NCBI GenBank assembly: GCA_018819085.1
Contig: JAHJQT010000059.1
Coordinates: 1 to 51,482 of the forward strand
Length of the DNA: 51,482 nucleotides
DNA from: Patescibacteria group bacterium
GTDB taxonomy: Bacteria > Patescibacteriota > Minisyncoccia > Portnoybacterales > UBA2143
Reading direction: 5' to 3'
Part shown: piece after piece, positions 1 through 51,482 of the stretch
Numbering within the stretch: position 1 is the stretch's first letter
How the letters are laid out: each line of letters starts with the position of its first letter
Program-made: the position numbers and the translations under genes
Notes under the pieces: generated by a model
Database searches by the model: none
Seen by the model: only the letters and a program-made list of their open reading frames with translations
What the model was told of the DNA's origin: nothing

Positions 1-468
1 ATATAGTTCTGATCGTTCTTCTGTTTTTACTTCTTTAGTTTCTATTTTCATTACAATAGAGACTAAAGCCCTATTAGGAAAAGCGCTTTTTCTAACATAA
101 AAACTTCCAGTTAATGTAACATTATCAGAACTTAAGTCTTGCCATGCTCCGCCATTAATACTACGACGCAGTTTATTTGCAAGAAATTGATACTCAACAT
201 CTTCTCCTTTTGAATTAGTAACATCTAAAGAACTTAATCCTGTTCCATTAGCTGAATTAACAACACCCATTCTGATTTCTTTAATCATTGATTCTAAAGT
301 ATAACGACTTGCCTCTTGAACTGTTTGCAAAGAAAAAGCTTTTCTTTGCCCCTTCATAACTGAAAGAGCTGTACTTGTCATGCCTATAACTATAACACTA
401 AAAAGACTTAAAGCGACTAATAGCTCAATTAAAGTAAATCCCTTATTGTTATCTTTTTTTAAAAACAT
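1..468 (-). CDS. Minor pilin / pseudopilin with prepilin-type N-terminal cleavage-methylation motif (PilW/GspJ-like position); 3' end runs off the window
   Basis: Not in the ORF track because it has no stop inside the window. Reading the minus strand from ATG at 466-468, I find no in-frame stop down to base 1. The N-terminus [29 protein letters not shown] is a class III signal (G/FTLIE plus hydrophobic helix). The start overlaps the stop of 468..941 by 1 nt. Confidence 0.6.
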   Translation of the reverse strand, partial: MFLKKDNNKGFTLIELLVALSLFSVIVIGMTSTALSVMKGQRKAFSLQTVQEASRYTLESMIKEIRMGVVNSANGTGLSSLDVTNSKGEDVEYQFLANKLRRSINGGAWQDLSSDNVTLTGSFYVRKSAFPNRALVSIVMKIETKEVKTEERSELY

Positions 469-941
469 TATTTCCAATTCCAAAGCCGGTCTTCAGCTGT
501 TAAATAAGACCATTGGCCTCTTAATTTCCATTTAATTTCAACTGATAATTTTAACTCGTTAGCTGAAAGTTTAGTAAAAGTAACCTTACGTGAAAAAGCA
601 GAGTCATCTCCAGAATCATATTGATAATAACCATTACTATTAATTTTCAAAGGAGTGTCAGAAAAAGAAATAAGACTAGTATTGTTATATTGGACACGAT
701 AATTACCATTTGAAATTGAACTATACCAATCATCCCACTCTACGTTAGCTCTTCGCAAATCTCTTACAACCTCTATTCCTTCCTGAGCTAAACCAGAAGC
801 AATCAATCTCATTTTGCTCGTATTAGAGCTATTTAAAGACATACTAGTTAAACTTATAACACTAGTTAATCCAACAGCAACGATAAATAGAGTTGCTATT
901 ACACCTATTAAACTAAATCCATTTTGTTTACATCTTAACAT
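468..941 (-). CDS. Minor pilin (PilV-like) with degenerate prepilin motif
   Basis: The N-terminus MLRCKQNGFSLIGVIATLFIVAVGLTSVISL has a G/FSLIG cleavage-type motif followed by a hydrophobic helix. It sits in a run of three pseudopilin genes. Confidence 0.55.
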   Translation of the reverse strand: MLRCKQNGFSLIGVIATLFIVAVGLTSVISLTSMSLNSSNTSKMRLIASGLAQEGIEVVRDLRRANVEWDDWYSSISNGNYRVQYNNTSLISFSDTPLKINSNGYYQYDSGDDSAFSRKVTFTKLSANELKLSVEIKWKLRGQWSYLTAEDRLWNWK

Positions 942-958
942 GAATATTATTTATAAAT

Positions 959-1507
959 CTAATTATTTTCTATCAAACCAGCTGTGTTAACATTAATTGT
1001 CTTAGTTAAAGCAGTTCCTTGAATCTGAATAACAATTTCTGCTGAAGCACTAGCTCCACTATCTCCATTAACATAAGTAGTTGGATCTGGCGCCTCAAAA
1101 AAAACATGAGCTTTAGGTGAGGGAGAAACAGATTGAATAATTATATTAGAAGGTAAATTAACCGTTTCAAATCCTTCTCCTCCATTATAAGTTTGATTAC
1201 CATTCCTATCAGCAAAAATAATATAAGAAGAAGGCAAAGTAAGATCAAACTTAATTCCATAACCAAAACAAGCATCAACAGTTGAACAATATCCTTCAAT
1301 TTCTGTTCCATTTATGGCCATATTTTGCACTTTTCTTAAATCAGAAATTATTTTTTGATTTGCTTGAAGAAGTATATATTTTTTATTACTATTCTTATAA
1401 CTAGCTAAAATTGAAACAGCTAATAAAGACATAATAAAGATAACTATTAATGCTTCTATTAGAGTAAAGCCTTTATTATTTTTTTTAGAACAAAAAAATT
1501 TTAACAT
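959..1507 (-). CDS. Minor pilin (GspH/FimT-like) with prepilin-type N-terminal motif
   Basis: The N-terminus contains KKNNKGFTLIEALIVIFIMSLLAVSIL, the canonical G/FTLIE motif plus helix. Confidence 0.65.
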   Translation of the reverse strand: MLKFFCSKKNNKGFTLIEALIVIFIMSLLAVSILASYKNSNKKYILLQANQKIISDLRKVQNMAINGTEIEGYCSTVDACFGYGIKFDLTLPSSYIIFADRNGNQTYNGGEGFETVNLPSNIIIQSVSPSPKAHVFFEAPDPTTYVNGDSGASASAEIVIQIQGTALTKTINVNTAGLIENN

Positions 1508-1517
1508 TATTTAATAA

Positions 1518-4181
1518 TTAAAAAGGCAAAACTTCTTTCCATCCAGGAAGCTTAATATTTACATCAATATTTTTAGTTTTAGAACATGAATAACCACTAG
1601 AATCAGTTACTTGTAATATTATTGCTTTTGTTCCTTGTAAAAGGAATTTAATAAGAGGATTCTGCATCTTAGAACTTAAAGGATTCCCATCTTGGAATAT
1701 CCATGACCAAGAAGATTTAGATGCTCCTCCATAAACAACCGACTGATCAGTAAACTGCACATCTTCGTTTTCGCTAGGTTGATTAGGCGCCCAATTGAAA
1801 TCTACTGTTGGATATTTGTTCTTAGGTGTTGTAAAAAATGAACCATTTACCCAATTAGAACTAGCTGCTTGATTATCATAAACCATAACACGCCAATAAT
1901 ATGTTGTATTATATGCAAGTTGATCTGAACTTGGAGTATCAGGAGAAGTTGAAATAAGCACAGTTTGATTATTAGTTGTTGGACTCGGATTTGAAAGACT
2001 TGTAATATCTCTATTCACTGTAGGAGAACTGAAATTACTATTATTATCTATATGAAATCTAAATCTACTTTGATTGTTATCATCAGGATCAGAATATATC
2101 CATGAGAAATAATAAGACGCATTTGAACAACAATCCCCTTCTGTAGCCAATAAAGAAGACGCTATTGGAGGATTATTAATTGGAACTGGAGATGTAACGG
2201 TATATTGCATAGTATAACTACTAATTGAACCTGTACTATCATGTCCTTTAAAAGCAGAACCATAAAAAGTAAGAGTATGCGTTCCATGAGTGGTTGGCGC
2301 AGTTATATATTTTGTACTATAAATTACTGGTGTCATACTTTGTTCTATAATCTTTGTCCAGTTTCCATTATTATTTACAACCAAATAAGCATTCCAATAA
2401 TTATTAGTACACCAAGAAGCGTTTGCTTTTGCAGTAATTATAATAGTTTCTCCTGGCGAATAAGCACTTTTATTTAAAGATACGGCGTATATAGCATCAG
2501 TAGCATATGCAAATGGATAACCAGGACTAACGTAAAGAGTTTTATTTACACATTGCAATCTTGTTCCTTGATTAATTAAGTTTTGAATTCCTGCACATAA
2601 AATATTCCATGGACCAAGTGGCCATTTTCTATCAAGATAACAAGAGCCTGAATATCCTGGTGATGATAACGACCAACTCGGACATGAATTTAATTCCCAT
2701 TCATAAGCATAAGGATTAGAAGTGCTTATTCCAGGCACTACAAAAGTTCCTGCATTTGCTTCTTCACAAATAAAAAAATTAAAAACAAGCCCAGTACAAA
2801 TAAAAAATAGGAATATAAATATTGATAGATTTGCACTTTTCCCTTTCTTTCTTATTAAGAAAAATATAACAAATAAGAAAATAAATAGAACTAAACCTGC
2901 AATATATTTAATATATTTATTGCTCTGTTCTTCTATTAATTCTTCTTTTACAGATTCTGTTAATATTTGATATTCTTTTTGAGCTAATATATCACCAGAA
3001 GAATTTTCTGCTATAGCAATAATTTTTGGATCGTAACAATCTTTATTAATATTTATTGAAAAAGTTTGAAGTTCTTCAGTTTGTTTATTTATTGATTTCT
3101 CATATTTAGTATTGTCATCTGTGCATAGATTTCCATCGCTATTATAAATAGCAAGCTTTAAATTAAATTCATTTATAGATTCAATATTCGCTCTTGAATC
3201 ATAAAAAATATCAGCAGAAGGAGTTACATAAACAGAAACTTCTGCTATATCTCCTGCTAAATAATAATCTTTATCTAATGATAGGTTTTGAATAGTTGCA
3301 CTTTCTCCTTGTATTACATAATGAAAAACAACAGAATTAGAAATATTATTATTATCTTCCTTTAAAGTTAATTCTGCATCATAAGCTTGTGAAATATCTA
3401 TTTTAGGAATATTAAATGTAAAAATCTTTATTTCATTTGCTTCAATAATGAAATTATTCTGAATAGATTCGTTTTCTTTAATTAATTCTCCAAAAGTAGA
3501 ACGATTATAAGTATTAAAATAAGGAGTAAAATTTATTTCTTTATCATAATTATTAATTAACTCGCAGACTGCTTGAAGATTCTCATCTAGAGAAATATCA
3601 ACACCTTGGCTAATACTATATTTTTCTTCATTACTTTCTCCCTTAATAATTAAATAACAAGATTCTGGAATTATTTTAATAAATTGATTATTTCCTTCCA
3701 AAACGATCTTTCCTAGATTTCCCATTGCTAAAAGCATTCCATTATCATTCTTGACAATAATCCAAACTTCAAATTCTCCATTTAAATAAGAAGGTGCTAC
3801 ATATTCAATTTCTTTATTAATGGTTTCATTATTCCTAATCGTAATAGTTTCTTCATATATTTTTTCATTTAAAATTACTTGCATTTCTGAAGCCTCTTGA
3901 GTTTGATTAAATATATCAATTACAGCTGATGAATTATCTGATTCTTCTATATCTACATAATCTATTAATTGAATGCCATATTTGATCCCTTGTTGAATTT
4001 TTCCACCATTAAATAAATCAAAAGAAAGATTTATCTTATTTCCTTCTTGAGAAATTACTTTAGCATCATATAACTCAATAGAAGCTATCTCAATAGCATC
4101 TTCTATTTCTTGCGCGTTAGAAACATTAATCGCAAGAAATAAAAATAAAACAACGAAACTAAATAATTTTATTTTTTTCAT
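1518..4181 (-). CDS. Large secreted/membrane surface protein with a C-terminal FN3-like module and PKD-like domain
   Basis: The ORF track gives 1518..4217. I prefer the internal ATG at 4179-4181 (MKKIKLFSFVVLFLFLAINVSNAQE, a clear signal peptide), which removes the overlap with the upstream gene. The C-terminal third shares modules with 4193..5287 (YYWRV FN3-like module, PKD-like VQFTDQS...LQVTDSSGY). It ends in LPGWKEVLPF. Confidence 0.6.
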   Translation of the reverse strand: MKKIKLFSFVVLFLFLAINVSNAQEIEDAIEIASIELYDAKVISQEGNKINLSFDLFNGGKIQQGIKYGIQLIDYVDIEESDNSSAVIDIFNQTQEASEMQVILNEKIYEETITIRNNETINKEIEYVAPSYLNGEFEVWIIVKNDNGMLLAMGNLGKIVLEGNNQFIKIIPESCYLIIKGESNEEKYSISQGVDISLDENLQAVCELINNYDKEINFTPYFNTYNRSTFGELIKENESIQNNFIIEANEIKIFTFNIPKIDISQAYDAELTLKEDNNNISNSVVFHYVIQGESATIQNLSLDKDYYLAGDIAEVSVYVTPSADIFYDSRANIESINEFNLKLAIYNSDGNLCTDDNTKYEKSINKQTEELQTFSININKDCYDPKIIAIAENSSGDILAQKEYQILTESVKEELIEEQSNKYIKYIAGLVLFIFLFVIFFLIRKKGKSANLSIFIFLFFICTGLVFNFFICEEANAGTFVVPGISTSNPYAYEWELNSCPSWSLSSPGYSGSCYLDRKWPLGPWNILCAGIQNLINQGTRLQCVNKTLYVSPGYPFAYATDAIYAVSLNKSAYSPGETIIITAKANASWCTNNYWNAYLVVNNNGNWTKIIEQSMTPVIYSTKYITAPTTHGTHTLTFYGSAFKGHDSTGSISSYTMQYTVTSPVPINNPPIASSLLATEGDCCSNASYYFSWIYSDPDDNNQSRFRFHIDNNSNFSSPTVNRDITSLSNPSPTTNNQTVLISTSPDTPSSDQLAYNTTYYWRVMVYDNQAASSNWVNGSFFTTPKNKYPTVDFNWAPNQPSENEDVQFTDQSVVYGGASKSSWSWIFQDGNPLSSKMQNPLIKFLLQGTKAIILQVTDSSGYSCSKTKNIDVNIKLPGWKEVLPF

Positions 4182-4192
4182 AATTTTAATAA

Positions 4193-5287
4193 TTAAAAAG
4201 GTAAAATCTCTTCCCAATCAGGAAGATCAATATTTATATCAACATTTTCAGTTCCAGGGCAAGTATAGCCACTAGAATCAGTTACTTGTAACGTAACTGC
4301 TTTAGAACCAGAAGAAGTAAATTGAATATTAGCAGGATTCTGTACACTTGAACTTGCAGGGTTTCCATCTTGAAATACCCATAACCATGAAGATTTAGAT
4401 GATCCTCCGTAAACAGTTGATTGATCAGTAAATTGAACATCTTCATCTGCACTAGGACCAGAAGGAGCCCAATCAAAATCTACTGTTGGATATCTATGTG
4501 TTTGTGTAGTAAAAGAAGAACCATTTACCCATCCAGAACTAGCTGCTTTACTATCCCAGACACTTACCCTCCAATAATATGTTGTATTATATGCAAGTTG
4601 ATCTGAACTTGGAGTATCAGGAGAAGTTGAAATAAGCACAGTTTGATTATTAGTCGTAGGACTTGGATTTGAAAGTCCAGCATAATCTCTATTTACCGTA
4701 GGAGAACTAAAATCACTATTATTATCTACTTGCAACATAAATCTACTCTCAGTATCGCTATCAGCATCAGAATAAACCCATGAAAAATAATGAGATGCAC
4801 TTGAACAATAATTCCCAGTTACAACAGATAAACTACTAGCTGTTGGAGAACTATTACATGCTCCAGCAGTGATAAAAAGAGTATCAGCACCTTGAGCATA
4901 ACTAGTCCAGCTACCGAAATTATCCATTATTCTCACCCTCCAGTAATATAATGAACTAAAAGATAATCCTGATTTATTAACTGTATAATTTTGAGTAGCT
5001 GAAACAACTTCTCCGCTATCTATTGTAGGAGAAGCATAATTACTATTATTATCAATTTGAACACGATATCTAACCTGGCTAGAGCTGCCAGAGTTAGTCC
5101 AATATAACGTAGGTGTTGGATAAACTCCAGAGTAACAAGCTGGTTGACTAACCCCATTTGTACAAACAGTTATATTAGTTCCTGGATTATAAGCTAAAAC
5201 AAAATAAACACATAAAAAAGATGCAGAAATAAATAAAAACAATAACAAGAATAAATTCTTTTTTAATAAATGTTTAATTTTACTCAT
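4193..5287 (-). CDS. Secreted FN3-like/PKD-domain surface protein, paralogous to the C-terminus of 1518..4181
   Basis: Signal-peptide-like N-terminus (LFLLLFLFISASFLCVYFVLA). Two modules end in YYWRV, followed by a PKD-like domain. The C-terminus is LPDWEEILPF. Confidence 0.65.
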   Translation of the reverse strand: MSKIKHLLKKNLFLLLFLFISASFLCVYFVLAYNPGTNITVCTNGVSQPACYSGVYPTPTLYWTNSGSSSQVRYRVQIDNNSNYASPTIDSGEVVSATQNYTVNKSGLSFSSLYYWRVRIMDNFGSWTSYAQGADTLFITAGACNSSPTASSLSVVTGNYCSSASHYFSWVYSDADSDTESRFMLQVDNNSDFSSPTVNRDYAGLSNPSPTTNNQTVLISTSPDTPSSDQLAYNTTYYWRVSVWDSKAASSGWVNGSSFTTQTHRYPTVDFDWAPSGPSADEDVQFTDQSTVYGGSSKSSWLWVFQDGNPASSSVQNPANIQFTSSGSKAVTLQVTDSSGYTCPGTENVDINIDLPDWEEILPF

Positions 5288-5345
5288 ATACTACTAATAT
5301 TATACAACTTTTAAGAATAATTTACTATTAAAATTATCCACAGCG

Positions 5346-6572
5346 TTAAAATAGATTCCATACCAAATGAAACATAGACCCTTTTAATATTATAGTGATA
5401 ATTACACCAACAAACATCCAAGGAACAAAAGGAAATGGCTTATATATTTTAATTATTTCCATTTCTTCTTTATCATTCTTAAGCCATTTTTTCACTGCTT
5501 CTACTTGTTCTGGTAATAATCCACCCGAATAAAATCTTCCTATGTGTTTATTATAAAATTCCTTATCTTTTTTCATTTTTTCCATAATATCTTCAACTAA
5601 ACTCATTCTTGGCTTAATATCTTCTATTTTTACTTCTTTAATATTAGTTTTAAGAACATGAAAATCAATTAATTTTCTAAATATACTTAAAACAATTATA
5701 AAAATAGTCATCATAATTAAGGTTCTACGAATTGTTTCTATAGTTGAATCATAAGAATTAATCAGCCCATAGCAAACAAGAATAGCAACTAAAATAATAA
5801 CAATTTTAAAAACAATTGGTTTTATAAGAAATTTTATAACCGAATTAGAAAAAATTATGACAACTGCAAAGATAAGAACTTGTATAGAAAAAACATCAAT
5901 AGAAGTATATTTTTGAATTGGAGTTTGAAATAATTTAATAATCAAAAAAAGACCAATAAAAGCAATCATCATTATAGCCATATTTTTAACATTTTCTAAT
6001 ATCTTCTTTTTCCTATCAGCTTTGCTTTCTTGCTTTTTTTCTAAAAGATTATCTTTAGATTTATTTTTTTTACGCAAATAGAGAAATTTCAAATAATATA
6101 AAATAGAAGCAATAAGTAAGTATATGAATATAGGAATAAAAATATTAATCATTAAAACAAATGAAGGGAAAAATAAAAAAAATGACTTCCAGTAAAATGT
6201 TGTTGGCAGAAGAATAGAATAAACAATAAAAAGCTTAGCATCTCCAGCTGCCCAAACATTAAATTTCCACATTAAATAACTAATTATTAAAGCAACGGTC
6301 ATATTAAGAATACATTTCAATAAATAGGAAAGTGAAACGGTAAAAACAACAACTTCATAATCAGCAGGATAATTTAATAGATTAAAATAATAAAAATTAG
6401 TAACTGGCGAAGCAATGAAATGCCATATTAAGAAAAAGAGAATAATCCCTATGCCCCAGCAAGCTCCAAAAATAATCCATTTATTTCTTACCTTGCCACA
6501 TTTAAAATCCTCATAAGTTGTAATTATACCTATAAAAAAAAGTATTGGCAGAGATAATATATTTAAAATCAT
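5346..6572 (-). CDS. Polytopic membrane protein with an N-terminal A24-family (prepilin/preflagellin peptidase-like) aspartyl protease domain and a long C-terminal extension
   Basis: Two A24-type Asp motifs can be read: ITTYEDFKCGKVRNKW (first Asp loop) and VWAAGDAKLFIVY (GxGD-like second Asp). There are many hydrophobic segments and a Lys-rich loop. The start codon overlaps the stop of the upstream radical SAM gene by 1 nt. Confidence 0.55.
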   Translation of the reverse strand: MILNILSLPILFFIGIITTYEDFKCGKVRNKWIIFGACWGIGIILFFLIWHFIASPVTNFYYFNLLNYPADYEVVVFTVSLSYLLKCILNMTVALIISYLMWKFNVWAAGDAKLFIVYSILLPTTFYWKSFFLFFPSFVLMINIFIPIFIYLLIASILYYLKFLYLRKKNKSKDNLLEKKQESKADRKKKILENVKNMAIMMIAFIGLFLIIKLFQTPIQKYTSIDVFSIQVLIFAVVIIFSNSVIKFLIKPIVFKIVIILVAILVCYGLINSYDSTIETIRRTLIMMTIFIIVLSIFRKLIDFHVLKTNIKEVKIEDIKPRMSLVEDIMEKMKKDKEFYNKHIGRFYSGGLLPEQVEAVKKWLKNDKEEMEIIKIYKPFPFVPWMFVGVIITIILKGSMFHLVWNLF

Positions 6573-7498
6573 TATTTTTTATTTATTGTTAAGATAGGAT
6601 GATAAATGTCTTTTGTTTCTTTAATTTTAAAATTATTTTTAATTGGCTTAAACTCCTTAATCCCCATATGTTCTGAATACTCTCTAGGAATGCCTAAACA
6701 ATATTTCTTATATCGACATTGATTACAAGAATTCTTAAATATTACTCCATCTTCAGGTAAAGTTCGCCAAACATAAGACCAAAATTTTTCTGAAATAGTA
6801 CATAAAGGAAAATGGTATAATCTAATTTCCTTAAAACACTTTAATAAATGATAAGTTTTTTCTAAATATGGAGAAACTTGATTATAGGTTATTCTTATTG
6901 CTTTTATATTCTTGACAGCCTGATGTTCAACCTCCCAGAAAATAAGCATTATCCTATCAGTCAAAAGAAATCTTTTTTTCATCATTTTCAGAAACTCTTC
7001 TAAATATTTATAAGAAAGCTTAGTAATCACAAATCTAACATTTATTAACTGCCCTTCTTTTTTATAATTGAGCAAATTTTCTAATCCTTTAATAGTTTGT
7101 TCAAAACTACCTGAAGCTCGAGTAACTGACTCATGAATTTTTTTATTTGGTCCGTAAATAGATAATTCAATGTCTAAATTATTTGTTACATTTAAAACTT
7201 CTTGAGCAAAATCATTGTATAAAAATTTTCTTCCATTAGTTAATAATTTTATTCTTTGTTTTTGGAAACGATCACTAATAAATTTAAGGAACTTTAAAAA
7301 ATCAGGATGCAAGGTTGGTTCTCCTCCGCTTAGATATATTGAATCGTAAGTTTTTATTTTCTCTTCTGATTTTTCTATTCTTTTAATTAAACTTTTATAA
7401 TTATAATCAAAACTACCGTCCCAGGCCGGCCAAGGTCTGTCTGGATTGGTGCACATTAAACACTTATTATTACATTTATCCCAAACACAAATATCCAT
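6572..7498 (-). CDS. Radical SAM protein (short family, C-terminal 4-Cys auxiliary motif)
   Basis: CNNKCLMC triad near the N-terminus. SGGEPTLHPDF SAM-binding-type motif. C-terminal FPLC...CNQCRYKKYCLG motif. Confidence 0.8.
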   Translation of the reverse strand: MDICVWDKCNNKCLMCTNPDRPWPAWDGSFDYNYKSLIKRIEKSEEKIKTYDSIYLSGGEPTLHPDFLKFLKFISDRFQKQRIKLLTNGRKFLYNDFAQEVLNVTNNLDIELSIYGPNKKIHESVTRASGSFEQTIKGLENLLNYKKEGQLINVRFVITKLSYKYLEEFLKMMKKRFLLTDRIMLIFWEVEHQAVKNIKAIRITYNQVSPYLEKTYHLLKCFKEIRLYHFPLCTISEKFWSYVWRTLPEDGVIFKNSCNQCRYKKYCLGIPREYSEHMGIKEFKPIKNNFKIKETKDIYHPILTINKK

Positions 7499-7500
7499 AA

Positions 7501-8424
7501 TTATTTTAACACAGGTTTAAGCTCCTTGTCTCCGTAATGCCGAAGATATTCTTTCCAAATCCCTTCACATAAATCAAATAATTTACATCCTTTACATCTT
7601 TCAGTTTTTTCCCTACCAATTGCTTTTCTTGAATTTTCAACATCAAAATTTTCAAAATCAGGCGCTAAATGTTCTGTTTTAAATGTTGCCACTTCCTGCA
7701 ATTCACTTATTTGATTAAGATAATTCTGAAAATAGCACAAAGGAACATATCTGATATGCCAATGAGGTATCTTATTTTTCCTACCTATATCTAAGCATTT
7801 TTTTACATAAGGAGATATTTCTGAAATTTTTGGAACTATTTCATTGAAATTATCATAAGCAGCTCCATAGCTTGGATCAACGAAAATAAATTCCGAGTTT
7901 CTTATTCCTTGATCAAAAATGAATTTGCCTATCTGAGGCAAATATTTATAATTATCCTTGACTATAGTCGTATTAGAACCAATTTTTTTAAATCCTAATT
8001 TTTTAAAATTATTTAATCCTTCTAACAATTGATCAAAACTACCTTTTGATTGAGTTAAATAATCATGAATTTTAGCATTATGCCCATGAATAGAAAAAAT
8101 AATATCAGTCAGTCCAGCATTAATAACTTTTTTAACATATTCTAAATATGAAAACATTCTGCCATTAGTGGCCATATTAATAGTTTCAAATCCTAATTCT
8201 TTTGCAAATTTTATTAATTCAACAATATCTTGTCTTATGGTCGTTTCTCCACCAATAAATTCTATATAAGTAGTGCCTCTTTTTTTTGCTTCAATCATTT
8301 CCTGTTTAATTTCTTCAGTAGTCTTATTGTGTAATTCTCTTTTACTTTCATCAATGCAAAATCTACAACGATTATTACACGCATAACCAATAATAATAAC
8401 TGTTTTTTTTATTATTTGATTCAT
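7501..8424 (-). CDS. Radical SAM protein (short family, C-terminal 4-Cys auxiliary motif)
   Basis: CNNRCRFC triad. GGETTIRQD, TNGRMFSY and HGHNAKIHD motifs. C-terminal VPLC...CKGCKLFDLCEG. Confidence 0.85.
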   Translation of the reverse strand: MNQIIKKTVIIIGYACNNRCRFCIDESKRELHNKTTEEIKQEMIEAKKRGTTYIEFIGGETTIRQDIVELIKFAKELGFETINMATNGRMFSYLEYVKKVINAGLTDIIFSIHGHNAKIHDYLTQSKGSFDQLLEGLNNFKKLGFKKIGSNTTIVKDNYKYLPQIGKFIFDQGIRNSEFIFVDPSYGAAYDNFNEIVPKISEISPYVKKCLDIGRKNKIPHWHIRYVPLCYFQNYLNQISELQEVATFKTEHLAPDFENFDVENSRKAIGREKTERCKGCKLFDLCEGIWKEYLRHYGDKELKPVLK

Positions 8425-9413
8425 TTATTCGGCTTTACTAATACTGGCACGTATTGATTGTCTTTTTTTATCTTAATAATTCTTTTTTTATCTTTATATA
8501 TTTCAAAATAGCTAGATGTCATTATTAACTTATTTCCTTTTTCAATATTTTTATAAATATTATTTAAATTATTTAAAAATTTAGAATCATTGCTTTGATA
8601 AAATTCTCCAGAACTAATTTCTGAAACAGCTTTATTATATTTAATTTCAGAATTTTTAAAATCTCCATAAAAATCTCCATATAGTAGTATTTTATCAGCG
8701 CAAGTCCAATAAAGAGTAGCTGGTTCTTTAAGAATTAGCTTATTTCGTCTTACTCTTCCAGAATCTACTTCGTTAAATATATCAAATATTTTATCTACAT
8801 ATGAAATGGATTTTTTACAATCCAAATTACAAGGATAGTATGAAAGCAATGGATAAGAAAAAACATTCAATTGCCAAGCAAAATTTTTAGATCTTTTTAA
8901 AGATTCTACTGCAGGATTAGCAAATCCGAAATTATTCGGATCACGTTTTTTATCTCCTTTACTATTTTTACAAAGATAATCACCAAAATCTAAACAACAT
9001 TTAGGATAGCCCATGACTTCACCAAATTTTCTACTATCTTTACTATCAAGTGTTTTTTTATAATACAATTCAACTCCTTCTAACGCTATATTGATATCTT
9101 TTGATACACCTACAGATAATTTCCCCTTTCTTTTATCATTCATATCTACCATTTCAAAAATACCTCTTGGGCTATTTACTATAAATTTATACTTAGAAAC
9201 AGCAAGCTTAAACCCGAGTTTTTTGCATAATTCATTAACTCTGTTTAATTTTTTTATATAAGAATGATCAAAATTATCAAAATTTAACAAATCAGCCAAA
9301 GCAGGCTTAATGTCATACAATACAGCCATTAATTCAATACAAGACAATTCGATAAGTTCTGACATTTCTTGAATCATCTGATAACTCTTTTTAGCTTTTT
9401 CTTTATTAATCAT
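8421..9413 (-). CDS. Hypothetical protein with GYP-x-CC and C-x3-C motifs (function unknown)
   Basis: Long ORF with a 4-nt overlap onto the downstream rSAM gene. It contains GYPKCCLDFGDY and YYPCNLDCKKSIS. A frameshifted paralogue lies at 11863..12555. I do not recognise the family. Confidence 0.5.
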   Translation of the reverse strand: MINKEKAKKSYQMIQEMSELIELSCIELMAVLYDIKPALADLLNFDNFDHSYIKKLNRVNELCKKLGFKLAVSKYKFIVNSPRGIFEMVDMNDKRKGKLSVGVSKDINIALEGVELYYKKTLDSKDSRKFGEVMGYPKCCLDFGDYLCKNSKGDKKRDPNNFGFANPAVESLKRSKNFAWQLNVFSYPLLSYYPCNLDCKKSISYVDKIFDIFNEVDSGRVRRNKLILKEPATLYWTCADKILLYGDFYGDFKNSEIKYNKAVSEISSGEFYQSNDSKFLNNLNNIYKNIEKGNKLIMTSSYFEIYKDKKRIIKIKKDNQYVPVLVKPNK

Positions 9414-9424
9414 TCTTTAAAAAA

Positions 9425-9760
9425 TTATGAATTAACTACAATCTTTCTCACTATATAAACAATATTTTTCTCTTTCTCTTTACCAACAACCAAAGATACA
9501 CAATCTTCATCTTTAACATCATTACGTTTAATCTCTTTTTGAGAAATTATCTTACCAGATTTAGATAAATTCATCTCTATAAAAGATGTTTCAGGAACAA
9601 AGAAAATCTTAATTTGCTTTTTTTCTAACTTAGGCATCAAATTAATAAAATCTTTTTCTTTTTTGACTATTATTCCATCTAATATTTTATCTAATATTAT
9701 TTTTTTATCAGCATTTTCCTGCTTATTTTTATTTTCTTTTTTCCCAGTATTTTTTTTCAT
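9425..9760 (-). CDS. Small Lys-rich hypothetical protein
   Basis: 111-aa ORF in operon context between an rSAM gene and the GYP-x-CC gene. No recognisable motif. Confidence 0.4.
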   Translation of the reverse strand: MKKNTGKKENKNKQENADKKIILDKILDGIIVKKEKDFINLMPKLEKKQIKIFFVPETSFIEMNLSKSGKIISQKEIKRNDVKDEDCVSLVVGKEKEKNIVYIVRKIVVNS

Positions 9761-9824
9761 AATAATGTTGAAAGCTAAAAAATCTATAATTATTAAAATA
9801 AAATTTTAATAAAATATAAAAATT

Positions 9825-10694
9825 TTAAAGCTTAAATTCTTTTTTGCCGTATAAATTTATATAAAAACCAGAAACACCAGCGCATTGATTTTTATAATCG
9901 CACTTTTCGCAAATTTTTAATCTAATCTTTTCAGGATTCTCTTCTAAACAAGGAAAAGCCATGTCTCTATATTTTTTAGGAAAAGCGCAAGCAGGATACT
10001 CAACAAACAAAAATTTTATTTCTGGACTATGTTTAGTATAACATTTAATTAATAATGGCGTCACTTCGCTCATTTTGGCTATAATTTTCTTTGAATCAAT
10101 AATCATTTTATTTAAAGGCATAATATGTCCAATATTCATTTCTTTTATCCCAATATTTGCGTAAAAATCTACCATTTCTTGAAGATAGTTAAAATTCATA
10201 TTAGTAATCATAATATTAAGAACTAAACTAAAATATTTATCTCTTAAAGCAATTATATTTTTAAGTCCCTTAAGTGTTTGTTTAAAGCTTCCAGGAACTA
10301 AAGTATGAGAATCATGAATTTTAGCATTATGTCCTGCTACTGTAACAACTATTTGATTCAGGCCGGCATCTAATAAGCTTTTTGTAAAATTTTTGTAAGA
10401 AAACATTCGTCCATTAGTAGTTATACTAACATGTTTAAAATTTTTACTTTTAGCATAAGAAATAATATCTAAAATATCCTTTCTTAATGTTGGCTCTTGC
10501 CCCATTATGTTTATAAAATCAAAATAACTTCTAATTATATCTATTTCATCTTTTATTGTTTTTAAGCTTTTAACTGGAAAATCATAATTTAATTCAAAAC
10601 AAAAAATGCATCTATTATTGCAATGATCTCCAGCGTAAAGTAAAGGGCTTTTCCCTACTGTGTAATGTTCTGTTTTCTTATAATTATTTTTCAT
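9825..10694 (-). CDS. Radical SAM protein (short family, C-terminal 4-Cys auxiliary motif)
   Basis: CNNRCIFC triad. MGQEPTLRKD, TNGRMFSY and GHNAKIHD motifs. C-terminal YPAC...CEKCDYKNQCAG. Confidence 0.85.
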   Translation of the reverse strand: MKNNYKKTEHYTVGKSPLLYAGDHCNNRCIFCFELNYDFPVKSLKTIKDEIDIIRSYFDFINIMGQEPTLRKDILDIISYAKSKNFKHVSITTNGRMFSYKNFTKSLLDAGLNQIVVTVAGHNAKIHDSHTLVPGSFKQTLKGLKNIIALRDKYFSLVLNIMITNMNFNYLQEMVDFYANIGIKEMNIGHIMPLNKMIIDSKKIIAKMSEVTPLLIKCYTKHSPEIKFLFVEYPACAFPKKYRDMAFPCLEENPEKIRLKICEKCDYKNQCAGVSGFYINLYGKKEFKL

Positions 10695-11659
10695 GTTTCT
10701 AATCCTATATTTATTCTACTTAATTCTTTTATCTCTTTAATTCCATATTTTTTAAAATATTGTTTGGTTATTCCTTGGCATTTATTAAAATATAAACATT
10801 TTTTGCAAAAATCTGTTTTTATTCTGTATTTGTCTTGATATATTATTTTGGAATCCTTACTAATTTTATCAACTCTATGAGAAAAACCATATCCAACTTG
10901 TTTCATAGAATGCCTATATCTTGTTTCTGGAGTAAAAAAAAGAATATGTTCGTTATTAAAAAACTTATTTTCAAAAAGACAAAGCGGAAAATCATAAATA
11001 GTAATATTTATTTTATTTGTTAAATTATAAATTTTATTGATATAAGGAGAAATTTTTTTATAATTTACCATTAATATATCATAATTTTCAGCTCCTTTTC
11101 CATCAGGAATTAAATCAAATATATTCCAACGGCTAGAGCCTAATTTATGCACAAACGATCCAATTTCATAAAGATATTTATAATTAATTTTACTTACCAC
11201 TGTACTGGTTAATAAATTTAATCCTTTTATTTTTTTAATATTTTTTATTCCAGCTATACATTGTTCAAATGATCCTGGCGATCTTGTTGCTCCTTCATGT
11301 AGTTTCTTATTATGCCCATATATTGAAACAGTAATATCTTTTAATCCGGCTTTAACTGCTTTTTTACTAAATTCTGGATAAGAAAACATCCTACCATTGG
11401 TAGTGATTCTAATTTTTTTAAAACCTAATTGATTAGCATAACTAATTAGTTTAAAAAAATCTGATCTTATAGTGACTTCACCGCCAAGAAATTCTATTGT
11501 ATTGTATTTCTTTTGATTATGCGCAGTTTTAATGTCTTCCAATATTTCTGAAGTAGATCTATCTTGCGCCCTGTCATTAATATTAGAACAAAAAATGCAA
11601 TTATTATTGCAAGAAAAACCAGTTAATATTAAAAATGCAATTTCTTCATTTTTATTCAT
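10691..11659 (-). CDS. Radical SAM protein (short family, C-terminal 4-Cys auxiliary motif)
   Basis: CNNNCIFC triad. GGEVTIRSD, TNGRMFSY and GHNKKLHE motifs. C-terminal FPLC...CKKCLYFNKCQG. Confidence 0.85.
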   Translation of the reverse strand: MNKNEEIAFLILTGFSCNNNCIFCSNINDRAQDRSTSEILEDIKTAHNQKKYNTIEFLGGEVTIRSDFFKLISYANQLGFKKIRITTNGRMFSYPEFSKKAVKAGLKDITVSIYGHNKKLHEGATRSPGSFEQCIAGIKNIKKIKGLNLLTSTVVSKINYKYLYEIGSFVHKLGSSRWNIFDLIPDGKGAENYDILMVNYKKISPYINKIYNLTNKINITIYDFPLCLFENKFFNNEHILFFTPETRYRHSMKQVGYGFSHRVDKISKDSKIIYQDKYRIKTDFCKKCLYFNKCQGITKQYFKKYGIKEIKELSRINIGLET

Positions 11660-11862
11660 AATAATTTATTGATTTACTAGTTTAAATTCATCCTAAATAG
11701 ATTTTATTAATTCAAAAGAATATTCTTCATCTGGGGCAAAAATTCAAACAAATCAAAATAGCCATAAGCATAGCCACGATCATTTTCTAACTTTTTCAAA
11801 AATTCTTTAAATACAATAAAAGATTTTTTTGCATTAACATCCATATTTTTTCATTTATTTAA

Positions 11863-12555
11863 TTATTTAAAATAAATAATATTATCTTTTTTATTAAATT
11901 TACTATATTCTTCTAATTTAATAATCTTGTTTTTACAAACCTTAAACTTACATTTTAGATATTCCTGGTATTCTAAAAAATAATTCCTATTATATTCTTT
12001 TAGAATCATTAAATTCTCCTTACCAGCACTTATTGATTTCTTGCAATTAAAAGAATGTGGCAGATGAAATAAGGGATTATTATTTTGACAAATATTAACA
12101 GCTTTATTAAATGAATTCCCGCTAGAATTAGCTAAAATTTTCAAATTTATTAAATCTTGACTCGGCTCAATAAAACCTATCTGCTTTTTTTATTTTCGGC
12201 AAACCAATCAATTAAAAAATCCACAAACCAATCAATACAACAATCAGGATAACCATATATTCTACCTGCTTCTCTATTTGTTTTAATAAGTGCTTCGTCA
12301 TTATGATTCTCACTTCGATATAATTCAATTAATCTATTTATTTTTTTCTTGTTTTTTTTTATTTTTTGAAAAATAAATATGAGCTTTTACTTCTTTACTT
12401 CTCACATCATCTGACTCATTAACTATTTTATAATATAAAGAAAAACTTTTTATTTTTTTGACAAAAAAATCTATTTTCTTTTGAGAAAAACACTCTATCC
12501 TGCCAACAGGTCTAATATCTTTCTTAATAGATAATATATTAATTATTAATTTCAT
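11863..12555 (-). pseudogene. Paralogue of the GYP-x-CC protein (8421..9413), broken into three frame segments by two homopolymer frameshifts
   Basis: Segment 1 is 12334..12555 and segment 3 is 11863..12189 (includes the TTG-start ORF 11863..12144); they share a frame. The middle segment (~12180..12386, other frame) reads ...INRLIELYRSENHNDEALIKTNREAGRIYGYPDCCIDWFVDFLIDWFAENKK. Segment 3 contains HSFNCKKSIS, matching YPCNLDCKKSIS of the intact paralogue. The frame switches coincide with T9/T7 runs at 12341-12360 and a T7 run at 12185-12191. Confidence 0.5.
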
Positions 12556-12563
12556 TTTTTATA

Positions 12564-13460
12564 TTATTTTTTAATCGGTTTAAATTCATCCCAGCCATAA
12601 ATTTCCGGATATTCTCTCCAAGGACCTTCGCAAATTTTGAAATATTTACATTTTGGACAGTTAGGACCTTTTAATTTACCTTTATCTTTACGATACTGAT
12701 GATAATCATTAATCACGAAGCCAGCATCATAAACAATTGAAGGCGGGATAATTCTTTCAGCAATACAATCTTCATATCCCTGCATTAAACAATAAGGAAT
12801 TGCTTCTGTCATTACTCTTTTTTTTGCTTTTATTCCTATATCTAATCCTTTCTTAATATATTTCATTATTTCACTTTTTTTTGGAATAATCCAATCTTTA
12901 TTTTTAGCAGCTGTACCACTAGCATGAATAAAAGCAAATTGAAATTGATTAACATTCAAAGCTACTAATAATTGAGCTATTTTAGGTAAAAATTTAGCAT
13001 TGGTTGAGGTAATAACTGTATTAGTTAAAACATATTGATTTAATTTTTTTAAATTTTTAATTCCTTGAATAGTTTGTTTAAAACTTCCTTCGGCACAAGT
13101 CAAAAAATCATGAATTTTAGCATTATGACCGTGAAGAGCTGGAGAAAATTGAGTGACTCCAGCTTTAATTGTTTTAATACAAAAATCATTATATGCAAAT
13201 AAACGACCGTTTGTTTGAATCTGAATTTCTTTAAATCCTGTCTTTTTAGCATATTTTATCAAATCAAAAAAATCAGGATGAAGACATGGTTCTCCTCCTG
13301 TAAAAACAACTTCTTTTTTTCCTTGTTTAAAGGAATCTTCTAAAGATTTATAAATTTCTTTTTTAGATTTGGCAACACAAAAATTTCTTTTGTCACCTTG
13401 AACACAAAAAAGACAATGATTATTACATCCAAATCCAATTTTTATATCAGCTCTTTGCAT
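12564..13460 (-). CDS. Radical SAM protein (short family, C-terminal 4-Cys auxiliary motif)
   Basis: CNNHCLFC triad. TGGEPCLHPDF, TNGRLFAY and HGHNAKIHD motifs. C-terminal IPYC...CPKCKYFKICEG. Confidence 0.85.
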   Translation of the reverse strand: MQRADIKIGFGCNNHCLFCVQGDKRNFCVAKSKKEIYKSLEDSFKQGKKEVVFTGGEPCLHPDFFDLIKYAKKTGFKEIQIQTNGRLFAYNDFCIKTIKAGVTQFSPALHGHNAKIHDFLTCAEGSFKQTIQGIKNLKKLNQYVLTNTVITSTNAKFLPKIAQLLVALNVNQFQFAFIHASGTAAKNKDWIIPKKSEIMKYIKKGLDIGIKAKKRVMTEAIPYCLMQGYEDCIAERIIPPSIVYDAGFVINDYHQYRKDKGKLKGPNCPKCKYFKICEGPWREYPEIYGWDEFKPIKK

Positions 13461-14811
13461 AATTTTTAATATTAGCTAATGGATCTAATTTATTATAATC
13501 TCCAAAAGCCATTTTGGCTATTTGACGACTTCCTCCTCGACATTTATAAATAAAATTACAATTCTTACATTCTTTAGGTAAATATTCTAAATTTCTCATT
13601 TTTTTCATAAAAGAATTTTGCCAAGCATTCAAAATATTAAGAGGATCTCCAATATTCTCATCCATAAAATAATGCGGTTTAACAAAATTTCTTGGATCAA
13701 TAGCTAATCTTGTATGTCCATCATCAAACAAAGCTCCTTTACTAACACTATTAATTTTATTTAAATTTTTAATAGAGCAAAATGGCAAAGCATTAGCAAT
13801 AAAAACTGGTTTATTTATCTTTTTCCTTAAATTAATTATTTTATCTACTAATATTTTTATAAGTTTTGAATTTAAATTATCTTTTTTTGAAACTAAAATT
13901 GGACGATATAATTCCCATTCATCTATAGGTAAATTAAAAACAAATTTAGCTAATTTATCAAAATTTAAAATATTATCTTTAGTTGCTACCGTACCAATTC
14001 TAATTTTAGGAATTCCAATATCTTTTAATAAATTAATAGCTTCAACTTTTTTCTTTAAAGAAAAATTATAACCAGTTATTTTTGCTTCTTTCTTCTCACT
14101 ATTACTTTCAATGGGAATTAATATGTTATCAACTATATCTTTAAATTTATCGATATTTTTAGAATTAATTAAAGAACAATTAGTGTTTAATCTTGTCTCT
14201 AACCCTTTATCTTTAGCATATTTTATTAATTCAAAAATATCTTTTCTTAAAAGAGGCTCTCCACCAGTAAATCTTATTATTTTTATATTTGCTTTAACAA
14301 TATTATCAATAATTTTCTTAACATAATTAGTACTAAATCTTTTTATATCCCGATTTTCTTTAGAAAAAGAAATATTATTAAAACAGAACTTACATTTAAA
14401 ATTGCATTTTGGTTCAACCTCAATCATAACCTCCCATGGCACATCAGGCAAACAGCAAACTTCTTTAGAATCATATTTATTAAAATATCCTTTAGGAAAT
14501 CCAGAGCACTTATTAGACCAAAAACATTTTTTACAAACTTTATCTTTCTCGCCTTTATATTTATTATCAATAAATATATGATCAATTGATTCTGAATTCA
14601 AAACACAAAAAGGGAAATTTTTTAACCAAACCTGAAAAAAAATCTCCTGATCTAATAAATTATACACAAAGAACATTATCTCCGAAAAACGTGGTAGATT
14701 ATCTATATTCTCAGTTAATTCTATTTCAATTTTTTCTGTTTTATTTTTTTTTAAAACATCAATAAGCCCTGGAAGTGAATTATAATTAAATTTGTCTATT
14801 TTAAATTTCAT
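13447..14811 (-). CDS. Two-module radical SAM/SPASM protein (N-terminal Cys-rich domain related to the tail of the short family, plus an rSAM core and SPASM-type C-terminus)
   Basis: The N-terminal ~115 aa carry FPFC...CKKCFWSNKCSG but no CX3CX2C. The core has CNFKCKFC and TGGEPLLRKD. The C-terminus has CKNCNFIYKCRGG. Confidence 0.8.
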   Translation of the reverse strand: MKFKIDKFNYNSLPGLIDVLKKNKTEKIEIELTENIDNLPRFSEIMFFVYNLLDQEIFFQVWLKNFPFCVLNSESIDHIFIDNKYKGEKDKVCKKCFWSNKCSGFPKGYFNKYDSKEVCCLPDVPWEVMIEVEPKCNFKCKFCFNNISFSKENRDIKRFSTNYVKKIIDNIVKANIKIIRFTGGEPLLRKDIFELIKYAKDKGLETRLNTNCSLINSKNIDKFKDIVDNILIPIESNSEKKEAKITGYNFSLKKKVEAINLLKDIGIPKIRIGTVATKDNILNFDKLAKFVFNLPIDEWELYRPILVSKKDNLNSKLIKILVDKIINLRKKINKPVFIANALPFCSIKNLNKINSVSKGALFDDGHTRLAIDPRNFVKPHYFMDENIGDPLNILNAWQNSFMKKMRNLEYLPKECKNCNFIYKCRGGSRQIAKMAFGDYNKLDPLANIKNYAKS

Positions 14812-14817
14812 AAAAAA

Positions 14818-16170
14818 CTAATCTGACATTAAAGGATCTTTGGCGTTGAAACTGTTAAAAATAAATTTAGCTGAAAAACGACTTCCACCTCGACATTTTT
14901 TAATATACTTACAACCTTTACATTTATTAGGTATATATTTCAAATTTCTCATTCTTTTCATAAAAGGATGATTCCAACAAGCATTAATGTCTAATGGATC
15001 ACCTATATTTTTATTAATATAATAATCTGGCTTTGCAAAACCACGAGGATCAATAGCGTATCTTATATGTCCATCAACTGAAAGAGCGCCATTTGAAACT
15101 TTATTAACTTTTTCAGGGCTATAAGCACAAAAAGGAACAGCATTAACAATATTAAAAACACGACCAGTTGATTCTTGAAACTTAATTAATTTATTAACTA
15201 AATTTTTTAAATCTTTTCTATCCATTGGAAATTTATTTTCTTTCGTAGGAATTGGCCTATATAATTCCCAGTCATCTAAGTCTAATTTCTTAATAACTAA
15301 ATTAAAAATCTTTTCTAGATCATTAATACTTTCTTTAGTAGCTACTGTTCCTGCTCTAATTGTCATTTTACCATAATCCTTAAGAAGATTAATCGCTTTT
15401 ATTTTCTTTTTTAATGAATCTTTATATCCAGTCAAAGAAGATTCTATTTTATTGTTATAGCTTTCGATTGGTAAGAGAATGCTAGAAATATATTCATTTA
15501 ATTTTTTTACTATATTTTTATCACTTATTAATGAACCATTAGTATTTAGACGTATTTTTAATCCATTTGATTTTGCATAATCCATTAATTCCCAAATATC
15601 TTTTCTTAACATTGGCTCGCCACCAGTAAAACGGATTATTTTTACTTTACTTAAAGCAATCGCTTTGATAATTTTTTTAACATAATCTTTACTAAGTCCA
15701 TTAATTTTATCACGACCATCAACAGCAAAAGAATCTTTATTAAAACAAAAAGCACAATTAAAATTACATTTCGTCTCAAGTTCAATCATTATTTCTCTAG
15801 GCAAATCTTCAACTGATTTTATTTGATCCTTATAATATTTAACTTGTGTCTTTAAAATACCACCACAACGTCTTTTATAACGACATTCTTTGCAAATCTT
15901 TAAATGAATTTTATCTTTTGAAAATTCATTTAAAATTAATCTATCTTCTGTTTCATTTATTAAACAATATGGTAGATCCTTGATTTTAATCTGAAAAAAA
16001 ATTTCATAAGTCGTTAATAAATTAACAATTTTGTTAATTTTTTTATAATTAAAACCTTTATCAACAAAAGATAAAAAAAGCTCAATAGATTTTTTATTAT
16101 TAGCTTTTATTTTATTTAAAATCTCAGATAGATTTTTATAATTATTTTCATTTATAATAATTCTTTTCAT
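14818..16170 (-). CDS. Two-module radical SAM/SPASM protein, paralogue of 13447..14811
   Basis: N-terminal LPYC...CKECRYKRRCGG. Core CNFNCAFC and TGGEPMLRKD. C-terminal CKGCKYIKKCRGG. Confidence 0.8.
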   Translation of the reverse strand: MKRIIINENNYKNLSEILNKIKANNKKSIELFLSFVDKGFNYKKINKIVNLLTTYEIFFQIKIKDLPYCLINETEDRLILNEFSKDKIHLKICKECRYKRRCGGILKTQVKYYKDQIKSVEDLPREIMIELETKCNFNCAFCFNKDSFAVDGRDKINGLSKDYVKKIIKAIALSKVKIIRFTGGEPMLRKDIWELMDYAKSNGLKIRLNTNGSLISDKNIVKKLNEYISSILLPIESYNNKIESSLTGYKDSLKKKIKAINLLKDYGKMTIRAGTVATKESINDLEKIFNLVIKKLDLDDWELYRPIPTKENKFPMDRKDLKNLVNKLIKFQESTGRVFNIVNAVPFCAYSPEKVNKVSNGALSVDGHIRYAIDPRGFAKPDYYINKNIGDPLDINACWNHPFMKRMRNLKYIPNKCKGCKYIKKCRGGSRFSAKFIFNSFNAKDPLMSD

Positions 16171-16916
16171 TTATCGAAAATATTTTTATTTCTAATTCTG
16201 TTAATTGGACGCACAACAACTTCTGTTATGTTGCTATTTTTGCTTTGATTAATAATCATTTGAACTATATGAACGATATCGCTAGTTTTTAATGCATATT
16301 TTTTTAAATCTTCATAATTTCTCATACCTCTATTAATAATTGAATCTGTCAAGACAAGTCCTGGATAAATAGTAGCAACTTTAATATTACCTTTCCTTTC
16401 TTGAATCTCTGCTTGCACACTATCAGAAAGAGCACTAAGGGCGGCTTTTGTACTACAATATAAATTCCTCATAGGAAATAAAGAAGGTGTTTTAGAAACT
16501 ATTGAGCCAATATTTATAATTTGTCCATAATTTGATTTTTCTTCCATTTGTTTGATATATTCTCTCATGCAATAAAATACTCCTCCAATATTAGTTCCAA
16601 TAATTTTATTAAAATCAGTTCTAGTCATTTTTTTAATTTCTTTAAATATTAAAAGACCTGCACTATTTATTAAAACATCAATACTTTTAAATTTATCTAT
16701 AACTTTTTCAAACATTAAAATAACATCTTTTTCCTTAGAAACATCAGCTTTTATAATCATTGCATTTTTACTAAAGTCTTTTAAGGCTTTTTTAAGATTT
16801 TCTTGATTATGGCTGACTAAAATTACTATAAATCCTTTTTTATCTAAATTTAAAGCAATTGCTTTGCCAATACCTCGACTTGCACCAGTAATAATAGCTA
16901 TTTTTTTATTTTTCAT
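16167..16916 (-). CDS. Short-chain dehydrogenase/reductase (SDR)
   Basis: TGASRGIGKAIA Rossmann motif and catalytic YCSTKAAL (YxxxK). 4-nt overlap with the upstream gene. Confidence 0.85.
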   Translation of the reverse strand: MKNKKIAIITGASRGIGKAIALNLDKKGFIVILVSHNQENLKKALKDFSKNAMIIKADVSKEKDVILMFEKVIDKFKSIDVLINSAGLLIFKEIKKMTRTDFNKIIGTNIGGVFYCMREYIKQMEEKSNYGQIINIGSIVSKTPSLFPMRNLYCSTKAALSALSDSVQAEIQERKGNIKVATIYPGLVLTDSIINRGMRNYEDLKKYALKTSDIVHIVQMIINQSKNSNITEVVVRPINRIRNKNIFDK

Positions 16917-16934
16917 ATTAATTTCTTTAATTAC

Positions 16935-17918
16935 TTATTTACTAAAAGGTTTTAATTTAGGATATTTAAATTTTTTAATATATCTTATGTCTATACCATT
17001 ACACTTATCTTTTAAATAACAATTATTACATTCTTTTTGAAGTGACCAACAATTATCATTATAGCTATTAATCATTGCTTTGTTTAATTGATGATGTTTA
17101 TCAATTCTTACTACTGTTCTTGTAACATTTGTTTTTTTATATATCGTATCTAAATTTTTTATATGTTTTTTATTTAAATAACACAACGGTATATTTCTTA
17201 ATGTGAATGGTATGTTCTTTTTAAAAAATAAGTTGCATATATTATTGAAAGTTTTAAAAAAATAATCTGGATGGGAAACAAATAACTTATTATTTATATT
17301 TTTAGTATTATTAGGCAAGAAAGGAAGTCTAGGCTCTATGGCGAAAATATCAAAGGATGAATTTAGATAATATTTAGAAAAAACTTTAGTTAAAAATTCT
17401 ATTCCATCATTAATTGCTTTTAAATTAGTTTTAGTAAAAACTGGAATAAAACGAACACGAAATTTATTCCTTGCTAAATTTAATATTGCTTTCTTCCTTT
17501 GTTTAAAAAACTTATCTTCTGGATAAAAATTATTTAATGAAATTTGAAAAGCTGAATAAAAATCTAAATCAGAATTAAAAAATTTTGATAAGTAATTAAT
17601 AAATTCATCAGAAGAACACCTTAAGGCTTCACTAGCTATAATAAATGATTTTATCTTAGAATTCTGAAAATAATTATTCCCTAAAAAATCCATAAGTGGA
17701 ATAATGTTTTTATAAATAAGCGGCTCTCCACCTACTAAAACTAAATCTTTTATTAAATATTTTCTAAAAAAATAAGAAACATTATTTTTTATTTCATTAA
17801 GTGTTAAATCATTTTTACTAATTCTTAGTTTTGGATCAATAAAACAAAATTTACAATTACCCAAACATACATATGTTGGATAAATAAATAAACTAATTTG
17901 TTTGTCTTTGCTAATCAT
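16935..17918 (-). CDS. Radical SAM protein (327-aa subfamily, C-terminal 4-Cys motif)
   Basis: CLGNCKFC triad and VGGEPLIYKN motif. C-terminal IPLC...CNNCYLKDKCNG. Tandem paralogue of 17911..18894. Confidence 0.75.
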   Translation of the reverse strand: MISKDKQISLFIYPTYVCLGNCKFCFIDPKLRISKNDLTLNEIKNNVSYFFRKYLIKDLVLVGGEPLIYKNIIPLMDFLGNNYFQNSKIKSFIIASEALRCSSDEFINYLSKFFNSDLDFYSAFQISLNNFYPEDKFFKQRKKAILNLARNKFRVRFIPVFTKTNLKAINDGIEFLTKVFSKYYLNSSFDIFAIEPRLPFLPNNTKNINNKLFVSHPDYFFKTFNNICNLFFKKNIPFTLRNIPLCYLNKKHIKNLDTIYKKTNVTRTVVRIDKHHQLNKAMINSYNDNCWSLQKECNNCYLKDKCNGIDIRYIKKFKYPKLKPFSK

Positions 17919-18894
17919 TAGATATAAAAGGGTTTAATTTGGGATATTTAAATTTTTTAATATATGTCTTAGTGATACCATTGCACATGTCCTTTAAATT
18001 GCACAACAAGCATTCTTTCTGAAGTTTCCATTTTTCATCACTATAAGTACTAATTTCAGCATATTTTAATTGATGTTGCTTATCAATTCTCACTATTTTC
18101 TTATTTACATCAACTTTTTTATAAGTTTTACTTATTTTATCTAAAATTTTTACACTATCTTTCTTTAAATAACATAATGGTATATTTCTTAATGTAAATG
18201 GTATGTTTTTTTTAAAAAATAAGTTACATATATTATTGAAGGTTTTAAAAAAATAATCTGGATGGGAAACAAATAATTCATTTTCATCTCCTTTTAAGTT
18301 AAAAGGTAATCTTAACTCCACAATAAAATTATGAAACGTTGAATTCGAATAATATCTTAAAAAAAGATCGTTTATGAATTTAGAAATACTTTCTATTTTA
18401 TTAATATTATTTTTAGTAAAGATAATAACAAAACGAACATTAAATTTATTCTTAGCTAAATTTAATATTGCTTGTTTCCTTTTTTTAAAAAATCTGTCTT
18501 CTGGATAGAAATTATTAAGAGAAATATGGATGCATGAATTTAAATCTGAAATAAAAAATTTACTTAAATAATTAACTAATTTTTTAGAAGAGCAATTTAA
18601 TCCTTCTGTACACAGAACAAAAGATTTTATCTTTAAATTCCAGAAATAATTATCACCTAGATAATCCATTAAGGGAATAAAGTCTTTATAAAGAAGAGGA
18701 TCACCGCCCACTAACGCTAATTGATTTATTATATATATTTTTTCTAAATAAAGAATGTTATTTTTTATTTCATCCAAGCTTAGATCATTGCTTCTTTTTC
18801 TTAATTTAGGATCAATAAAACAAAAATTGCAGTTACTTGAACATACATATGTTGGATAAAGAAACAGGATGGATTCTTTTTTTTTATTATTCAT
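17911..18894 (-). CDS. Radical SAM protein (327-aa subfamily, C-terminal 4-Cys motif)
   Basis: CSSNCNFC triad and VGGDPLLYKD motif. C-terminal IPLC...CLLCNLKDMCNG. 8-nt overlaps at both ends. Confidence 0.75.
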   Translation of the reverse strand: MNNKKKESILFLYPTYVCSSNCNFCFIDPKLRKRSNDLSLDEIKNNILYLEKIYIINQLALVGGDPLLYKDFIPLMDYLGDNYFWNLKIKSFVLCTEGLNCSSKKLVNYLSKFFISDLNSCIHISLNNFYPEDRFFKKRKQAILNLAKNKFNVRFVIIFTKNNINKIESISKFINDLFLRYYSNSTFHNFIVELRLPFNLKGDENELFVSHPDYFFKTFNNICNLFFKKNIPFTLRNIPLCYLKKDSVKILDKISKTYKKVDVNKKIVRIDKQHQLKYAEISTYSDEKWKLQKECLLCNLKDMCNGITKTYIKKFKYPKLNPFISND

Positions 18895-20161
18895 TTATTG
18901 TTTTGCTTTTTAAAATTTTAGGAATACGTTGATATGAAATAATATCATCATGATTACTTCTTTTTCTAATTAATTCTAATCTATTATTAATCATTAAAAA
19001 TTCAGCTATAATTGAACGACTACCAAATAATGATAATGCCTGTGTTAGTCCATAAGCTCCGACTCCTTTAATTATGACAAAATCACCAGGTTTTGATTTG
19101 GGTAAAGAGAATTTTGAATTGAAACCACGACCAAAAGCATCAATTGTAGAAGACATTTGTCCACGTATAACTGTAGAATATGTCTTTTGCTTAGATTGTT
19201 GAATGATTTCAATCGCAAAATCATCTTTATTCTCGCCCTCTCTTGATAAGGTTTTTAATAAACAATTAAGCAATCCTTTTACTGTTAAAAAAATAGAATC
19301 TCTTTTTTTTTCTACGTCTATTATTTTAGTAATATATACTCCTGATTTATTGATAAAATATCGTCCTAACTCTAATATTATATTTCTATTATTTAAATTA
19401 TATTTTTTTATTAAATTTTTTAATTTTTTACAAAAAATTAACACATCTAATTCTTTGAGCATACTAGATTCAAAACCACCACCTATGTTTATGATTTTAA
19501 AGTTTATATCAAATTTTTTTTCTAAATTACAGATAATTGAAAAAAGGTTATCTATCCCTTTTATTAAAACATCCGAATTGCAAATACGACTCATGCCATA
19601 AAAATGAACTCCTTTAAGATTAATATTTGAAAAATTATTTGAAAAATTATGTAATATTTTTTCAAAATCTTTTATTTCAATACCAAAATCAGAAACTCTT
19701 GAATATTTATAAATTTTCATTTCTTGATCATTTCCTAAATTTAATCTAATAATTATATCTATTTTTCTATTAAAATTCCTGGCTACTTTATTTAATCTCT
19801 GTAATTCAGAAATAGATTCTATGCTAAATAATCTAACACCTTTATTAAATGAGTGTATAAATTCATTATCAGTCTTAGTAGAACCAGCAAAGAATATTTC
19901 CTTTGATTTAAAATTAGCCTTTTTAACAGCAGATAATTCACCTAAAGAAATTATTTCTGCGCTTAGATTAAAATTATTCATTATTTTTAAAATAGCTAAA
20001 TTAGGATTAGCTTTAGCAGAATAAAAAAGCTCTACATTACTAGGTAGATTATTTTTCAATTTTAAAATTTGACCTTTGATTATATCGTAATCATAAACAT
20101 AAAAAGGCAAATAATCCTTTTTCTCTAGTATTTGTTTATAAGTAATTGGTTTATTTTTCAT
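18887..20161 (-). CDS. PLP-dependent decarboxylase, fold type III (Orn/DAP/Arg decarboxylase family)
   Basis: PFYVYDYD...FYSAKANPN (PLP-lysine context), NIGGGF motif, and family-typical length of 424 aa. Confidence 0.75.
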   Translation of the reverse strand: MKNKPITYKQILEKKDYLPFYVYDYDIIKGQILKLKNNLPSNVELFYSAKANPNLAILKIMNNFNLSAEIISLGELSAVKKANFKSKEIFFAGSTKTDNEFIHSFNKGVRLFSIESISELQRLNKVARNFNRKIDIIIRLNLGNDQEMKIYKYSRVSDFGIEIKDFEKILHNFSNNFSNINLKGVHFYGMSRICNSDVLIKGIDNLFSIICNLEKKFDINFKIINIGGGFESSMLKELDVLIFCKKLKNLIKKYNLNNRNIILELGRYFINKSGVYITKIIDVEKKRDSIFLTVKGLLNCLLKTLSREGENKDDFAIEIIQQSKQKTYSTVIRGQMSSTIDAFGRGFNSKFSLPKSKPGDFVIIKGVGAYGLTQALSLFGSRSIIAEFLMINNRLELIRKRSNHDDIISYQRIPKILKSKTINE

Positions 20162-21392
20162 TTTGAATTTTCTTTTTAAATTTTTTCTCTAATATATTTA
20201 TCTCTTTAAAATTTTTGCCTACGACCATAAATTGACCTTCTCCTAATAATTGCAATAAATCAACGCCTATGGGGAAAATACCTGATTGACCTTTTTCAGT
20301 AATAAGAATATCTGAAAAACTATTAAACATATCTTCAAATGATAAAAAACAATTATTAATACTAAATGATTTCCAAAAAATATCATCAGAAGATTTAAAC
20401 AAGCAATCAGCAATTAAAGCATTAAAAGTGCTTGCATTAAAACGAACATTAGCTTCAGTTGAATATATTTTCTTCTCTTTAGTTATTATATAATCAATTC
20501 CAACAAAACCGTAACATTTTTGTTTCTGAAGATAATTACAAAAATCCAAAGATAAGCTTCTAATTTTTTCCAACAAACGAAGACTTCTATTAAGACGTGA
20601 TGGGAAAATACTTCCTTGATAAGAAACCCTATCTTTTGCTAAAATCTGATCTGAAATAAGAACAGGAATAATCTTTTTTGCTTCTACCCAATATTGAACA
20701 TTAGATGTAAATTCTACATCTGGAATGAATCCCTCTAAGAGAAGGCTTTTTGAATCTGAAAAGCTTTTTTTAACCCGTTCTTCTAATTCTTTTTCAGTAT
20801 TTAAAATAAAATCTCCAAAACCAGCCACAGATCTTTCTCTCTTTAAAATAATCTCTTTAAATCCTTGCTCTTTTAAAAATCTAAAAGCCCTTTTAGTATC
20901 ATCGAGACTACTAACAGTGAGGCCTGATATACAAGGAAATCCTATGTTTTTAATCACTTGGCGATAATTTGATTTATTATTTATCCAATCTAAAAATGAT
21001 GCTTCTCTTATAACCCTGCTATTAATTTTCTGAGCTAAAAACTGGCTGTCATAACTTTCAATATAAGGAACAAGCTGACTTATTTTTTTTTGCTTAATTT
21101 TATTTATTAATGAATCATTATTTAAAACCGCTTTAGTTAAAGAAGGATAATTCAGATAATCTGGAGCATAAAAAATATTCTCAGAATTTATCCTAGCCAG
21201 ACCCAAATTTTTATAATAATCCCATAAAAAATTATCAATTGGATCGCCAAAAACAGCATAATCATTTTCTTTTAATAAAGGCAGGATTCTCTTGTCATAT
21301 AATTTTCTTCTGTCTTCCTTATCTGTATCAGCTTCTTCATGCCTATCATTGATATAAAGTTTTTTTTCACTTGATAAAAATTTATTTAACAT
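20151..21392 (-). CDS. ATP-grasp fold ligase-like protein
   Basis: ILKRERSVAGFGDFIL and GFVGIDYII...STEANVRFNAST resemble ATP-grasp phosphate-binding and Mg-binding segments. This is a weaker motif reading than for the other enzymes. Confidence 0.5.
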   Translation of the reverse strand: MLNKFLSSEKKLYINDRHEEADTDKEDRRKLYDKRILPLLKENDYAVFGDPIDNFLWDYYKNLGLARINSENIFYAPDYLNYPSLTKAVLNNDSLINKIKQKKISQLVPYIESYDSQFLAQKINSRVIREASFLDWINNKSNYRQVIKNIGFPCISGLTVSSLDDTKRAFRFLKEQGFKEIILKRERSVAGFGDFILNTEKELEERVKKSFSDSKSLLLEGFIPDVEFTSNVQYWVEAKKIIPVLISDQILAKDRVSYQGSIFPSRLNRSLRLLEKIRSLSLDFCNYLQKQKCYGFVGIDYIITKEKKIYSTEANVRFNASTFNALIADCLFKSSDDIFWKSFSINNCFLSFEDMFNSFSDILITEKGQSGIFPIGVDLLQLLGEGQFMVVGKNFKEINILEKKFKKKIQNEK

Positions 21393-22488
21393 TATTTTTC
21401 CTTTGATTTAATGCCATTTGTTCTAATTTAAGATTAGAATTTATTTTAATCTCATGGTTTTTTAATAATTCTTTTTTCTCTCGAACAGACAATAATTTAT
21501 ATTTATAATAACCAAGAGATGCAATCATAGCAGCATTATCAGTACAATAAGATTTTTTAACAGGATATTTAAATTCAAGATTTTGTGCTAAACAATCTTT
21601 ACTTAAAATATTTCTTAAATTGTCATTAGCTGAAATTCCTCCAACAAGATGGACTTCTTTAACTTTTTCTTTCTCTGCTAATTTTAATAGACCATTAGAA
21701 ATTAATTCACCCATAGTTTGTTCAAAACTAGCACATAAATCTGAAATAAACTTTTGTGATAAATTTTTTTTCTTTTTTCTTTTTTCAGAAATAGTTTTAC
21801 TAATTATTTTTTCTATTTTTGAAAAATCAAGTTTTGTTATATCAAAACTACCTATTTCTTTTGTTAAATTAAATTTATTTTTATCCCCCTTTTTAGCATA
21901 ATCAGAAATAACAGGACCACTACTAATAGGTCCACCTATTTTTAAAGCATCCGCTAAATAACTATAAACAGCTCCTATCCCTCTAAAGTTTGGCTTATTT
22001 TTTGATTTTCTTTTCATCGCGTCAATTCTAAAAAGCTCTTTAAATTCAAATTTGTTATTTAATATTTTAATAATGCCACTATGTCCACCCGAAGAACTTA
22101 AAACTAAAATAGGAAAATTAAAATCACTTTGCTCTCTTTCTAGCCAATTAGAAAAATAATGAGCCTCTTGATGATAAACTTGGATTAATGGCTTGTTTAA
22201 AACACTAGCCAAAACTTCTGCCGCTGTTAACCCAATTGAAACATTTGAAAAAAAACTACCAAAATTATTAACCGATATCAAAGAAATATCTTCCATTTTA
22301 CACTTTGATTTTGTCAACGCTCTTTTTATAACTGGCCCAATTTGATTTAAATGTGAATCTACTAAATTATATAATTTATCTGATTTCATTACAGTATGTT
22401 CGTTCACATTAGACAAAACAAATCTACCGTCTTCAACAACAGCTACGCAAACATCATGTAAGATTGTATCTATACCTAAAATTTTCAT
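21382..22488 (-). CDS. Kae1/TsaD (ASKHA-fold, N6-threonylcarbamoyl/carbamoyl transferase) family protein, divergent
   Basis: ILGIDT start, HQEAH metal-binding His pair, SSGGHSG, VGGISAN and CTDNAAMIA motifs in the TsaD order. The usual SCDET segment is replaced. Confidence 0.7.
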   Translation of the reverse strand: MKILGIDTILHDVCVAVVEDGRFVLSNVNEHTVMKSDKLYNLVDSHLNQIGPVIKRALTKSKCKMEDISLISVNNFGSFFSNVSIGLTAAEVLASVLNKPLIQVYHQEAHYFSNWLEREQSDFNFPILVLSSSGGHSGIIKILNNKFEFKELFRIDAMKRKSKNKPNFRGIGAVYSYLADALKIGGPISSGPVISDYAKKGDKNKFNLTKEIGSFDITKLDFSKIEKIISKTISEKRKKKKNLSQKFISDLCASFEQTMGELISNGLLKLAEKEKVKEVHLVGGISANDNLRNILSKDCLAQNLEFKYPVKKSYCTDNAAMIASLGYYKYKLLSVREKKELLKNHEIKINSNLKLEQMALNQRKNNVK

Positions 22489-22494
22489 AAAGAA

Positions 22495-24105
22495 TTATTT
22501 TTCAATTAAATAATCACCAATAGCCAAATAATCCATACTGGAATCATAAAAAGTTTTTAATGCATCTTTAGGACTACAAATAATTGGCTCATCAGCTAAA
22601 TTATAACTTGTGTTTAATAATGCCGGGATGCCTGTTATTTTTTTAAATTCACTAATTAACTTCCAATACTTAAGATTATTCTTTTTATTTACTGTTTGCA
22701 AACGAACTGTATTGTCTACATGAACCGTAGCTAATAAATCTTTTATTTTATTTGGCTTAATATCAAAAGCTAAAATCATAAAAGGTGATTTATAATAATC
22801 TTTAACATATTTTGAGGCATATTCTTCTAATATAGAAGGAGCAAAAGGTCTCCAAGATTCTCTTTTTTTAATACTATTAATCATATCTTTTATCTTTACC
22901 AACGAAGGATTAGCTAATATAGAACGATTACCCAATGCCCTAGGACCAACTTCCATTCTTCCTTGAAACCAGCCAATTATTTTGTTCTGTGCAATTTTTT
23001 CAGCTGTTTCTTTAAAAATATTATTTGAAAAATGATATTTATTAATTTTATATTTCCCTATAGCTTTTTCTATTTCTTGATTATTAAATTCTGGACCCCA
23101 ATAGACATGGTCAAAAATAAAATCTGGACTCTTGTTTGTTTTTTTCACATGAACATATACTGCCGCGCCTAAAGCACTTCCAGTATCATTAGAAGCTGGC
23201 TGAATATAAATATCATGCACATATTTAGATTTTAACAGTATCCCATTCATAGCACAATTAAGTGCTACTCCACCAGATAAACATAAATTACGTGAGCCTG
23301 TTTGATTATATAAATATTTAACAATTTTTAAACCAGCTTTTTCTAAAACAAATTGAACGGTTGCGGCTAAATCTTTATGTTTTTGCGTAATTTTATCAAA
23401 ACAATTTCTTTTTTTTATAGTTGCTAAAAACTTTTTCTTTTTCTCGTAATCAATTTTGGGAATTGGTTTAGCATTCCAATCTATAAAGTTAAATTTTTCC
23501 AAACAGGGTTTACCATAGCTTGATAATCCCATTGTTTTGCCTTCTTGACTATGACCTTTAAAACCTAATAAATTAGTAATCTCTTCATAAAGACAACCCC
23601 AACTTTCTTGATGATTTATTCTATGGAAAATATCTAAATTTAAACCATTCCCATAGCCAATTAAGCCTGATTCTGATTCTCCTGCTTTGTCTAATGAAAT
23701 AATATTTGATTCTTTAAATCCTGATAAATAAAAAGAAGAAGAAATATGTGCTATATGATGATTAACATTTATTACTCTTGGATCATAGAAATCAAACGGC
23801 TGATTCCATTCAAATGATTTGAGTCGAGGTGTTTTTTGTTTAATTTCGTGATTATTAAAATCTATAGACTGATTTATAGCATGATATTTATCATCAAATC
23901 CTACAGCAATATAATCTAAATCTTTCATGCTTAACCCAGCATATTCTAGACAATATTTGGTTGCCTGACAAGCTCCTATGCGTGGCGCATGCTTTTTTCT
24001 AATAAATCGCTCTTCTTCAGCAAATGCCACTAATTTACCATCAATTAACAAACAAGCTGCATTGTTCCAAGAATAGCATGAATGAGTAATACCTAATATT
24101 TTCAT
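22495..24105 (-). CDS. NodU/CmcH-family carbamoyltransferase
   Basis: MKILGITHSCYSWNNAACLLIDGKLVAFAEEERFIRKKH is a family-typical N-terminus. LSGGVALNC motif. 536 aa. Confidence 0.85.
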   Translation of the reverse strand: MKILGITHSCYSWNNAACLLIDGKLVAFAEEERFIRKKHAPRIGACQATKYCLEYAGLSMKDLDYIAVGFDDKYHAINQSIDFNNHEIKQKTPRLKSFEWNQPFDFYDPRVINVNHHIAHISSSFYLSGFKESNIISLDKAGESESGLIGYGNGLNLDIFHRINHQESWGCLYEEITNLLGFKGHSQEGKTMGLSSYGKPCLEKFNFIDWNAKPIPKIDYEKKKKFLATIKKRNCFDKITQKHKDLAATVQFVLEKAGLKIVKYLYNQTGSRNLCLSGGVALNCAMNGILLKSKYVHDIYIQPASNDTGSALGAAVYVHVKKTNKSPDFIFDHVYWGPEFNNQEIEKAIGKYKINKYHFSNNIFKETAEKIAQNKIIGWFQGRMEVGPRALGNRSILANPSLVKIKDMINSIKKRESWRPFAPSILEEYASKYVKDYYKSPFMILAFDIKPNKIKDLLATVHVDNTVRLQTVNKKNNLKYWKLISEFKKITGIPALLNTSYNLADEPIICSPKDALKTFYDSSMDYLAIGDYLIEK

Positions 24106-24791
24106 TTATTTAATTTTTCTTTATTTAAATAATCTTCAACTAATTTAGCTATTTCTTCACTTAAAACACCTGATTGAATCTCACCTTCTCTGATTAATTT
24201 CACTTTATTATTAACTATTTCAATAACTGTTGAAGGTCGACGTTCAGGTAATTTTCCTGCATCCAAGACTATATCAGGTTTTACTTCATGTCCAAAAATC
24301 CCTCTAAAATACTCCATTAACTCTTCTACAGAATAAATATTTTTCAATTCAGAAATATTAGCACTTGTACCAATAACCGGTGTTCTATGAAATTTTGATA
24401 AAGTAGAAGTTACTTTATTAAAAGGAACTCGAAAACCAAGTGTTTTATATCCTAAGTTTAAAAACTCTGGAACTGTTTTATTATTTCTTGGCACTGCGAA
24501 AGTAAATGGTTCTTCAGGAAATTTTTCGGCAATTTTTTTAATTAAAGGATTAAATTTGCCATATTTTGCAATATCGTCAAGACAATAAAGCCCAAGATTA
24601 AATGCTTTTTTTCTATCTCTGTGTTTTGCTTTTTGTACTTTTTTTATTGACTTTAAATTAAAAGCATCACCCACCATTGTGTAAACAGCATCGCCAGGCA
24701 CAATAGCTATTTTACCTTTATTAATCGCATCAGCAACTTTTTTAACAGCTTTAGGATCTGGATTTTTATAATCTATTTTTACAATTTTCAT
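24102..24791 (-). CDS. YrdC/Sua5 (TsaC)-family L-threonylcarbamoyladenylate-synthase-like protein
   Basis: IAIVPGDAVYTMVGDA (PTDTVYGL-type) and IGTSANISE (SAN motif). Single YrdC domain of 229 aa. 4-nt overlap with the carbamoyltransferase gene. Confidence 0.75.
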   Translation of the reverse strand: MKIVKIDYKNPDPKAVKKVADAINKGKIAIVPGDAVYTMVGDAFNLKSIKKVQKAKHRDRKKAFNLGLYCLDDIAKYGKFNPLIKKIAEKFPEEPFTFAVPRNNKTVPEFLNLGYKTLGFRVPFNKVTSTLSKFHRTPVIGTSANISELKNIYSVEELMEYFRGIFGHEVKPDIVLDAGKLPERRPSTVIEIVNNKVKLIREGEIQSGVLSEEIAKLVEDYLNKEKLNK

Positions 24792-24793
24792 AA

Positions 24794-25744
24794 TTATTTT
24801 TTAACTTTTAATAAAGGAAAGTTATATTTATCAAGATAATCATTTTCTATACCACTACAACAATTATTATATTCACAGTTTACGCAATCATCGTTTTTAA
24901 TAAAACATTCTTTAAAATCTCTAATCTGTATTTTTTTTAATTGAAAATCCTTACTAACTTTTAATAATCTTCTTTGTCTTCTTTTTTCGATAGCTGAATC
25001 TTGAAATCTAGGCAAATTATCAATGTAACAAAGAGGAAAATTCCAAAATATTATATTAACACCCAATAAGTTAGCTGTTTTAACTGCTTTTTGTATATAT
25101 TCTTTTATTTTTTTAAAATCAGTTGGTAATGATTTCTTAAGTAAAGATTTTAATGTATCGCCAATATATATTAATCTAAATTCTATATTAATCTTTTTAT
25201 AATCATATTTCTTAAATAATTTATGTAAATATATAATTAAATCAGATAATGATTCTAAGTTATTTTTATTAATAACTAAAATAAGCATTATTGGCAATTT
25301 ATATTTTAAAAAATTTTCTAAGCCAGACATTCTCTTTATTTCGATTTCACTAATAGGTAAATTATTAATAGAGCCAATAATTTTATTATTTCTATCAGAT
25401 GGAAAATAATTTAATGTCTTCTCTAAAAAACTCTTATTATTAAAATGCAAAAGATTTGTTATAATTCTGAATTCTATCTTTTCTTTGTAAAAATAATCAA
25501 GAATTTTAAAAAAATTCTTATGAATAGTAGGCTCTCCTCCTGTAATAATAACATAATCAAGATTAAAATTATTTCTTAAATAATTAAAATTATCTTTTAT
25601 TTCTTTCAATGAAAGATCTTTTAATCCTTTTTTTGTATATTTTCTTTCAATACAAAAATTGCAATCATCATTACAGTTAGCAGTTATTTTAAACAATGCA
25701 GCAACATTTTCTTTTTGGTATTTTATAATCTTTTTTTTATTCAT
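24794..25744 (-). CDS. Radical SAM protein (short family variant, C-terminal 4-Cys motif)
   Basis: CNDDCNFC triad and TGGEPTIHKNF motif. C-terminal FPLC...CVNCEYNNCCSG. Confidence 0.75.
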   Translation of the reverse strand: MNKKKIIKYQKENVAALFKITANCNDDCNFCIERKYTKKGLKDLSLKEIKDNFNYLRNNFNLDYVIITGGEPTIHKNFFKILDYFYKEKIEFRIITNLLHFNNKSFLEKTLNYFPSDRNNKIIGSINNLPISEIEIKRMSGLENFLKYKLPIMLILVINKNNLESLSDLIIYLHKLFKKYDYKKINIEFRLIYIGDTLKSLLKKSLPTDFKKIKEYIQKAVKTANLLGVNIIFWNFPLCYIDNLPRFQDSAIEKRRQRRLLKVSKDFQLKKIQIRDFKECFIKNDDCVNCEYNNCCSGIENDYLDKYNFPLLKVKK

Positions 25745-25750
25745 AAATAC

Positions 25751-27313
25751 TCACCAAATATAATTTTTAACTTTTGAAGAATTCATTAGCGGATCATTAG
25801 CCTTATAACTACCATTAAAAAAATATGCTGAATACCTATCTCCTCCTTTACATTTTTCTAAAAAAGCACATTTCTTACATTCTTTTGGTATATTATTATA
25901 ATTTCTTAATGATTTCATGAAAGAATGATTCCAGCAAGCATTAATATCTAATGGGTCTCCGATATTTTTTTCAATATAATACATCGGTTTGGCAAAACCA
26001 CGTGGATCAATAACAAATCTTTCATGACCATCAACTGATTTAGCCCCTCCACAAACAGCATTTATTTTAATAGGATCATAAGCACAAAAAGGAACAGCAT
26101 TAATTATATGAACTTTTAAAGAATAATTATTCCTAACTATATCTTTTTTAATTTTAATTAATTTTTCTATTAAAAGTGGAATTTCTTTCTTTCCCCAAAT
26201 TATTTTTTCTCCAGGATTGGGTATCACCCGATTAATCATCCATTTATTAATTTTTAACTCTTTGAACAGTTTGTAAAATTTTTCTGAATTCTTAATATTC
26301 TCCATAGTTGCAACTGTACTAACATTAACAATTTTTACTCCTGCTTTTCTGAACCATTTTATAGCTCTTATTTTCTTTTCAAAAGAATTTTCAAATCCAG
26401 TTATTTTCTCATCTTCTTTAGAATTACAAGTATGCATTGAAAAAAGAATATAATCTAAATACTTAGCTATTTCTTTTACTTGTTTATAATCCTTAATTAA
26501 AGAACCATTTGTATTTAATTTAACCTGCAATCCTTTTTCTTTAGCATATTTTATTAAACTAAAAATATTTTTCCTTAATATTGGCTCTCCACCAGTGAAT
26601 CTTACTGCTGATACGCCTGTTTTTTTTAAATTGTCAATTATTTTTTTAATATACAGACTGCTTAGCTCCTTGCCTAATCTGTCTTTTTTAGCAAAACTAA
26701 CACGATTAAAACAAAAATCACATTTAAAATTACATTTATGAGTTACTTCAATTATAACTTCTCGAGGTAATAATTTTGGTTTAATTTTACTTTTGTTTAA
26801 ATTTTTAAGATACCCTTTTAAAATGCCATTGCATTTTTGATTATAAGCGCATAATTTACACTTTTTCAATTTCACAAAATCTTTAAAATTATTACTTTTT
26901 AAAATAAGGCCTTCAGGTTCAGGAATTAAACAATAAGGAAGACCTTCAACTTTAATTATCAAATCAAATAAAAAGACATAACGAGCTTTTGAGATGTAAG
27001 AAGCTACAACATCTAAAGAATCTATTAATTTATCTTTGCTTGGATTAATTAGGTTAAACTGTACTTTTTTGATTCTAAATTTTTTTGCTATTTTTAAAAT
27101 ACCATTTAGTCTAAAATAATTAGAATTTTTGACTTGATTCCCAGTATAAATATCTACACTAAGAACAATATTATCTTTTTTACCTTCTTTAATTAATTCT
27201 TCTATTTTCTGAATAGACTTTTTAAACGTAAAATTATTCTTAACAAAACGCTCATGGATTTCTGAACGATGACCGTATAAATAAATTTTAGAATAATTAT
27301 TTCTTTTTATCAT
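25751..27313 (-). CDS. Two-module radical SAM/SPASM protein (longest of three paralogues)
   Basis: The N-terminal ~180 aa lack a CX3CX2C triad but carry LPYC...CKLCAYNQKCNG. The core has CNFKCDFC and TGGEPILRKN. C-terminal CKKCAFLEKCKGG. The C-terminal half is close to 14818..16170 (DPRGFAKP.YYI.KNIGDPLDINACWNH). Confidence 0.8.
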   Translation of the reverse strand: MIKRNNYSKIYLYGHRSEIHERFVKNNFTFKKSIQKIEELIKEGKKDNIVLSVDIYTGNQVKNSNYFRLNGILKIAKKFRIKKVQFNLINPSKDKLIDSLDVVASYISKARYVFLFDLIIKVEGLPYCLIPEPEGLILKSNNFKDFVKLKKCKLCAYNQKCNGILKGYLKNLNKSKIKPKLLPREVIIEVTHKCNFKCDFCFNRVSFAKKDRLGKELSSLYIKKIIDNLKKTGVSAVRFTGGEPILRKNIFSLIKYAKEKGLQVKLNTNGSLIKDYKQVKEIAKYLDYILFSMHTCNSKEDEKITGFENSFEKKIRAIKWFRKAGVKIVNVSTVATMENIKNSEKFYKLFKELKINKWMINRVIPNPGEKIIWGKKEIPLLIEKLIKIKKDIVRNNYSLKVHIINAVPFCAYDPIKINAVCGGAKSVDGHERFVIDPRGFAKPMYYIEKNIGDPLDINACWNHSFMKSLRNYNNIPKECKKCAFLEKCKGGDRYSAYFFNGSYKANDPLMNSSKVKNYIW

Positions 27314-27319
27314 AAAAAA

Positions 27320-28426
27320 TTATTTTATAATTCTTTTAATAAAATTTATAATATTATTTTTATTACTTGAGAATCCATTATATCTTTCTGAAAAAAGTTT
27401 TATTAAAACATTAATAAGTTTATTAATAATTTTGAACTCGTCTTTTTTGTTAACGCCCAAATAAACAAATTGACCATGTAAATTTTTAATAAATCTTTTT
27501 AGAATCCTGCCTCTACTAGAATTATCTAATTCCTGTCCATCAAAAATTATAAAACTTATTGTTCTGATATGATCGATAATAATATTTAGGTTCTCTTCAA
27601 ATAAATTAATTGAATTATCGTTTATAGATTTAAAATAATCTAATAAAATCTTTTTCAAAGGAAATATTAAAGAAATATCATAAATATTATCCTTATTTTC
27701 TAAAGCCATTAAAAGTCTCTCGAAGCCGAAACCCTCTAAAACAGCTTGATTTCTTGTTCTTTTAAGCTGACCAGTGAATTTGAATTTATAATTAACATGA
27801 GAACCAATTTCAATGTATTTATTTCCAATCTTATAATATATTTCACAACCGGTTGATCCTGGATTATCAATTATACGAGAATAAAATAAATTTCTCTGTC
27901 CAATAGTCCTAAAAATTCTATCTTTACCCAAATGATTAATATAAGTATTATAAAAAATTTCATCTTCTTCTTCTGTTAATTTAATACCTTCAGCCTCACA
28001 AGAATGTAATATAGTCACAAGAATTTTGTTTTTATCTAGTCCAAGAACATTGAACATAAGATTACATAACAATTCAACTGATTTTTCTTTAGATAAATTT
28101 TCAGCTGCTCCAACAGAGCCAAACACTAATAATTCGAAAAAACTAAGATGACGGCTACTAATACCTACATTCTTCGCGTCATTCACTCTTATGCTTCTAT
28201 CTGGCAAAATATAGAAATTATCAATTGGCAAATGAGATTCTTTTTTAAAAACAATAATATCATCAATAATATGATGCGCAGCACTAGGAGAATAAGTATA
28301 ATTAAATCTTGGCTGAATTAAACCAGAAGAAAATTCATTCCTAAAATTTTCTTTTTCTAAAAAATTTTTTATTTTTATCAATAATTTATTATGTTTTAGA
28401 ACTATTTTATCTATATTCATAATCAA
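27320..28426 (-). CDS. Alanyl-tRNA synthetase catalytic-core homologue (class IIc), truncated stand-alone form
   Basis: Co-linear matches to AlaRS core motifs. RVNDAKNVGISSRHLSFFELLVFGSVG matches R.GGKHNDLENVG.T.RHHTFFEMLGNFSFG. STGCEIYY...YIEIGSHVNYKF matches GPCTEIFYD...IEIWNIVFMQF. LEGFGFERLLMALENKDNIYDISLIF matches DTGMGLERIAAVLQ...NYDIDLF. At 368 aa there is no room for tRNA-recognition, editing or C-Ala domains. Confidence 0.6.
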   Translation of the reverse strand: MIMNIDKIVLKHNKLLIKIKNFLEKENFRNEFSSGLIQPRFNYTYSPSAAHHIIDDIIVFKKESHLPIDNFYILPDRSIRVNDAKNVGISSRHLSFFELLVFGSVGAAENLSKEKSVELLCNLMFNVLGLDKNKILVTILHSCEAEGIKLTEEEDEIFYNTYINHLGKDRIFRTIGQRNLFYSRIIDNPGSTGCEIYYKIGNKYIEIGSHVNYKFKFTGQLKRTRNQAVLEGFGFERLLMALENKDNIYDISLIFPLKKILLDYFKSINDNSINLFEENLNIIIDHIRTISFIIFDGQELDNSSRGRILKRFIKNLHGQFVYLGVNKKDEFKIINKLINVLIKLFSERYNGFSSNKNNIINFIKRIIK

Positions 28427-28434
28427 AAATATAA

Positions 28435-29700
28435 TTACTTTTTAAAATAATAGGCAGATTTCATATAATTTTCAAGTAAATAAAGACATTTTGAAAATTG
28501 CGCTTTAGGAATTTTTAATTCATCTCCATCGTAAGTATAATTAATATAATTTTTTTTAAAAAGACTAAATACTGATTCCAATTCTTTTTCTTCTGCCTTA
28601 GTCAGAGGATTATTATCTAAAAATCGACCTAAATTAAATCTACTTAATCTTTTTATACCAGTATATATATTAAAAACAGGATAAATATTAGTTTTTTTAA
28701 AATTATGAAAAATTCTCATCGGAATCATATTTGCGTCTAATAAGAACTTATAAAGTCTCAATCTTTTAAAATTCATTCCTAATCCAAAACGCAAATGACT
28801 TTTAGCCATCAACCCTAAACCCAAAATACTTGGAAAAGCACCTGAGTAACCATTATAGCAAACACTTATTTTAGCATGTTCTATATTTTTCCCTAAACAC
28901 CATTCATCATAAACTTTTTGATATCCTCTTTTTCTTAAAATCTTTTCAAAATATAATAGATCTATTTTTTTCTGATAAGTGCTATAACGATGAATTTTTT
29001 TTCCATAATAATTATTTTCTTGCTGCGCCCTTAATTTATAAAAATGCATTCCATTAGGATGAAAATCAAGCACCTGCTTAAATTCATTCAGTCTATTATT
29101 ACAATATAATAATTCATTTCTAAAGCCATACATTAAGTCAACGGACCAAATAAAATCACTTTCTGCTAAAGTTTTAAGGCAATCAAGAATAACTTTTCTA
29201 GAAGTTCTTCTATTTTCTTGCTTCAAAATATTATCATTAAGCGTTTGAACACCTAATTGAATTTTAGTTACATTATATTTTTTTAACTCTTCTAAATATG
29301 ATTCAAAATCATCACAAGGTAAAATTTCTACAATAAATCTTTCTAAATTATTAAAATCTACTAATTTTTCTAAAGGTTTAATTAATAATTCAGGAGAAAC
29401 CAAATTAGGAGTGCCTCCACCAATATGAACATTCTTAAATTTAAAACCATTTAAAATATCAGCATACAATAAAATTTCTTTATTATAATATTTTAAAAAT
29501 TCATCTGAATTAAATTGATTATATAAACAAGGCTTATAAATGCAAAAATTACAAAAATTTGAACAGAAAGGATAATTAATGTATAAAAGACTATCTTTTC
29601 TTATTTTTTTTAATTCGAGTCTTAATATTTTTTCAATACCCCTACTCTGCTTAAATATGTTTTTAAAATCTTTATCTCTTTTATTAATATTGTTTTTCAT
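28435..29700 (-). CDS. HemN/HemW-like (class C type) radical SAM protein
   Basis: YPFCSNFCNFCIY triad context and HIGGGTPNL motif. 421 aa. Confidence 0.8.
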   Translation of the reverse strand: MKNNINKRDKDFKNIFKQSRGIEKILRLELKKIRKDSLLYINYPFCSNFCNFCIYKPCLYNQFNSDEFLKYYNKEILLYADILNGFKFKNVHIGGGTPNLVSPELLIKPLEKLVDFNNLERFIVEILPCDDFESYLEELKKYNVTKIQLGVQTLNDNILKQENRRTSRKVILDCLKTLAESDFIWSVDLMYGFRNELLYCNNRLNEFKQVLDFHPNGMHFYKLRAQQENNYYGKKIHRYSTYQKKIDLLYFEKILRKRGYQKVYDEWCLGKNIEHAKISVCYNGYSGAFPSILGLGLMAKSHLRFGLGMNFKRLRLYKFLLDANMIPMRIFHNFKKTNIYPVFNIYTGIKRLSRFNLGRFLDNNPLTKAEEKELESVFSLFKKNYINYTYDGDELKIPKAQFSKCLYLLENYMKSAYYFKK

Positions 29701-29709
29701 AAAATGAAA

Positions 29710-30807
29710 CTATAAAATTTTACTTTCTGGAGATCTACGACAGCATCTTTGACAGACATAAAACAATCCATTATTTTTTATTTCATTGAAAAGTTTTTTT
29801 GCTCTCTGACCATTTAATATTTCTTCTAATGGCATTTTTTTTATATTACCAAGATAATAAAAAGAAATACTACATCCAGGGAATACATCTCCATTTTGAT
29901 CTATCCTTATTTGTTTAAAAACATTAGGACAACTATTAATTTTATGGCAACCATCAGAAAACCATTTTTTATACTTTTTGTCTGAATCAAAATCAGGAAA
30001 AAATAATACACGCATTCTAGATTTTTCAGATAATTTTCTTTTTATTAAATTAATTTTTCTTACAACTTCATTTATTTCTTTTTTATTAAGCTTGCCTAAT
30101 TTATTATCTAATCCCTCTATTAATTTTGCTCGCTCTTCATAAACATTAAATCTTTCATGAAATTCATTAACGCATTTATCTATAATTAAAGAATTTGACC
30201 ATTGTGCCAACGAAAAAGAAAGTACATCGCATTTAACATCTTCAGCTAAAGACAAAACACTATCAAAAGATCCTACATTTAATTTATTTATTACAGTATT
30301 AATAGCTAATAAGGGAAGGTAAAAATTAATATTTTCTTTCATTATTTGTAATTTTTTAATGCTTTCTAATGTTCTATTAAAGTTTCCATTACCTCTATTG
30401 GCATCGTGATCAACAGAATTTCCATCTATGGAAAACATTAAAGCAGAAGTTTGATTTTTAATTAATTCCGAAAAAATCTTTTTGTCATTATGTGTTCCAT
30501 TTGTAAATATCATTAATTTAACTTTTTGTTTTTTTGCATGTTTCAATATATTAAAAATATTAGGATTTAAAAATGGCTCCCCACCAGATAAATTAATCGT
30601 AATATCATTATAATCTTCAAATCGCTTCAATTGTTCTACCAGCTTTTTAAAAAGTTCAAAAGTGAAATTACAACTCTTATTATTAAAAAAAGATATCTTT
30701 TTTTCTTTAATGCCTGTTAAAAAACATGTCTTACATTTTAAATTACATAAGTTTGTTGTTTCAATAGTAATTTTTTCTAAATAATTATTCAAAAATTTTA
30801 ATTTCAT
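29710..30807 (-). CDS. Radical SAM/SPASM-domain protein (possible HxsC counterpart)
   Basis: CNLKCKTC triad and SGGEPFLNPN motif. C-terminal Cys-rich region CPNVFKQIRIDQNGDVFPGC...CQRCC. The HxsC idea rests only on size and context. Confidence 0.75.
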   Translation of the reverse strand: MKLKFLNNYLEKITIETTNLCNLKCKTCFLTGIKEKKISFFNNKSCNFTFELFKKLVEQLKRFEDYNDITINLSGGEPFLNPNIFNILKHAKKQKVKLMIFTNGTHNDKKIFSELIKNQTSALMFSIDGNSVDHDANRGNGNFNRTLESIKKLQIMKENINFYLPLLAINTVINKLNVGSFDSVLSLAEDVKCDVLSFSLAQWSNSLIIDKCVNEFHERFNVYEERAKLIEGLDNKLGKLNKKEINEVVRKINLIKRKLSEKSRMRVLFFPDFDSDKKYKKWFSDGCHKINSCPNVFKQIRIDQNGDVFPGCSISFYYLGNIKKMPLEEILNGQRAKKLFNEIKNNGLFYVCQRCCRRSPESKIL

Positions 30808-30813
30808 ATTTTT

Positions 30814-31872
30814 TTATTTTTCACTTAAAATATTATTACAATAGTGTTTATAATACCAGAAACTAGGCAATACAGAGATAAATTTCTGTTGTTTTGTAAA
30901 AATACTTTTATATTTTCCTCTTACTGCAACCATAGCAGCATTATCTCCACAAAACTCTTTTTTTAATGGTGCTTTGAAAACAATTTTATTTTTAACAGCA
31001 ATATTTTTTATTTTATCTTTAAAAATAGAATTAGCAGAAACACCACCAACTAAATGCATTTCTTTAACCTTATAATCTTTAGCAATTTTTAAGAATTCTT
31101 GTCCTAATAAATTAAAGATATAATCTAAAAAACTAAAAGATAAATTTCTTTGAAAATTCTCATTTAATAAATTTTTTCTATATTTTGAGTAAATTTTTTC
31201 AATTGCCTTATTTGTATCTAAAATTATTAACGTATTTTTATTTCGTTTAATTCTTATTTCGTTTAATTCAGGAATTTCTATTTTTTTTCCTCTTTTAGCA
31301 AGATCAGAAAGCATATTTCCACCATCACCAGTTTTTATAATCTTAATTCTCATTCCATGGCAAAATACATCAAAAAGTGCTGCAATTCCATTAAAAGAAT
31401 TTTTTTTAGAATCCCATACTATGGAAATTAACTTATTAATTTTTTTGTGACTTTCCTGATAATATATAGCTGTATGAGCACCAGAGACGCTTAAACCAAG
31501 AATAGGAAATTTGAATTCTTTTTCTTGTCTTTCGAGCCAATTTGAATAAAGATGTGCAATTTCATGATCAATGCCTATGATTTTCTTTTTTTTAGAATAA
31601 CCTAAAATACAAGCAGCTGTAACACCTATTGGAAGAGATTGAAATGTACCCTTTTTATTAATAACTGAGATTAATTTAATTTTGTTCCATGTGTTATCAG
31701 GCAATAAATTTAAAAGATCTACCAAATTTTTTATATGAGCACTAAAAAATCTATCAGCATCTTGATCATAAAGATCTATACTTATAGATTTGTTAAATTT
31801 AACTTTATTATTATTATCAATTAAAGCTAATCCAGTAGTATGAAATGTTGTGTCAATACCTAAAAATAACAT
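30814..31872 (-). CDS. Second divergent Kae1/TsaD-family protein
   Basis: FLGIDTT start, DHEIAH His pair, SVSGAHT, VGGVSAN and CGDNAAMVA motifs. It is the first gene after the hairpin at 31913-31940. Confidence 0.65.
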   Translation of the reverse strand: MLFLGIDTTFHTTGLALIDNNNKVKFNKSISIDLYDQDADRFFSAHIKNLVDLLNLLPDNTWNKIKLISVINKKGTFQSLPIGVTAACILGYSKKKKIIGIDHEIAHLYSNWLERQEKEFKFPILGLSVSGAHTAIYYQESHKKINKLISIVWDSKKNSFNGIAALFDVFCHGMRIKIIKTGDGGNMLSDLAKRGKKIEIPELNEIRIKRNKNTLIILDTNKAIEKIYSKYRKNLLNENFQRNLSFSFLDYIFNLLGQEFLKIAKDYKVKEMHLVGGVSANSIFKDKIKNIAVKNKIVFKAPLKKEFCGDNAAMVAVRGKYKSIFTKQQKFISVLPSFWYYKHYCNNILSEK

Positions 31873-31910
31873 ATAAAATCATTATATCAAATTATTTACT
31901 TTATTTACAT

Positions 31911-31942
31911 ACAAAAACAACCTATCAATAGGTTGTTTTTTG
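31911..31942 (-). terminator. Intrinsic-terminator-like hairpin between the repeat-protein operon and the enzyme operon
   Basis: Arms aaaaacaacctat (31913-31925) and ataggttgttttt (31928-31940) are perfectly complementary. They are flanked by A/T runs, so a U-tract follows on either strand. The hairpin lies 22 nt downstream of the stop of 31962..32954. Confidence 0.55.
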
Positions 31943-31961
31943 AAAATAAATATTAAAAAAA

Positions 31962-32954
31962 TTATTTATTATATTCTTCAGAATAAAATTCACACATTAA
32001 ATTTTTAGCTTGATTATGAAATATTTCACAATCTTCATATTTTTTCAGTTCACATTCTTTTGTTCCATTAAACCCAAAATCTTTACAATTTATATAATCC
32101 AAACTCATCACATAATGTTTACATTTTTCTTTTGAATCTAAATCTGGAATAGAATCACATAATTCTAAAGCTAATTCTTTATCACCAACACGAAAAGCCA
32201 AAGATGATCTCATCAAAAATTGAACACTTAATAAATCAACATCGTTTGACCATGGAAACTCTATATTATCTTTCTCAAAATTAGACCAATCATTGCTATA
32301 TCTAATAATATTTTCGCATAGACTATTACATCTACGTTCTGCTTCATTAAACACTTCTTTAGAAAGTTTATTTCTTCTTTCTGGTAATAATGCTCCTGAA
32401 TTTAAACAAATTTCTAAAAAATAATCTGTTATTTTATTATTTGGACATATTTTTTCTATAGGCATTAAAGCAATGCCATTAGCATATTCATATTGAACAC
32501 TTAATAATCCTATCTTATTATTATTTTCATCATATCTATTAAGTATTGCACCTAATGAATCTATGCTTAGAATATATTCCTTTGTATAATCTGAAATTTT
32601 TAATTCTTGAATTAAAGATGTTGTTCTTTTATATAATTCATTAAATATATGTTTATCAAAATCTTCTCTATAATTAATTAATTCACATGATAAATACCGT
32701 ACCATTTCAAAATTAATCATTTCTAATTCCTTATCTGTAAAAAAATTTGAATTATTTATTTCTTTTATAAATTTCTCATCACTCATTTTATTAACTTTTT
32801 CTAAGCAATTTGATTTAATTTCTAATTTTGTTGTGTCTGAAGAATTATTAAAAAAATTATATTTTTCTTGCGAATATAAAAAACTGGCCAATAAACCAAC
32901 CATTAATAAAACAACTATTAATATAAATAATAATATTTTATTTTTTAAATTCAT
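31962..32954 (-). CDS. Membrane-anchored Cys-rich hypothetical protein
   Basis: N-terminal hydrophobic helix ILLFILIVVLLMVGLLASFLY followed by a ~300-aa domain with many Cys residues. It starts 11 nt after the stop of the His-Xaa-Ser ORF. Confidence 0.6.
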   Translation of the reverse strand: MNLKNKILLFILIVVLLMVGLLASFLYSQEKYNFFNNSSDTTKLEIKSNCLEKVNKMSDEKFIKEINNSNFFTDKELEMINFEMVRYLSCELINYREDFDKHIFNELYKRTTSLIQELKISDYTKEYILSIDSLGAILNRYDENNNKIGLLSVQYEYANGIALMPIEKICPNNKITDYFLEICLNSGALLPERRNKLSKEVFNEAERRCNSLCENIIRYSNDWSNFEKDNIEFPWSNDVDLLSVQFLMRSSLAFRVGDKELALELCDSIPDLDSKEKCKHYVMSLDYINCKDFGFNGTKECELKKYEDCEIFHNQAKNLMCEFYSEEYNK

Positions 32955-32965
32955 AAATTTTATAT

Positions 32966-33406
32966 TTAATATGACGAATGAGAGCCATGGGATCCGTGTG
33001 AACTATGTGAGCCATGGGATCCGTGTGAGCCATGTGAACCATGGGAACCATGTGAACCGTGGGAACCATGTGAACCGTGGGAACCATGTGAGCCGTGGGA
33101 ACCATGTGAGCCGTGGGAACCATGTGAGCCGTGGGAACCATGTGAGCCGTGAGAGCTATGGGAACCATGAGAAGAATGGGAACCATGAGAACTGTGAGAG
33201 CTATGGGATCCATGAGAGCTGTGAGAGGCATGAGTACAAGCTGCTGAAGCTGGATCTGCTTTCATTGCTCCAGCTAGACCAACACCTAAGGCCACAAAAG
33301 TTAATGCTATTTTAGCAACACTTTTTTTATTGATTCTTCCTTCTTCACTCGTTAAAAAAGCCTTGATATCTTTTTTAATCTGAGGTATTTTTATTTTTTT
33401 TATCAT
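32966..33406 (-). CDS. His-Xaa-Ser repeat protein (HxsA-like candidate radical SAM substrate)
   Basis: The 58-aa N-terminal part has a hydrophobic stretch and an ASA site. It is followed by ~29 consecutive H-[GSA]-S triplets and a terminal Tyr. It is the longest of three frames open across the repeat, and the only one with a plausible N-terminal domain and operon fit. Confidence 0.75.
   Translation of the reverse strand: MIKKIKIPQIKKDIKAFLTSEEGRINKKSVAKIALTFVALGVGLAGAMKADPASAACTHASHSSHGSHSSHSSHGSHSSHGSHSSHGSHGSHGSHGSHGSHGSHGSHGSHGSHGSHGSHGSHGSHGSHGSHGSHSSHGSHGSHSSY
32972..33232. repeat. Coding tandem repeat (9-nt His-Xaa-Ser unit, with a core of near-perfect 18-nt units)
   Basis: Visible units ccatgtgaaccgtgggaa and ccatgtgagccgtgggaa repeat head-to-tail between ~33030 and ~33150. 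Degenerate copies flank this core. Confidence 0.9.
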
Positions 33407-33456
33407 TGAATGATTAATCTAATATTACAAAACAGAAGCAGTTTTTACTTTTTTTA

Positions 33457-33465
33457 ATTATAACA
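33457..33465 (-). promoter_or_regulatory. Candidate extended -10 element (TGTTATAAT) upstream of the His-Xaa-Ser ORF
   Basis: The reverse complement of 33457-33465 reads TGTTATAAT, ~50 nt upstream of the ATG at 33406. No convincing -35 was found. TATAAT-like strings are common in DNA this AT-rich. Confidence 0.25.
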
Positions 33466-33520
33466 AATAAAATAGATAAAGGATAGATTGCATGTGGATA
33501 ATTATTATTGAAAATTTAAA

Positions 33521-33560
33521 CAGCCAGAGGAAAATTTTCTCCTGGCTGTTATTTTTTTTG
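33521..33560 (-). terminator. Hairpin downstream of the lipoprotein gene
   Basis: cagccag (33521-33527) pairs with ctggctg (33542-33548), with further imperfect pairing. T/A runs lie on both sides, and the T-run is actually stronger on the plus strand. Confidence 0.35.
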
Positions 33561-33571
33561 CTTGAAAATAT

Positions 33572-34225
33572 TTAAGATGGGGTATCTCCTCCTGAACGTG
33601 GCCGAGACCTATCTCGCGGATCAACGTCTCCCTTGAAATAAATGTTAAACGTCGACTCAATTATGAGCCACTTCCCATTTTGATTTACTAAATGAAGTTC
33701 TTTAGTTAACCAAAGGAGATCCCCTCCTTCAGCAGAGATTGATGCTACAGCATCAACCTCTGCTGTTAACCCGTTAACTTCGATTTCGAAAGATTCGTAT
33801 TTTACAAATCCTGCCGCCTCAAATGCGGCTGGAAACATCTTCGTGTAAACCATCTTTGTCACAATTCGTTGTTCTCGCCCAACCATAATTTTCGCTTCTG
33901 AGTGGAATAATGAAAGATATCCCACCACGTCCCTCTTATTCCATGTCTGCTCAGACTTAAACAAAACTTCTCTAACTAAGTCTTTCGCTCCTGTTGTGAT
34001 AGAAGAAGTGGGAGTAGTTACAATGATGGGCCCAGAATCACGAGCTGGATTATAGACAGCGTTAGAACTAATGTTTCCAGCACCTCCAGAAGAAGGACCT
34101 CCGCTCCTAATTTGAATATTCATTCCGGCTACTGAATAGCCACCAATGAGATGTTCACCACCACATGCCGTAAGAAACGTTCCTACAGCTACTATTGTCA
34201 TTACTATCATTAGATTCTTTCTCAT
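33572..34225 (-). CDS. Lipoprotein with NTF2/SnoaL-like C-terminal domain; compositionally foreign
   Basis: Lipobox in MRKNLMIVMTIVAVGTFLTAC-GG. Strong SD (AGGAGGAAAAATC before the ATG). Clearly higher G+C than both neighbours. The NTF2-like call is a weak impression from the C-terminal half. Confidence 0.7.
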   Translation of the reverse strand: MRKNLMIVMTIVAVGTFLTACGGEHLIGGYSVAGMNIQIRSGGPSSGGAGNISSNAVYNPARDSGPIIVTTPTSSITTGAKDLVREVLFKSEQTWNKRDVVGYLSLFHSEAKIMVGREQRIVTKMVYTKMFPAAFEAAGFVKYESFEIEVNGLTAEVDAVASISAEGGDLLWLTKELHLVNQNGKWLIIESTFNIYFKGDVDPRDRSRPRSGGDTPS

Positions 34226-34321
34226 GATTTTTCCTCCTTGATTTACAGATTTCAGTTAACTAAAAATATATAAAAATTGTGAAAAAACTATACTTATGTT
34301 GATAAAATAGCATACTGGCTA

Positions 34322-35770
34322 TCACTTGTCAAGCCATTTTTTGAAAATTTCTTTTATTTTTGGATCTTGCAATTTTTCAAATAAGAAAGAAATCATAGCT
34401 TTATTGATCTTACATCTTTCATTGGTTGGCATTTGTCCAAAAATATTTCCTTGTTCAGCATAATTATAAATAGGACAGATTCCACAATATGGCTTATAAG
34501 CACAATCATCACATCCAGCTAAACCATCAAGACAAGAAGCAGTACATAAAGTTCTCACTATTGGATTTCCAACTATTTCCTGATATGTATTTTCTTTAAC
34601 ATTTCCTAAACAAAAACTTTCATCGTTCATCATACTCATCATTCTTCCCTCATCGCAAGTATAGACATTACCGTTATAATTATAAGCTAATTGACCTATT
34701 CCTGCTCCACAAGGAGATCTAAAATCTAAATGGTTAGGATCTTTTTCAGTTAAAATTTTCTTTAAAAAAGTTACAGCTGCTTTTTCTCTAACTTTTTTTC
34801 CTTTAAGATTTAATCCTATAATATACGAAAGAGCATTTTTGTAAAAATTAATATATTCATCAGCTGTATAGCCTATTTTTTTAAAACTTTCTTTAAGAAG
34901 TCCAAAAGGATTTAATGGTCTTCCTAAATAAAAATCATCAAAACCTAATTTTATATACTCATCAACTATTTCCTTATAATAAGACAGAGAGAAACGACTT
35001 ATGGTTACAGATAGTCCTATTTTGAAAATATACCCTTTTTTTCTTAATTGCGGATATAATTTAAAAAATTTCTTAGACCATTTAGTTGCATAATAATAGC
35101 TATTACCCTTAACCATTGGACGATTCTTATTATGAACTTTTTCAGGACCATCTATAGAAACACAAAAACTGACATTTTTATCAAGCAAATACTTAAATTT
35201 TTCCTCGGTCATTAATGAAAAGTTGGAAACTAGTCTAATCTCTAAATCTTTTTTAGCCTTTTTATTCTTTTTATAAGCTTCTTCTATGATAAATTTAACT
35301 ATTGGCCAATTTACTAATGGCTCGCCTCCTTGAAATTCAATAGCAACAAAAGGACTTGTTGTTTGAAATATTTTTTCAACAACATTTTTAGCTGTTTCTT
35401 TATCCATATCTAAATCAGTCCTGTCCATTGCTTGAGCGCTAGCATGACAATAAACACATTTATGATTACATCTTAAGGTGACAACAACAATATGCAAACT
35501 TGGACCATTGAATAAAAAAGAATTTTTTAAACGATATTTATCTATTGATTCTGTTAAATCTAAATCTTTTTTAATAAAACTCTTTTTATTTAAGGATAAA
35601 TATGGTTCTTTGTCTTTTTCTAAATTATCAGATAAAAAATCTTTAAATTCTTTTTTTGTTAAAAATAAAAAACCACCAACATCATTTGTTAAAAGATATT
35701 TATCTTTTATTTTTTTAAAACGAAAAAATCCAAGCTTATTATATTTAATTTTTTTTAAGTCAGATAACAT
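34322..35770 (-). CDS. Radical SAM/SPASM maturase, anSME-like architecture (HxsB-like)
   Basis: CNHKCVYC triad and FQGGEPLVNW motif. SPASM region CGAGIGQLAYNYNGNVYTCDEGR...CDDCAYKPYCGICP. N-terminal FRFKKIKDKYLLTNDVGGFLFLTKKEFKDFL extension. 482 aa. Confidence 0.85.
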   Translation of the reverse strand: MLSDLKKIKYNKLGFFRFKKIKDKYLLTNDVGGFLFLTKKEFKDFLSDNLEKDKEPYLSLNKKSFIKKDLDLTESIDKYRLKNSFLFNGPSLHIVVVTLRCNHKCVYCHASAQAMDRTDLDMDKETAKNVVEKIFQTTSPFVAIEFQGGEPLVNWPIVKFIIEEAYKKNKKAKKDLEIRLVSNFSLMTEEKFKYLLDKNVSFCVSIDGPEKVHNKNRPMVKGNSYYYATKWSKKFFKLYPQLRKKGYIFKIGLSVTISRFSLSYYKEIVDEYIKLGFDDFYLGRPLNPFGLLKESFKKIGYTADEYINFYKNALSYIIGLNLKGKKVREKAAVTFLKKILTEKDPNHLDFRSPCGAGIGQLAYNYNGNVYTCDEGRMMSMMNDESFCLGNVKENTYQEIVGNPIVRTLCTASCLDGLAGCDDCAYKPYCGICPIYNYAEQGNIFGQMPTNERCKINKAMISFLFEKLQDPKIKEIFKKWLDK

Positions 35771-35777
35771 TTTTAAT

Positions 35778-36044
35778 TTATGACCTCATTAAAAAAAAGA
35801 CGTAATTACAAAACTCGTCTTTAATTATTTTTTCAACGCTTTTGTCAATATTGCTCAATTCTACCTGAATATATTTTTTTGTTTTCTTAAAGCTAAAATC
35901 AGCTAAATTATTATATTCTTTTATAGCTGATTTTATTGATTTAAGATTATATAAGTTTTTATTAAAACTAATCAGTATTCTCTCTTTTTTGTTACGCTGT
36001 TTTCCTGTTTTGTTTTTTGATTGTTTTTTCTGTTTTTTCACCAT
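35778..36044 (-). CDS. Small HxsD-like domain protein (second copy)
   Basis: The ORF track gives a TTG start at 36068. I prefer the ATG at 36042-36044 (MVKKQKK...). The C-terminal part ILISFNKNLYNLKSIKSAIKEY...IIKDEFCNYVFFLMR is co-linear with the upstream HxsD-like ORF. It overlaps that ORF by ~50 nt. Confidence 0.4.
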   Translation of the reverse strand: MVKKQKKQSKNKTGKQRNKKERILISFNKNLYNLKSIKSAIKEYNNLADFSFKKTKKYIQVELSNIDKSVEKIIKDEFCNYVFFLMRS

Positions 36045-36429
36045 ATTTGTCTTCCCATGGTATAGCAATACCTAAAGGATCATCTTCGTATTTTACTTCA
36101 TCCTCCTTATTAACTTGATCATCTCCAAAAGCTGAAAACAATGCCTGACTAATAATATACTCCCTTATTTTCCTATTATTCTTAGATAAATTAATTCTGA
36201 CAGTATAATTTAAAAGTTCATTCAAAAACTCGCCTTTAAGATTTTTTAATTGCTTTTCGTTTAATTTATTTTTTCCTTTTAAAGATACCTCTATTTTTCT
36301 AGATGATTTATTATCTAAAAATAAATATGCTTTATCAAGAAAAACATAAGCTGCTCCATAAAGAGCTTCCTTAGGATAATTCTGAAGATCAAAAACAAAC
36401 CTTATAGTATTATTTCTTAAATCTACCAT
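35992..36429 (-). CDS. HxsD-like protein
   Basis: EFLNELLNYTVRINL resembles the LLNDYxLRE signature that, as I recall, names the HxsD family model. It lies immediately upstream of the HxsB-like rSAM. Confidence 0.5.
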   Translation of the reverse strand: MVDLRNNTIRFVFDLQNYPKEALYGAAYVFLDKAYLFLDNKSSRKIEVSLKGKNKLNEKQLKNLKGEFLNELLNYTVRINLSKNNRKIREYIISQALFSAFGDDQVNKEDEVKYEDDPLGIAIPWEDKYGEKTEKTIKKQNRKTA

Positions 36430-36432
36430 ATA

Positions 36433-37203
36433 TTAATTGTTCTCTCCGAGCACTACTATGCGCAATAATTTAGAAACTATTTCTTCATTCACATCGTCAA
36501 AGCCAATAAAAACAGAAATTGAATCTCCATCATTAAAATCTGTTAAACTAATACTCTTTTCTCCAACATTTTCAAAACTTTCAGAAAGAGTTATCTCTAT
36601 TGGAATTATTCCATCTACCATCTTAATGGACCTTATATTGTCTTTATCATTTGACTTAAAATATAATAAGCCGCTTTCTATTTTCTGAAAAACACCGTCA
36701 ATAATCTCTTTGTTTTGAATGATACTAGGATTGTCAGCACTAACAACCGCTCCTTTTACTATTATGCGAGATATTCCAACAACATCTTCTTCTTCAGTAG
36801 AACTATTAGATCTCACAACAACTGAAATCTGATCTCCATTATTAAAATCTGTTAAACTAATACTCTTTTCTCCAATATTTTCAAAACTTACCGAAAAAGT
36901 TACTTCTGCAAAAACTGCATCATCTGCTATTTTAATTGACGTTACTTCATCTTTATCTTTAGGTTGAAAGTATAATAAACTATTTTCAGTTTTCTGAAAA
37001 ACACCATCAATAATATTATTAGTCTCTACTATACATTGATCACCTTCACATTCTCCATTAATTGGTTCATCTGTTTTCTGTGAAGTATTATTATTTTGAT
37101 AATTATTATCTATAGGATTTTTATAAAAATAATAACCACCAGCAATAACAATTGCCACGACAAAAATCGCTATTGATAAAAATATAAATATTTTTTTGTT
37201 CAT
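36433..37203 (-). CDS. Membrane-anchored protein made of two ~103-aa tandem repeats
   Basis: N-terminal helix IFIFLSIAIFVVAIVIAGGYYF. The two repeats are IIDGVFQKTENSLLYFQPKDKD...GEKSISLTDFNNGDQISV and IIDGVFQKIESGLLYFKSNDKD...GEKSISLTDFNDGDSISV. Confidence 0.6.
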   Translation of the reverse strand: MNKKIFIFLSIAIFVVAIVIAGGYYFYKNPIDNNYQNNNTSQKTDEPINGECEGDQCIVETNNIIDGVFQKTENSLLYFQPKDKDEVTSIKIADDAVFAEVTFSVSFENIGEKSISLTDFNNGDQISVVVRSNSSTEEEDVVGISRIIVKGAVVSADNPSIIQNKEIIDGVFQKIESGLLYFKSNDKDNIRSIKMVDGIIPIEITLSESFENVGEKSISLTDFNDGDSISVFIGFDDVNEEIVSKLLRIVVLGENN

Positions 37204-37254
37204 AATTTAAATTCTCCTTTTTTTATTTTATATTAACTTAATTTTAACAACAAA

Positions 37255-38091
37255 TTATAAAAAAAGCAAAGCTTCAAACCAATAGAATAACTTTGAACCA
37301 AAAAACATAACTAAAATCGTTGCACCTGATAAAAATGGGCCAAATGGAATCTGAGATTTAAATCCTTTTTTGCCAAATAAAATTAAAAATATACCAACAA
37401 TTGCTCCAGAGAAAAAAGCAATTAAAAAAGCAATTAAAATATTAGGCCAGCCTAGTATTAACCCCATTAAAAAAGCTAATTTAACATCACCTAAACCCAT
37501 CCACTTACCTTTAGAAATAAGGATTAAACTTAGGAAAAAAATAGCAGGAATAAAAGCAGATAAAATATAGCTTCCAATTTCTGATATATAGATTAAACGA
37601 TATGCTAATCCAATGATTATTGCTGGAAAAACAATTTTATCAGGAATTATATAATGCCGGAGGTCATAAACAAAAATAATTATTAAAAAACAAATTATAA
37701 TTAAATAAAATGTCATCCTGAACGTTAGTGAAGGATCTAAAAGATAAAGATTCTTCGTCTGCTGACTCAGAATGACAAAGAGAAATAATAACGCAGTTAT
37801 TATTTCTACTACTGGATACTGCCAACTTATTTTCTTACTACAATATCGACACTTACCTTTTTGAATTAAAAAACTTAAAACTGGAATCAAATCATTGCAT
37901 TTTAAAACAGCCCCGCATTTGGGGCATTCAGAACGAGCAAAAAAAATAGATTTCTCTGTTTCTAACCGAAAAATTACTACATTGAGAAAACTACCAATTA
38001 TTAGACCGAAAATAAAAATAAGAAGATAAATTGAAAATATCATGAATCTAAGACAAGGAACGTCCTTAAATAAAGGACGTTCCTTAATCAA
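37255..38091 (-). CDS. pilD: Prepilin peptidase (A24 family)
   Basis: CPKCGAVLKCNDLIPVLSFL...GKCRYCSKKISWQYPVVE zinc-finger/N-methyltransferase-type region. The catalytic region has DLRHYIIPD and GLGDVKL. Confidence 0.9.
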   Translation of the reverse strand: MIKERPLFKDVPCLRFMIFSIYLLIFIFGLIIGSFLNVVIFRLETEKSIFFARSECPKCGAVLKCNDLIPVLSFLIQKGKCRYCSKKISWQYPVVEIITALLFLFVILSQQTKNLYLLDPSLTFRMTFYLIIICFLIIIFVYDLRHYIIPDKIVFPAIIIGLAYRLIYISEIGSYILSAFIPAIFFLSLILISKGKWMGLGDVKLAFLMGLILGWPNILIAFLIAFFSGAIVGIFLILFGKKGFKSQIPFGPFLSGATILVMFFGSKLFYWFEALLFL

Positions 38092-38103
38092 CTCTAAAAA
38101 CTA

Positions 38104-38553
38104 TTATGGCTGAATACAGTATGCTGGATCAGCACAAGCACATCCTTGAACTGTTCCGTCAATATCATCATCTAAAGCTTGATTACTAGTATTTTCTAAT
38201 GTAGCTGCTAGAACATAACCAGCTGTTGCATCAGTTGTACAATAATAATAAGTATTATTCCCTGGATCTGTTGGTACTGAAGTCATATAACCACCAGCTT
38301 CTAAAGCAGTATCCATTGCCGCCCAAGTTGTGGCTGGATATGAAGGAGTACTCTGGTTATCATAATACATTTCATTTGCTAATGCTACTTGTCTTAAATC
38401 AGCAATTCTGCGTGTATCACGAGCTTTTTCTCTAGCAGTATTCAATGATACTAATACGATAGTAGCTAAAATTCCAATAATAGCAATAACTACTAATAAT
38501 TCAATTAAAGTAAAACCTTTTTCACCTTTTTTTCTACTAAAAAACTTTAACAT
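38104..38553 (-). CDS. Type IV pilin (likely major pilin)
   Basis: I prefer the ATG at 38551-38553, which is preceded by AAGGGGGTG at SD distance. The ORF track extends to 38595. The N-terminus is [37 protein letters not shown]. Confidence 0.85.
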
Positions 38554-38611
38554 CTTTTTCACCCCCTTTCGTTTAAATATAATTTTAATATTCAATACTT
38601 AATTCCGACCT

Positions 38612-39817
38612 TTAAAATGCTCCTGCTAAATTATAAATAGGCATAAATACAGCAAATACTAAAACAGCTACTCCTATTGCAAGAACAACAATCAAAACCG
38701 GTTCTATTAACTGACTTAAATTATTTACTATATTCTCAACCTCTTTATTATAAAAATCGCTTAATTTTTCTAAAACCATATTTAATTTTCCTGTTTTTTC
38801 TCCAGTTCTAATCATTTGGCAAAATAATGGTGGGAATTGTTTATGTTTATCTAATTCAGAACTAATACTTTTCCCTGCCTTTACTCCTTCTTTTGCTTTC
38901 TCAAGAATCTTTCTAAAAATAATATTACCAACAACATTACCTGAAATAGTTAGTCCTTCAATAATAGGAACGCCTCCTTTTATTAAGGCATATAAAGTAT
39001 CAGCTAATCTTGCTAAATAAGTTTTTTGGAGAATTTTTCCAAAAATAGGAATTCTTAATACCAACCTATCCCAGAAAAATTTACCTTTACTTGTCTTTAA
39101 ATATCTCCATAAAAATCCTCCTCCAATTAAAAGTGCAATTACAACAATCCAACCAAAACCTCTTACGAAATCACTCGCAGCGATAATTATTTTAGTCGGT
39201 ATTGGTAAATCTTGTCCGCTTTCAATTAGAATAGAAGTTAATTGAGGGATTACCATAACTAAAACTAAAACACCAACAATCATAAATGTAGCAAAAATAA
39301 AAGCAGGATAAATCATTGCCCCTCTAACTCTAGAAACTAGGTAATATTCTTTTTCAAGATAATTAGACAAATAAATTAATGACTCTTGGAGACGACCAGA
39401 TACCTCTCCTGTTTTAATTAGATTTACACAGAAATTTGAAAAAACTTTTGGATATTTAGCTAATGCTTTTGAAAAAGAAGTTCCTCCATCAACATCGTTT
39501 GCAATATTAAAAAGAGTTTCTTCAAATGCAGGATTATCTGTTTGTTGGCCAAGAGCTCTTAAAGACTCAATTAAAGGAACATCAGCTTCAATTAAAATAG
39601 CCAACTGTCTAAAAAAAATAAAAACTTCTTTCCTTTTAACTTTTTCAAAAAATTTTATACGTTTTGTTAATAAAAACGCTTTTTCGGAAGATTTTAACTT
39701 TAAAATAACTAAATCATTACCGTGAAGCACTTTTAAAGCAGCTGTTTGATCAGGAGCTTTTATAGTTCCTGTTTGTGTTTCTCCATCTTTTGTACGTGCC
39801 AAATAATTAAATTTCAT
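38612..39817 (-). CDS. pilC: Type IV pilus platform protein (GspF/PilC family)
   Basis: 401 aa with the duplicated T2SS-F architecture, three hydrophobic segments, and context between pilT and a pilin. Confidence 0.85.
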   Translation of the reverse strand: MKFNYLARTKDGETQTGTIKAPDQTAALKVLHGNDLVILKLKSSEKAFLLTKRIKFFEKVKRKEVFIFFRQLAILIEADVPLIESLRALGQQTDNPAFEETLFNIANDVDGGTSFSKALAKYPKVFSNFCVNLIKTGEVSGRLQESLIYLSNYLEKEYYLVSRVRGAMIYPAFIFATFMIVGVLVLVMVIPQLTSILIESGQDLPIPTKIIIAASDFVRGFGWIVVIALLIGGGFLWRYLKTSKGKFFWDRLVLRIPIFGKILQKTYLARLADTLYALIKGGVPIIEGLTISGNVVGNIIFRKILEKAKEGVKAGKSISSELDKHKQFPPLFCQMIRTGEKTGKLNMVLEKLSDFYNKEVENIVNNLSQLIEPVLIVVLAIGVAVLVFAVFMPIYNLAGAF

Positions 39818-39832
39818 ATTATATTAATTAAT

Positions 39833-40903
39833 TTATTTATTGAGTAATATTTTTAATTCGGAAATATTATTTGAATTTAATTCAGCATTTTCTCTAGAAA
39901 TAAGTCCTCGTTCAACTAAATCAACTAATGAACGATTTAATGAAATCATTCCTTGATCTGAACTAGTCTCAATAACTATATCTATTTGATGTGTTTTCCC
40001 TTCACGAATCAAATTCCTAACAGCTGAATTAGCTACCATTACTTCAACAGCGTTAATTACACTTCCTTCTGTAGATGGGATAAGACGTCTAGAAATAATA
40101 CCAAGAATATTTGAAGATAATTGCATTCTAATTTGACTTTGTTGGTGTGGTGGAAAACTATCAATAATTCTCTCTATTGTTTGTGCAGCATTATTAGTAT
40201 GTAAAGTAGTAAAAACTAAATGACCAGTTTCAGCTGCTGTTACAGCACTGCTAATTGTTTCAGGATCACGCATCTCTCCAATCATAATAACATCAGGATC
40301 TTGTCTAAAAACTTCTCTAAGTCCACGATGAAAATTTTGAACATCTTGTCCAACTTCTCTCTGATCAATAAGACATTTATCTTGCTTAAAAATATATTCA
40401 ACAGGATCTTCAATAGTCACAATATGATCATAACGATTATGATTTATTTCATCAATCATAGCTGCTAAGGCAGCAGATTTTCCATGACCTGAAGGTCCAA
40501 CCATTAAAAAGAATCCTTGTGTAGCTTTAGCAAATTGATAACAAATTTGCGGTAAACTTAACTCTTCAATCGTCCTTATTTTTTTAGGAATTAATCTTAA
40601 GCTTACGCTGATATTACCCATTTGATGATAGGCATTAACCCTAAAACGAGCTTTATCTTTATATCCAAAAGATAAATCAATATCCCTCTGACTTAAAAAT
40701 TTTTCTTTATTTTCTTCTGAAAGAATACTAAATGCAAAACCTTTAGTATCTTCTTCCATTAAATCAGAACCTTTCCCTAAATGAGTTAATGAACCGTTTA
40801 TTCTATAAAATGGTTGTTTGCCAGGAGAAAGATGTATATCTGTAGCGTCATTTTCTATTGCTATATCAAGTATTTTTTCAAGTTCTTTTTTATAATCATT
40901 CAT
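39833..40903 (-). CDS. pilT: Twitching-motility retraction ATPase
   Basis: Walker A GPSGHGKS, Asp box, His box TGHLVFTTLHT, and the PilT signature AVRNLIREGKTHQI. Confidence 0.9.
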   Translation of the reverse strand: MNDYKKELEKILDIAIENDATDIHLSPGKQPFYRINGSLTHLGKGSDLMEEDTKGFAFSILSEENKEKFLSQRDIDLSFGYKDKARFRVNAYHQMGNISVSLRLIPKKIRTIEELSLPQICYQFAKATQGFFLMVGPSGHGKSAALAAMIDEINHNRYDHIVTIEDPVEYIFKQDKCLIDQREVGQDVQNFHRGLREVFRQDPDVIMIGEMRDPETISSAVTAAETGHLVFTTLHTNNAAQTIERIIDSFPPHQQSQIRMQLSSNILGIISRRLIPSTEGSVINAVEVMVANSAVRNLIREGKTHQIDIVIETSSDQGMISLNRSLVDLVERGLISRENAELNSNNISELKILLNK

Positions 40904-41276
40904 TATTTTTTGATTTTAAGACCTCTTTTACCTTGGCTACAACAGCTGTTGGTGTAAAATGAGCTTTTATAATATATTCATCAGCTCCCAAAGAAAGACC
41001 TTTTTCTATTTCATTTTTTTGACCAAGATTTGTCAAAAGAATTATTGGAATATCTTGCAGTTCTTTATCTTTTTTAGTATTTTCTAATATTTCAAATCCA
41101 TCCATCTTAGGTAACACAATATCCAAAAGAACTAAATCGGGTTTAATATTTTTAATTTTATCCATACCTTGCTTTCCATCAACAGCTACCTCTACTTCAA
41201 ACCCATCTTGAGTTAATTTAGTTGAGTACATTTCACTAAGAAATGAATCATCTTCAATAATTAATATTTTTTTCAT
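40896..41276 (-). CDS. Single-domain response regulator (CheY-like receiver)
   Basis: MKKILIIEDD, phospho-acceptor context DLVLLDIVLPKMDG, and conserved LTN...K. 126 aa with no output domain. It overlaps the pilT start by 8 nt. Confidence 0.85.
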   Translation of the reverse strand: MKKILIIEDDSFLSEMYSTKLTQDGFEVEVAVDGKQGMDKIKNIKPDLVLLDIVLPKMDGFEILENTKKDKELQDIPIILLTNLGQKNEIEKGLSLGADEYIIKAHFTPTAVVAKVKEVLKSKNNE

Positions 41277-41296
41277 AATCTATAATAATTTAATAT

Positions 41297-41713
41297 TTAT
41301 GGTCCTACTGAATTAAGACCTGCTGGATGTCCTTGAATTGAATCTGTCTCTAAATAGTATTGTATCACATAATCACTACCTTGTGTAGATTGATAATAAT
41401 ATTTATAGGTTACTCCACCCATTACATCATTAATAGGATCAGCTGGAACTCCATTGATACCACCATCACTTTCCAAATCTGTTGACATTGAATCACTTCC
41501 AGTAATATATCCATCGAAAATAGGAAATACTTGATTATTATTATTATACATTGCTAATCCTTCTTGAATAGATTTTATATCAGTAACTCTGCGCGTATCT
41601 CGGCTTTTTGATTTAATACCATCAACGCTAAATAAAACTATCGCAGCTAAAAGACCAAGAATAGCTACTACAACAAGAAGTTCAATTAATGTAAATCCCT
41701 TATTTTTTATCAT
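41297..41713 (-). CDS. Type IV pilin-like protein
   Basis: N-terminus [30 protein letters not shown]. Confidence 0.85.
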   Translation of the reverse strand: MIKNKGFTLIELLVVVAILGLLAAIVLFSVDGIKSKSRDTRRVTDIKSIQEGLAMYNNNNQVFPIFDGYITGSDSMSTDLESDGGINGVPADPINDVMGGVTYKYYYQSTQGSDYVIQYYLETDSIQGHPAGLNSVGP

Positions 41714-41719
41714 ATTTTA

Positions 41720-43345
41720 TTATTCCTCAACAACCCTAATAACTTCTTCAAAAGAAACAACGCCTTGTAAAATCTTATAAATTCCGTCTTGCTTCATTGT
41801 TATCATACCTTGTCTTAGAGCTTCTTCTTTTAGACTAGCATCGCTTAATTCTTTATTTATTATTATTTTTTCTAATTGAGGAGTCATAATTATTATTTCA
41901 TAAATTGCTATTCGACCTTTTACCCCTTTATTTCCACAAAGACTACATCCTTTTTTCTTATAAATTTTAAATGGTCTTTTCCATTCAAATTCTTTTTTTC
42001 TTTCTATACTTAATTTTTCTATTTCTTTTTCTATTACTTCAGATATTTCAGGAGGAGCTTCTATTTCTTCTTTACATTTATCACAAAGACGCCTTACTAA
42101 TCGCTGTGCAATAGATAAATTTAAAGCATTAGGCAAAAGAAAAGAATTTATATTTAAATCTATCAAGCGTGGAACAACTCCAGATGCGTCATTAGTATGC
42201 AAAGTAGAAAGAAGAATATGTCCTGTTAAGGAAGCATGTATTGCTAAGCTAGCTGTTTCTTCATCTCTTATTTCTCCTACCATTATAATATCAGGATCCT
42301 GTCTAAGAATATGCCTTAACCCTGAAGCAAAACTATAATCTATTTCTGGTCTAATTTGAGATTGATTAATTCCTTCAATAAAATATTCAACAGGATCTTC
42401 TAAGCTTACAATATTAACCGCTTCTTGATTTAATTTGTTTAAAATAGAATAAAGTGTTGTTGTTTTCCCAGACCCAGTAGGACCAGTTATTAAAATCATC
42501 CCAAAAGGTTTTTTAATAGTACTTTCTAATGTTTTTAAATTATATCCATGTAATCCTAACTCAGGAAAAGTTTTTAAACCAACATTAGGATCTAAAACTC
42601 TTAAAACAACTTTTTCTCCATTAGCTGTAGGTAAAGTTGAAACACGAAAATCAATCTTAATTCCGCCAACCATTGTATGAAAACGTCCATCTTGAGGTAT
42701 TCTTGTTTCATCAATTTTTAAATTAGAAAGTATTTTAATTCTTGAAACTATAGATGAATGGACATCTTTTGGAAGAATAAGACTGTTGTAAAGAATACCA
42801 TCAACTCTAAAACGAATTTTAAGACTATCTTTTGCAGCCTCAATATGAATATCAGACGCTCTGCCTTCAACAGCATGCTTCAACATAACAGCCACTATTT
42901 TAGTAATCGGAGCATCAGCAACAATACTACTGACTCTATCTTCTACTTTCTCCTTTTTATAACCAACCTCTTTGTCTGATTCTAATTCTTTATCTAATTC
43001 TTTAAGAGCTTTCTTGACTTCTCCTCCAAGAGTTCGATATTGCTTTAAAACTTTATTAATATCCTCTTCTGAAATAACAAATATTTTACTTTCTATCTTA
43101 TTCCTTCGCGTAATAAATCTTAAAGCTTCTTTTGCTTTAAGATCACTCGGATCAACCATTCCAACTTCAAGTAAATTTCCTTTTTTTGCTATAGGAACAA
43201 ATCTATAAAAAACAGCCGCTTCCTCAGGAATTTCTTTTAAAACCTCCTTAGGAATTTCTTTCCCTAGTAAATTTATAAAAGGAAACTTTATTTCTTCTTC
43301 GGTTATTTTAATTTCTTTTTTTATATTTTTTTTATTAGCAACCAT
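41720..43345 (-). CDS. pilB: Type IV pilus assembly ATPase (GspE/PilB family)
   Basis: Walker A GPTGSGKTTT, His box TGHILLSTLHT, and tetracysteine CDKC...CSLC. I prefer the ATG at 43343-43345 (MVANKK). The track start at 43411 would overlap the upstream gene by 53 nt. Confidence 0.9.
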   Translation of the reverse strand: MVANKKNIKKEIKITEEEIKFPFINLLGKEIPKEVLKEIPEEAAVFYRFVPIAKKGNLLEVGMVDPSDLKAKEALRFITRRNKIESKIFVISEEDINKVLKQYRTLGGEVKKALKELDKELESDKEVGYKKEKVEDRVSSIVADAPITKIVAVMLKHAVEGRASDIHIEAAKDSLKIRFRVDGILYNSLILPKDVHSSIVSRIKILSNLKIDETRIPQDGRFHTMVGGIKIDFRVSTLPTANGEKVVLRVLDPNVGLKTFPELGLHGYNLKTLESTIKKPFGMILITGPTGSGKTTTLYSILNKLNQEAVNIVSLEDPVEYFIEGINQSQIRPEIDYSFASGLRHILRQDPDIIMVGEIRDEETASLAIHASLTGHILLSTLHTNDASGVVPRLIDLNINSFLLPNALNLSIAQRLVRRLCDKCKEEIEAPPEISEVIEKEIEKLSIERKKEFEWKRPFKIYKKKGCSLCGNKGVKGRIAIYEIIIMTPQLEKIIINKELSDASLKEEALRQGMITMKQDGIYKILQGVVSFEEVIRVVEE

Positions 43346-43358
43346 AACTTTAATTTTA

Positions 43359-43667
43359 CTAAAAAGGATTAGTTGTGCCTTTTTCAATTTCTCCAGAAGG
43401 CCGTACTCCATAAATATTAAGATCTTCCAAATAATCTAAAAAATTAACATCAAAACTTATTTCATTTATAGTTTTATCAAGTAGATATAATCTATTTTCT
43501 TCTGAAACAGAATTTGAAGGACTATTGTATTTTGAAGAATTAGAAATGCCAAAATAAACAACAAAAATAATGATGATGATTATAAGGAATAAAATAATTA
43601 TCATGATTTTTTGTTTTTTTTCTTTAAAAAGAGATAAACTGTCTTTGAGAAAATTATTAAAATTCAT
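43359..43667 (-). CDS. Small single-pass membrane protein in the pilMNO operon (PilP-position; function unverified)
   Basis: One hydrophobic helix (IMIIILFLIIIIIIFVVYF). The call rests on operon position only. Confidence 0.4.
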   Translation of the reverse strand: MNFNNFLKDSLSLFKEKKQKIMIIILFLIIIIIIFVVYFGISNSSKYNSPSNSVSEENRLYLLDKTINEISFDVNFLDYLEDLNIYGVRPSGEIEKGTTNPF

Positions 43668-43669
43668 AT

Positions 43670-44269
43670 TTATTTATAATAAACGTTTATACCTAAATTA
43701 AATTCAAAAATTCCTGAATCACCAAATAAATTTCGCATTGCATTATCGCTGTCAAATTTGATTGAATAAATATCCATAGAACGTACATTTTTTTCTAATG
43801 CATCAATATAATTAGTAAAAGCACTGTAAGAACCGACTATCTTGATTGAAATAAATGAATTTGGAAATGTAAAAAGTATTTTCTTCGATTCATTTAATTC
43901 ATTATAATCCTCAATATTTCTAATAAAATCCTTTTTTTCTTTTTTACTAATTTCTCCAAATTCTATTGATTCCAATAAAAGACCGTTATTTAATGCTAGT
44001 TTTTCAAATTGGACCAGTAACTGAGGAAGATCTTTTTCTTCAGGTAAGGCCAAAAGAATTTTTTCAACCTCTTCAGATACATTATTATAATTTTGACTTA
44101 TTTTTTCAACTTTATCTAAAAGTTCTTTTAATTTCTCTATTTCCTGGCGCTTTTGACTTAAATCTAAATACATCACCTTTACTGAAGAGAATAAGGGGAA
44201 AATAAAAACAAACATTAAAGCCAGACTAATAATGAAACTAATTGCAGCGATGATATTTTTTTTACTCAT
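43670..44269 (-). CDS. pilO: PilO-like pilus assembly protein
   Basis: N-terminal TM helix, then a coiled-coil-like region (DLSQKRQEIEKLKELLDKVEK). Located after the pilN-like gene. Confidence 0.45.
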   Translation of the reverse strand: MSKKNIIAAISFIISLALMFVFIFPLFSSVKVMYLDLSQKRQEIEKLKELLDKVEKISQNYNNVSEEVEKILLALPEEKDLPQLLVQFEKLALNNGLLLESIEFGEISKKEKKDFIRNIEDYNELNESKKILFTFPNSFISIKIVGSYSAFTNYIDALEKNVRSMDIYSIKFDSDNAMRNLFGDSGIFEFNLGINVYYK

Positions 44270-44271
44270 AA

Positions 44272-44838
44272 TTATTCAGAATACAAAAAATCAGAATCTA
44301 TTTTTATTTTTAAATTAGAATTGACCTTTCCAGAATCATCTAAATTTACTCCAGAAAGATCTACATTTTTTATACGAGAATCATCTTCTAAAACAACAAT
44401 CTGCTTCGCTAAAGTATTATAATCAATTGATTCTGTTTCAAGAACTAATTCTGCTTCTAATAAGTTAACATCTAGTCCAATAAATTTAATCTGTGGAATT
44501 GTTAATTCTTCCAATATTTTAAAAATCTTAGAAGGATAAACATGAACCTTTGCAATCTGTTTAAAATCTTCTATTTTTATTTTTAAGTTTGCAAAACTAG
44601 CTTCTAATTCAAAATTTCTTTGACTTTGCAATTCTTCTATTTCTGTAATTGATGTATCTATATCACGAGATAAATATATCTTATATCCCCACAATCCTAA
44701 ACAAAGAATAATTATTAACAATAATAATGATAAAGAAAATAACAATAAATGATCAGAATCAATAGTAAAACCATCTCTAAAAAGACTTACCTTTTTAGAA
44801 CTTTTATGATATTTTTCTGGCATTAACTTGATGTCCAT
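44272..44838 (-). CDS. pilN: PilN-like pilus assembly protein
   Basis: MDIKLMPEKY resembles the INLLP start of PilN. It has a single TM helix and follows pilM. Confidence 0.5.
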   Translation of the reverse strand: MDIKLMPEKYHKSSKKVSLFRDGFTIDSDHLLLFSLSLLLLIIILCLGLWGYKIYLSRDIDTSITEIEELQSQRNFELEASFANLKIKIEDFKQIAKVHVYPSKIFKILEELTIPQIKFIGLDVNLLEAELVLETESIDYNTLAKQIVVLEDDSRIKNVDLSGVNLDDSGKVNSNLKIKIDSDFLYSE

Positions 44839-44860
44839 AAAATGAAATAAAAAATTAAAA

Positions 44861-45985
44861 CTATTCTTCTCTCATAGCAAGTCCAACTGCTACTGACAAC
44901 GAAGGACCTAATTCTTTTATAGCCGGTTTTAGTGAAGAGGGATAAATTATTCTCGCAAACGGATCACCTAAAGAAGTATCTAAAGATAATTCGCTGTTAA
45001 AATAGTCAATAAATCCAACTAACTCAAAACCACCTCCAGTTAAAATACATTTCTCTATTTTCTTATTATACTTAACTTGATATGTATTAATTATTTTCCT
45101 TATCTCTATAATAATAATTTTTAAAACTGAATTAATAATTTCCCTTAATCTAGCACTATGCGCATCAGTTAATTCATTGTTTGATAATTTAATTTTAATC
45201 TCTTCCGCTTCTTCTAAACTTAAATTCATGTGTTTCGCAATAGCTTCATTAATTTTTATACCACCCATTTCCAAATTATGAGTTAATTTAATGTATCCAT
45301 TATCAATAATACTAACATTAATAGAGCGAAAACCAGCATCAACTAAAAGAGTAAGAGTCTTATCATTACCCATTAAAGAACGACTCAAACTAAAAGTTTC
45401 CTCTTCTATCGCTTTTAATTCTAACCCTGCTAAATTAATTATCTTATTATAATTATTAATAATCTCTTTCGGAACAGCAATAAGTAAAATTTCTTGTTTA
45501 GAAACTTGTTTTGGAATTTTACTTCCAGAAGAATCCAAAAGTTTATGTTTTGATTCTTTATCTGAATTCGACTTTTGCGAACTAACAACACTCCAATCTA
45601 AAACAACTTCAGAAATAGGGACAGGAATATACTTTCTTGCTTCAAAAGCAATTGAAGAAGCAATTTCTTTTTCAGACATAATTGGAAAATCAACCAAAGT
45701 AGAGAAACTAGAATATACAGGAACAGAAAGATAGGCATTACGAGATTCAATCTTTGCAGAATTAATAGCCCTTTTTATTATTTCAGCTACTTCTTCATTA
45801 GGAAGATTAGCGAGCTTAAGATTATCTTTTTTATCCTTTTTTTTAAAATATTCTTTTAAAGAAAAAACTGCGTAATTCTTCAAACTATATCTTTCATCTT
45901 TTTTTTCTAATTCAACTAATTTTATTGCTGAAGCACTGATGTCAATTCCTAAATAATTTTTTTGCTTTTTTTTAAATAAAAACAC
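44861..45985 (-). CDS. pilM: Type IV pilus assembly protein PilM (actin-like ATPase fold)
   Basis: YLGIDISASAIKLVELEK start, GFRSINVSIIDNG, and ILTGGG near the C-terminus. It is the first gene of the pil operon. Confidence 0.8.
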   Translation of the reverse strand: MFLFKKKQKNYLGIDISASAIKLVELEKKDERYSLKNYAVFSLKEYFKKKDKKDNLKLANLPNEEVAEIIKRAINSAKIESRNAYLSVPVYSSFSTLVDFPIMSEKEIASSIAFEARKYIPVPISEVVLDWSVVSSQKSNSDKESKHKLLDSSGSKIPKQVSKQEILLIAVPKEIINNYNKIINLAGLELKAIEEETFSLSRSLMGNDKTLTLLVDAGFRSINVSIIDNGYIKLTHNLEMGGIKINEAIAKHMNLSLEEAEEIKIKLSNNELTDAHSARLREIINSVLKIIIIEIRKIINTYQVKYNKKIEKCILTGGGFELVGFIDYFNSELSLDTSLGDPFARIIYPSSLKPAIKELGPSLSVAVGLAMREE

Positions 45986-46059
45986 TTTAGTAATTATATT
46001 TACCTTGCCTTTGCTTATTTCAAATTATATCATAAATTAAGAAGAAAAAGAATCGTCAT

Positions 46060-46770
46060 ATGTGGAAAACTATTATTAATTTATTATTCCCTATTTATTG
46101 CCTTGGTTGCAGACAAGAAGGTAAATTTATCTGTTCTTCTTGTTTTGAGAAAATAAAGATGAATGAAAAATATTATTTTGATAAAGCTGATATTTTAAAG
46201 AAAACATTAGTTGTTGGTTGTAATGACGATGAATTGCTCAAACAGATGATATATAGGTATAAATATAATTTTATAAAAGACCTATCTAAACCACTTGGAC
46301 AATTAATGATCAATAAATTAATTAAAGATATTAAAAAAAATAATTTAAAAAAAATTATTCTTATTCCAATTCCATTACATCCTAAGCGTCTCCGTTGGAG
46401 AGGTTTTAATCAAGCAGAGCTTTTGGCTGAAGAAATTAGTAAAGAATTAAATATTCCTGTAATAAATAATCTTTTAATAAGAACTAAAAATAACCTACCT
46501 CAAGCTAAAATTCAAAAAGCTTTTCAAAGAAGACAAAACGTTTATAATATTTTTGATTTAAGAGGCCGTGCGTCGAAAGCTACATCCCTTACGCTCGGAG
46601 GGCGGAAGGGTGTGCTTGAGAGGCACGGCCTCGATAATGATTTTAAAAACAAAACCCTCATCCTCGTTGACGACATCTCCACAACAAGTGCAACTTTAAA
46701 AGAAGCTGCTAGGACATTAAATATTCTTAAACCAAAACAAATCTGGGGATTGGTTTTAATAAAAGATTGA
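46060..46770 (+). CDS. comF: ComF-family phosphoribosyltransferase-domain protein
   Basis: N-terminal CLGC...CSSC zinc-finger pattern. PRTase motif LILVDDISTTSATL. A GC-rich insert lies between NIFDL and KNKTLILVDD. Confidence 0.85.
   Translation: MWKTIINLLFPIYCLGCRQEGKFICSSCFEKIKMNEKYYFDKADILKKTLVVGCNDDELLKQMIYRYKYNFIKDLSKPLGQLMINKLIKDIKKNNLKKIILIPIPLHPKRLRWRGFNQAELLAEEISKELNIPVINNLLIRTKNNLPQAKIQKAFQRRQNVYNIFDLRGRASKATSLTLGGRKGVLERHGLDNDFKNKTLILVDDISTTSATLKEAARTLNILKPKQIWGLVLIKD
46562..46632. repeat. GC-rich palindromic element, copy 1 (inside the comF reading frame)
   Basis: Perfect 10-bp terminal inverted repeats GAGGCCGTGC (46562-46571) and GCACGGCCTC (46623-46632). It shares the internal AGCTACATCC core with copy 2. 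It stands out against AT-rich flanks. Confidence 0.6.
46729..46759 (+). repeat. 31-bp direct repeat, copy 1 (true 3' end of comF)
   Basis: aaaccaaaacaaatctggggattggttttaa is identical to 47791-47821. Confidence 0.85.
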
Positions 46771-46778
46771 AAAAGCTC

Positions 46779-46880
46779 GTGTCTTAGAAAGATGGACAGG
46801 CACGGCCTTACAGAGCTACATCCTTGCGAAGCAAGGTTGTGCGAATAAGGCCGTGCCTTTTCAGATTTCTTTTAAGACAC
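46779..46880. repeat. GC-rich palindromic element, copy 2, nested in a longer hairpin just after the comF stop
   Basis: Perfect 13-bp arms AGGCACGGCCTTA (46798-46810) and TAAGGCCGTGCCT (46846-46858). Outer arms gtgtctta (46779-46786) and taagacac (46873-46880). Core AGCTACATCC is present. Confidence 0.6.
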
Positions 46881-46895
46881 TTAAACGAACTAAAA

Positions 46896-46926
46896 CAAAA
46901 AACCTGCTAATTAAAACAGGTTTTTA
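46896..46926 (-). terminator. Bidirectional intrinsic-terminator-like hairpin
   Basis: aaaaacctg (46897-46905) pairs with caggttttt (46917-46925). It lies 24 nt downstream of the stop of 46950..47738 on the minus strand. Confidence 0.55.
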
Positions 46927-46949
46927 TTATCTAAAATACTGTTTATTTT

Positions 46950-47738
46950 TCAATCAATAAATTTGAAAGTGGAGAGAATTTGGTCAAATGTATCTGAACA
47001 TTCGACATAAAACTCGTCTCCCGGCATAACGACATTGACATTATCTTCATTGGTTATTACCTTTTGGACAGAGATACCGATATCAAAAGAATAATATTTT
47101 TCATCTTTTCTTTCAACCCAATAATTATACATGAAATATTCGGGACGAGTTGGTACTCTAATAGCAGAAATTCCATTTATATCTACTTTAGTTCCTTGAG
47201 ACAAAAGAGTTTCGTATTCTTGGTACCAACTTTTTAAACTATTTTCAAATTTTTCAGTGCTATACGAACTTATGTCCAATCCACAAATTTTTTCGCCATT
47301 TTTAAAAAACGATCCTACAAAAACTTCGTATCCAATACCATAAACCGGCATTTCATTACTATGGCTCCAATCTTTGGGATATTTTATTTCAAATTTCGCA
47401 GATTCATTCCTATAGGTCTGCCAGTCAGCTGTAGGATCAACAACCTCCGAACATTCTGCAAATTCACAATTTGGAGCGATTCTACCAACAGAAGAACCAT
47501 CTGGACATACTCTAGCTTCTTCTGTACAAGCAACTGGTTCTTCAGAATTAAAATAATAACTATATACAAAATAACCACCTATCCCTATGATAGCTATGAC
47601 TAAAACTGTAATTAGAATAGTAAGCCATTTAGGCAAACCTGTTTTATTAGGTATTTCTGGAAAATCTTTCTGAATGTCTGACTTGATACCATCTTGATTC
47701 AGGAAATTTATTTTATTAGGTTGGTTTTGTTCATCCAT
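46950..47738 (-). CDS. Membrane-anchored/secreted hypothetical protein
   Basis: TM helix WLTILITVLVIAIIGIGGYFVYSYYF followed by a Cys-containing segment ACTEEARVCPDGSSVGRIAPNCEFAEC. No recognisable catalytic motif. Confidence 0.6.
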   Translation of the reverse strand: MDEQNQPNKINFLNQDGIKSDIQKDFPEIPNKTGLPKWLTILITVLVIAIIGIGGYFVYSYYFNSEEPVACTEEARVCPDGSSVGRIAPNCEFAECSEVVDPTADWQTYRNESAKFEIKYPKDWSHSNEMPVYGIGYEVFVGSFFKNGEKICGLDISSYSTEKFENSLKSWYQEYETLLSQGTKVDINGISAIRVPTRPEYFMYNYWVERKDEKYYSFDIGISVQKVITNEDNVNVVMPGDEFYVECSDTFDQILSTFKFID

Positions 47739-47790
47739 AATATATATTTTATCATATATATATTAATTAGCAACTATGTGCACTATGGAT

Positions 47791-47821
47791 AAACCAAAAC
47801 AAATCTGGGGATTGGTTTTAA
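47791..47821 (+). repeat. 31-bp direct repeat, copy 2 (orphan duplicate of the comF 3' end)
   Basis: Identical to 46729-46759. In the same frame it would read KPKQIWGLVLTKG-stop, against KPKQIWGLVLIKD-stop in comF. Confidence 0.85.
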
Positions 47822-47900
47822 CAAAAGGATGATTGACTAATCTGGATTATATCGTTAGGATTAATGCATCATTAACAATAAAATAATGGAGGTACGGACA

Positions 47901-48137
47901 ATGGCAGATATTGAAGGGAAAATAAAGAAAATTATCTGCGAACAATTGGAAGTAGAGGAAGAAGAGGTCGTCCCAGAGGCTTCATTTTTGGACGATTTAG
48001 GCGCAGATTCGCTAGATCAAGTAGAACTGATTATGGCCATGGAGGAAGAATTTGACATATCAATCAGAGATGAAGACGCAGAAGCAATTGTTACAGTACA
48101 AGACGCTATAGATCGTGTAAAAACAATCTTGGCATAA
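47901..48137 (+). CDS. acpP: Acyl carrier protein
   Basis: [19 protein letters not shown] carries the DSL phosphopantetheine-attachment serine. I prefer the ATG at 47901, preceded by GGAGGT at 47888-47893. The track start is 47886. Confidence 0.9.
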
Positions 48138-48149
48138 CAAAAGATGAAA

Positions 48150-48183
48150 CAGACCAACTCAACGCAGTTGGCCTGTTTTTTTT
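48150..48183 (+). terminator. Intrinsic terminator after the ACP gene
   Basis: cagaccaact (48150-48159) pairs with agttggcctg (48166-48175) with one mismatch, followed by a T8 run. Confidence 0.6.
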
Positions 48184-48221
48184 ATTGACTATGATTTTTG
48201 AGAATGGTAAAGTAGAAACAA

Positions 48222-48308
48222 GGAGGAGTGCGGCGAATTGGTAAGCCAGCACCCTGCTAAGGTGTAACCCTTCGGGGTTTGTGGGTTCGAGTCCCACCTC
48301 CTCCGCCA
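48222..48308 (+). tRNA. tRNA-Ser (anticodon GCU), class II with long variable arm, CCA encoded
   Basis: Folded by hand. Acceptor GGAGGAG/CTCCTCC. Anticodon stem GCACC/GGTGT with loop CTGCTAA. Variable arm AACCCTTCGGGGTTTG. T-arm GTGGG-TTCGAGT-CCCAC. Discriminator G, then CCA. Confidence 0.85.
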
Positions 48309-48332
48309 ATTAAAAACTAAATATTTTATTAT

Positions 48333-48419
48333 GGAGAGGTACGAAAGTGGCTTAATCGGATAGTCTTGAAAACTATTGTGGCAGCAATGTCACCGTGGGT
48401 TCGAATCCCACCCTCTCCG
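48333..48419 (+). tRNA. tRNA-Ser (anticodon UGA), class II with long variable arm, CCA not encoded
   Basis: Folded by hand. Acceptor GGAGAGG/CCTCTCC. Anticodon stem ATAGT/ACTAT with loop CTTGAAA. Long variable arm. T-arm GTGGG-TTCGAAT-CCCAC. Discriminator G is followed by CCC. Confidence 0.85.
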
Positions 48420-48610
48420 CCCGCACGCAGAAGCGACCCTTTCGGATTGAAAAACTGCCAAAGAACCTGAAAAAATATCGTCTCGAACTTCATTTTGGGC
48501 CAAAAGCGGGCTTCCCTCATTTTTAATTGGACTACTTTCATTTTATTTGTTATCATATTTATGAAGGGTTAGATAAGCACCCATACTTATACTATCATAC
48601 TTAGGAAACT

Positions 48611-48826
48611 ATGAAAAGTCAAAACAATAACGAAACAATTGGGAATAAGATAAAACAGCTTAGGAATAAGCAAGGATTAACGCAGGACGAGTTAGCAAGA
48701 AAAGCTGATCTTCCCTATACAACACTGACCAAAATTGAAACAAATGTTATTACAAAGCCCTCTATTCAAACGGTTATGAAGATTGCCAAGGGTTTGGGCA
48801 TTGGTATCGATGATTTAATGAAATAA
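48611..48826 (+). CDS. XRE-family helix-turn-helix transcriptional regulator
   Basis: IGNKIKQLRNKQGLTQDELARKADLPYTTLTKIE is a typical HTH_3 pattern. 71 aa. Confidence 0.85.
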   Translation: MKSQNNNETIGNKIKQLRNKQGLTQDELARKADLPYTTLTKIETNVITKPSIQTVMKIAKGLGIGIDDLMK

Positions 48827-48831
48827 ACTTT

Positions 48832-50010
48832 ATGAAAAATAAATTTGGTATTTCTAAAAATGTTTTTGTTTTGGGACTGGTGAGTTTTTTTAATGATGTG
48901 GCCTCAAAGATGATTTATCCCATTGTTCCGATTTTTCTCACCAGTGTTTTAGGTGCGCCAGTAGCTATTGTCGGTTTAATAGAAGGCATTGCGGAATCAA
49001 CCGCCAGTATTCTAAAAGTTATCTCTGGCTGGCTCTCTGATAAATTTCAAAAGAGAAAACCTTTTATTGTTGCGGGTTACTCATTTTCAGCAATTTCTAA
49101 AATACTTTTAAGCTTGGCTTTTAGTTGGCCGTTTGTTTTGATTGCTCGATTTATTGACAGGTTTGGGAAAGAAACGCGAAATTTAGCTAGAGATGCTTTG
49201 ATTGCCGAAAACTCTGAAAACTCAGTTCGAGGAAGATCATTTGGTTTTCATCGGACACTTGATACTTTGGGAGCAGTGGTCGGGCCAATGATTGCTATTT
49301 TGGCGATTCATTTTTTGGATAATAATTTTCGCTTAATCTTCTTTCTCGCCTTTATCCCAGCTTTTATTGGAATTCTCTTGTTGCTCTTTTTTGTGAAAGA
49401 AAGGAAAAAAGAAGCAAATTCTTCCCCTACCTTTCATTTTAATTGGCATAACCTTGACCCTTCTTTTAAGATTTTTTTATTGATCAGTTTCATTTTTGCC
49501 CTGGGCAATAGTTCAGACGCTTTTTTAATTTTGCGAGCGCAAAATTTGGGTTTATCGGTGGTCTTAGTTGTAGCTTTGTATGTTCTTTTCAATTTTACTT
49601 ACGCCATTTTTTCAATGCCTGCCGGAATTATTGCTGATAAAATCGGACCTAAAAAAGTGCTTTTAACTGGCTTTTTGCTTTTTTCCGCTGTATATCTTTT
49701 TTTCGGTCTGGCACATTCCAGTCTTTTCCTTTGGCTTCTTTTCCCGGCTTACGGAATGTATATGGCACTCACCGAAAGAGTGGGGAAAGCCTACATTTCT
49801 AATTTAGTTCCCCAAGAAAAGACAGGTACGGCCTTTGGTGTTTATCAGACCACAATCGGTCTGTACATTTTTTTTGCTTCTCTTATCGCCGGGTTGCTTT
49901 GGACTTATATTGGCGTTAGCGTGCCATTTATCTTTGGAAGTATCATGGCAGTAATCTCGGCCTTTTTGTTTGTTGTTTTGGAAAAAAGAGTAGAGCTTGT
50001 TAAAATATAA
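48832..50010 (+). CDS. MFS transporter
   Basis: ~12 hydrophobic segments. MFS loop motif in GWLSDKFQKRKP. 392 aa. Confidence 0.8.
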   Translation: MKNKFGISKNVFVLGLVSFFNDVASKMIYPIVPIFLTSVLGAPVAIVGLIEGIAESTASILKVISGWLSDKFQKRKPFIVAGYSFSAISKILLSLAFSWPFVLIARFIDRFGKETRNLARDALIAENSENSVRGRSFGFHRTLDTLGAVVGPMIAILAIHFLDNNFRLIFFLAFIPAFIGILLLLFFVKERKKEANSSPTFHFNWHNLDPSFKIFLLISFIFALGNSSDAFLILRAQNLGLSVVLVVALYVLFNFTYAIFSMPAGIIADKIGPKKVLLTGFLLFSAVYLFFGLAHSSLFLWLLFPAYGMYMALTERVGKAYISNLVPQEKTGTAFGVYQTTIGLYIFFASLIAGLLWTYIGVSVPFIFGSIMAVISAFLFVVLEKRVELVKI

Positions 50011-50058
50011 AGGAATTTGCCGCCAAATCAGAAAAAATTTTCATTACTAATTATTAAA

Positions 50059-50087
50059 TTAACATTAAATATGTTAACATTAAATAT
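50059..50087 (+). promoter_or_regulatory. Tandem 14-nt direct repeat abutting the arsM-like start codon (candidate operator)
   Basis: ttaacattaaatat (50059-50072), g, ttaacattaaatat (50074-50087), then ATG at 50088. No SD is visible. Confidence 0.3.
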
Positions 50088-51005
50088 ATGAACACAGCGA
50101 AAAAATCATGTTGTGGCGGAGAGCCGGAAAAAACGGCTTCTCCAAAAAACGCAGTTTTCATTAAGAAACTCAGCGAAAAAGAAATCAAGCAACAAGTTAA
50201 AACACGCTATGATGAATTTGCCAAAGAAGGCGGCTCAGCTGAGGGTTGTTGTCCCTTAGTAGGGAAAAGCACTGAAAGCTTTGCTTTAGAACATGGACTT
50301 TACAGCCAAGAAGATCTTGCTTTAAGTTCCAAGTTGGCTATTAACCTCTCTCGAGGTTGTGGGAATCCTGTTAGCTTTGCTAATCTCCAGCCAGGCGAGG
50401 TGGTTGCTGATTTTGGTTCAGGTGGCGGCATTGATCTTGTTTTGGCAGCTCACAAAGTGGGGCCAACTGGGAAGGTAATTGGAATAGACTTTGCCCCCCA
50501 TATGATTGAAAGAGCAAAACAGGTAATGAAGGAAGCTGGTTTATCTGGTGGAGCCGAGTTTATTCTGCTGGATATAGAAAATCCTCAGGTTCCAGACAAT
50601 ATTGCTGATGTGGTGATATCTAATTGCGTGATTAACCTTTGCCCTTGCAAGCCCTGTGTCTACAAGCAGGTCTTTGATATTCTAAAACCTGGCGGCCGTC
50701 TGGCTATTTCTGACATCGTTACCATAGGAGATGTCGACCCTAAAATTCGTGAGTACTTTCAGTCAATTTGGGCAGGATGTACTGGAGGAGCAATGCCAGA
50801 AGACGAATATTTTAAAATAGTTCAGGATGCAGGCTTTAGCCGGCTTAAAGTTGTAGCTCATCATATTCTTGGACCAAAAGAATTAGATGAAATGGCAAGT
50901 TGTCCTGGTAAAAAATTTTCTCCCATTTTCTCAGAGGAAAAACTAGCTCAAATGCAAGGGAAAATAGTCAGCACTAAATTTACAGCCGTCAAAGCAAAAG
51001 AATAG
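50088..51005 (+). CDS. arsM: Arsenite S-adenosylmethionine methyltransferase-like (ArsM family) class I methyltransferase
   Basis: SRGCGNP, PGEVVADFGSGGGIDL (SAM motif I), SNCVINLCP and LKPGGRLAISDI are co-linear with ArsM. N-terminal Cys pairs (CCGG, GCCP) are present. Confidence 0.8.
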   Translation: MNTAKKSCCGGEPEKTASPKNAVFIKKLSEKEIKQQVKTRYDEFAKEGGSAEGCCPLVGKSTESFALEHGLYSQEDLALSSKLAINLSRGCGNPVSFANLQPGEVVADFGSGGGIDLVLAAHKVGPTGKVIGIDFAPHMIERAKQVMKEAGLSGGAEFILLDIENPQVPDNIADVVISNCVINLCPCKPCVYKQVFDILKPGGRLAISDIVTIGDVDPKIREYFQSIWAGCTGGAMPEDEYFKIVQDAGFSRLKVVAHHILGPKELDEMASCPGKKFSPIFSEEKLAQMQGKIVSTKFTAVKAKE

Positions 51006-51149
51006 GAGGGATACAATAAATTTTTAATGATGGCTCAACTACTTGACTTTTTTTAGGTACACATGTTAGTCTTTAATACTACCAAAATAGATTGGTAATC
51101 CCTGCCATGAGGGTGTCGTGGTAAACGCACATTGACAAGGAGGTGGAAT

Positions 51150-51482
51150 ATGAGACCTGTAACGAACGTTCTTGTTTTGGAGCGGGAAATAAAAAAGGCC
51201 AAACGCCAGCTAGAAAGACTGATTCAGCTTGAAGGTCGCTCGAGAAAGGTCTGGACGAAGGCCTATCAGCTCTTTTTAAAAGCAGCGAACCAACTGACTA
51301 AAATCAAAGTCCATGGCACGAAAAAGGAAATCGGTCTGATAAAGAAAATCCGAGACTGGCCGGCAGAGACCGTTAGACTGACGAAGGAAAGGGACGATCT
51401 TCGAGCACAGATCAAACAGACGGAGCAGACGCTGGTCAAATTGGGAATTGAACAGGCCAAACTCGTCGAGCAGCAAATCAAC
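51150..51482 (+). CDS. Hypothetical coiled-coil-like protein, 3' end runs off the window
   Basis: Not in the ORF track because it has no stop in the window. The ATG at 51150 is preceded by AAGGAGGTG. I translated 111 codons with no stop (MRPVTNVLVLEREIKKAKRQLERLIQLEG...). The two minus-strand track ORFs here are antisense to it. Confidence 0.5.
   Translation, partial: MRPVTNVLVLEREIKKAKRQLERLIQLEGRSRKVWTKAYQLFLKAANQLTKIKVHGTKKEIGLIKKIRDWPAETVRLTKERDDLRAQIKQTEQTLVKLGIEQAKLVEQQIN

What the first reader, a model, noticed from the sequence alone, without database searches (positions are those of the whole stretch)
5346..36429. Fourteen radical SAM genes in one ~31 kb co-directional, translationally coupled block
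Seen in sequence: I can read a CX3CX2C triad in 14 separate ORFs. They are 6572, 7501, 9825, 10691, 12564, 13447, 14818, 16935, 17911, 24794, 25751, 28435, 29710 and 34322 (start coordinates). All are on the minus strand. Many junctions are 1-14 nt start/stop overlaps, at 6572, 8421-8424, 10691-10694, 13447-13460, 16167-16170, 17911-17918, 18887-18894, 20151-20161, 21382-21392 and 24102-24105.

At least four architectures are present. The first is a short family sharing P-[LYA]-C...C-x2-C-x5-C-x-G at the C-terminus (a probable auxiliary 4Fe-4S site). The second is a set of three two-module SPASM proteins. The third is a HemN-like protein. The fourth is two anSME-like/SPASM proteins.

Established knowledge: characterised RiPP and cofactor clusters normally carry one to a few rSAM enzymes.

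Inference: this density around a single repeat substrate points to a multi-step or combinatorial radical modification pathway with no described counterpart. It is striking in what looks like a small-genome organism.
Basis: partly seen in the sequence, partly recalled or inferred. Interest (0 to 1): 0.93.

Follow-up and report, generated by a model that had tools for sequence, protein, structure and literature searches.

The report
Giant radical-SAM His-Xaa-Ser maturation locus
A tiny-genome (CPR/Patescibacteria-type) bacterium carries a conserved ~32 kb operon-like block with 14 radical SAM enzymes, built around a secreted His-Gly/Ser-Ser repeat protein; it is a greatly expanded, undescribed version of the four-gene HXS system recently shown to block phage DNA entry in E. 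coli.

Summary
All 14 named minus-strand ORFs have CX3CX2C and pass the Pfam Radical_SAM gathering score, and the ten start/stop overlaps are real.

The block is a His-Xaa-Ser (HXS) system. HxsD, an HxsD-like protein, HxsB and HxsA4 (about 29 H-x-S repeats) all pass NCBIfam cut-offs. Eight short rSAMs are divergent HxsC-like paralogues, below the HxsC cut-offs. Three two-module rSAMs reuse the HxsC C-terminal Cys module.

It is not a chance juxtaposition. Two other Patescibacteria genomes, with HxsB 69-74% identical, show the same layout. An Hxs head is followed by a variable tailoring middle. A conserved rSAM tail ends in an A24-type peptidase and a PKD surface protein. They carry about 11-12 rSAM domains each, and one is not next to pilus genes. 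Each paralogue has its own 50-84% orthologue, while paralogues share 38% or less.

The pathway has a described counterpart: HXS, a four-gene antiphage system (2026). It is not shown that all 14 enzymes act on HxsA4.

Verdict: a new, extreme variant of a known kind. The chemistry and the biological role are unknown.

The parts
35992..36429 (-). HxsD (small partner protein of the His-Xaa-Ser system)
   Evidence: NCBIfam TIGR03976, 63.5 bits against a cut-off of 50. Pfam HxsD is recorded on the source contig.
35778..36068 (-). HxsD-like second small protein. The real start is probably downstream of the listed TTG, which overlaps HxsD.
   Evidence: NCBIfam NF038315 HxsD_rel, 65.5 bits against 41. 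A 65-88 aa orthologue sits between HxsD and HxsB in all close relatives.
34322..35770 (-). HxsB, an rSAM/SPASM maturase
   Evidence: TIGR03978, 531.7 bits against 370. PF04055 and PF13186.
33572..34225 (-). Probable lipoprotein (sequence ...LTAC) with a weak DUF4440/NTF2-like hit. Present at this position only in some relatives.
32966..33406 (-). HxsA4 precursor. It has a conserved leader (IKKDIKAFLTSEEGRINKK), a hydrophobic segment, an ASA|AC site, about 29 H-[GS]-S repeats and a C-terminal SSY.
   Evidence: NF038313, 108.8 bits against 55. A 9-bp tandem repeat x28.6 lies at 32978-33234.
31962..32954 (-). Membrane-anchored Cys-rich protein (12 Cys). It always follows HxsA4 in relatives. No known family.
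30814..31872 (-). TsaD/Kae1-like protein 2 (divergent, not the housekeeping TsaD)
   Evidence: PF00814. TIGR03723, 122.7 bits against 296.
29710..30807 (-). rSAM/SPASM enzyme
   Evidence: PF04055 60.6 bits and PF13186 37.1 bits.
28435..29700 (-). HemN/HemW-like (class C-type) rSAM
   Evidence: PF04055 63.3 bits. HemN-family hits of 70-84 bits, all below cut-off. HemN-like genes recur in relatives.
27320..28426 (-). Stand-alone AlaRS catalytic-domain homologue
   Evidence: PF01411 94.8 bits, profile positions 62-352 of 552. alaS 101.8 bits against 457.
25751..27313 (-). Two-module rSAM, family B: an N-terminal HxsC-tail-like Cys module, then the rSAM core, then a C-terminal Cys module
   Evidence: A 67% orthologue sits right after the Hxs head in L015.
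24794..25744 (-). Short HxsC-like rSAM (distant subgroup A')
   Evidence: PF04055 51.7 bits. HxsC is the best NCBIfam hit, 61.4 bits.
24102..24791 (-). Sua5/YrdC-type adenylate-forming protein
   Evidence: PF01300 124.8 bits. TIGR00057, 122.5 bits against 123.2. A TsaD-Sua5 pair is conserved inside the block in L006, M1 and M2.
22495..24105 (-). NodU/CmcH/TobZ-type carbamoyltransferase
   Evidence: PF02543 and PF16861.
21382..22488 (-). TsaD/Kae1-like protein 1 (divergent)
   Evidence: PF00814 121.7 bits. TIGR03723, 165 bits against 296.
20151..21392 (-). ATP-grasp ligase
   Evidence: PF02655.
18887..20161 (-). PLP-dependent Orn/DAP/Arg-type decarboxylase
   Evidence: PF02784. LysA-like, 201.8 bits against 297.9.
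16935..18894 (-). Two tandem short HxsC-like rSAMs (16935-17918 and 17911-18894), 63% identical to each other
   Evidence: Orthologues at 46-48% in L067.
16167..16916 (-). Short-chain dehydrogenase/reductase
   Evidence: PF00106 161 bits.
13447..16170 (-). Two two-module family B rSAMs (14818-16170 and 13447-14811)
   Evidence: Orthologues at 52-77% in L006, L067, M1 and M2.
12564..13460 (-). Short HxsC/HxsC4-like rSAM. It is the most conserved member, with orthologues at 61-84% identity in many Patescibacteria.
11866..12534 (-). Frameshifted (probably decayed) copy of a conserved 232-aa DUF483-like gene
   Evidence: tblastn with the M1 232-aa protein gives 44.5% identity over 229 aa with in-frame stops. 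The GYPDCC segment lies in another frame.
9825..11659 (-). Two short HxsC/HxsC4-like rSAMs (10691-11659 and 9825-10694)
9425..9760 (-). Small Lys-rich ORF with no family. A 36% homologue sits next to HxsD in L021.
8421..9413 (-). Conserved DUF483-like protein with invariant GYPxCC and PCxxxC. Its fold has no solved relative.
   Evidence: The AF2 model has pLDDT 90.9. The best PDB hit has E 0.28.
6572..8424 (-). Two short HxsC-like rSAMs (7501-8424 and 6572-7498). 6572 is the closest to canonical HxsC.
   Evidence: TIGR03977, 175.3 bits against 267.9 for 6572. Orthologues at 51-84%.
5346..6572 (-). Polytopic membrane protein of a type IV leader peptidase (A24)-like family. It is the terminal gene of the conserved tail.
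   Evidence: 6 of 8 family members hit PF01478 (best E 1.4e-10). D22 and D111 (WAAGDAKLF) are invariant. The window protein itself has no Pfam hit. Homologues sit next to HxsD-HxsB in distant loci L035, L049 and L053.
4193..5287 (-). Secreted PKD/Ig-like surface protein. It follows the A24-like gene in every relative examined.
   Evidence: Orthologues at 48-67% with PF18911 PKD_4 in L006, L007, L067, L068 and M2.

Best explanation
The block is a single, vertically inherited, greatly expanded His-Xaa-Ser (HXS, 'HxsA4-type') protein-maturation system of a CPR/Patescibacteria bacterium.

Proposed steps:
1. The precursor HxsA4 has a conserved N-terminal leader, a hydrophobic export segment, about 29 His-Gly/Ser-Ser repeats and a C-terminal Tyr. 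It is held in the cytoplasm by the two small HxsD-type proteins.
2. It is modified there by HxsB and a battery of HxsC-derived radical SAM paralogues: 8 short and 3 two-module enzymes, plus a SPASM and a HemN-like enzyme. Each is assumed to perform a distinct radical step repeated along the array.
3. An exchangeable set of non-radical enzymes adds further decoration. This set comprises Sua5/YrdC with two TsaD-like proteins and a NodU carbamoyltransferase (acyl- or carbamoyl-adenylate transfer), an ATP-grasp ligase, an AlaRS-like adenylating enzyme, a PLP decarboxylase and an SDR.
4. The product is then processed and exported. The dedicated A24-like membrane peptidase and/or signal peptidase (at ASA|AC) are assumed to take part.
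5. It ends on the cell surface together with the Cys-rich anchor protein and the PKD protein.

By analogy with E. coli HXS, it may guard the envelope against incoming phage DNA. Its broad conservation fits a constitutive envelope component equally well.

Shown here: family memberships, the paralogue/orthologue structure and the synteny. Inferred: the substrate assignment for all enzymes, the order of steps, the chemistry, the role of the A24-like peptidase and the biological role.
For: - Hxs identity: HxsB 531.7 bits against 370, HxsA4 108.8 against 55, HxsD 63.5 against 50, and HxsD_rel 65.5 against 41.
- For all 8 short rSAMs the best NCBIfam hits are HxsC or HxsC4 (46-175 bits). Some alignments run nearly the full profile length.
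- All 8 share the P-x-C...C-x2-C-x5-C-x-G tail, which is duplicated in the three two-module proteins.
- Layout in relatives: merged loci from GCA_964596615.1 (M1) and GCA_964601305.1 (M2) run HxsD, HxsD_rel, HxsB, HxsA4, Cys-rich protein, variable middle, TsaD-Sua5, B1, the 12564 orthologue, then the other HxsC-like rSAM orthologues (7501 and 6572 types in both) with, in M1, the DUF483-like gene, then the A24-like gene and the PKD gene. M2 has no DUF483-like gene. Both are co-directional.
- M2 lies between a ribonucleotide reductase gene and a sigma-70 gene, not next to pili. The head-tail link is therefore independent of the pilus neighbourhood.
- HxsB and the 12564 orthologue share a contig in at least 7 further or overlapping cases. 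This is inferred from identical longest-contig lengths of 163635, 201829, 60362, 47832, 60343, 28622 and 25106.
- In L015 the Hxs head is followed directly by a 67% orthologue of 25751 and further rSAMs.
- Distant HxsA4-type loci (HxsB 40-47% identical) also combine an HxS-rich ORF carrying the same 'FL.SEEGKI' leader with 2-5 HxsC-like rSAMs. Three of them also have the A24-like gene beside HxsD.
- Paralogues are 38% identical or less (one pair 63%), while each has its own orthologue at 50-84%. This points to old, functionally distinct copies under selection.
- The Hxs and rSAM proteins are as conserved as PilB, PilT and PilC in the same genome pair.
- The E. coli precedent shows that HxsB, HxsC and HxsD mature HxsA (N-terminal processing and +8 Da on an HxS motif), that HxsC and HxsD form a complex, and that the product is exported (PMC13128918).
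Against: - No ORF passes the HxsC or HxsC4 equivalog cut-offs (best 175 against 268, and 170 against 500).
- The canonical order D-B-C-A is not kept, and HxsA4 has no peptidoglycan-binding domain.
- The middle third of the block is not conserved. In L014 and L018 about 9 kb of non-rSAM genes follow the Hxs head. Relatives carry GT1, GT2, GT28 and PMT_2 glycosyltransferases, a sulfotransferase, an AsnB-like gene, a PKS and B12-rSAMs instead. These could equally serve a glycan, a lipid or another protein.
- For L006, L067 and L069 the Hxs head was not within the 10 kb seen upstream.
- No experiment links any of these rSAMs to HxsA4.
- The window's own A24-like protein has no significant Pfam hit, and the profile comparison with PilD is weak (E 0.062).
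- A single transcript is not demonstrated. The promoter and terminator scans are uninformative in this AT-rich DNA.
Confidence: 0.6

Rival explanations
1. There are two systems side by side. A small Hxs module (HxsD, HxsD_rel, HxsB, HxsA4 and the Cys-rich protein) is complete in itself. The remaining roughly 26 kb, with 13 rSAMs, builds or modifies something else: a surface glycoconjugate or lipid, or the adjacent PKD protein or pilins. The A24-like peptidase would then process a pilin-like substrate.
For: - The middle of the block is variable and rich in sugar and small-molecule enzymes in relatives: GT1, GT2, GT28, PMT_2, GFO/IDH/MocA, a sulfotransferase and a PKS.
- The tail is always followed by a PKD protein, and usually by pilins.
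- L014 and L018 separate head and tail by about 9 kb or more of unrelated genes.
- A24 peptidases normally cleave pilin-type leaders (established knowledge).
- BlsE-type and MoaA-type small-molecule rSAMs are among the sub-threshold hits.
Against: - The tail rSAMs are HxsC-like by best hit and by their shared Cys tail.
- Head and tail stay co-directional on one contig in all genomes where both could be seen, including one without pili nearby.
- Distant HxsA4 loci pack several HxsC-like rSAMs and the A24-like gene directly against HxsB, HxsD and HxsA.
- In this reading the Hxs head would lack any HxsC partner, although HxsC is essential in E. coli.
Confidence: 0.25
2. HxsA4 is a sacrificial scaffold rather than a structural protein. 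The many enzymes convert each H-x-S unit into a small molecule, either a peptide-derived cofactor or a metallophore. This would resemble PQQ or mycofactocin biosynthesis, and the product would be released by proteolysis.
For: - rSAM-SPASM enzymes paired with a small partner protein are the hallmark of PQQ and mycofactocin pathways (established knowledge). PqqE and MftC are among the sub-threshold hits for the family B proteins.
- A decarboxylase, an SDR, an ATP-grasp ligase and adenylate-transfer enzymes are typical small-molecule tailoring enzymes.
- The repeat number varies freely from 24 to 60, as expected if only the unit matters.
Against: - HxsA4 carries an export signal and is followed by membrane and surface proteins.
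- No dedicated soluble protease is present in the block.
- In E. coli the matured HxsA acts as a protein.
Confidence: 0.1
3. The block is an assembly artefact or a chance accumulation of unrelated rSAM genes.
For: The source is a metagenome contig from a MEGAHIT-style assembly (record name k141_30529). One gene inside the block is frameshifted.
Against: - The HxsB region is recovered identically in three independent sources: ENA, an NCBI MAG and a Logan run.
- Gene order is reproduced in several independent assemblies at 50-84% protein identity.
Confidence: 0.02

Closest known systems
HXS antiphage system, HxsD-HxsB-HxsC-HxsA (Haft and Basu's His-Xaa-Ser system; Li et al., Nat Commun 2026, PMC13128918)
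   Same: It has an HxS-repeat precursor with an export signal, the HxsB rSAM/SPASM enzyme and the HxsD small partner, all above NCBIfam cut-offs here. It has HxsC-type rSAMs with the same C-terminal Cys tail. Maturation occurs in the cytoplasm before export.
   Different: - The known system has 4 genes, 2 rSAMs and 5 repeats, and HxsA carries a peptidoglycan-binding domain. 99.7% of its occurrences are in Pseudomonadota, with a patchy, mobile distribution.
- Here there are about 29 genes, 14 rSAMs and about 29 repeats, and no peptidoglycan-binding domain.
- No HxsC is at equivalog level, and none is next to HxsB.
- Added components are an A24-like peptidase, DUF483-like proteins, TsaD/Sua5/NodU, an ATP-grasp ligase, an AlaRS-like protein, a decarboxylase and an SDR.
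- The block is conserved with synteny across Patescibacteria.
NCBIfam 'type 4' Hxs models: HxsA4 (NF038313), HxsD_rel (NF038315) and HxsC4 (NF038332, 'rare')
   Same: HxsA4 and HxsD_rel are met here. Five short rSAMs have HxsC4 as best or second-best hit.
   Different: The HxsC4 cut-off of 500 bits is far from met (at most 170 bits). These models name single proteins. I found no published description of the 11-14-rSAM block.
Multi-rSAM RiPP pathways, such as polytheonamide (PoyB/C/D), and rSAM-SPASM peptide-derived cofactors (PQQ PqqE/PqqD; mycofactocin MftC/MftB)
   Same: A leader-bearing precursor is modified iteratively by rSAM enzymes, together with a small partner protein and further tailoring enzymes.
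   Different: From established knowledge, those clusters hold one to about three rSAMs. Here there are 14, most of them paralogues of one family. None reaches the cut-off of PqqE, MftC or any named RiPP maturase.
TobZ / NodU / HypF and Sua5-TsaD (YrdC-like plus Kae1-like) adenylate-transfer enzymes
   Same: The block has a YrdC/Sua5 domain protein, two TsaD/Kae1-like proteins and a NodU-type carbamoyltransferase. These are the parts needed to make and transfer a carbamoyl- or threonylcarbamoyl-adenylate.
   Different: The TsaD-like proteins score far below the t6A TsaD cut-off (165 and 123 bits against 296) and sit inside an rSAM operon. The acceptor is unknown.

Membership tests
Radical SAM superfamily (PF04055) | CX3CX2C cluster motif and a Pfam score above the gathering score | tested here: met
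   14 of 14 ORFs: the motif, and 42.9-93.7 bits against 29.5.
His-Xaa-Ser (HXS) system | HxsA: a precursor with tandem His-Xaa-Ser repeats | tested here: met
   NF038313 HxsA4, 108.8 bits against 55. A 9-bp repeat x28.6.
His-Xaa-Ser (HXS) system | HxsB rSAM/SPASM maturase | tested here: met
   TIGR03978, 531.7 bits against 370.
His-Xaa-Ser (HXS) system | HxsD small protein | tested here: met
   TIGR03976, 63.5 bits against 50, plus HxsD_rel at 65.5 against 41.
His-Xaa-Ser (HXS) system | HxsC rSAM at equivalog level, adjacent to HxsB (order D-B-C-A in 99.6% of systems) | tested here: not met
   The best HxsC score is 175.3 bits against 267.9 (ORF 6572). The best HxsC4 score is 170.5 against 500 (ORF 12564). 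The gene after HxsB is a lipoprotein and then HxsA4.
His-Xaa-Ser (HXS) system | [quoted passage not shown] | not testable with these tools
   No domain other than the low-complexity 'collagen' hit is found on HxsA4. Activity needs an experiment. PADLOC 2023 has no HXS model.
SPASM/twitch rSAM subfamily (PF13186) | C-terminal auxiliary Fe-S domain recognised by the SPASM model | tested here: inconclusive
   Met for 29710 (37.1 bits against 21.5) and borderline for 34322 (21.6). It is not called for the three two-module proteins or the 8 short ones, which instead have a 4-Cys P-x-C...CX2CX5C module.
HemN/HemW (class C rSAM) | Score above any HemN, HemW, HemZ or ChuW equivalog cut-off | tested here: not met
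   ORF 28435 scores 70-84 bits against cut-offs of 205-400. It is HemN-like only.
tRNA t6A TsaD | TIGR03723 equivalog score of 296 bits or more | tested here: not met
   165.1 and 122.7 bits.
Type IV leader peptidase A24 (PF01478) | Pfam hit and two catalytic Asp residues (including a GxGD-type motif) | tested here: inconclusive
   The window protein has no hit. 6 of 8 aligned family members hit PF01478 (best E 1.4e-10). D22 and D111 in WAAGDAKLF are invariant. hhalign against PilD gives E 0.062 but aligns both Asp residues.

The most novel reading that the evidence does not exclude
Patescibacteria with roughly 1 Mb genomes devote about 3% of their coding capacity to a vertically inherited line of 11-14 rSAM enzymes. 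This line would turn a secreted poly(His-Gly/Ser-Ser) protein into a new kind of heavily cross-linked and decorated envelope polymer. It would involve several radical chemistries not yet described, such as multiple distinct HxsC-type reactions, C1 insertion by HemN-like or B12 rSAMs, and carbamoyl- or aminoacyl-adenylate transfer onto the repeats. The product would be a core feature of CPR cell-surface biology, for example phage or DNA gatekeeping, or host attachment, rather than an accessory defence island.
Probability: 0.3. Interest if true: 0.9.

Novelty: new variant of a known kind. Interest (0 to 1): 0.72.

Why it matters
- The chemistry of the HXS modification is unsolved, even in E. coli. 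There it is a +8 Da change on an SHRSS motif, and in vitro reconstitution has failed.
- This locus and its relatives offer a natural series. HxsC has diversified into 8-11 separately conserved paralogues acting next to a very simple, highly repetitive substrate. That makes them a rich source of candidate new radical reactions, and a comparative handle on what HxsB, HxsC and HxsD do.
- The HXS system was thought to be 99.7% proteobacterial and to have four genes. Here it has a much larger, ancient form in the Candidate Phyla Radiation.
- If this is correct, these minimal-genome organisms spend about 30 kb on one modified surface protein, which argues that it is important for their lifestyle.

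Tried and rejected
- A genome-contig scan with the two-module rSAM 25751 returned only two distant hits, from a Methanosarcinales MAG and a Planctomycetia MAG. It was of no use for synteny.
- PADLOC gave only generic viperin-level rSAM similarity and has no HXS model.
- The profile comparison of the A24-like family with PilD was statistically weak. The family assignment rests on Pfam hits of orthologues instead.
- The AF2 model of the DUF483-like protein is confident (pLDDT 90.9). It has no PDB fold match better than E 0.28 (NleE, TM 0.25-0.38), so no function could be assigned.
- A conserved 69-70 aa ORF lies upstream of the 12564 orthologue in relatives. I considered it as an alternative precursor, but it is absent from the window.
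- I considered the gap at 11659-12564 as a hidden precursor gene or a 15th rSAM (the N-half of the 627-643 aa double rSAM of relatives). tblastn shows no rSAM remnant there. It shows a frameshifted DUF483-like gene instead.
- Promoter and terminator scans were not above the shuffled expectation.
- Four literature searches found no description of this CPR block.
- I considered a pilin-type (class III) cleavage of HxsA4 by the A24-like peptidase. The conserved SEEG(K/R)I motif is not followed directly by the hydrophobic segment, so this is left as speculation.

Full report
**1. Observation**

The window is AT-rich, at 22-32% GC over most of its length. From 45985 down to 468 its genes all lie on the minus strand.

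All 14 exceed the Pfam Radical_SAM gathering score (42.9-93.7 bits against 29.5). The refutation test 'most lack the rSAM fold' therefore fails. Most other junctions are 2-18 nt; a few are 64-165 nt.

The only real break is 11659-12564. It contains a frameshifted homologue of a conserved 232-aa DUF483-like gene: 44.5% identity over 229 aa with internal stops, and the GYPDCC segment in another frame.

The motif P-x-C...C-x2-C-x5-C-x-G is in all eight short rSAMs. It is present twice in the three two-module proteins.

**2. What the genes are**

NCBIfam places four genes at the upstream end of the block, all above curated cut-offs:
- HxsD (35992-36429; 63.5 bits against 50)
- an HxsD-like protein (35778-36068; 65.5 against 41)
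- HxsB (34322-35770; 531.7 against 370)
- HxsA4 (32966-33406; 108.8 against 55)

HxsA4 has a conserved leader, a hydrophobic segment, an ASA|AC site and about 29 H-[GS]-S units. The units are encoded by a 9-bp repeat x28.6.

The eight short rSAMs are 6572, 7501, 9825, 10691, 12564, 16935, 17911 and 24794. Their best hits are HxsC or HxsC4, but all fall below the cut-offs: at most 175 bits against 268, and at most 170 against 500.

The three two-module proteins (13447, 14818, 25751) are 40-47% identical to one another. Their N-domain resembles the C-terminal half of the short family.

The other two rSAMs are 28435, which is HemN-like, and 29710, which is an rSAM/SPASM.

The non-radical genes are:
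- an SDR
- a PLP decarboxylase
- an ATP-grasp ligase
- two TsaD-like proteins (165 and 123 bits against the 296-bit TsaD cut-off)
- a NodU-type carbamoyltransferase
- a Sua5/YrdC protein
- a stand-alone AlaRS catalytic-domain homologue

The block ends with a polytopic membrane protein. Its family hits the type IV leader peptidase model A24 in 6 of 8 members and has two invariant Asp residues. The window protein itself has no Pfam hit. A PKD-type surface protein follows.

A conserved DUF483-like protein (8421-9413) gives a confident AF2 model with no solved structural relative.

The flanks encode a type IV pilus apparatus and pilins.

**3. Relatives and synteny**

The window is ENA contig ERZ27247117 k141_30529. 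The HxsB region recurs identically in an NCBI MAG and in a Logan assembly.

The 12564 protein has more than 2,300 homologues. The top 120 are 61-84% identical, and the named ones are all Patescibacteria. HxsB and the DUF483-like protein show the same taxonomic picture.

The contexts of five 12564 orthologues all show an rSAM-dense cluster. The four closest (L006, L007/L008, L067, L068) also share 1:1 orthologues of the tail. These are B1, 12564, some or all of 10691, 9825 and the DUF483-like gene, then 7501, 6572, the A24-like gene and the PKD gene, at 43-84% identity. Paralogues within the window share 38% or less, except one pair at 63%.

Matching contig lengths between two protein searches showed that HxsB and the 12564 orthologue lie on the same contig in at least seven cases.

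I fetched both ends for two genomes and merged them. GCA_964596615.1 gave M1 (40.8 kb) and GCA_964601305.1 gave M2 (35.4 kb). Both show the window's plan:
- Head: HxsD, HxsD_rel, HxsB, (lipoprotein), HxsA4, Cys-rich protein.
- Middle: variable.
- Tail: TsaD, Sua5 and the conserved rSAM genes, ending in the A24-like and PKD genes.

The two blocks carry about 11 and 12 rSAM domains. M2 is flanked by ribonucleotide reductase and sigma-70 genes rather than pilus genes. The head-tail link therefore does not depend on the pilus neighbourhood.

The middle differs between genomes. It holds GT1, GT2 and GT28 glycosyltransferases, a sulfotransferase, an AsnB-like gene, a methyltransferase and a B12-rSAM. 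A PMT_2 gene and a PKS occur in the more distant L069. In L014 and L018 about 9 kb of non-rSAM genes follow the head.

More distant HxsA4-type loci (HxsB 40-47% identical) also combine an HxS-rich ORF with 2-5 HxsC-like rSAMs. That ORF carries the same FL.SEEGKI leader. Three of these loci have the A24-like gene beside HxsD.

**4. Interpretation**

The best-supported reading is one expanded HXS maturation system with three sections: a conserved head, a conserved HxsC-derived rSAM tail, and an exchangeable tailoring middle.

The four-gene E. coli system gives the mechanistic template. HxsB, HxsC and HxsD are needed for N-terminal processing and for a +8 Da change on an HxS motif. HxsC binds HxsD. 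The product is exported and blocks phage DNA entry (PMC13128918).

For the window, the family memberships, the paralogue/orthologue structure and the synteny are shown. It is inferred that every rSAM acts on HxsA4 and that each performs a distinct iterative step. It is also inferred that the adenylate-transfer enzymes decorate the repeats, that the A24-like protein processes the precursor, and that the role is antiphage or envelope-related.

The Hxs and rSAM proteins are as conserved as the pilus ATPases in the same genome pair. This looks like vertical inheritance of an envelope feature rather than a mobile defence island. Function may therefore differ from E. coli.

The main rival (confidence about 0.25) is that the tail and middle serve another substrate, either a glycan or the PKD protein or pilins. 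A scaffold-to-small-molecule pathway is a minor rival. An assembly artefact is excluded by the synteny.

**5. Comparison and novelty**

As an HXS system, the block meets three of the four component tests (HxsA, HxsB, HxsD). It fails the HxsC equivalog test and the gene-order test. HxsA4 also lacks the peptidoglycan-binding domain of the characterised HxsA.

The published survey reports that more than 99.8% of HXS systems have four proteins and that 99.7% are in Pseudomonadota. Four full-text searches found no description of a multi-rSAM CPR form. NCBIfam does already curate HxsA4, HxsD_rel and HxsC4 as single-protein families.

I therefore rate the block a new, extreme variant of a known kind. 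'No described counterpart' is too strong. 'Unprecedented rSAM density in one conserved system' stands.

**6. Verdict**

Interest is 0.72. For a specialist, 11-14 separately conserved rSAMs around a trivial repeat substrate in minimal genomes is striking. It also gives a comparative route into the unsolved HXS chemistry. The system type is known, however, and nothing about the chemistry or role is demonstrated here.

Noticed in passing
window 11866-12534 (-): A frameshifted copy of a conserved 232-aa DUF483-like gene lies inside the otherwise tightly packed block. It is intact in GCA_964596615.1. It is either a pseudogene or an assembly error at A-runs.
   Followed up: partly
window 1518-4217 and 4193-5287 (-): Two surface proteins share a C-terminal module of about 230 aa (PKD/FN3-like, ...SNPSPTTNNQTVLISTSPDTPSSDQLAYNTTYYWRV...). 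The smaller one is conserved after the A24-like gene in all relatives.
   Followed up: partly
window 8421-9413 (-): The DUF483-like protein has invariant GYPxCC and PCxxxC motifs and about 80 homologues. All are hypothetical proteins from CPR, plus one annotated as Aenigmatarchaeota. The AF2 model has pLDDT 90.9 and no significant PDB fold match; the top hit is a weak one to the Cys methyltransferase NleE.
   Followed up: yes
L006 9791-10000; L067 9780-9989; L069 9732-9944: A conserved 69-70 aa ORF (..DPFLVT..FPY.E..G.K..) lies immediately upstream of the 12564 orthologue in relatives. It is absent from the window. Its role is unknown.
   Followed up: partly
L006 10894-12819; L008 10899-12782; L067 10905-12836: Relatives fuse two HxsC-like rSAM domains into one 627-643 aa protein. 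The window keeps only the C-terminal half as ORF 10691-11659.
   Followed up: partly
L069 (ERZ28564302 scaffold_204), whole locus: A more divergent version of the rSAM cluster sits next to a type I PKS, a PPTase, a sulfatase, PMT_2 and GT2 genes, and two tandem DUF483 genes.
   Followed up: no
window 48222-48422 (+) and 46-51 kb: Two adjacent tRNA-Ser genes (anticodons gct and tga) are present. GC rises to about 38% and the genes switch to the plus strand at the right end of the window.
   Followed up: no
window 32966-33406 and orthologues: The HxsA4 repeat number varies from about 24 to 60 between relatives. The C-terminus always ends in an aromatic residue in the close relatives (SSY, GNY, SNY, PAY). 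Distant systems end in W or in W followed by Cys (GGWC/GSWC, GQW, GWPW), except L053, which ends in YG.
   Followed up: no
L004 (Methanosarcinales MAG CAZPXC010000032.1) 1052-2359: A 35-37% homologue of the two-module rSAM occurs in an archaeal MAG near a PilB-like ATPase gene.
   Followed up: no

What the first reader, a model, noticed from the sequence alone, without database searches (positions are those of the whole stretch)
21382..24791. YrdC-like + Kae1-like + NodU-type carbamoyltransferase encoded as separate, overlapping genes inside the rSAM block (second Kae1-like at 30814..31872)
Seen in sequence: 24102..24791 has YrdC/Sua5 motifs and 22495..24105 has a NodU/CmcH carbamoyltransferase N-terminus. 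Both 21382..22488 and 30814..31872 have TsaD/Kae1 motifs, including the HxxxH metal site, but a divergent N-terminal segment. The first three genes overlap each other or neighbours by 4-11 nt.

Established knowledge: YrdC-like and Kae1-like modules together generate and transfer acyl-adenylate-activated carbamoyl or threonylcarbamoyl groups. Examples are t6A synthesis, TobZ-type O-carbamoyltransferases and HypF.

Inference: the cluster encodes a dedicated carbamoyl/threonylcarbamoyl-type transfer step. The target could be the many Ser hydroxyls or His imidazoles of the repeat, or a small-molecule intermediate. Such chemistry has not been described for a peptide substrate.
Basis: partly seen in the sequence, partly recalled or inferred. 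Interest (0 to 1): 0.78.

Follow-up and report, generated by a model that had tools for sequence, protein, structure and literature searches.

The report
Repurposed t6A-type enzymes in Hxs cluster
An uncultured candidate-phyla-radiation bacterium carries extra, diverged copies of the two universal tRNA-t6A enzymes (TsaC/YrdC and TsaD/Kae1) that have lost the residues needed to recognise tRNA and threonine, are locked into a radical-SAM cluster for a His/Ser/Gly-repeat protein, and so probably attach a carbamoyl-type group to something other than tRNA.

Summary
The four ORFs are a TsaC-type YrdC (24102-24791), a complete TobZ/NodU-type carbamoyltransferase (22495-24105) and two TsaD/Kae1-like proteins (21382-22488, 30814-31872). 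They lie in a tightly packed minus-strand operon with 14 radical-SAM genes, downstream of hxsD, hxsB and hxsA4.

They are not housekeeping t6A genes. Both Kae1-likes and the YrdC form separate clades, far from canonical Patescibacteria TsaD and TsaC. The Kae1-likes keep the metal and adenylate core but lack every experimentally defined tRNA/A37 determinant. The YrdC keeps the ATP tetrad, but the threonine-binding Thr33 is Gly in 68 of 72 clade members.

It is HxsC-like rSAM, YrdC, Kae1-like-1 and an amino-acid-ligase-type ATP-grasp. A second pairing is Kae1-like-2 with an rSAM-SPASM enzyme. The NodU-like gene was found only in this lineage.

HxsA4 orthologues accompany the cluster in four diverged genomes, but several compact versions show none within 10 kb, so the acceptor (repeat protein or small molecule) is unresolved. 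Carbamoylation of peptides is already known (HypF/HypE, crocagin, StdF). I found no report of a stand-alone TsaC/TsaD-derived pair for a non-tRNA target.

The parts
24102..24791 (-). Stand-alone TsaC-type YrdC, 'G-type' (229 aa). Presumed (amino-acyl)carbamoyl- or N-carboxy-adenylate synthase.
   Evidence: Pfam PF01300 3.4e-36. TIGR00057 scores 122.5 against a cut-off of 123.2. K56xR58, S143xN145, S187 and R201 are kept, but Thr33 is Gly, Thr35 is Ala and Gly38 is Thr. Its own clade has at least 46% identity, then a gap to 31%. The AF2 model is closest to T. maritima TsaC2/Sua5, TM 0.74.
21382..22488 (-). Kae1/TsaD-like transferase 1 (368 aa, clade 1).
   Evidence: Pfam TsaD 6e-35. TIGR03723 scores 165 against a cut-off of 296. 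The clade is P0001-P0041. Metal ligands are kept and tRNA determinants lost. AF2 pLDDT is 90 and the best PDB match is E. coli TsaD, TM 0.78-0.87.
20151..21392 (-). ATP-grasp ligase (413 aa). It overlaps Kae1-like-1 by 11 nt and is the constant partner in the module.
   Evidence: Pfam ATP-grasp_3. It lies directly downstream of Kae1-like-1 in L002, L004, L007, L008/9, L012, L013, L014, L093, L095, L097, L099 and L100. The profile's best PDB hits are the L-amino-acid ligase LdmS (7R8P, 6.8e-9) and an ATP-grasp peptide ligase (8YND).
22495..24105 (-). Complete TobZ/NodU-type carbamoyltransferase (536 aa). Lineage-specific addition.
   Evidence: Carbam_trans_N plus Carbam_trans_C. TobZ matches at 1.9e-86. 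There are 22,265 representative homologues, the best at 46% identity. 'WN' replaces the catalytic 'HD', as in its nearest relatives. The gene is absent from every related locus examined from other lineages.
24794..25744 (-). HxsC-like radical-SAM enzyme (316 aa) immediately upstream of YrdC. Conserved module member.
   Evidence: The best NCBIfam hit is HxsC, below cut-off. Orthologues lie next to the module in L002, L005, L007, L008, L013, L092, L093, L096 and L100.
25751..27313 (-). Radical-SAM enzyme (520 aa). Conserved module member.
   Evidence: Orthologues at 51-72% identity occur in L002, L004, L008/9, L012, L013, L093, L095 and L100.
14818..16170 (-). Radical-SAM enzyme (450 aa). Frequently conserved with the module.
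30814..31872 (-). Kae1/TsaD-like transferase 2 (352 aa, clade 2). First gene of the enzyme operon.
   Evidence: Pfam TsaD 1.6e-28. The clade is P0121-P0132, with 100% NJ bootstrap. It is 33% identical to Kae1-like-1. The same tRNA determinants are lost.
29710..30807 (-). rSAM-SPASM enzyme (365 aa). Constant downstream partner of Kae1-like-2.
27320..28426 (-). AlaRS catalytic-core-only protein (368 aa). Another adenylate-forming enzyme.
   Evidence: Pfam tRNA-synt_2c 6e-27. It matches the PDB AlaRS catalytic fragment. It is conserved in L172 and L173.
32966..33406 (-). HxsA4 His-Xaa-Ser repeat protein: leader, TM segment, then (SSH/GSH)n ending in SSY. Candidate acceptor.
   Evidence: NF038313 scores 108.8 against a cut-off of 55. 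Tandem 9-nt repeat, 28.6 copies. Orthologues occur in L013, L172 and L173.
31962..32954 (-). 330-aa membrane-anchored Cys-rich protein of unknown family, always next to hxsA4.
   Evidence: No Pfam or NCBIfam hit. Homologues lie next to HxsA4 in L013, L172 and L173.
34322..35770 (-). HxsB radical-SAM/SPASM maturase.
   Evidence: TIGR03978 scores 531.7 against a cut-off of 370.
35778..36429 (-). HxsD (35992-36429) and the overlapping HxsD-like ORF (35778-36068).
   Evidence: TIGR03976 scores 63.5 against 50, and NF038315 scores 65.5 against 41.
31873..31961 (-). 89-nt intergenic region with a 12-bp hairpin followed by a U-run, between the precursor-side genes and the enzyme operon.
   Evidence: MFE -16.6 kcal/mol, z = -2.8. 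The consensus terminator scan did not call it.

Best explanation
The window is an expanded His-Xaa-Ser type-4 (HxsA4) maturation cluster of a Patescibacteria/CPR bacterium, inserted in a type IV pilus locus. Within it sits a neofunctionalised copy of the two-step t6A chemistry.

Step 1 (inferred from retained motifs). The G-type YrdC keeps the ATP-binding tetrad, but its amino-acid pocket is altered (Thr33 to Gly, Thr35 to Ala, position 67 to Gly). It would use ATP, and probably CO2/bicarbonate plus an amine substrate other than free L-threonine, to make an acyl-adenylate of the carbamoyl / N-carboxy type.

Step 2 (inferred). Kae1-like-1 keeps the His-His-Asp metal site and the adenylate-binding ASKHA core, but has lost the A37 pocket and the anticodon-loop trough. 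It would transfer that group to a non-tRNA nucleophile.

Step 3 (inferred). The translationally coupled ATP-grasp, which is closest to L-amino-acid and peptide ligases, would make an amide bond on the same moiety, either before or after transfer.

Acceptor. The most likely acceptor is the Ser/His-rich HxsA4 repeat or an intermediate derived from it by the flanking HxsC-like rSAM enzymes. I put this at about 0.55; a small molecule is the main alternative.

Other components. Kae1-like-2 is a second transferase of the same radiation and works with its own rSAM-SPASM partner. The NodU-like enzyme is a self-contained, carbamoyl-phosphate-dependent carbamoyltransferase added only in this lineage.

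Shown here: domain identities, clade separation, synteny, and loss or retention of specific residues. Inferred: all chemistry, and the acceptor.
For: Separate clades
- Kae1-like-1: homologues drop from 244 bits or more (at least 39% identity) to 196 bits or less for canonical CPR TsaD.
- Kae1-like-2: same pattern.
- The two clades plus P0158 group together in 60 of 60 NJ bootstraps when rooted on T. maritima TsaD. Clade 2 scored 100% and clade 1 scored 67%.
- YrdC: clade members score 206 bits or more, then a gap to 98 bits.

tRNA determinants (defined by the TmTsaBD-tRNA cryo-EM structure and mutagenesis, PMC13276492)
- Cys10 is Leu or Phe in 54 of 54 members.
- The GGVVPE hairpin tip is deleted in 54 of 54.
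- Glu162 is Ala or another residue in 54 of 54.
- Lys166 survives in 3 of 54, and Arg169 is mostly lost.
- Metal ligands H109, H113 and D296 are kept in 54 of 54.
- Only 37 (clade 1) and 32 (clade 2) of the 96 columns that are at least 90% conserved in canonical TsaD are retained.

YrdC residues
- KxR/SxN and the equivalents of S181 and R195 are invariant.
- Thr33 is Gly in 68 of 72 clade members, against Thr in 44 of 46 canonical sequences. Residue roles are from PMC10321239.

Synteny
- YrdC, Kae1-like-1 and ATP-grasp are adjacent in L002, L004, L007, L008/9, L012, L013, L014, L093, L095, L097, L099 and L100.
- All 14 assessable metagenome loci with a clade YrdC have an adjacent Kae1-like gene.
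- Controls: 0 of 64 canonical TsaD loci and 0 of 27 canonical TsaC loci have such neighbours.

Link to Hxs
- HxsD, HxsB and HxsA4 all score above NCBIfam cut-offs.
- HxsA4 orthologues with the same leader and the S(S/A)Y end occur in L013, L172 and L173.
- At least 8 rSAM genes have HxsC or HxsC4 as their best hit.

Other support
- The ATP-grasp profile is closest to LdmS and a peptide ligase.
- Kae1-like-1 folds like TsaD (TM 0.78-0.87) and resembles TobZ much less (TM 0.5).
- Clade 1 is rare: 3 loci among 185,579 GTDB species representatives.
Against: - There is no biochemical evidence; every catalytic step is inferred.
- No HxS-repeat ORF was found within the roughly 7.8-10 kb fetched upstream in L002, L004, L007, L008/9 or L093. 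L008/9 is a compact, transposase-flanked version without hxsB. The acceptor need not be HxsA4.
- The accessory enzymes are typical of small-molecule pathways. In the window: PLP decarboxylase and SDR. Elsewhere: AsnB-like, AMP-binding, SHMT, RidA and glycosyltransferases.
- No RRE/PqqD-type peptide-binding domain was detected.
- The altered YrdC pocket could mean loss of activity, as in the YciO paralogue, and not a new specificity.
- The presence of canonical tsaD and tsaC elsewhere in the same genome was not demonstrated.
- The trees are simple NJ trees built on a sampled set.
Confidence: 0.6

Rival explanations
1. Same dedicated adenylate-transfer module, but the acceptor is a small molecule (an amino-acid-, nucleoside- or cofactor-like metabolite built by the rSAM enzymes) and not the HxsA4 protein. 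On this reading hxsA4/hxsB are merely neighbours, or use the product.
For: - The core (HxsC-like rSAM, YrdC, Kae1-like-1, ATP-grasp, large rSAM) occurs without any HxS-repeat ORF or hxsB in the fetched flanks of L004, L007, L008/9, L012 and L093.
- The partners vary and are typical of metabolite pathways: PLP decarboxylase, SDR, AsnB-like, AMP-binding, SHMT, RidA, glycosyltransferases and TRAM-less MiaB-like rSAM.
- The ATP-grasp is closest to free L-amino-acid ligases.
- No RRE domain was detected.
Against: - hxsA4, hxsB and hxsD are contiguous with the enzyme operon in four diverged genomes.
- The rSAM next to YrdC and at least 7 others are HxsC-family paralogues. In the characterised system HxsC acts on the HxS motif (PMC13128918).
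- Flanks were limited to 10 kb while the clusters span about 30 kb.
Confidence: 0.28
2. Housekeeping t6A genes (a minimal TsaC + TsaD system, Qri7-like) that merely sit in the operon ('operon packing').
For: - Family-level Pfam hits.
- YrdC scores 122.5 against a cut-off of 123.2 for the TC-AMP synthase model, and PGAP names its orthologues TC-AMP synthase.
- No canonical tsaD, tsaC, tsaB or tsaE lies in the 51 kb window.
- Distant Kae1-like-2 relatives (L011) lie beside housekeeping genes and are paired with a T-type YrdC that retains PTETVYG.
Against: - All mapped tRNA/A37 determinants are lost and Thr33 is lost.
- TsaD equivalog scores are 165 and 123 against a cut-off of 296.
- The clades are separate.
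- There are two to three paralogues per cluster.
- Canonical TsaD and TsaC exist in other Patescibacteria, including Parcubacteria-labelled MAGs, and never have these neighbours.
- Clade 1 is present in only 3 of 185,579 GTDB species representatives.
Confidence: 0.04
3. A nucleic-acid modification system acting on a non-canonical RNA/DNA or free nucleotide target (a t6A-like or ms2t6A-like adenine derivative), not on a peptide.
For: - Both enzyme families derive from tRNA-modification enzymes.
- MiaB/MtaB-like (UPF0004 + rSAM) genes occur in L002, L007 and L008.
- An AlaRS-core protein is in the window.
- NodU-type enzymes are known to carbamoylate 5hmC in phage DNA (title and abstract of PMC8670742).
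Against: - The adenine-stacking Cys10, the ribose-contacting Glu162 and the basic backbone-binding residues are gone.
- No RNA gene or Rfam family lies within the cluster.
- There is no PADLOC match beyond generic rSAM similarity.
- The MiaB-like genes lack the length expected for a TRAM domain and are absent from the window.
Confidence: 0.06

Closest known systems
Bacterial t6A pathway: TsaC/Sua5 (TC-AMP synthase) plus TsaD (with TsaB and TsaE)
   Same: - The same two protein families are encoded as separate polypeptides.
- The folds match: TM 0.78-0.87 to TsaD and 0.74 to TsaC2/Sua5.
- The ATP tetrad KxR/SxN and the His-His-Asp metal site are intact.
- A two-step adenylate-then-transfer logic is expected.
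   Different: - The tRNA/A37 determinants (Cys10, GGVVPE, Leu82, Glu162, Lys166, Arg169) are lost.
- Thr33 of the threonine site is lost.
- Scores fall below the equivalog cut-offs.
- No tsaB or tsaE lies nearby.
- The pair is always adjacent to each other and to rSAM and ATP-grasp genes. Canonical tsaC and tsaD are not adjacent in the control loci.
TobZ / GdmN / NodU O-carbamoyltransferases (fused Kae1-like + YrdC-like)
   Same: - Non-tRNA use of the YrdC + Kae1 chemistry in secondary metabolism.
- ORF 22495-24105 is a true full-length member of this family.
- Kae1-like-1 and -2 carry a His at the position of the TobZ H14 / GdmN H27 general base (PMC9633730).
   Different: - The conserved pair here is unfused and derives from the TsaD and TsaC lineages, not from the Carbam_trans families (TM to TobZ is only 0.5).
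- The window's NodU-like enzyme and its nearest relatives have 'WN' in place of the catalytic 'HD'.
- The His argument is weak, because this position also varies among archaeal Kae1 (Glu in M. jannaschii).
Carbamoylation of peptides and proteins: HypF to HypE-Cys; CgnI (crocagin); StdF (Lys to homocitrulline in a RiPP)
   Same: Kae1-like/YrdC-like chemistry applied to a ribosomally made substrate (PMC9654439, PMC13174530). A NodU-like gene sits inside a RiPP-like cluster.
   Different: - Those enzymes are single fused proteins that use carbamoyl phosphate.
- Here a TsaC-type enzyme with an altered amino-acid pocket is paired with stand-alone TsaD-like transferases and an ATP-grasp ligase.
- No modification has been observed experimentally.
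HXS antiphage system (hxsD-hxsB-hxsC-hxsA; Nat Commun 2026, PMC13128918)
   Same: HxsA-type repeat protein, HxsB and HxsD are present above the family cut-offs, along with HxsC-family rSAM paralogues.
   Different: - The canonical system has four genes, and 99.7% of systems are in Pseudomonadota. Its HxsA has five repeats and a peptidoglycan-binding domain.
- Here there are about 30 genes in a CPR bacterium and dozens of (G/S)SH repeats.
- No rSAM gene reaches the HxsC cut-off.
- The block is embedded in a type IV pilus locus.
- The paper does not mention any carbamoyl, Kae1 or YrdC component.

Membership tests
TsaD/Kae1/Qri7 t6A transferase | His-x-x-x-His ... Asp metal site and the ASKHA nucleotide motifs (SGGH, GGxxxN, DNAxM) | tested here: met
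   H109, H113 and D296 (Tm numbering) are kept in 54 of 54 clade members. SGG/AH, GG(V/I)SAN and DNAAM are kept.
TsaD/Kae1/Qri7 t6A transferase | A37 pocket (Cys10 of E-S/T-SCD, Val42, Leu82) and Glu162 | tested here: not met
   Cys10 is Leu/Phe in 54 of 54. Glu162 is Ala or another residue in 54 of 54. Leu82 is variable. Residue roles and mutant activities are from PMC13276492.
TsaD/Kae1/Qri7 t6A transferase | GGVVPE tip of the alpha1-alpha2 hairpin and the basic residues Lys166 and Arg169 that hold the anticodon loop | tested here: not met
   There is a 5-residue deletion, and Gly40, Gly41, Pro44 and Glu45 are absent in 54 of 54. Lys166 is kept in 3 of 54 and Arg169 is mostly lost.
TsaD/Kae1/Qri7 t6A transferase | Score above the curated equivalog cut-off (TIGR03723, 296.1 bits) | tested here: not met
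   165.1 bits (Kae1-like-1) and 122.7 bits (Kae1-like-2).
TsaD/Kae1/Qri7 t6A transferase | Overall fold | tested here: met
   AF2 model with pLDDT 90. The top 38 PDB matches are all TsaD/Kae1/Qri7 family structures (including the TsaN fusion, 8ide); the best are E. coli and Salmonella TsaD, TM 0.76-0.87.
TsaD/Kae1/Qri7 t6A transferase | Being the organism's t6A enzyme (no other tsaD; partners tsaB and tsaE present) | not testable with these tools
   Only one 53-kb contig is available. No tsaB or tsaE lies in the window. Attempts to link other tsaD or tsaC genes to the same MAGs failed.
TsaC/Sua5 TC-AMP synthase | KxR / SxN ATP-binding tetrad | tested here: met
   K56, R58, S143 and N145 are invariant in 72 of 72 clade members.
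TsaC/Sua5 TC-AMP synthase | Threonine-binding residues T33 / S181 / R195 (Pa-Sua5 numbering) | tested here: not met
   The S181 and R195 equivalents are kept, but T33 is Gly in 68 of 72, against Thr in 44 of 46 canonical sequences. PTxTVYG becomes PGDAVYT. Residue roles are from PMC10321239.
TsaC/Sua5 TC-AMP synthase | Score above the curated cut-off (TIGR00057, 123.2 bits) | tested here: inconclusive
   122.5 bits, which is 0.7 bit below the cut-off. PGAP names orthologues TC-AMP synthase.
TobZ/NodU/CmcH carbamoyltransferase (ORF 22495-24105) | Carbam_trans_N plus Carbam_trans_C architecture with the metal site and the YrdC-like GPRALGxRS / NTSxN motifs | tested here: met
   Both Pfam domains are full length. 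The alignment to TobZ shows HHxAH, D, GPRALGNRS and NTSYN.
TobZ/NodU/CmcH carbamoyltransferase (ORF 22495-24105) | N-terminal general-base His (TobZ H14, GdmN H27) | tested here: not met
   'SWNNAA' replaces 'FHDASA'. HD is present in 88 of 152 aligned homologues and WN in 11, including the nearest relatives. The H27N mutant is inactive in GdmN (PMC9633730).
NodU proper (NF041651) | Equivalog cut-off of 1000 bits | tested here: not met
   165.6 bits. It is a family member, not NodU itself.
His-Xaa-Ser (HXS) system | HxsA repeat protein, HxsB and HxsD above the curated cut-offs | tested here: met
   HxsA4 108.8 against 55, HxsB 531.7 against 370, HxsD 63.5 against 50, HxsD-like 65.5 against 41.
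His-Xaa-Ser (HXS) system | A bona fide HxsC (or HxsC4) partner rSAM | tested here: inconclusive
   At least 8 rSAM genes have HxsC or HxsC4 as their best hit, but all fall below cut-off (best 175 against 268, and 170 against 500).
His-Xaa-Ser (HXS) system | Compact four-gene hxsDBCA organisation; antiphage function | tested here: not met
   The block has about 30 co-directional genes. Function is not testable. PADLOC gave no specific hit.

The most novel reading that the evidence does not exclude
TsaC/TsaD-derived enzymes that have abandoned tRNA install an (amino-acyl)carbamoyl/ureido-type modification on a ribosomally made protein. That protein would be the collagen-like (Gly-Ser-His)n HxsA4 fibre encoded inside the type IV pilus locus of CPR bacteria. 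A new donor amino acid or dipeptide would be supplied by the coupled ATP-grasp ligase. This would be a new class of post-translational modification and the first stand-alone non-tRNA use of the universal t6A enzyme pair.
Probability: 0.3. Interest if true: 0.85.

Novelty: new variant of a known kind. Interest (0 to 1): 0.7.

Why it matters
TsaC/Sua5 and TsaD/Kae1/Qri7 are among the few universal protein families, and their unfused forms are known only for making t6A on tRNA. The known non-tRNA relatives (TobZ/NodU, HypF) are ancient fusions that use carbamoyl phosphate.

Here there is a recent, traceable radiation of unfused TsaC-like and TsaD-like paralogues. They keep the catalytic core but have shed the tRNA and threonine determinants, and they are fixed next to radical-SAM and amino-acid-ligase genes. 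That would show how this chemistry is recruited for new acceptors, and it points to an undescribed modification in HxsA-type systems.

It is also practically useful. Annotation pipelines already name these YrdC orthologues 'threonylcarbamoyl-AMP synthase'. The motif differences found here (GIDT[IT][LF]H against GIETSCDET, absence of GGVVPE, and PGDAVYT against PTxTVYG) give a simple rule for telling them apart.

It also gives concrete handles for studying the little-understood, greatly expanded Hxs clusters of CPR bacteria and their link to type IV pili.

Tried and rejected
1. Direct test for a second, canonical tsaD/tsaC in the same genome.
- I compared NCBI accession ranges of canonical hits with those of the Portnoybacteria MAG (MBL71549xx) and the ABIC36 MAG. 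No match was found, and many hits carry no accession.
- A GTDB scan with a clade-1 profile returned 3 clade-1 loci and 77 canonical TsaD loci, all from other genomes.
- The question stays open.

2. Search for a shared small precursor peptide among short ORFs of the related loci. Nothing was conserved. HxS repeats occur only in the window, L013, L172 and L173.

3. 'His11 equals the TobZ-type general base, therefore an O-nucleophile.' I kept this only as a weak hint. The position also varies in archaeal Kae1 (Glu in M. jannaschii; from memory, His in P. abyssi, not verified).

4. The idea that the NodU-like enzyme is defective because it lacks His14. Rejected as stated, because its nearest relatives form a natural 'WN' subgroup.

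5. PADLOC gave only generic rSAM similarity to pVip. Rfam and ARAGORN found only two tRNA-Ser genes outside the cluster.

6. The first NJ run, with the NodU outgroup, failed because the distances were saturated. I repeated it without that outgroup.

7. Literature searches for TsaC/TsaD paralogues in rSAM or RiPP clusters found nothing relevant.

8. The consensus terminator scan did not call the hairpin upstream of Kae1-like-2. Folding supports it only moderately.

Full report
**1. What is in the sequence**

The window is a 25% G+C metagenomic contig (ENA ERZ27247117 k141_30529). Almost all of its genes are on the minus strand.

The four ORFs of the finding are real:
- 24102-24791 is a Sua5/YciO/YrdC-family protein (PF01300, 3.4e-36).
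- 22495-24105 carries both Carbam_trans_N (5.9e-48) and Carbam_trans_C (1.1e-68). It is therefore a complete TobZ/NodU-type carbamoyltransferase with its own YrdC-like domain, and it matches the TobZ structures at 1.9e-86.
- 21382-22488 and 30814-31872 are TsaD/Kae1-family proteins (6e-35 and 1.6e-28). They are 33% identical to each other.

YrdC/NodU overlap by 4 nt and Kae1-like-1/ATP-grasp by 11 nt. The 19 genes between 31872 and 12334 are separated by at most 18 nt or overlap.

**2. Surroundings**

Upstream lie HxsD (35992-36429), an HxsD-like ORF, HxsB (34322-35770; 531.7 bits against a cut-off of 370), a DUF4440-like lipoprotein, and the repeat protein HxsA4 (32966-33406; NF038313, 108.8 against 55).

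HxsA4 consists of a conserved leader, a TM segment and then (SSH/GSH)n. It is encoded by 28.6 copies of a 9-nt unit.

A 330-aa protein of unknown family follows. After an 89-nt spacer containing a 12-bp hairpin, the enzyme operon starts with Kae1-like-2.

The block contains 14 radical-SAM genes. At least eight of them have HxsC or HxsC4 as their best NCBIfam hit, though all fall below cut-off. It also encodes an AlaRS catalytic-core protein, a PLP decarboxylase, an SDR and an ATP-grasp.

The whole block sits inside a type IV pilus locus.

The canonical HXS system is a four-gene antiphage system found almost only in Pseudomonadota. The paper describing it mentions no carbamoyl, Kae1 or YrdC component (PMC13128918).

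**3. Are these the housekeeping t6A genes?**

Four lines of evidence say no.

*(a) Clades.*
- Homologues of Kae1-like-1 fall from 244 bits or more (39-99% identity, 364-373 aa) to 196 bits or less at the first canonical Patescibacteria TsaD.
- Kae1-like-2 shows the same break.
- In NJ trees rooted on T. maritima TsaD, clade 2 has 100% bootstrap and clade 1 has 67%. The two together, plus one further divergent sequence, have 100%.
- The YrdC clade (72 sequences) drops from 206 to 98 bits.

*(b) Curated cut-offs.*
- TsaD equivalog: 165 and 123 bits against 296.
- TC-AMP synthase: 122.5 bits against 123.2.

*(c) Function-defining residues.* The 2026 cryo-EM and mutagenesis study of T. maritima TsaBD bound to tRNA defines three groups of residues (PMC13276492):
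- the A37 pocket (Cys10, Val42, Leu82 and the SGGH turn) together with Glu162;
- the GGVVPE hairpin tip, which forms the trough for the U32-U36-A38 triple;
- Lys166 and Arg169, which hold the loop backbone.

These motifs are conserved in TsaD, Kae1, OSGEP and Qri7, and mutating them is strongly deleterious.

In all 54 sampled members of the two clades:
- Cys10 is Leu or Phe.
- The hairpin tip is shortened by five residues, with Gly40, Gly41, Pro44 and Glu45 gone.
- Glu162 is replaced.
- Lys166 survives in only 3, and Arg169 is mostly lost.
- The DDAxGEAFDK segment is replaced by an 8-11-residue insertion.
- By contrast, the metal ligands H109, H113 and D296 and the SGGH, GGxSAN and DNAAM motifs are intact.

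Overall, only 37 (clade 1) and 32 (clade 2) of the 96 columns that are at least 90% conserved in canonical TsaD are retained.

For the YrdC, the ATP tetrad K56xR58/S143xN145 and the equivalents of S181 and R195 are invariant. The threonine-binding Thr33 (PMC10321239) is Gly in 68 of 72 members, against Thr in 44 of 46 canonical sequences. PTxTVYG becomes PGDAVYT.

*(d) Synteny with controls.*
- YrdC, Kae1-like-1 and ATP-grasp are adjacent in every related locus with enough sequence.
- All 14 assessable metagenome loci with a clade YrdC have an adjacent Kae1-like gene.
- None of 64 canonical TsaD loci of at least 8 kb has a YrdC, ATP-grasp or window-type rSAM homologue nearby. None of 27 canonical TsaC loci has a TsaD-like neighbour.
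- Clade 1 is rare: 3 loci among 185,579 GTDB species representatives.

What I could not do is show a canonical tsaD or tsaC in the very same genome.

**4. What the conserved unit is**

Comparison of loci from Kae1-like-1 relatives at 39-83% identity shows a recurring core:
- an HxsC-like rSAM (about 315 aa);
- the G-type YrdC, which remains 60-81% identical even where Kae1-like-1 has dropped to about 41-45%;
- Kae1-like-1;
- the ATP-grasp;
- a 520-605-aa rSAM, and often a 345-450-aa rSAM.

The NodU-like gene, Kae1-like-2, the AlaRS-like gene, the PLP decarboxylase and the SDR are variable. NodU-like was found in no other lineage.

Kae1-like-2 has its own constant partner, an rSAM-SPASM enzyme. 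In distant relatives it is preceded by a 'T-type' YrdC that retains PTETVYG. There it is followed by an AMMECR1 fusion, YcaO and a nitroreductase-type gene.

A third divergent Kae1-like gene occurs in L013 and L095.

The ATP-grasp profile is closest to the L-amino-acid ligase LdmS (7R8P, 6.8e-9) and to an ATP-grasp peptide ligase (8YND).

Structure predictions place Kae1-like-1 with bacterial TsaD (TM 0.78-0.87) and well away from TobZ (TM 0.5). They place the YrdC with TsaC2/Sua5 (TM 0.74).

**5. Link to HxsA4**

L172 and L173 (Kae1-like-2 at 71% and 59% identity) repeat the window's architecture. The order is type IV pilus genes, HxsD, HxsD-like, HxsB, (DUF4440-like in L172), HxsA4, a 290-330-aa protein, Kae1-like-2, rSAM-SPASM, a HemN-like rSAM and an AlaRS-like gene. 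In L173 the AlaRS-like gene lies before Kae1-like-2 and the HemN-like gene is on the opposite strand.

L013 (Kae1-like-1 at 45% identity) has an HxsA4 C-terminus, the 286-aa homologue and the full module.

All HxsA4 orthologues that include the leader share it. All end in S(S/A)Y.

On the other hand, L002, L004, L007, L008/9 and L093 show no HxS-repeat ORF in the 7.8-10 kb fetched upstream. L008/9 is a compact version flanked by transposase genes.

**6. Most likely mechanism**

All of the chemistry below is inferred.

- The G-type YrdC makes an adenylate of the carbamoyl / N-carboxy type. Its donor is not free threonine, because the pocket is enlarged by three substitutions to Gly or Ala.
- Kae1-like-1 transfers that group to a non-tRNA nucleophile.
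- The coupled ligase-type ATP-grasp adds or prepares an amino-acid moiety.
- The acceptor is most probably the HxsA4 repeat, or an rSAM-generated derivative of it.
- Kae1-like-2 performs a second, related transfer together with its rSAM-SPASM partner.
- The NodU-like enzyme adds a plain carbamoyl group from carbamoyl phosphate. It belongs to a natural subgroup with 'WN' in place of the general-base 'HD' (base role from PMC9633730).

The main rival keeps this chemistry but makes the acceptor a small molecule.

**7. Comparison with what is known, and novelty**

YrdC-like plus Kae1-like chemistry on non-tRNA targets is known for TobZ/GdmN/NodU and for HypF. It is also known on ribosomal peptides or proteins for HypE, crocagin and StdF (PMC9654439, PMC13174530).

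What I found no report of is a radiation of unfused, TsaC- and TsaD-derived paralogues that have lost the tRNA and threonine determinants and are fixed in rSAM/Hxs clusters. I rate this as a new variant of a known kind.

**8. Limits**

- Trees are NJ trees on sampled sequences.
- Homologue searches are word-indexed and capped.
- Flanks are limited to 10 kb.
- Taxonomic labels of the MAGs are coarse. The nearest named relative is a Candidatus Portnoybacteria MAG. GTDB hits are labelled Saccharibacteria, and in one case Planctomycetia, which may reflect mis-binning.
- There are no experimental data.

Noticed in passing
window 37255-45985 and 468-5287: The whole Hxs/rSAM block (about 5.3-36.4 kb) is inserted, co-directionally, in a type IV pilus locus. 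On one side are PilM, PilO, PilB, a pilin, a response regulator, PilT, PilC, a pilin and the prepilin peptidase. On the other are PKD/Ig proteins and pseudopilins. The same order (T4P, then HxsD, HxsB, HxsA4, Kae1-like-2) recurs in L172 and L173.
   Followed up: partly
window 32966-33406; L013 6-167; L172 8309-8943; L173 7546-7791: HxsA4 has a conserved leader (KKDIKAFLTSEEGRINKKSVAK, then a TM segment, then DPxSAAC) and always ends in S(S/A)Y. Its long (Gly-Ser-His)n stretch is a Gly-X-Y repeat that hits the Pfam collagen model (1.4e-8). It might therefore form a collagen-like fibre. Gene callers miss it in L172 and L173, where the repeat also contains assembly gaps.
   Followed up: partly
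window 31873-31961: A 12-bp hairpin followed by a U-run (MFE -16.6 kcal/mol, z = -2.8) lies between the hxsA4/330-aa gene pair and the enzyme operon. A -10-like GATATAAT follows it. This resembles the attenuator often seen after RiPP precursor genes. The consensus terminator scan did not call it.
   Followed up: partly
window 6572-7498, 7501-8424, 9825-10694, 10691-11659, 12564-13460, 16935-17918, 17911-18894, 24794-25744: At least eight radical-SAM paralogues have HxsC or HxsC4 as their best NCBIfam match, but all are far below cut-off. This looks like a local radiation of HxsC-type enzymes in a single operon.
   Followed up: no
window 27320-28426; L172 13438-14535; L173 8849-9982: A 365-377-aa protein consists only of the AlaRS class-II catalytic core (it matches residues 73-331 of the Aquifex AlaRS fragment). 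It is conserved in the cluster and may be an alanine-adenylating or tRNA-dependent tailoring enzyme.
   Followed up: no
window 31962-32954; L013 188-1048; L172 8976-9911; L173 7826-8707: A membrane-anchored, Cys-rich protein of 286-330 aa with no family match is always encoded directly after hxsA4.
   Followed up: no
L010 3770-13316; L011 7422-14580: A different conserved cassette occurs in other CPR contigs. It runs T-type YrdC, Kae1-like-2 relative, rSAM-SPASM, (small secreted protein, rSAM), a 641-648-aa AMMECR1 fusion, YcaO and a nitroreductase-type protein. It is unclear whether this pair still makes t6A.
   Followed up: partly
L002 6745-7806; L007 5489-6688; L008 20438-21122: Short MiaB/MtaB-like (UPF0004 + rSAM) proteins, apparently too short to include a TRAM domain, occur in related clusters but not in the window. 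MtaB normally methylthiolates t6A.
   Followed up: no
window 48222-48308 and 48332-48422: Two tandem tRNA-Ser genes (anticodons GCT and TGA) lie on the plus strand just outside the cluster.
   Followed up: no
L012 (CAYVYZ010000080.1): A 5.5-kb contig carries the CPR-type YrdC, Kae1-like-1, ATP-grasp and rSAM module, yet it is binned in a MAG labelled 'uncultured Planctomycetia'. This is probably a binning error or a case of horizontal transfer.
   Followed up: no

Follow-up and report, generated by a model that had tools for sequence, protein, structure and literature searches.

Catalytic cores of aminoacyl-tRNA synthetases have repeatedly become new enzymes; the amino acid:carrier-protein ligases, the EF-P lysylase, and GluQRS are examples. 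The SerRS-like amino acid:carrier-protein ligases, PoxA/EpmA, GluQRS, HisZ, and AsnA are stand-alone cores in which adenylate chemistry (or ligand binding) has persisted, with acceptors that are non-canonical or other than tRNA; all of them derive from synthetases other than the alanyl-tRNA synthetase (AlaRS). In the searchable literature, we found no description of a counterpart that derives from AlaRS and has its ATP site intact. The sole characterized truncated AlaRS-like enzyme, or catalytic-core paralogue, is AcmF from the ascamycin biosynthesis of Streptomyces (ACS Catal 2024; see the review PMC12945691). It is an aminoacyl-tRNA-dependent transferase, a type that moves an aminoacyl group from aa-tRNA to a small-molecule amine; it reportedly lacks most of the ATP-binding and Ala-activating residues and holds the alanyl amine with an essential Glu232 at the position of Asp235 of AlaRS (PMC12945691). 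Among reduced AlaRS, the Tupanvirus enzyme (TuAlaRS, 461 aa) consists of the catalytic and the entire tRNA-recognition domain, has motifs 1-3 conserved, and charges tRNA-Ala, while the small-AlaRS of CPR and DPANN comprise the catalytic, ATL, and editing domains (∼600 aa). Both keep the canonical alanine pocket (e.g., MWWNVFDTG in P0030 and P0192). The second system relevant here, canonical HXS, is the anti-phage system HxsABCD, which blocks DNA entry. Its function has been established only for the E. coli-type four-gene form, which features five repeats and a peptidoglycan-binding domain, has no AlaRS-like gene, and is found in Pseudomonadota in 99.7% of cases (Nat Commun 2026, PMC13128918).

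The window, that is, the whole analyzed stretch of 51,482 nt, covers positions 1-51,482 of contig JAHJQT010000059.1 (assembly GCA_018819085.1) of a Patescibacteria group bacterium. It contains a complete ORF at 27320..28426 on the minus strand, encoding 368 aa from a TTG at 28426 to the stop codon at 27320-27322; the database protein P0001 begins at the ATG at 28420 and has 366 aa. A preliminary description of this DNA had proposed a stand-alone truncated AlaRS catalytic core, and this part of it is borne out. PF01411 matches the ORF with E=6e-27 (94.8 bits, cutoff 30.3), residues 77-364 being aligned to profile positions 62-352 of 552. A PDB sequence search retrieved the A. aeolicus and E. 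coli AlaRS with E=1e-16 to 1e-18, the identity to the canonical bacterial catalytic fragments (E. coli 3HXU, A. aeolicus 1RIQ) being 20-25%. Profile-profile alignment with canonical AlaRS by hhalign (probability 100%, E=3.5e-43) placed residues 9-365 on AlaRS 2-362, and the AF2 model (pLDDT 87.2, pTM 0.89) matched the catalytic fragments of AlaRS crystal structures with TMq of 0.74-0.79 (Foldseek). Since ∼30 orthologues of similar length (355-373 aa) are present in independent assemblies, the ORF is not a fragment produced by assembly. At the same time, the scores are well below the cutoffs of the alaS models (101.8 bits against 457 for the equivalog TIGR00344, 64.9 against 529 for NF002436). 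Judged by its sequence, the ORF is a stand-alone truncated AlaRS-type core, neither a fragment nor alaS.

Residues ∼1-245 (27692..28426, minus strand) form a class II aminoacylation-type domain, as indicated by hhalign, secondary structure, and residue conservation. It contains the motif 2 Arg80, FFE at residues 96-98, Glu195, Glu206, and motif 3; the motif quoted in the preliminary description is found at residues 94-106 (LSFFELLVFGSVG). Arg80 (codon 28187..28189, minus strand) corresponds to the motif 2 Arg69 of AlaRS and is invariant in the family, in all paralogues, and in canonical AlaRS. Motif 3, G232-F-G-F-E-R237 (27716..27733, minus strand), corresponds to G237-M-G-L-E-R242 of AlaRS, with G232, G234, E236, and R237 invariant across the family. 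Hence the features of alaS membership found here are the class II fold with the motif 2 Arg and the GxGxER of motif 3. More generally, the equivalents of the ATP/Mg-site residues Arg69, Phe90, Glu183, Glu209, Gly239, Glu241, and Arg242 are invariant in all 23 aligned family members, and are kept in 61-67 of the 67 other short paralogues and in 53-54 of the 54 canonical AlaRS.

The remaining residues, ∼246-368 (27323..27691, minus strand; IIIDHIRTISFIIFDGQELDNSSRGRILKRFIKNL), comprise a helical domain whose homologue in AlaRS is the first half of the tRNA-recognition domain (ATL/Mid1), and the helices are supported by the secondary structure of the AF2 model. The alignment of residues ∼246-365 shows ADHIR...FxxxDG and an Asn at the PSN-motif Asn position. 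This residue, N302, occupies the place used for G3:U70 reading in AlaRS and is not conserved across the family; the conserved residues are D285, R288, F292, and D296, and a Lys-rich helix aligns to an AlaRS helix. The tRNA-recognition domain is incomplete, as the alignment stops at AlaRS ∼362 and the Asp-bearing subdomain is absent. The editing domain PF07973, expected from the preliminary description to be missing, had no match at E≤0.1 in the Pfam search, nor had C-Ala, and the protein stops at residue 368. Thus the earlier claim that the tRNA-recognition domain, the editing domain, and C-Ala are all lacking holds for the latter two and for the second tRNA-recognition subdomain, but not for the first helical half, which hhalign recovers.

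Compared to canonical AlaRS, the protein has the same fold over its whole length, the motif 2 Arg, FFE, the two Mg-binding Glu, GxGxER, and ADHxR...DG, but it is devoid of the Mid2/cradle-loop-barrel, editing, and C-Ala domains. Unlike TuAlaRS, it is ∼100 aa shorter and has a non-canonical pocket. With small-AlaRS it shares similar host organisms and a similarly short motif 2 loop; however, small-AlaRS carry PF07973 (P0030, P0093, P0192), which is absent from the present family.

The amino-acid pocket is strongly remodeled. The family signature is H-F-G-S-V-N-L-E/Q-G, compared with M-W-W-N-V-F-D-T-G in canonical AlaRS, the replacements being M43H, W170Y/F, W211G, N212S, F215N, and D235L, with T236 replaced as well. 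When the alanine-binding residues M43, W170, N212, V214, D235, and G237, found in 47-54 of 54 reference AlaRS, were traced to H51, Y182/F181, S209, V211, L230, and G232, only the Val and the Gly turned out to be retained. W170, N212, V214, F215, and D235 are invariant in 53-54 of 54 canonical AlaRS, and the family has exchanged all of them except V214. Leu230 (codon 27737..27739, minus strand) stands at the position of Asp235, which binds the alpha-ammonium group; this position is Leu, Ile, or Pro in all 23 family members and mostly Gly or Ala in the wider paralogues. Ser209 (codon 27800..27802, minus strand), at the position of Asn212, is invariant in the family, and most paralogues have Ser or Thr there. 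His51 (codon 28274..28276, minus strand), at the position of Met43, is an invariant His that marks the whole paralogue clade. The adjacent Glu231 was considered as a shifted stand-in for Asp235 and rejected, as other members have Gln or Phe there and the L095 orthologue has Ala. These substitutions, in particular D235 to Leu/Ile/Pro, N212 to Ser, the loss of W170 and W211, and M43 to an invariant His, lend no support to a canonical mode of activation for Ala, Ser, or Gly, the substrates suggested earlier. As the remodeling is systematic and conserved, it probably reflects a new specificity under purifying selection rather than decay, and an ATP/Mg site kept while the alanine-specific contacts are replaced is the pattern predicting new substrate specificity.

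The family belongs to a single clade of stand-alone paralogues with 350-375 aa (∼89 clusters), in which both Mg-binding Glu and both class-defining Arg are strictly invariant despite the divergence. Its own alignment has 59 invariant columns and a mean identity of 65%. These short stand-alone AlaRS-core paralogues form a coherent, separate, and apparently undescribed clade. The family is rare: a GTDB scan yielded true members in 2 of 185,579 species genomes, and the other 50 loci were discarded as ordinary Clostridia alaS caught by the peptide patterns. The majority of the members stand alone, with housekeeping genes around them, in Patescibacteria or archaeal MAGs. Examples of such surroundings are the interval between the EF-G and EF-Tu genes of a Patescibacteria genome, the vicinity of EF-2-like and S7-like genes (L074), the vicinity of S15, NYN, and PNPase genes, and a place behind SecDF and a tRNA-Leu gene, with TyrRS and PheRS close by. 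In a subfamily with 43-49% identity, a divergently transcribed TrmB-family regulator adjoins all seven loci, and the Asn at the PSN-motif position is not conserved. An all-against-all BLAST of the neighbors revealed no universal partner gene, the only recurrent ones being the TrmB-like regulator in this one subfamily and NYN proteins at two loci; no tRNA genes recur beside family members.

Some remote relatives are fused to other domains: P0191 to a YbaK-type aa-tRNA editing domain, P0122 to a MerR HTH, and P0091 and P0094 to GAF and a histidine-kinase ATPase. All four fall in other subgroups with different pocket signatures. Two further candidates, P0077 and P0118, were dismissed as informative fusions, being tandem or extended near-canonical AlaRS N-domains. 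A separate group of 405-421 aa (P0080, P0100, P0124, P0146, P0159) carries D235E.

In the window, the gene is embedded in a cluster, as had been noted before: 8 nt separate it from the HemN/HemW-like radical SAM gene directly upstream (28435..29700) and 6 nt from a gene for a 520-aa radical SAM protein directly downstream (25751..27313), all on the minus strand. The upstream pairing is kept in four of four clusters, with an 11-nt overlap in L007, and so is the downstream one. The 520-aa protein has a weak match to the HxsC4 model NF038332 (62 bits, cutoff 500). Further upstream on the same strand, the conserved block includes a radical SAM/SPASM gene (29710..30807) and a TsaD/Kae1-like protein scoring below the TsaD equivalog cutoff (30814..31872). 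They are followed by a 330-aa protein without a family match, kept in L007 (58%) and L095 (36%) (31962..32954), the His-Xaa-Ser repeat protein HxsA4 (32966..33406; NF038313, 108.8 bits, cutoff 55), the radical SAM/SPASM maturase HxsB (34322..35770; TIGR03978, 531.7 bits, cutoff 370), and a probable HxsD (35992..36429), which has no match in the searched copy of Pfam and shares 60% identity with a protein of L095 that carries PF27806 (HxsD). HxsA4 has 146 aa, with an N-terminal hydrophobic segment and ∼29 HxS repeats. Downstream, also on the minus strand, the block contains a 316-aa radical SAM gene (24794..25744) and a Sua5/TsaC-like gene of the threonylcarbamoyl-AMP synthase family (24102..24791). 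Beyond them lie a NodU/TobZ-type carbamoyltransferase with a Kae1-like N-terminal domain and Carbam_trans_C (22495..24105), a second TsaD/Kae1-like protein (21382..22488), and, in one array (18887..21392), an ATP-grasp ligase (20151-21392) and a PLP-dependent DAP/Orn-type decarboxylase (18887-20161). Altogether the operon carries 14 radical SAM genes, and genes for adenylate chemistry are abundant in it (the Sua5/TsaC-like, the NodU/TobZ-like, and the two TsaD/Kae1-like ones).

The gene order and the tight or overlapping junctions are common to four genomes (the window, L093/L094, L095, and L007), the AlaRS-like gene always having its slot between the two radical SAM genes. The neighbors are 60-90% identical across the four clusters and the AlaRS-like gene 70-90%. 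The four genomes also have flanking pilus genes in common, which makes them relatives, and inheritance rather than selection could account for part of the synteny. Like canonical HXS, the operon has HxsA-type (HxsA4) and HxsB components, along with the probable HxsD; it differs by the ∼29 repeats, the 14 radical SAM genes, the TsaD, Sua5, carbamoyltransferase, ATP-grasp, decarboxylase, and AlaRS-like genes, and by its location in a Patescibacteria genome. The recently characterized HXS defense system would also reach candidate-phyla bacteria, in a version with many more parts. A PADLOC defense-system search with the AlaRS-like protein itself gave no match.

No dedicated carrier protein, as would be expected for an amino acid:[carrier protein] ligase, is adjacent to the gene. 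The sole PP-binding protein (ACP) of the window, at 47886..48137 on the other strand, is ∼19 kb away, in a different GC context and beside two tRNA-Ser genes, the only hits of an Rfam search of the window; leaving it unlinked, as the preliminary description did, was correct.

That description had also suggested a role in the cluster akin to that of truncated synthetase paralogues recruited into natural-product pathways. In favor of this, the gene is a stable member of the HxS cluster in four diverged genomes; the suggestion has to be qualified in that the family is no biosynthetic invention of the cluster, housekeeping contexts being the most frequent. In the phylogeny, the Hxs-cluster copies form a clade nested within the stand-alone family. 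Because most members lie outside any biosynthetic cluster, the core function of the family is independent of Hxs genes. Moreover, the pocket residues are nearly identical in cluster and non-cluster members, which implies that either the same chemistry has been reused or the position in the operon is partly incidental.

We tentatively propose, with a probability of about 0.45, that the gene encodes a functional AlaRS-core paralogue that adenylates a non-canonical carboxylate and passes the acyl group on, and that has been recruited to the maturation of the HxS protein. The gene would descend from the stand-alone family of Patescibacteria and some archaeal MAGs, one clade having been recruited into the fixed slot of the expanded HxsA4/HxsB/HxsD radical-SAM operon. 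Binding of ATP-Mg and formation of an acyl-adenylate have most likely been preserved in the protein. The carboxylate would not be held by a contact between the alpha-ammonium group and Asp, and so would not be canonically bound Ala, Gly, or Ser. The acyl group would then be handed to a candidate acceptor; as the gene is fixed in the Hxs operon, the most likely product or acceptor in this organism would be the protein with the HxS repeats or an intermediate of the pathway. More speculatively, one of the operon's two orphan transferases with the TsaD/Kae1 fold might take over the adenylate.

A mechanism without an adenylate, in which the aminoacyl group of Ala-tRNA (or another aa-tRNA) made by the housekeeping synthetase ends up on the HxS protein or on an intermediate, would make the protein a counterpart of AcmF, which acts in a biosynthetic cluster and has the same two-domain make-up (PMC12945691). 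Indeed, both are cluster-encoded truncated AlaRS paralogues with only aminoacylation-type and tRNA-recognition-type domains, half of the latter with its helical tRNA-binding subdomain being kept here; both form their own clades apart from housekeeping AlaRS, and in both the Asn212 and Asp235 positions are substituted. Still, this seems quite unlikely. Going by the published description of AcmF, the present family differs in keeping the whole ATP/Mg site, including the motif 3 Arg, most of which is reported lost in AcmF, so that only the alanine-binding residues are lost; in having Leu, Ile, or Pro where AcmF needs Glu232; and in being shorter, without the second recognition subdomain, and mostly found outside clusters. 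AcmF has a canonical AlaRS, AcmD, encoded next to it as its partner, whereas tblastn revealed no such partner in the window or at the cluster loci. The 405-421-aa D235E group looks closer to AcmF. Another unlikely explanation, to be given slightly more weight, is a housekeeping paralogue linked to translation or tRNA, similar to GluQRS or PoxA, that would attach a non-alanine acyl group to a tRNA 3' end, a modified base, or a translation factor, its place in the Hxs operon resulting from operon mixing in a compact genome or from secondary use. The neighborhoods with EF-G/EF-Tu, EF-2-like/S7-like, S15/NYN/PNPase, and SecDF/tRNA-Leu/TyrRS/PheRS genes suggest such a role, as do the acceptor-stem-binding helical subdomain with its four conserved residues and Lys-rich helix, and the editing domain of P0191. 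However, the family as a whole has no recurrent neighbor or tRNA gene; two parts with which AlaRS binds tRNA, the second tRNA-recognition subdomain and C-Ala, are missing; the residue at the PSN-motif Asn position is not conserved in the TrmB-linked subfamily; the rarity in GTDB would be unusual for a core translation function; and the operon slot is kept in four genomes.

The fusions of remote relatives to MerR HTH and to GAF with a histidine-kinase ATPase, together with the TrmB-family regulator at all seven loci of one subfamily, point to a different possibility, a non-catalytic ligand sensor or regulatory subunit. Such a HisZ-like pseudo-synthetase would bind ATP and/or a small metabolite and control a partner, for example a transcription factor or one of the radical SAM enzymes. 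We consider this improbable, as the Mg-binding Glu and class-defining Arg, invariant across ∼89 clusters, exceed the needs of nucleotide sensing, and the fusion proteins belong to subgroups with other pockets. The chance that the ORF is the organism's only AlaRS, in a minimal or split form, or a mis-assembled piece of it, is very slight. Small-AlaRS forms are known from CPR and DPANN (bioRxiv 10.1101/2023.05.29.542759), and tblastn with a small-AlaRS query found no second AlaRS gene in the 51-kb window. But the ORF is complete, lies mid-contig, and has orthologues of the same length in many assemblies; it scores 101.8 bits where TIGR00344 demands 457, falls ∼100 aa short of the smallest AlaRS with demonstrated activity, and has replaced W170, N212, F215, and D235, while CPR-type small-AlaRS such as P0030 retain the full canonical pocket. 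Its presence in only two GTDB species genomes also speaks against this reading. The same tblastn search at 12 family loci found no second AlaRS except a weak 433-aa relative in L004. In the window, the 899-aa ORF at 1518..4217, considered as a genuine alaS, proved to be a PKD/Ig-domain protein.

Returning to adenylation of a non-canonical carboxylate, there is a precedent for an AlaRS core acting on a non-amino acid: human AARS1 is reported to be a lactyltransferase working via lactyl-AMP (PMC11093599, PMC13578339). A broader and rather doubtful extension is that the ∼89 His-type clusters may be a new AlaRS-core-derived class that adenylates a small non-amino carboxylate and acylates a macromolecule, here the HxS-repeat effector, with the TsaD/Kae1-fold transferases taking part. 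Examples of such acids are 2-hydroxy or 2-oxo acids, e.g., lactate or pyruvate. If true, in the clade represented here a surface or defense effector with HxS repeats would be decorated by this chemistry in a Patescibacteria cell. The fixed slot in the expanded HxS operon offers an experimental handle, as one could look for the acyl group through a change in the mass of HxsA4. Finally, members of the clade are currently labeled "alanyl-tRNA synthetase" or "alanine--tRNA ligase-related," and with these labels reduced genomes could be falsely scored as AlaRS-bearing.

The AlaRS-like gene at 27320..28426 (-) is a single unbroken ORF of 368 aa starting from TTG at 28426; an identical database protein starts from an ATG two codons downstream and has 366 aa. 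A gap of 8 nt separates it from the stop codon of the preceding HemN-like radical SAM gene, and one of 6 nt from the start codon of the 520-aa radical SAM gene that follows; its GC content (~0.23-0.25) equals that of its neighbors. In Pfam, the only domain match of the protein was to PF01411 (E=6e-27, 94.8 bits, cutoff 30.3). In PDB sequence searches, every hit was an AlaRS; bacterial-type structures scored best (E=1e-16 to 4e-18), far ahead of archaeal ones. When the family profile was aligned to that of 54 canonical AlaRS, residues 9-365 corresponded to AlaRS 2-362 with the probability of 100% (E=3.5e-43), and an AlphaFold2 model built from the family alignment (pLDDT 87.2, pTM 0.89) superimposed on the catalytic fragments of E. 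coli, A. aeolicus, and human AlaRS with TMq 0.74-0.79. The AlaRS homology is well beyond chance, and the preliminary description of a truncated AlaRS catalytic core is borne out, including by the PF01411 search it had proposed. The aminoacylation domain (residues ~1-245) is followed by the helical first half of the tRNA-recognition domain (~246-365), called the ATL domain in a 2023 preprint (bioRxiv 10.1101/2023.05.29.542759). Hence the description erred in excluding the whole tRNA-recognition domain; it was right about the second tRNA-recognition subdomain, the editing domain, and C-Ala, none of which was seen by Pfam or profile-profile alignment.

Active sites were compared across three sets, namely canonical AlaRS (54), the family (23 members), and other short relatives (67), with residues numbered by an E. 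coli AlaRS sequence whose motifs had been verified against a consensus of 54 AlaRS from the database. The nucleotide/Mg site (motif 2 Arg69, Phe90, Glu183, Glu209; motif 3 Gly239, Glu241, Arg242) is invariant in the family, and nearly invariant in canonical AlaRS and the other short relatives. The alanine pocket is not conserved in the family: Met43 is replaced by an invariant His51, Trp170 by Phe181/Tyr182, Trp211 by Gly208, Asn212 by Ser209, Phe215 by Asn212, Asp235 by Leu230 (Ile or Pro in some members), and Thr236 by Glu, Gln, or Phe. The Asn and Asp of the AlaRS pocket are critical for aminoacyl-AMP formation, according to a review of AcmF, a truncated AlaRS-like transferase of ascamycin biosynthesis (PMC12945691). 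Glu231 cannot stand in for the lost Asp235, as this position is occupied by Gln or Phe in other members and by Ala in the L095 orthologue. Since the ATP site is invariant and the pocket is conserved yet different, the residue patterns point to a changed substrate under purifying selection, not to decay. The initial reading, a stand-alone AlaRS core in the cluster activating Ala, Ser, or Gly, is partly supported: it is correct as to the core and its location, but canonical activation of these amino acids is not supported, the alanine-type pocket being replaced and Asp235 lost.

The surrounding same-strand array at 6572..36429 (-) comprises ~30 genes with 14 radical SAM ORFs, starting at 6572, 7501, 9825, 10691, 12564, 13447, 14818, 16935, 17911, 24794, 25751, 28435, 29710, and 34322 (all (-)), several of them paralogous to one another; for a bacterium that is probably a small-genome member of Patescibacteria, it is an exceptionally large radical SAM cluster. 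The protein at 32966..33406 (-), with ~29 H-x-S repeats (mostly SHG/SHS) behind an N-terminal hydrophobic segment, passes the curated HxsA4 model, the radical SAM/SPASM protein at 34322..35770 (-) passes the HxsB model, and an L095 protein annotated as HxsD shares 60% identity with the ORF at 35992..36429. A 160-aa ORF antisense to hxsA4 (32833..33315 (+)) is very likely an artefact of the HxS repeat, as its own translation is repetitive (GNHV/SRGNHV). Other array genes encode two TsaD/Kae1-like proteins (within 21382..24791 and 30814..31872, (-)), both under the TsaD equivalog cutoffs, a Sua5/TsaC-like protein (122.5 bits, cutoff 123.2), a NodU/TobZ-like carbamoyltransferase, an ATP-grasp ligase, a PLP decarboxylase, and SDR and PKD/Ig proteins. 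Judging by these gene families, the TsaD/Sua5/carbamoyltransferase set suggests that this peptide-maturation operon directs carbamoyl- or threonylcarbamoyl-adenylate chemistry at a non-tRNA target. A 2026 study showed that the canonical HXS system of four genes protects against phages, with radical SAM-matured HxsA blocking phage DNA entry (PMC13128918). As 99.7% of HXS systems in the published survey come from Pseudomonadota (PMC13128918), the operon described here is a rare, expanded variant outside this phylum. It is far larger than the canonical system, and its HxsA4 differs from the E. coli-type HxsA, which combines five repeats with a peptidoglycan-binding domain.

The claim that the gene is embedded in the cluster holds, as its slot is retained in four diverged contigs of one clade: the window, L093/L094, L095, and L007, whose AlaRS-like proteins are 90, 72, and 70% identical to that of the window, respectively. 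The common order is a 330-aa protein without assigned function, TsaD-like, radical SAM/SPASM, HemN-like radical SAM, AlaRS-like, 520-aa radical SAM, 316-aa radical SAM, and Sua5-like, with tight or overlapping junctions. Between these contigs, the neighboring genes are 36-97% identical, and conservation of the AlaRS-like gene is on a par with theirs. In the distance tree, the four cluster copies form a clade nested within the family, with stand-alone CPR genes as the sister group; the most economical history is that the operon acquired a gene that had previously stood alone. The link to the HxS cluster is real but clade-specific. A caveat is that pilus genes flank the clusters of both the window and L095, so at least these two hosts are related. 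Type IV pilus genes are found in the window, which is AT-rich; one family member comes from a Patescibacteria MAG, and a homologue of the neighboring radical SAM gene is annotated as Candidatus Portnoybacteria. In L095, a run of N at ~5900..6800 interrupts hxsA, placing a scaffold gap inside the HxS repeat array.

Our preferred reading, to which we assign a probability of about 0.45, is that the protein is an adenylate-forming enzyme. The conserved residues are consistent with formation of an acyl-adenylate from a carboxylate that would be bound without the alpha-ammonium/Asp contact, the acyl group being passed, in the cluster clade, to an acceptor connected with HxsA4 maturation. AlaRS cores are able to activate a non-amino acid, since human AARS1 is described in two papers as working via lactyl-AMP (PMC11093599, PMC13578339). 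More speculatively, three predicted adenylate makers of the operon (the Sua5-like protein, the adenylate-forming domain of the carbamoyltransferase, and the AlaRS-like protein) might feed three predicted Kae1-fold acyl-adenylate users (two TsaD-like proteins and the Kae1-like domain of the carbamoyltransferase).

That the protein is a genuine minimal AlaRS, or an artefact, has a next to negligible probability. Curated alaS equivalog models scored far under threshold (101.8 vs. 457 bits), and a search of 5.8 billion proteins retrieved 29 relatives of 355-373 aa with 46-90% identity, followed, after a wide gap, by genuine small AlaRS (598 aa, 27% identity). The 23 full-length family members share 59 invariant columns. 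In favor of a minimal AlaRS, no canonical AlaRS was found in the window or in any of the retrieved flanks. An assembly artefact is excluded because the ORF is complete and mid-contig and its length recurs in many independent assemblies, which also bears out the original view of a stand-alone short gene rather than a split alaS. Acylation linked to tRNA or translation is doubtful. Family genes mostly sit in housekeeping contexts, some of which would fit it, and these vary among loci: between EF-G and EF-Tu; behind SecDF and a tRNA-Leu gene, close to TyrRS and PheRS; in the orders S15, NYN, family gene, PNPase and ThyX, NYN, family gene; or adjoining a glycosyltransferase and an H+-PPase. Neither a universal partner gene nor a recurrent tRNA gene was found across the family loci examined.

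Transfer dependent on aminoacyl-tRNA, as in AcmF, is quite unlikely for a family with Leu, Ile, or Pro at position 235; the change reported for AcmF, D235E, occurs in a separate group of short AlaRS-like proteins of 405-421 aa. A sensor or regulatory pseudo-synthetase is slightly less likely still, given the invariant ATP site; in its favor, a divergent TrmB-family regulator adjoins the family gene at all seven loci of the archaeal-type subfamily (43-49% identity). This HTH protein has 242-245 aa and is 57-83% identical between L003, L004, L009, L010/L073, L013, and L074. The contigs of this subfamily look archaeal, one being binned as Methanosarcinales, and L074 carries EF-2-like and S7-like genes, the former being the other neighbor of the family gene.

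The focal family belongs to a wider set of paralogues. True members occur in only 2 of 185,579 GTDB species genomes; when 1.84 billion cluster representatives were searched exhaustively by HMM, 46 matches fell below 1e-30, and dozens more proteins of 350-375 aa matched the full-length profile, ranking above canonical AlaRS. By pocket signature, the relatives sort into the focal family, further His-type proteins (~55 clusters with His at 43, Ser/Thr at 212, and Gly/Ala at 235), the D235E group, and a few short proteins with the fully canonical alanine pocket. The 83 His-type sequences fall into a single clade of 89 tips in the distance tree, separate from canonical AlaRS; all are metagenomic and unnamed or generically named. 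The term AlaRS-like appeared in the searched literature only in the AcmF review. The protein joins the known kind of aaRS-core paralogues with non-canonical roles, and its family is apparently undescribed.

Five stand-alone proteins of 405-421 aa (P0080, P0100, P0124, P0146, P0159) with Asp235 changed to Glu and Gly237 to Val (pocket signature L/M/F-W/L-S/A-N-L-F/L/S-E-S/T-V) are candidate AcmF-like aminoacyl-tRNA-dependent transferases. Remote relatives include a MerR HTH fused to an AlaRS-type core (P0122, 430 aa), a core with a YbaK-type aminoacyl-tRNA editing domain (P0191, 538 aa), and tandem AlaRS N-domains with GAF and histidine-kinase ATPase domains (P0091, P0094, ~1450-1490 aa). In L004, a 433-aa protein convergent to the family gene (11109..12410 (-)) weakly resembles the AlaRS N-terminus (PF01411 positions 1-130, E=6e-5) and is 26% identical to the focal protein across 230 aa; this genome may thus encode another AlaRS-core paralogue, one that has diverged further. 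In L009, the region 4561..12049, which lies within a few kb of the AlaRS-like gene, contains two further truncated class II synthetase-like genes (tRNA-synt_2, 378 aa; tRNA-synt_2b, 362 aa) along with a methyltransferase, an S66 peptidase, a ketoacyl synthase, KR, and an HD protein, and may be a separate aaRS-like biosynthetic cassette.

On either side of the window cluster (468..5287 and 37255..45985) lie type IV pilus/T2SS genes: pilins with N-methyl motifs, prepilin peptidase, PilM/PilO, two T2SSE, T2SSF, and a response regulator; the same pilus genes precede the L095 cluster. Two large PKD/Ig-domain proteins (1518..5287) close the array. At 46000..51482, GC rises from ~0.25 to 0.31-0.40 and the gene strand switches, in keeping with the earlier decision not to link the stand-alone ACP (47886..48137) to the cluster. 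This stretch, unrelated to the HxS cluster, also contains genes for tRNA-Ser (48222..48308, GCT; 48332..48422, TGA), an MFS transporter, and a methyltransferase.

What the first reader, a model, noticed from the sequence alone, without database searches (positions are those of the whole stretch)
32966..33406. 146-aa ORF whose last 88 residues are ~29 back-to-back His-Xaa-Ser triplets behind an export-like N-terminus
Seen in sequence: the protein begins with a charged N-terminus (MIKKIKIPQIKKDIKAFLTSEEGRINKKSV). A hydrophobic stretch with an A-x-A site follows (AKIALTFVALGVGLAGAMKADPASA), then a single Cys (AACT). The rest reads HAS-HSS-HGS-HSS-HSS-HGS-HSS-HGS-HSS-(HGS)n-HSS-HGS-HGS-HSS-Y without interruption, and Xaa is only G, S or A.

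Established knowledge: TIGRFAMs/NCBIfam define a purely bioinformatic His-Xaa-Ser system. It comprises the HxsA repeat protein, the radical SAM pair HxsB/HxsC, and HxsD. To my knowledge its chemistry and biological role remain undetermined.

Inference: this ORF is the substrate or scaffold of the surrounding radical SAM enzymes. His-X-Ser fits the aromatic-X-X three-residue register used by rSAM/SPASM cyclophane (triceptide-type) enzymes. One concrete hypothesis is therefore an iterated His-to-residue-3 crosslink ladder. An alternative is a post-translationally altered His-rich metal-binding polymer.

The export-like N-terminus and the cytoplasmic rSAM chemistry together imply modification before export, which is unusual.
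Basis: partly seen in the sequence, partly recalled or inferred. Interest (0 to 1): 0.92.

Follow-up and report, generated by a model that had tools for sequence, protein, structure and literature searches.

The report
HxsA4 His-Xaa-Ser repeat precursor protein
This is a real gene for a small exported protein whose tail is 29 His-x-Ser triplets; it belongs to a catalogued but untested variant (HxsA4) of the radical-SAM "HXS" system, whose classical form was shown in 2026 to block phage DNA entry.

Summary
The minus-strand ORF 32966..33406 encodes 146 aa: a charged leader, one hydrophobic segment, ASA-AC, then 29 uninterrupted HxS triplets and a final Tyr.

It is a real gene read in that frame. 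Variation among the repeat units is synonymous only in the HxS frame, leader dN/dS is 0.05-0.14 against 11 relatives, and more than 700 homologue clusters exist.

It passes the curated NCBIfam model HxsA4 (NF038313), not classical HxsA. HxsB and HxsD pass their cut-offs just upstream. No gene passes the HxsC or HxsC4 cut-off, although eight radical SAM genes have one of them as best hit.

The host is a Patescibacteria (CPR) MAG. The cassette lies inside a type IV pilus operon and is followed by a ~27-kb island, giving 14 radical SAM genes in all plus a probable A24-type membrane peptidase.

Li et al. 2026 showed that classical HXS is an antiphage system whose effector is matured in the cytoplasm and then exported. 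The HxsA4 type differs: it has no peptidoglycan-binding domain, no basic repeat residues, and 4-43 repeats between species. It is untested experimentally.

Verdict: a new member of a known kind, of moderate interest.

The parts
32966..33406 (-). hxsA4: 146-aa His-Xaa-Ser repeat precursor or effector (stop codon included)
   Evidence: Translation. NCBIfam NF038313 scores 108.8 bits against a cut-off of 55. 724 homologue clusters at E<=0.001. An identical protein occurs on a second metagenome contig.
33317..33406 (-). Residues 1-30: conserved charged leader (IPQIKKDIKAFLTSEEGRINKK); F, L, E and G are nearly invariant across the family
   Evidence: Alignments A1 and A4. 110 of 120 homologues carry the F[LIV]x[ED][ED][GAR] motif. 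dN/dS is 0.05-0.14.
33233..33316 (-). Residues 31-58: hydrophobic segment (31-48), then KADP-ASA|A-C-T, which holds a candidate signal peptidase I site and the only Cys
   Evidence: Hydropathy 1.92 over residues 30-48. A Cys lies within 3 residues of the first repeat in 62 of 120 homologues. The cleavage site itself is inferred, not tested.
32969..33232 (-). Residues 59-146: (HxS)29 array plus the terminal Tyr. Units 10-21 alternate between two 9-nt forms (an 18-nt period), which suggests a recent expansion
   Evidence: The array is 54% GC against 27.6% for the window.
33457..33465 (-). TGTTATAAT, an extended -10-like element about 50 nt upstream of the hxsA4 start
   Evidence: Read from the sequence. 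It is a consensus match only. The promoter scan, which requires both hexamers, did not list it.
33519..33550 (-). Stable hairpin followed by UUUAAAUUUUC just after the stop of the upstream gene; terminator-like, so it separates hxsA4 transcriptionally
   Evidence: RNA fold gives -16.7 kcal/mol, z = -4.7, and 0 of 200 shuffles fold as well.
33572..34225 (-). 217-aa predicted lipoprotein (LTAC lipobox) with a weak DUF4440/NTF2-like match; found in only a few relatives
   Evidence: L001, L013, L015.
34322..35770 (-). hxsB: radical SAM/SPASM maturase with a ~95-aa N-terminal extension
   Evidence: TIGR03978 scores 531.7 bits against a cut-off of 370. CX3CX2C at residue 101 and 11 Cys after residue 200. 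37% identical to annotated HxsB of Aeromonas. The nearest solved structure is 5wgg at E=3e-17.
35778..36068 (-). Small HxsD-like protein; the longest ORF overlaps the end of hxsD, so the real start is probably internal
   Evidence: NF038315 scores 65.5 bits against a cut-off of 41. It is conserved between HxsD and HxsB in most relatives.
35992..36429 (-). hxsD
   Evidence: TIGR03976 scores 63.5 bits against a cut-off of 50.
31962..32954 (-). 330-aa protein starting 11 bp after the hxsA4 stop: N-terminal membrane anchor plus an all-helical domain with 12 invariant Cys; function unknown
   Evidence: AF2 mean pLDDT 79, no PDB match at E<=0.001. Homologous proteins follow HxsA4 in L002, L013-L015, L022 and L027.
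13447..31872 (-). Variable tailoring block. It holds 8 more radical SAM genes (13447, 14818, 16935, 17911, 24794, 25751, 28435, 29710), two TsaD/Kae1-like genes, a TsaC-like gene, a NodU-type carbamoyltransferase, an ATP-grasp gene, a PLP decarboxylase, an SDR and an AlaRS-catalytic-domain-like gene
   Evidence: The content differs between relatives. A link to HxsA4 is inferred only from co-location.
9825..13460 (-). Three small radical SAM genes (9825-10694, 10691-11659, 12564-13460) whose best family hit is HxsC4, below its cut-off
   Evidence: NF038332 scores 121-170 bits against a cut-off of 500.
6572..9413 (-). Recurrent module: HxsC-like rSAM (6572-7498), HxsC4-like rSAM (7501-8424) and a DUF483-like protein (8421-9413)
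   Evidence: TIGR03977 scores 175.3 bits against a cut-off of 267.9, and NF038332 scores 162 against 500. The 6572 gene is 24% identical (E=2e-22) to annotated HxsC of Aeromonas but lacks its ~110-aa N-terminal domain. The module recurs in L004, L005, L008, L009, L020 and L029.
5346..6572 (-). 408-aa polytopic membrane protein, a probable divergent A24-type (prepilin-peptidase-like) aspartyl peptidase; a candidate HxsA4 leader peptidase (inferred)
   Evidence: Orthologues hit Pfam Peptidase_A24 at E=3e-5 and 4.5e-3, just below the gathering score. About 20 of the 120 listed homologues carry a precomputed PF01478 hit, and four are named prepilin peptidase or CpaA by their sources. D21 and D110 (in GDAKLF) are invariant in 31 sequences. 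Not confirmed by hhalign against PilD or by fold search.

Best explanation
The ORF is hxsA4, the ribosomally made precursor or effector of a type-4 His-Xaa-Ser system in a Patescibacteria (CPR) genome.

Proposed mechanism, step by step:
1. Shown: it is translated in the HxS frame.
2. Inferred: the conserved 23-30-residue N-terminal leader stays in the cytoplasm and is the handle for the maturation machinery. That machinery is HxsB (an rSAM/SPASM maturase with an N-terminal peptide-binding-type extension), HxsD, the small HxsD-like protein, and the HxsC/HxsC4-like small radical SAM enzymes.
3. Inferred by homology to classical HXS: these enzymes covalently modify His and/or Ser side chains of the repeat units before export.
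4. Inferred from the positive-inside rule and the A-S-A site: the single hydrophobic segment then inserts N-in/C-out. The leader is removed by signal peptidase after A55, by the island's own A24-type membrane peptidase, or by both.
5. Inferred by analogy only: the modified roughly 90-residue (HxS)29 tail ends up outside the membrane as an envelope-associated polymer. Its most likely role is the one shown for E. coli HxsA, a barrier to incoming phage DNA.

Repeat number changes quickly between species, and the tailoring gene set is variable. Both would fit a surface molecule under diversifying pressure.
For: Membership:
- HxsA4, HxsB, HxsD and HxsD-like all score above their curated cut-offs.

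Real gene in this frame:
- Codon-position pattern of the repeat units.
- Leader dN/dS of 0.05-0.14.
- 724 homologue clusters sharing the same leader, hydrophobic segment, repeat and aromatic-end architecture.

Substrate link:
- HxsD and HxsB lie in the same locus as HxsA4 in 21 of 22 species-level genomes, and also in L004, L005 and L008.
- hxsA4 has its own terminator-like hairpin and -10-like element upstream, as is usual for precursor genes.

Topology:
- 9 K/R against 3 D/E before an 18-19-residue hydrophobic stretch, followed by A-S-A.
- The adjacent gene encodes an anchored protein with 12 invariant Cys, suggesting an extracytoplasmic partner.

Processing:
- A probable A24 peptidase recurs with the HxsC-like genes even in loci without pilus genes.

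Function and order of events, from the literature:
- Li et al. [quoted passage not shown]
Against: - No gene reaches the HxsC or HxsC4 cut-off, and the best HxsC-like gene lies 27 kb from hxsB.
- HxsA4 has no peptidoglycan-binding domain and shows no BLASTP similarity to a classical HxsA.
- The middle residue of its repeats is G, S or A here, and almost never basic across the family (7 K/R among ~1,370 triplets). The electrostatic DNA-binding model for E. coli HxsA therefore transfers poorly.
- CPR cells are, to my knowledge, thought to lack an outer membrane, so they would have no classical periplasm.
- PADLOC gives only generic viperin-type radical SAM hits.
- The cassette sits in a pilus operon or next to housekeeping genes, not in a recognisable defence island.
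- Export, cleavage site and modification were not, and could not be, tested here.
- The A24 assignment of 5346-6572 was not confirmed by fold search.
Confidence: 0.6

Rival explanations
1. The matured (HxS)n tail is a metal-binding polymer, either cell-surface or secreted, that handles Ni, Zn or Cu for capture, buffering or detoxification. The radical SAM crosslinks would rigidify the His array. It would not be an antiphage effector.
For: There are 29 imidazoles at a strict 3-residue spacing, with only small residues between them and no acidic or basic residues. Without Arg or Lys, DNA binding would depend on His protonation alone. His-containing RiPPs with crosslinks that bind copper are known (title of PMC10206099, listed). 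That poly-His tracts bind metals is my own knowledge.
Against: No metal transporter, chaperone or metalloregulator is encoded in the window. The only experimental result for any Hxs system points to antiphage function (PMC13128918). Rapid change in repeat number (4-43) fits an arms-race surface molecule better than a housekeeping metal buffer.
Confidence: 0.2
2. HxsA4 is a non-canonical substrate of the type IV filament machinery. The island's A24-type peptidase would cut the leader near the invariant Gly, and the hydrophobic helix would then be assembled into, or docked onto, the pilus, decorating it with a crosslinked His-rich tail.
For: The cassette lies inside a type IV pilus operon with the same gene order in 10 of 22 related species genomes. 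A DPANN archaeal HxsA4-type cluster is independently flanked by T2SSE, T2SSF and Peptidase_A24 genes. A second, dedicated A24-like peptidase recurs with the system. A nearly invariant Gly ends the conserved leader motif.
Against: There is no N_methyl or Flp_Fap match in HxsA4 or in 32 family leaders. The residues after the Gly are charged (RINKKSV), not the hydrophobic N-terminus of pilins. An A-x-A type site after the hydrophobic segment is common in the family. In 12 of 22 loci the cassette has other neighbours, such as an S41 protease, ribonucleotide reductase or Wzy, so the pilus linkage may be inherited synteny.
Confidence: 0.1
3. A classical triceptide-type RiPP. HxsB would install a His-C2 to Ser-C-beta cyclophane on every HxS unit (-2 Da each), giving a 29-ring ladder that is released as a small secreted natural product.
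For: HxS fits the aromatic-X-X register. His-directed triceptide synthases exist: HaaB acts on HAA, HtkB on HTK and YhhB on HNR (PMC11499958). HxsB is an rSAM/SPASM maturase with weak hits to YhhB and GrrM/OscB.
Against: HxsB scores far below those families' cut-offs (57 against 445, and 55 against 310). The only measured Hxs modification is +8 Da on one motif (PMC13128918). The membrane-anchor and export architecture and the 14 radical SAM genes do not resemble the compact triceptide clusters.
Confidence: 0.15
4. Not a functional gene: an expanded 9-nt DNA microsatellite that happens to be open in one frame, or a collagen-like structural repeat (the protein hits Pfam Collagen).
For: Pfam Collagen scores 34.8 bits against a gathering score of 27.2. 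Weak hits to Scl-type adhesins arise because 21 of 29 units have Gly at every third position. A second frame on the same strand is also open.
Against: Variation between units is synonymous only in the HxS frame. The leader is under strong purifying selection and is contiguous with that frame in hundreds of homologues from several phyla. The family invariants are H and S, not G: Xaa is G in only 45% of triplets.
Confidence: 0.01

Closest known systems
Classical HXS antiphage system (HxsA/B/C/D) of E. coli, Klebsiella and Aeromonas (Haft & Basu 2011 as cited in PMC9062424; Li et al. 2026, PMC13128918)
   Same: Both have a small exported protein with tandem His-Xaa-Ser repeats encoded beside HxsD and the rSAM/SPASM enzyme HxsB. 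The window's HxsB is 37% identical to annotated Aeromonas HxsB over 97% of its length and passes the equivalog cut-off. HxsD also passes. A cytoplasmic maturation then export logic is plausible for both.
   Different: - Classical HxsA has a short Sec signal, 5-7 repeats rich in Arg, and a C-terminal peptidoglycan-binding domain.
- HxsA4 has a long conserved leader before the hydrophobic segment, 29 repeats with only G, S or A in the middle, an aromatic C-terminus, no further domain, and no BLASTP similarity to HxsA.
- The classical gene order is D-B-C-A with B and C always adjacent. Here the order is D, D-like, B, lipoprotein, A4.
- No gene passes the HxsC cut-off. The best HxsC-like gene lacks the N-terminal domain of HxsC.
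- About 27 kb of extra radical SAM and tailoring genes follow the cassette.
- The host is a CPR bacterium, whereas 99.7% of classical systems are in Pseudomonadota.
NCBIfam type-4 Hxs families: HxsA4 (NF038313), HxsC4 (NF038332), HxsD-like (NF038315)
   Same: The ORF and the small HxsD-like protein score above the curated cut-offs. NCBI already names homologues 'His-Xaa-Ser repeat protein HxsA4' in Omnitrophota and Actinobacteria MAGs.
   Different: These are name-only bioinformatic families, and I found no paper that mentions them. The window has no protein reaching the HxsC4 cut-off; the best scores are 121-170 bits against 500.
Triceptides: three-residue cyclophane RiPPs made by rSAM/SPASM enzymes such as HaaB, HtkB and YhhB (PMC11499958)
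   Same: Both use an aromatic(His)-X-X register and an rSAM/SPASM maturase. His-C2 to C-beta crosslinks are established chemistry for the HAA, HTK and HNR motifs.
   Different: HxsB is not a member of those enzyme families by curated cut-offs. The reported Hxs mass shift is +8 Da, not -2 Da. Triceptide precursors are, to my knowledge, short cytoplasmic peptides without a membrane segment.
RRE-rSAM-SPASM peptide maturases with solved structures (5wgg, which I recall as the thioether-forming enzyme CteB; anaerobic sulfatase maturase 4k37)
   Same: These are the closest solved structures to HxsB by sequence (E=3e-17 and 4e-9). They share the CX3CX2C core and a Cys-rich C-terminal auxiliary-cluster domain.
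   Different: Similarity is limited to the radical SAM core. Substrate and chemistry differ, and there is no solved Hxs protein. HxsD has no PDB relative at E<=1.

Membership tests
HxsA4 (NCBIfam NF038313) | Whole-protein HMM score at or above the curated cut-off (55 bits) | tested here: met
   108.8 bits, E=1.9e-31, residues 6-103 matched to profile positions 1-92 of 93.
HxsA4 (NCBIfam NF038313) | Family architecture: conserved leader motif, one hydrophobic segment, tandem HxS repeats | tested here: met
   Alignments A1 and A4. The leader motif is present in 110 of 120 homologues. Repeat runs range from 1 to 29.
HxsA4 (NCBIfam NF038313) | Encoded next to Hxs maturation genes | tested here: met
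   HxsB, HxsD and HxsD-like lie within 3.1 kb upstream. The same holds in 21 of 22 related loci.
Classical four-gene HXS system (HxsA/B/C/D) | HxsB (TIGR03978) present | tested here: met
   531.7 bits against 370.
Classical four-gene HXS system (HxsA/B/C/D) | HxsD (TIGR03976) present | tested here: met
   63.5 bits against 50.
Classical four-gene HXS system (HxsA/B/C/D) | HxsC (TIGR03977) present and adjacent to HxsB | tested here: not met
   The best candidate is 6572-7498 at 175.3 bits against 267.9, and it lies 27 kb from hxsB. Seven other rSAM genes score 46-106 bits on the HxsC model. The gene next to hxsB is a lipoprotein gene.
Classical four-gene HXS system (HxsA/B/C/D) | Effector of the classical HxsA type (TIGR03979 match; peptidoglycan-binding domain) | tested here: not met
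   No TIGR03979 hit at E<=0.01 and no PG-binding domain in Pfam. No BLASTP alignment to Aeromonas HxsA.
Classical four-gene HXS system (HxsA/B/C/D) | rSAM-dependent N-terminal processing, covalent modification of a repeat, and antiphage activity | not testable with these tools
   Needs co-expression with mass spectrometry and phage assays. The reference data come from PMC13128918.
Type-4 Hxs system as catalogued by NCBIfam | HxsC4 (NF038332) at or above 500 bits | tested here: not met
   The four genes for which HxsC4 is the best hit score 170.5, 164.8, 162.0 and 121.5 bits.
Type-4 Hxs system as catalogued by NCBIfam | HxsD-like small protein (NF038315) | tested here: met
   65.5 bits against 41.
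Triceptide (three-residue cyclophane) RiPPs | Aromatic-X-X core motif | tested here: met
   29 H-x-S units. His is an accepted aromatic residue for HaaB, HtkB and YhhB.
Triceptide (three-residue cyclophane) RiPPs | Maturase belongs to a known cyclophane-synthase family (YhhB NF041707, GrrM/OscB TIGR04261) | tested here: not met
   HxsB scores 57 bits against 445, and 55.2 bits against 310.
Triceptide (three-residue cyclophane) RiPPs | Aromatic-to-C-beta C-C crosslink (-2 Da per motif) | not testable with these tools
   Needs MS and NMR. The only reported Hxs shift is +8 Da.
Type IV pilin / Flp prepilin | Class III signal peptide recognised by the N_methyl or Flp_Fap models | tested here: not met
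   No such hit for HxsA4 or for 32 family leaders scanned up to E=10.
Collagen-like repeat proteins (Pfam PF01391) | Uninterrupted Gly-X-Y with Gly as the conserved position | tested here: not met
   Pfam scores 34.8 against 27.2, but only 21 of 29 units have Gly. In the family Gly occupies Xaa in 45% of triplets, while H and S are the invariants.
Peptidase A24 (for gene 5346-6572, proposed leader peptidase) | Pfam PF01478 match and two catalytic Asp residues in a polytopic membrane protein | tested here: inconclusive
   The window copy has no Pfam hit. Orthologues score 24.7 and 17.9 bits against a gathering score of 26.5. About 20 of the 120 listed homologues carry a precomputed PF01478 hit. 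D21 and D110 are invariant. hhalign against PilD gives a probability below 1%, and Foldseek against the PDB finds no match.

The most novel reading that the evidence does not exclude
HxsA4-type systems would be a distinct machine, not a minor variant of HXS. In this reading, a ribosomal poly(His-x-Ser) chain of 4-43 units is worked on by a battery of up to 14 radical SAM enzymes plus carbamoyltransferase, ATP-grasp and aaRS-like tailoring enzymes. It is then cut by a dedicated prepilin-peptidase-like protease and displayed on, or alongside, the type IV pilus of ultra-small CPR bacteria and DPANN archaea. The product would be an enzymatically crosslinked, length-variable surface fibre involved in host attachment, DNA uptake or phage exclusion.
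Probability: 0.12. Interest if true: 0.85.

Novelty: new member of a known kind. Interest (0 to 1): 0.5.

Why it matters
The chemistry of the His-Xaa-Ser modification has been open since the family was defined in 2011. Even the 2026 functional study could only report an unexplained +8 Da on a single motif, and it could not reconstitute the reaction.

A substrate with 29 identical, uninterrupted units would multiply any per-repeat mass change (about -58 Da or +232 Da in total). It has no other domain to complicate analysis, so it is a favourable test substrate for solving that chemistry.

Biologically, this locus shows that Hxs-type systems are not confined to Pseudomonadota. A divergent, much larger form is widespread in CPR bacteria, Omnitrophota and DPANN archaea. 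It has its own probable peptidase and fast-changing repeat numbers, and it is frequently linked to the type IV pilus. If it is a defence or surface-interaction device, it bears on how episymbiotic ultra-small cells deal with phages and hosts.

Tried and rejected
1. Flp/Tad-prepilin-like leader. I recalled a resemblance between FLxSEEG and the Flp leader. A Pfam scan of 32 family leaders up to E=10 gave no Flp_Fap or N_methyl hit, so I rejected it as a tested claim.

2. A24 fold for 5346-6572. hhalign against the window's PilD family gave a probability below 1%. An AF2 model with pLDDT 80 had no PDB match at E<=0.001. The assignment therefore rests on Pfam hits in homologues and on invariant Asp residues only.

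3. Function of the gene after hxsA4 (31962-32954). Only 8 homologues were found. An AF2 model with pLDDT 79 had no PDB match. No assignment was possible.

4. Collagen-like reading. This is a compositional artefact.

5. Alternative reading frames. One same-strand frame is open, but it has no conserved start, and the substitution pattern contradicts it.

6. Additional precursors in the window. None were found.

7. Defence-system signature. PADLOC gave only generic viperin-type radical SAM hits.

8. Universal pilus linkage. This is not supported. In loci without pilus genes, HxsD is preceded by an S41 protease, ribonucleotide reductase, Wzy, a transposase-like HTH protein, or PKD/TPR proteins.

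9. The first genome-collection scan, using a 42-sequence alignment, failed because no stretch was conserved enough. It was repeated successfully with 11 close sequences.

10. The sigma-70 and terminator consensus scan found nothing convincing on the coding strand upstream of hxsA4. The hairpin and the -10-like element were found by reading and folding the sequence.
Full report
**1. Observation**

- Residues 1-30 are a charged stretch with 9 K/R and 3 D/E.
- Residues 31-48 are hydrophobic (Kyte-Doolittle 1.92 over 19 residues).
- A53-S54-A55 is followed by A56, then C57 (the only Cys) and T58.
- Residues 59-145 are 29 uninterrupted His-Xaa-Ser triplets (21 HGS, 7 HSS, 1 HAS).
- The last residue is Tyr.

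Tandem Repeats Finder reports a 9-nt period with 28.6 copies and an 18-nt sub-period at 88% matches. With the window's own His and Ser frequencies, log10 P for 29 consecutive HxS triplets is about -88.

**2. It is a real gene, read in the HxS frame**

- Among the 29 nine-base units, positions 1, 2, 7 and 8 never vary. Positions 3, 6 and 9 vary freely but always synonymously in the HxS frame. Only positions 4-5 change the residue, among G, S and A.
- The array is 54% GC in a 27.6% GC window, so amino-acid selection is holding it against the compositional trend.
- The 51 codons from P8 to T58 give dN/dS of 0.05-0.14 against 11 relatives, with dS at or above 1.
- A search of the large protein collection found 724 homologue clusters at E<=0.001.
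- The best 120 share the same build: the leader motif (P-x-I-K-K-D-I-K-x-F-L-x-S-E-E-G-x-I-x-K-K), one hydrophobic segment, often a Cys, HxS repeats, and an aromatic residue among the last three in 103 of 120. Typical endings are GQW, GWC, SSY and GSW.
- An identical protein occurs on a contig from another ENA sample.

**3. Family membership**

| Gene (window, minus strand) | Model | Score vs curated cut-off |
|---|---|---|
| 32966-33406 | HxsA4, NF038313 | 108.8 vs 55, passes |
| 32966-33406 | HxsA3, NF038309 | 58.7 vs 65, fails |
| 32966-33406 | classical HxsA, TIGR03979 | no hit at E<=0.01 |
| 34322-35770 | HxsB, TIGR03978 | 531.7 vs 370, passes |
| 35992-36429 | HxsD, TIGR03976 | 63.5 vs 50, passes |
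| 35778-36068 | HxsD-like, NF038315 | 65.5 vs 41, passes |
| 6572-7498 | HxsC, TIGR03977 | 175.3 vs 267.9, fails |
| 7501-8424, 9825-10694, 10691-11659, 12564-13460 | HxsC4, NF038332 | 121-170 vs 500, fails |
| 16935-17918, 17911-18894, 24794-25744 | HxsC, TIGR03977 (best hit) | 46-61 vs 267.9, fails |

So A (type 4), B, D and D-like are present by curated criteria, and C is not.

I compared the locus with an annotated classical operon from an Aeromonas salmonicida plasmid, whose order is hxsD-hxsB-hxsC-hxsA:
- HxsB is 37% identical.
- The 6572 gene is 24% identical to HxsC (E=2e-22) but lacks HxsC's N-terminal ~110 residues.
- HxsD is barely detectable by BLASTP (E=0.008).
- HxsA4 does not align with HxsA at all.
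- Classical HxsA has a short signal peptide, about 7 Arg-rich repeats and a C-terminal domain. Li et al. identify that domain as peptidoglycan-binding.

**4. Genomic setting**

Nearly every gene from 468 to 45985 is on the minus strand. In transcription order they are:
- Type IV pilus genes: PilM, PilO, PilB, a pilin, a response regulator, PilT, PilC, a pilin, and the PilD prepilin peptidase.
- An anchored 256-aa unknown protein.
- HxsD, HxsD-like and HxsB.
- A 217-aa lipoprotein.
- HxsA4.
- An anchored 330-aa protein with 12 invariant Cys, starting 11 bp after the hxsA4 stop.
- About 27 kb of further genes, described below.
- Two PKD/Ig-domain proteins and two more pilins.

The 27-kb stretch brings the total to 14 radical SAM genes, all with CX3CX2C. 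It also encodes two TsaD/Kae1-like proteins, a TsaC-like protein, a NodU-type carbamoyltransferase, an ATP-grasp enzyme, a PLP decarboxylase, an SDR and an AlaRS-catalytic-domain-like protein. A DUF483-like protein and a 408-aa polytopic membrane protein complete it.

A stable hairpin (-16.7 kcal/mol, z = -4.7) with a U-rich tail follows the lipoprotein gene. A TGTTATAAT element lies about 50 nt upstream of the hxsA4 start. This suggests, but does not prove, that the precursor gene has its own promoter.

**5. Relatives**

A scan of one genome per GTDB species found 22 loci. Nearly all are Patescibacteria MAGs labelled Saccharibacteria, Falkowbacteria, Paceibacterota or simply Patescibacteria group; two close ones are labelled Gammaproteobacteria. 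One is Omnitrophota. Other homologues come from Omnitrophota, from an Actinobacteria-labelled MAG and from a DPANN archaeon. tblastn of the window's proteins against all loci shows:

- HxsD and HxsB lie in the same locus as HxsA4 in 21 of 22 loci, and the HxsD-like gene in most. They usually sit immediately upstream.
- The order PilB ... PilD, unk256, HxsD, HxsD-like, HxsB, HxsA4 recurs in 10 of 22. This includes one locus (L024) where the internal Hxs order differs.
- The DPANN locus is independently flanked by T2SSE, T2SSF and Peptidase_A24 genes.
- The other 12 loci have different upstream neighbours: S41 protease, ribonucleotide reductase, Wzy, a transposase-like HTH protein, or PKD/TPR proteins. 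The pilus linkage is therefore frequent but not universal, and it could be inherited synteny.
- The module made of HxsC4-like rSAM, HxsC-like rSAM and the 408-aa membrane protein recurs in Patescibacteria, Omnitrophota and other lineages, including loci without pilus genes.
- The rest of the radical SAM and tailoring set differs from genome to genome.

Repeat number ranges from about 4 to about 43 among species. Some genomes carry two or three tandem precursor genes. Several assemblies break inside the array or are gapped there. The array is thus evolutionarily unstable in length while its sequence is conserved.

**6. The 408-aa membrane protein (5346-6572)**

The window copy has no Pfam hit of its own. 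The evidence for an A24 assignment is:
- Two orthologues match the whole Peptidase_A24 domain at E=3e-5 and 4.5e-3, just below the gathering score.
- About 20 of the 120 listed homologues carry a precomputed PF01478 hit, and four are named prepilin peptidase or CpaA by their sources.
- D21 and D110 (in G-D-A-K-L-F) are invariant in 31 sequences down to 21% identity. This matches the two-aspartate active site of A24 enzymes, which I state from established knowledge of the family.

A profile comparison with the window's PilD and a fold search with a pLDDT-80 model did not confirm it. I therefore call it a probable divergent A24-type peptidase. Because it travels with the Hxs genes, I infer that it processes HxsA4. 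This is untested.

**7. What is known**

Li et al. (Nat Commun 2026, PMC13128918) reported the following for the E. coli HXS system:
- It gives broad antiphage protection by blocking phage DNA entry.
- HxsA needs its signal peptide and its peptidoglycan-binding domain.
- HxsB, HxsC and HxsD are each required for a non-canonical N-terminal cleavage.
- A +8 Da change maps to the last repeat (SHRSS).
- The mature protein is periplasmic and binds DNA, and every one of the five repeats is needed.
- The radical chemistry was not resolved, and in vitro reconstitution failed.
- 99.7% of the systems they counted are in Pseudomonadota, in the order D-B-C-A.

I found no paper mentioning HxsA4, HxsC4 or this type of cluster. 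His-directed three-residue cyclophane synthases (HaaB, HtkB, YhhB) are established (PMC11499958). HxsB does not belong to those families by curated cut-offs.

**8. Most likely mechanism**

- Shown: the gene, its frame, its family, and its tight, conserved linkage to HxsB, HxsD and HxsD-like.
- Inferred: the conserved leader is the cytoplasmic recognition handle. HxsB and the HxsC-like enzymes modify His and/or Ser in the repeat units before export. The hydrophobic segment inserts N-in/C-out. The leader is removed at A55|A56 by signal peptidase, nearer the invariant Gly by the A24-type enzyme, or both. The roughly 90-residue modified tail is displayed outside the membrane, possibly together with the Cys-rich anchored protein encoded next to it.
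- By analogy only: the function is an envelope barrier against incoming phage DNA.

My confidence differs by layer. Membership in the HxsA4 family is about 0.95. Being a radical-SAM-modified exported polymer is about 0.6. An antiphage role is about 0.3.

The main reservations are these:
- The repeats have no basic residues (7 K/R among ~1,370 triplets in the family).
- There is no peptidoglycan-binding domain.
- No gene passes the HxsC cut-off.
- CPR cells are, to my knowledge, thought to lack an outer membrane and so a classical periplasm.
- There is no defence-island signature.

**9. Rivals**

- A metal-binding surface polymer (0.2).
- A triceptide-type cyclophane ladder released as a natural product (0.15).
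- A pilus-associated or pilin-like fibre processed by the A24-type enzyme (0.1).
- A non-gene or a collagen-like artefact (0.01).

These readings are not all mutually exclusive. A cyclophane chemistry could underlie any of the functional readings.

**10. Verdict**

The ORF is a new member of a catalogued but experimentally untouched family, HxsA4. Its locus is a large, divergent relative of the recently characterised HXS antiphage system.

The locus remains moderately interesting for three reasons:
- It offers a favourable substrate for solving the unresolved Hxs chemistry.
- It extends Hxs-type systems to CPR bacteria and DPANN archaea.
- It shows features not described in any paper I could find: a co-travelling probable A24 peptidase, up to 14 radical SAM genes, hypervariable repeat number, and frequent embedding in the type IV pilus operon.

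Noticed in passing
window 37255-45985 and 468-1507; loci L011, L013-L018, L022, L024, L028; L009: The Hxs cassette is embedded in a type IV pilus operon (PilM/O/B/T/C/D and pilins upstream, PKD/Ig proteins and pilins downstream). The same order recurs in 10 of 22 related species genomes. A DPANN archaeal HxsA4-type cluster is independently flanked by T2SSE, T2SSF and Peptidase_A24 genes. It is not universal: 12 of 22 loci have other neighbours.
   Followed up: partly
window 5346-6572: The window holds a second, divergent A24-type (prepilin-peptidase-like) membrane protein besides the true PilD (37255-38091). Two Asp residues are invariant, and it recurs with HxsC-like radical SAM genes even in genomes where no pilus genes are nearby.
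   Followed up: yes
window 21382-24791 and 30814-31872: A set of genes resembles a split O-carbamoyltransferase or threonylcarbamoyl-transfer system: TsaC/Sua5-like (24102-24791), NodU-type carbamoyltransferase (22495-24105) and two TsaD/Kae1-like proteins, all below the tRNA-modification cut-offs. They could decorate Ser hydroxyls of the repeat, or they could make an unrelated product.
   Followed up: no
window 27320-28426: A 368-aa protein matches only the catalytic core of alanyl-tRNA synthetase (tRNA-synt_2c, profile positions 62-352 of 552) and sits among radical SAM genes. It may be an amino-acid ligase used for tailoring.
   Followed up: no
window 11660-12563 (ORF 11863-12144): This is a ~900-bp stretch with only a 93-aa ORF. 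That ORF shares a C-K-K-S-I-S motif with the C-terminal part of the DUF483-like protein at 8421-9413, so it may be the remnant of a decayed paralogue.
   Followed up: no
window 35992-36068: The longest ORF of the HxsD-like gene (TTG start) overlaps the end of hxsD by 77 nt in another frame. The HMM match begins at residue 33, so the true start is probably internal.
   Followed up: no
L010, L011, L016, L020 (HxsA4 arrays); L008, L023, L025: Public assemblies often end or carry runs of N inside the HxS array, so repeat numbers in databases are lower bounds. Some genomes carry two or three tandem HxsA4 genes.
   Followed up: partly
HxsA4 family (P0001-P0120); window residue 146: 103 of 120 family members have an aromatic residue among the last three (GQW, GWC, SSY, GSW and similar endings). 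No explanation was found; it may be a recognition or anchoring signal.
   Followed up: partly
window 46000-51482: GC content rises from about 0.27 to 0.32-0.38, and the genes switch to the plus strand. They include a ComF-like phosphoribosyltransferase with a zinc ribbon (46060-46770) and an MFS transporter (48832-50010). This may be a region of different origin.
   Followed up: no
L006/L007 (10001-10330) and L012 (3925-4245): Some HxsA4-type genes have no HxsB or HxsD within reach. In L006 only an anchored Cys-rich 272-aa protein is adjacent, with no Hxs-type radical SAM gene adjacent; the only radical SAM gene in the locus lies about 10 kb away, cut by the locus end. In L012 only HxsC-like radical SAM genes follow, with just 3.9 kb of contig upstream. 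The maturation genes may lie elsewhere in those genomes, or those copies may work differently.
   Followed up: no
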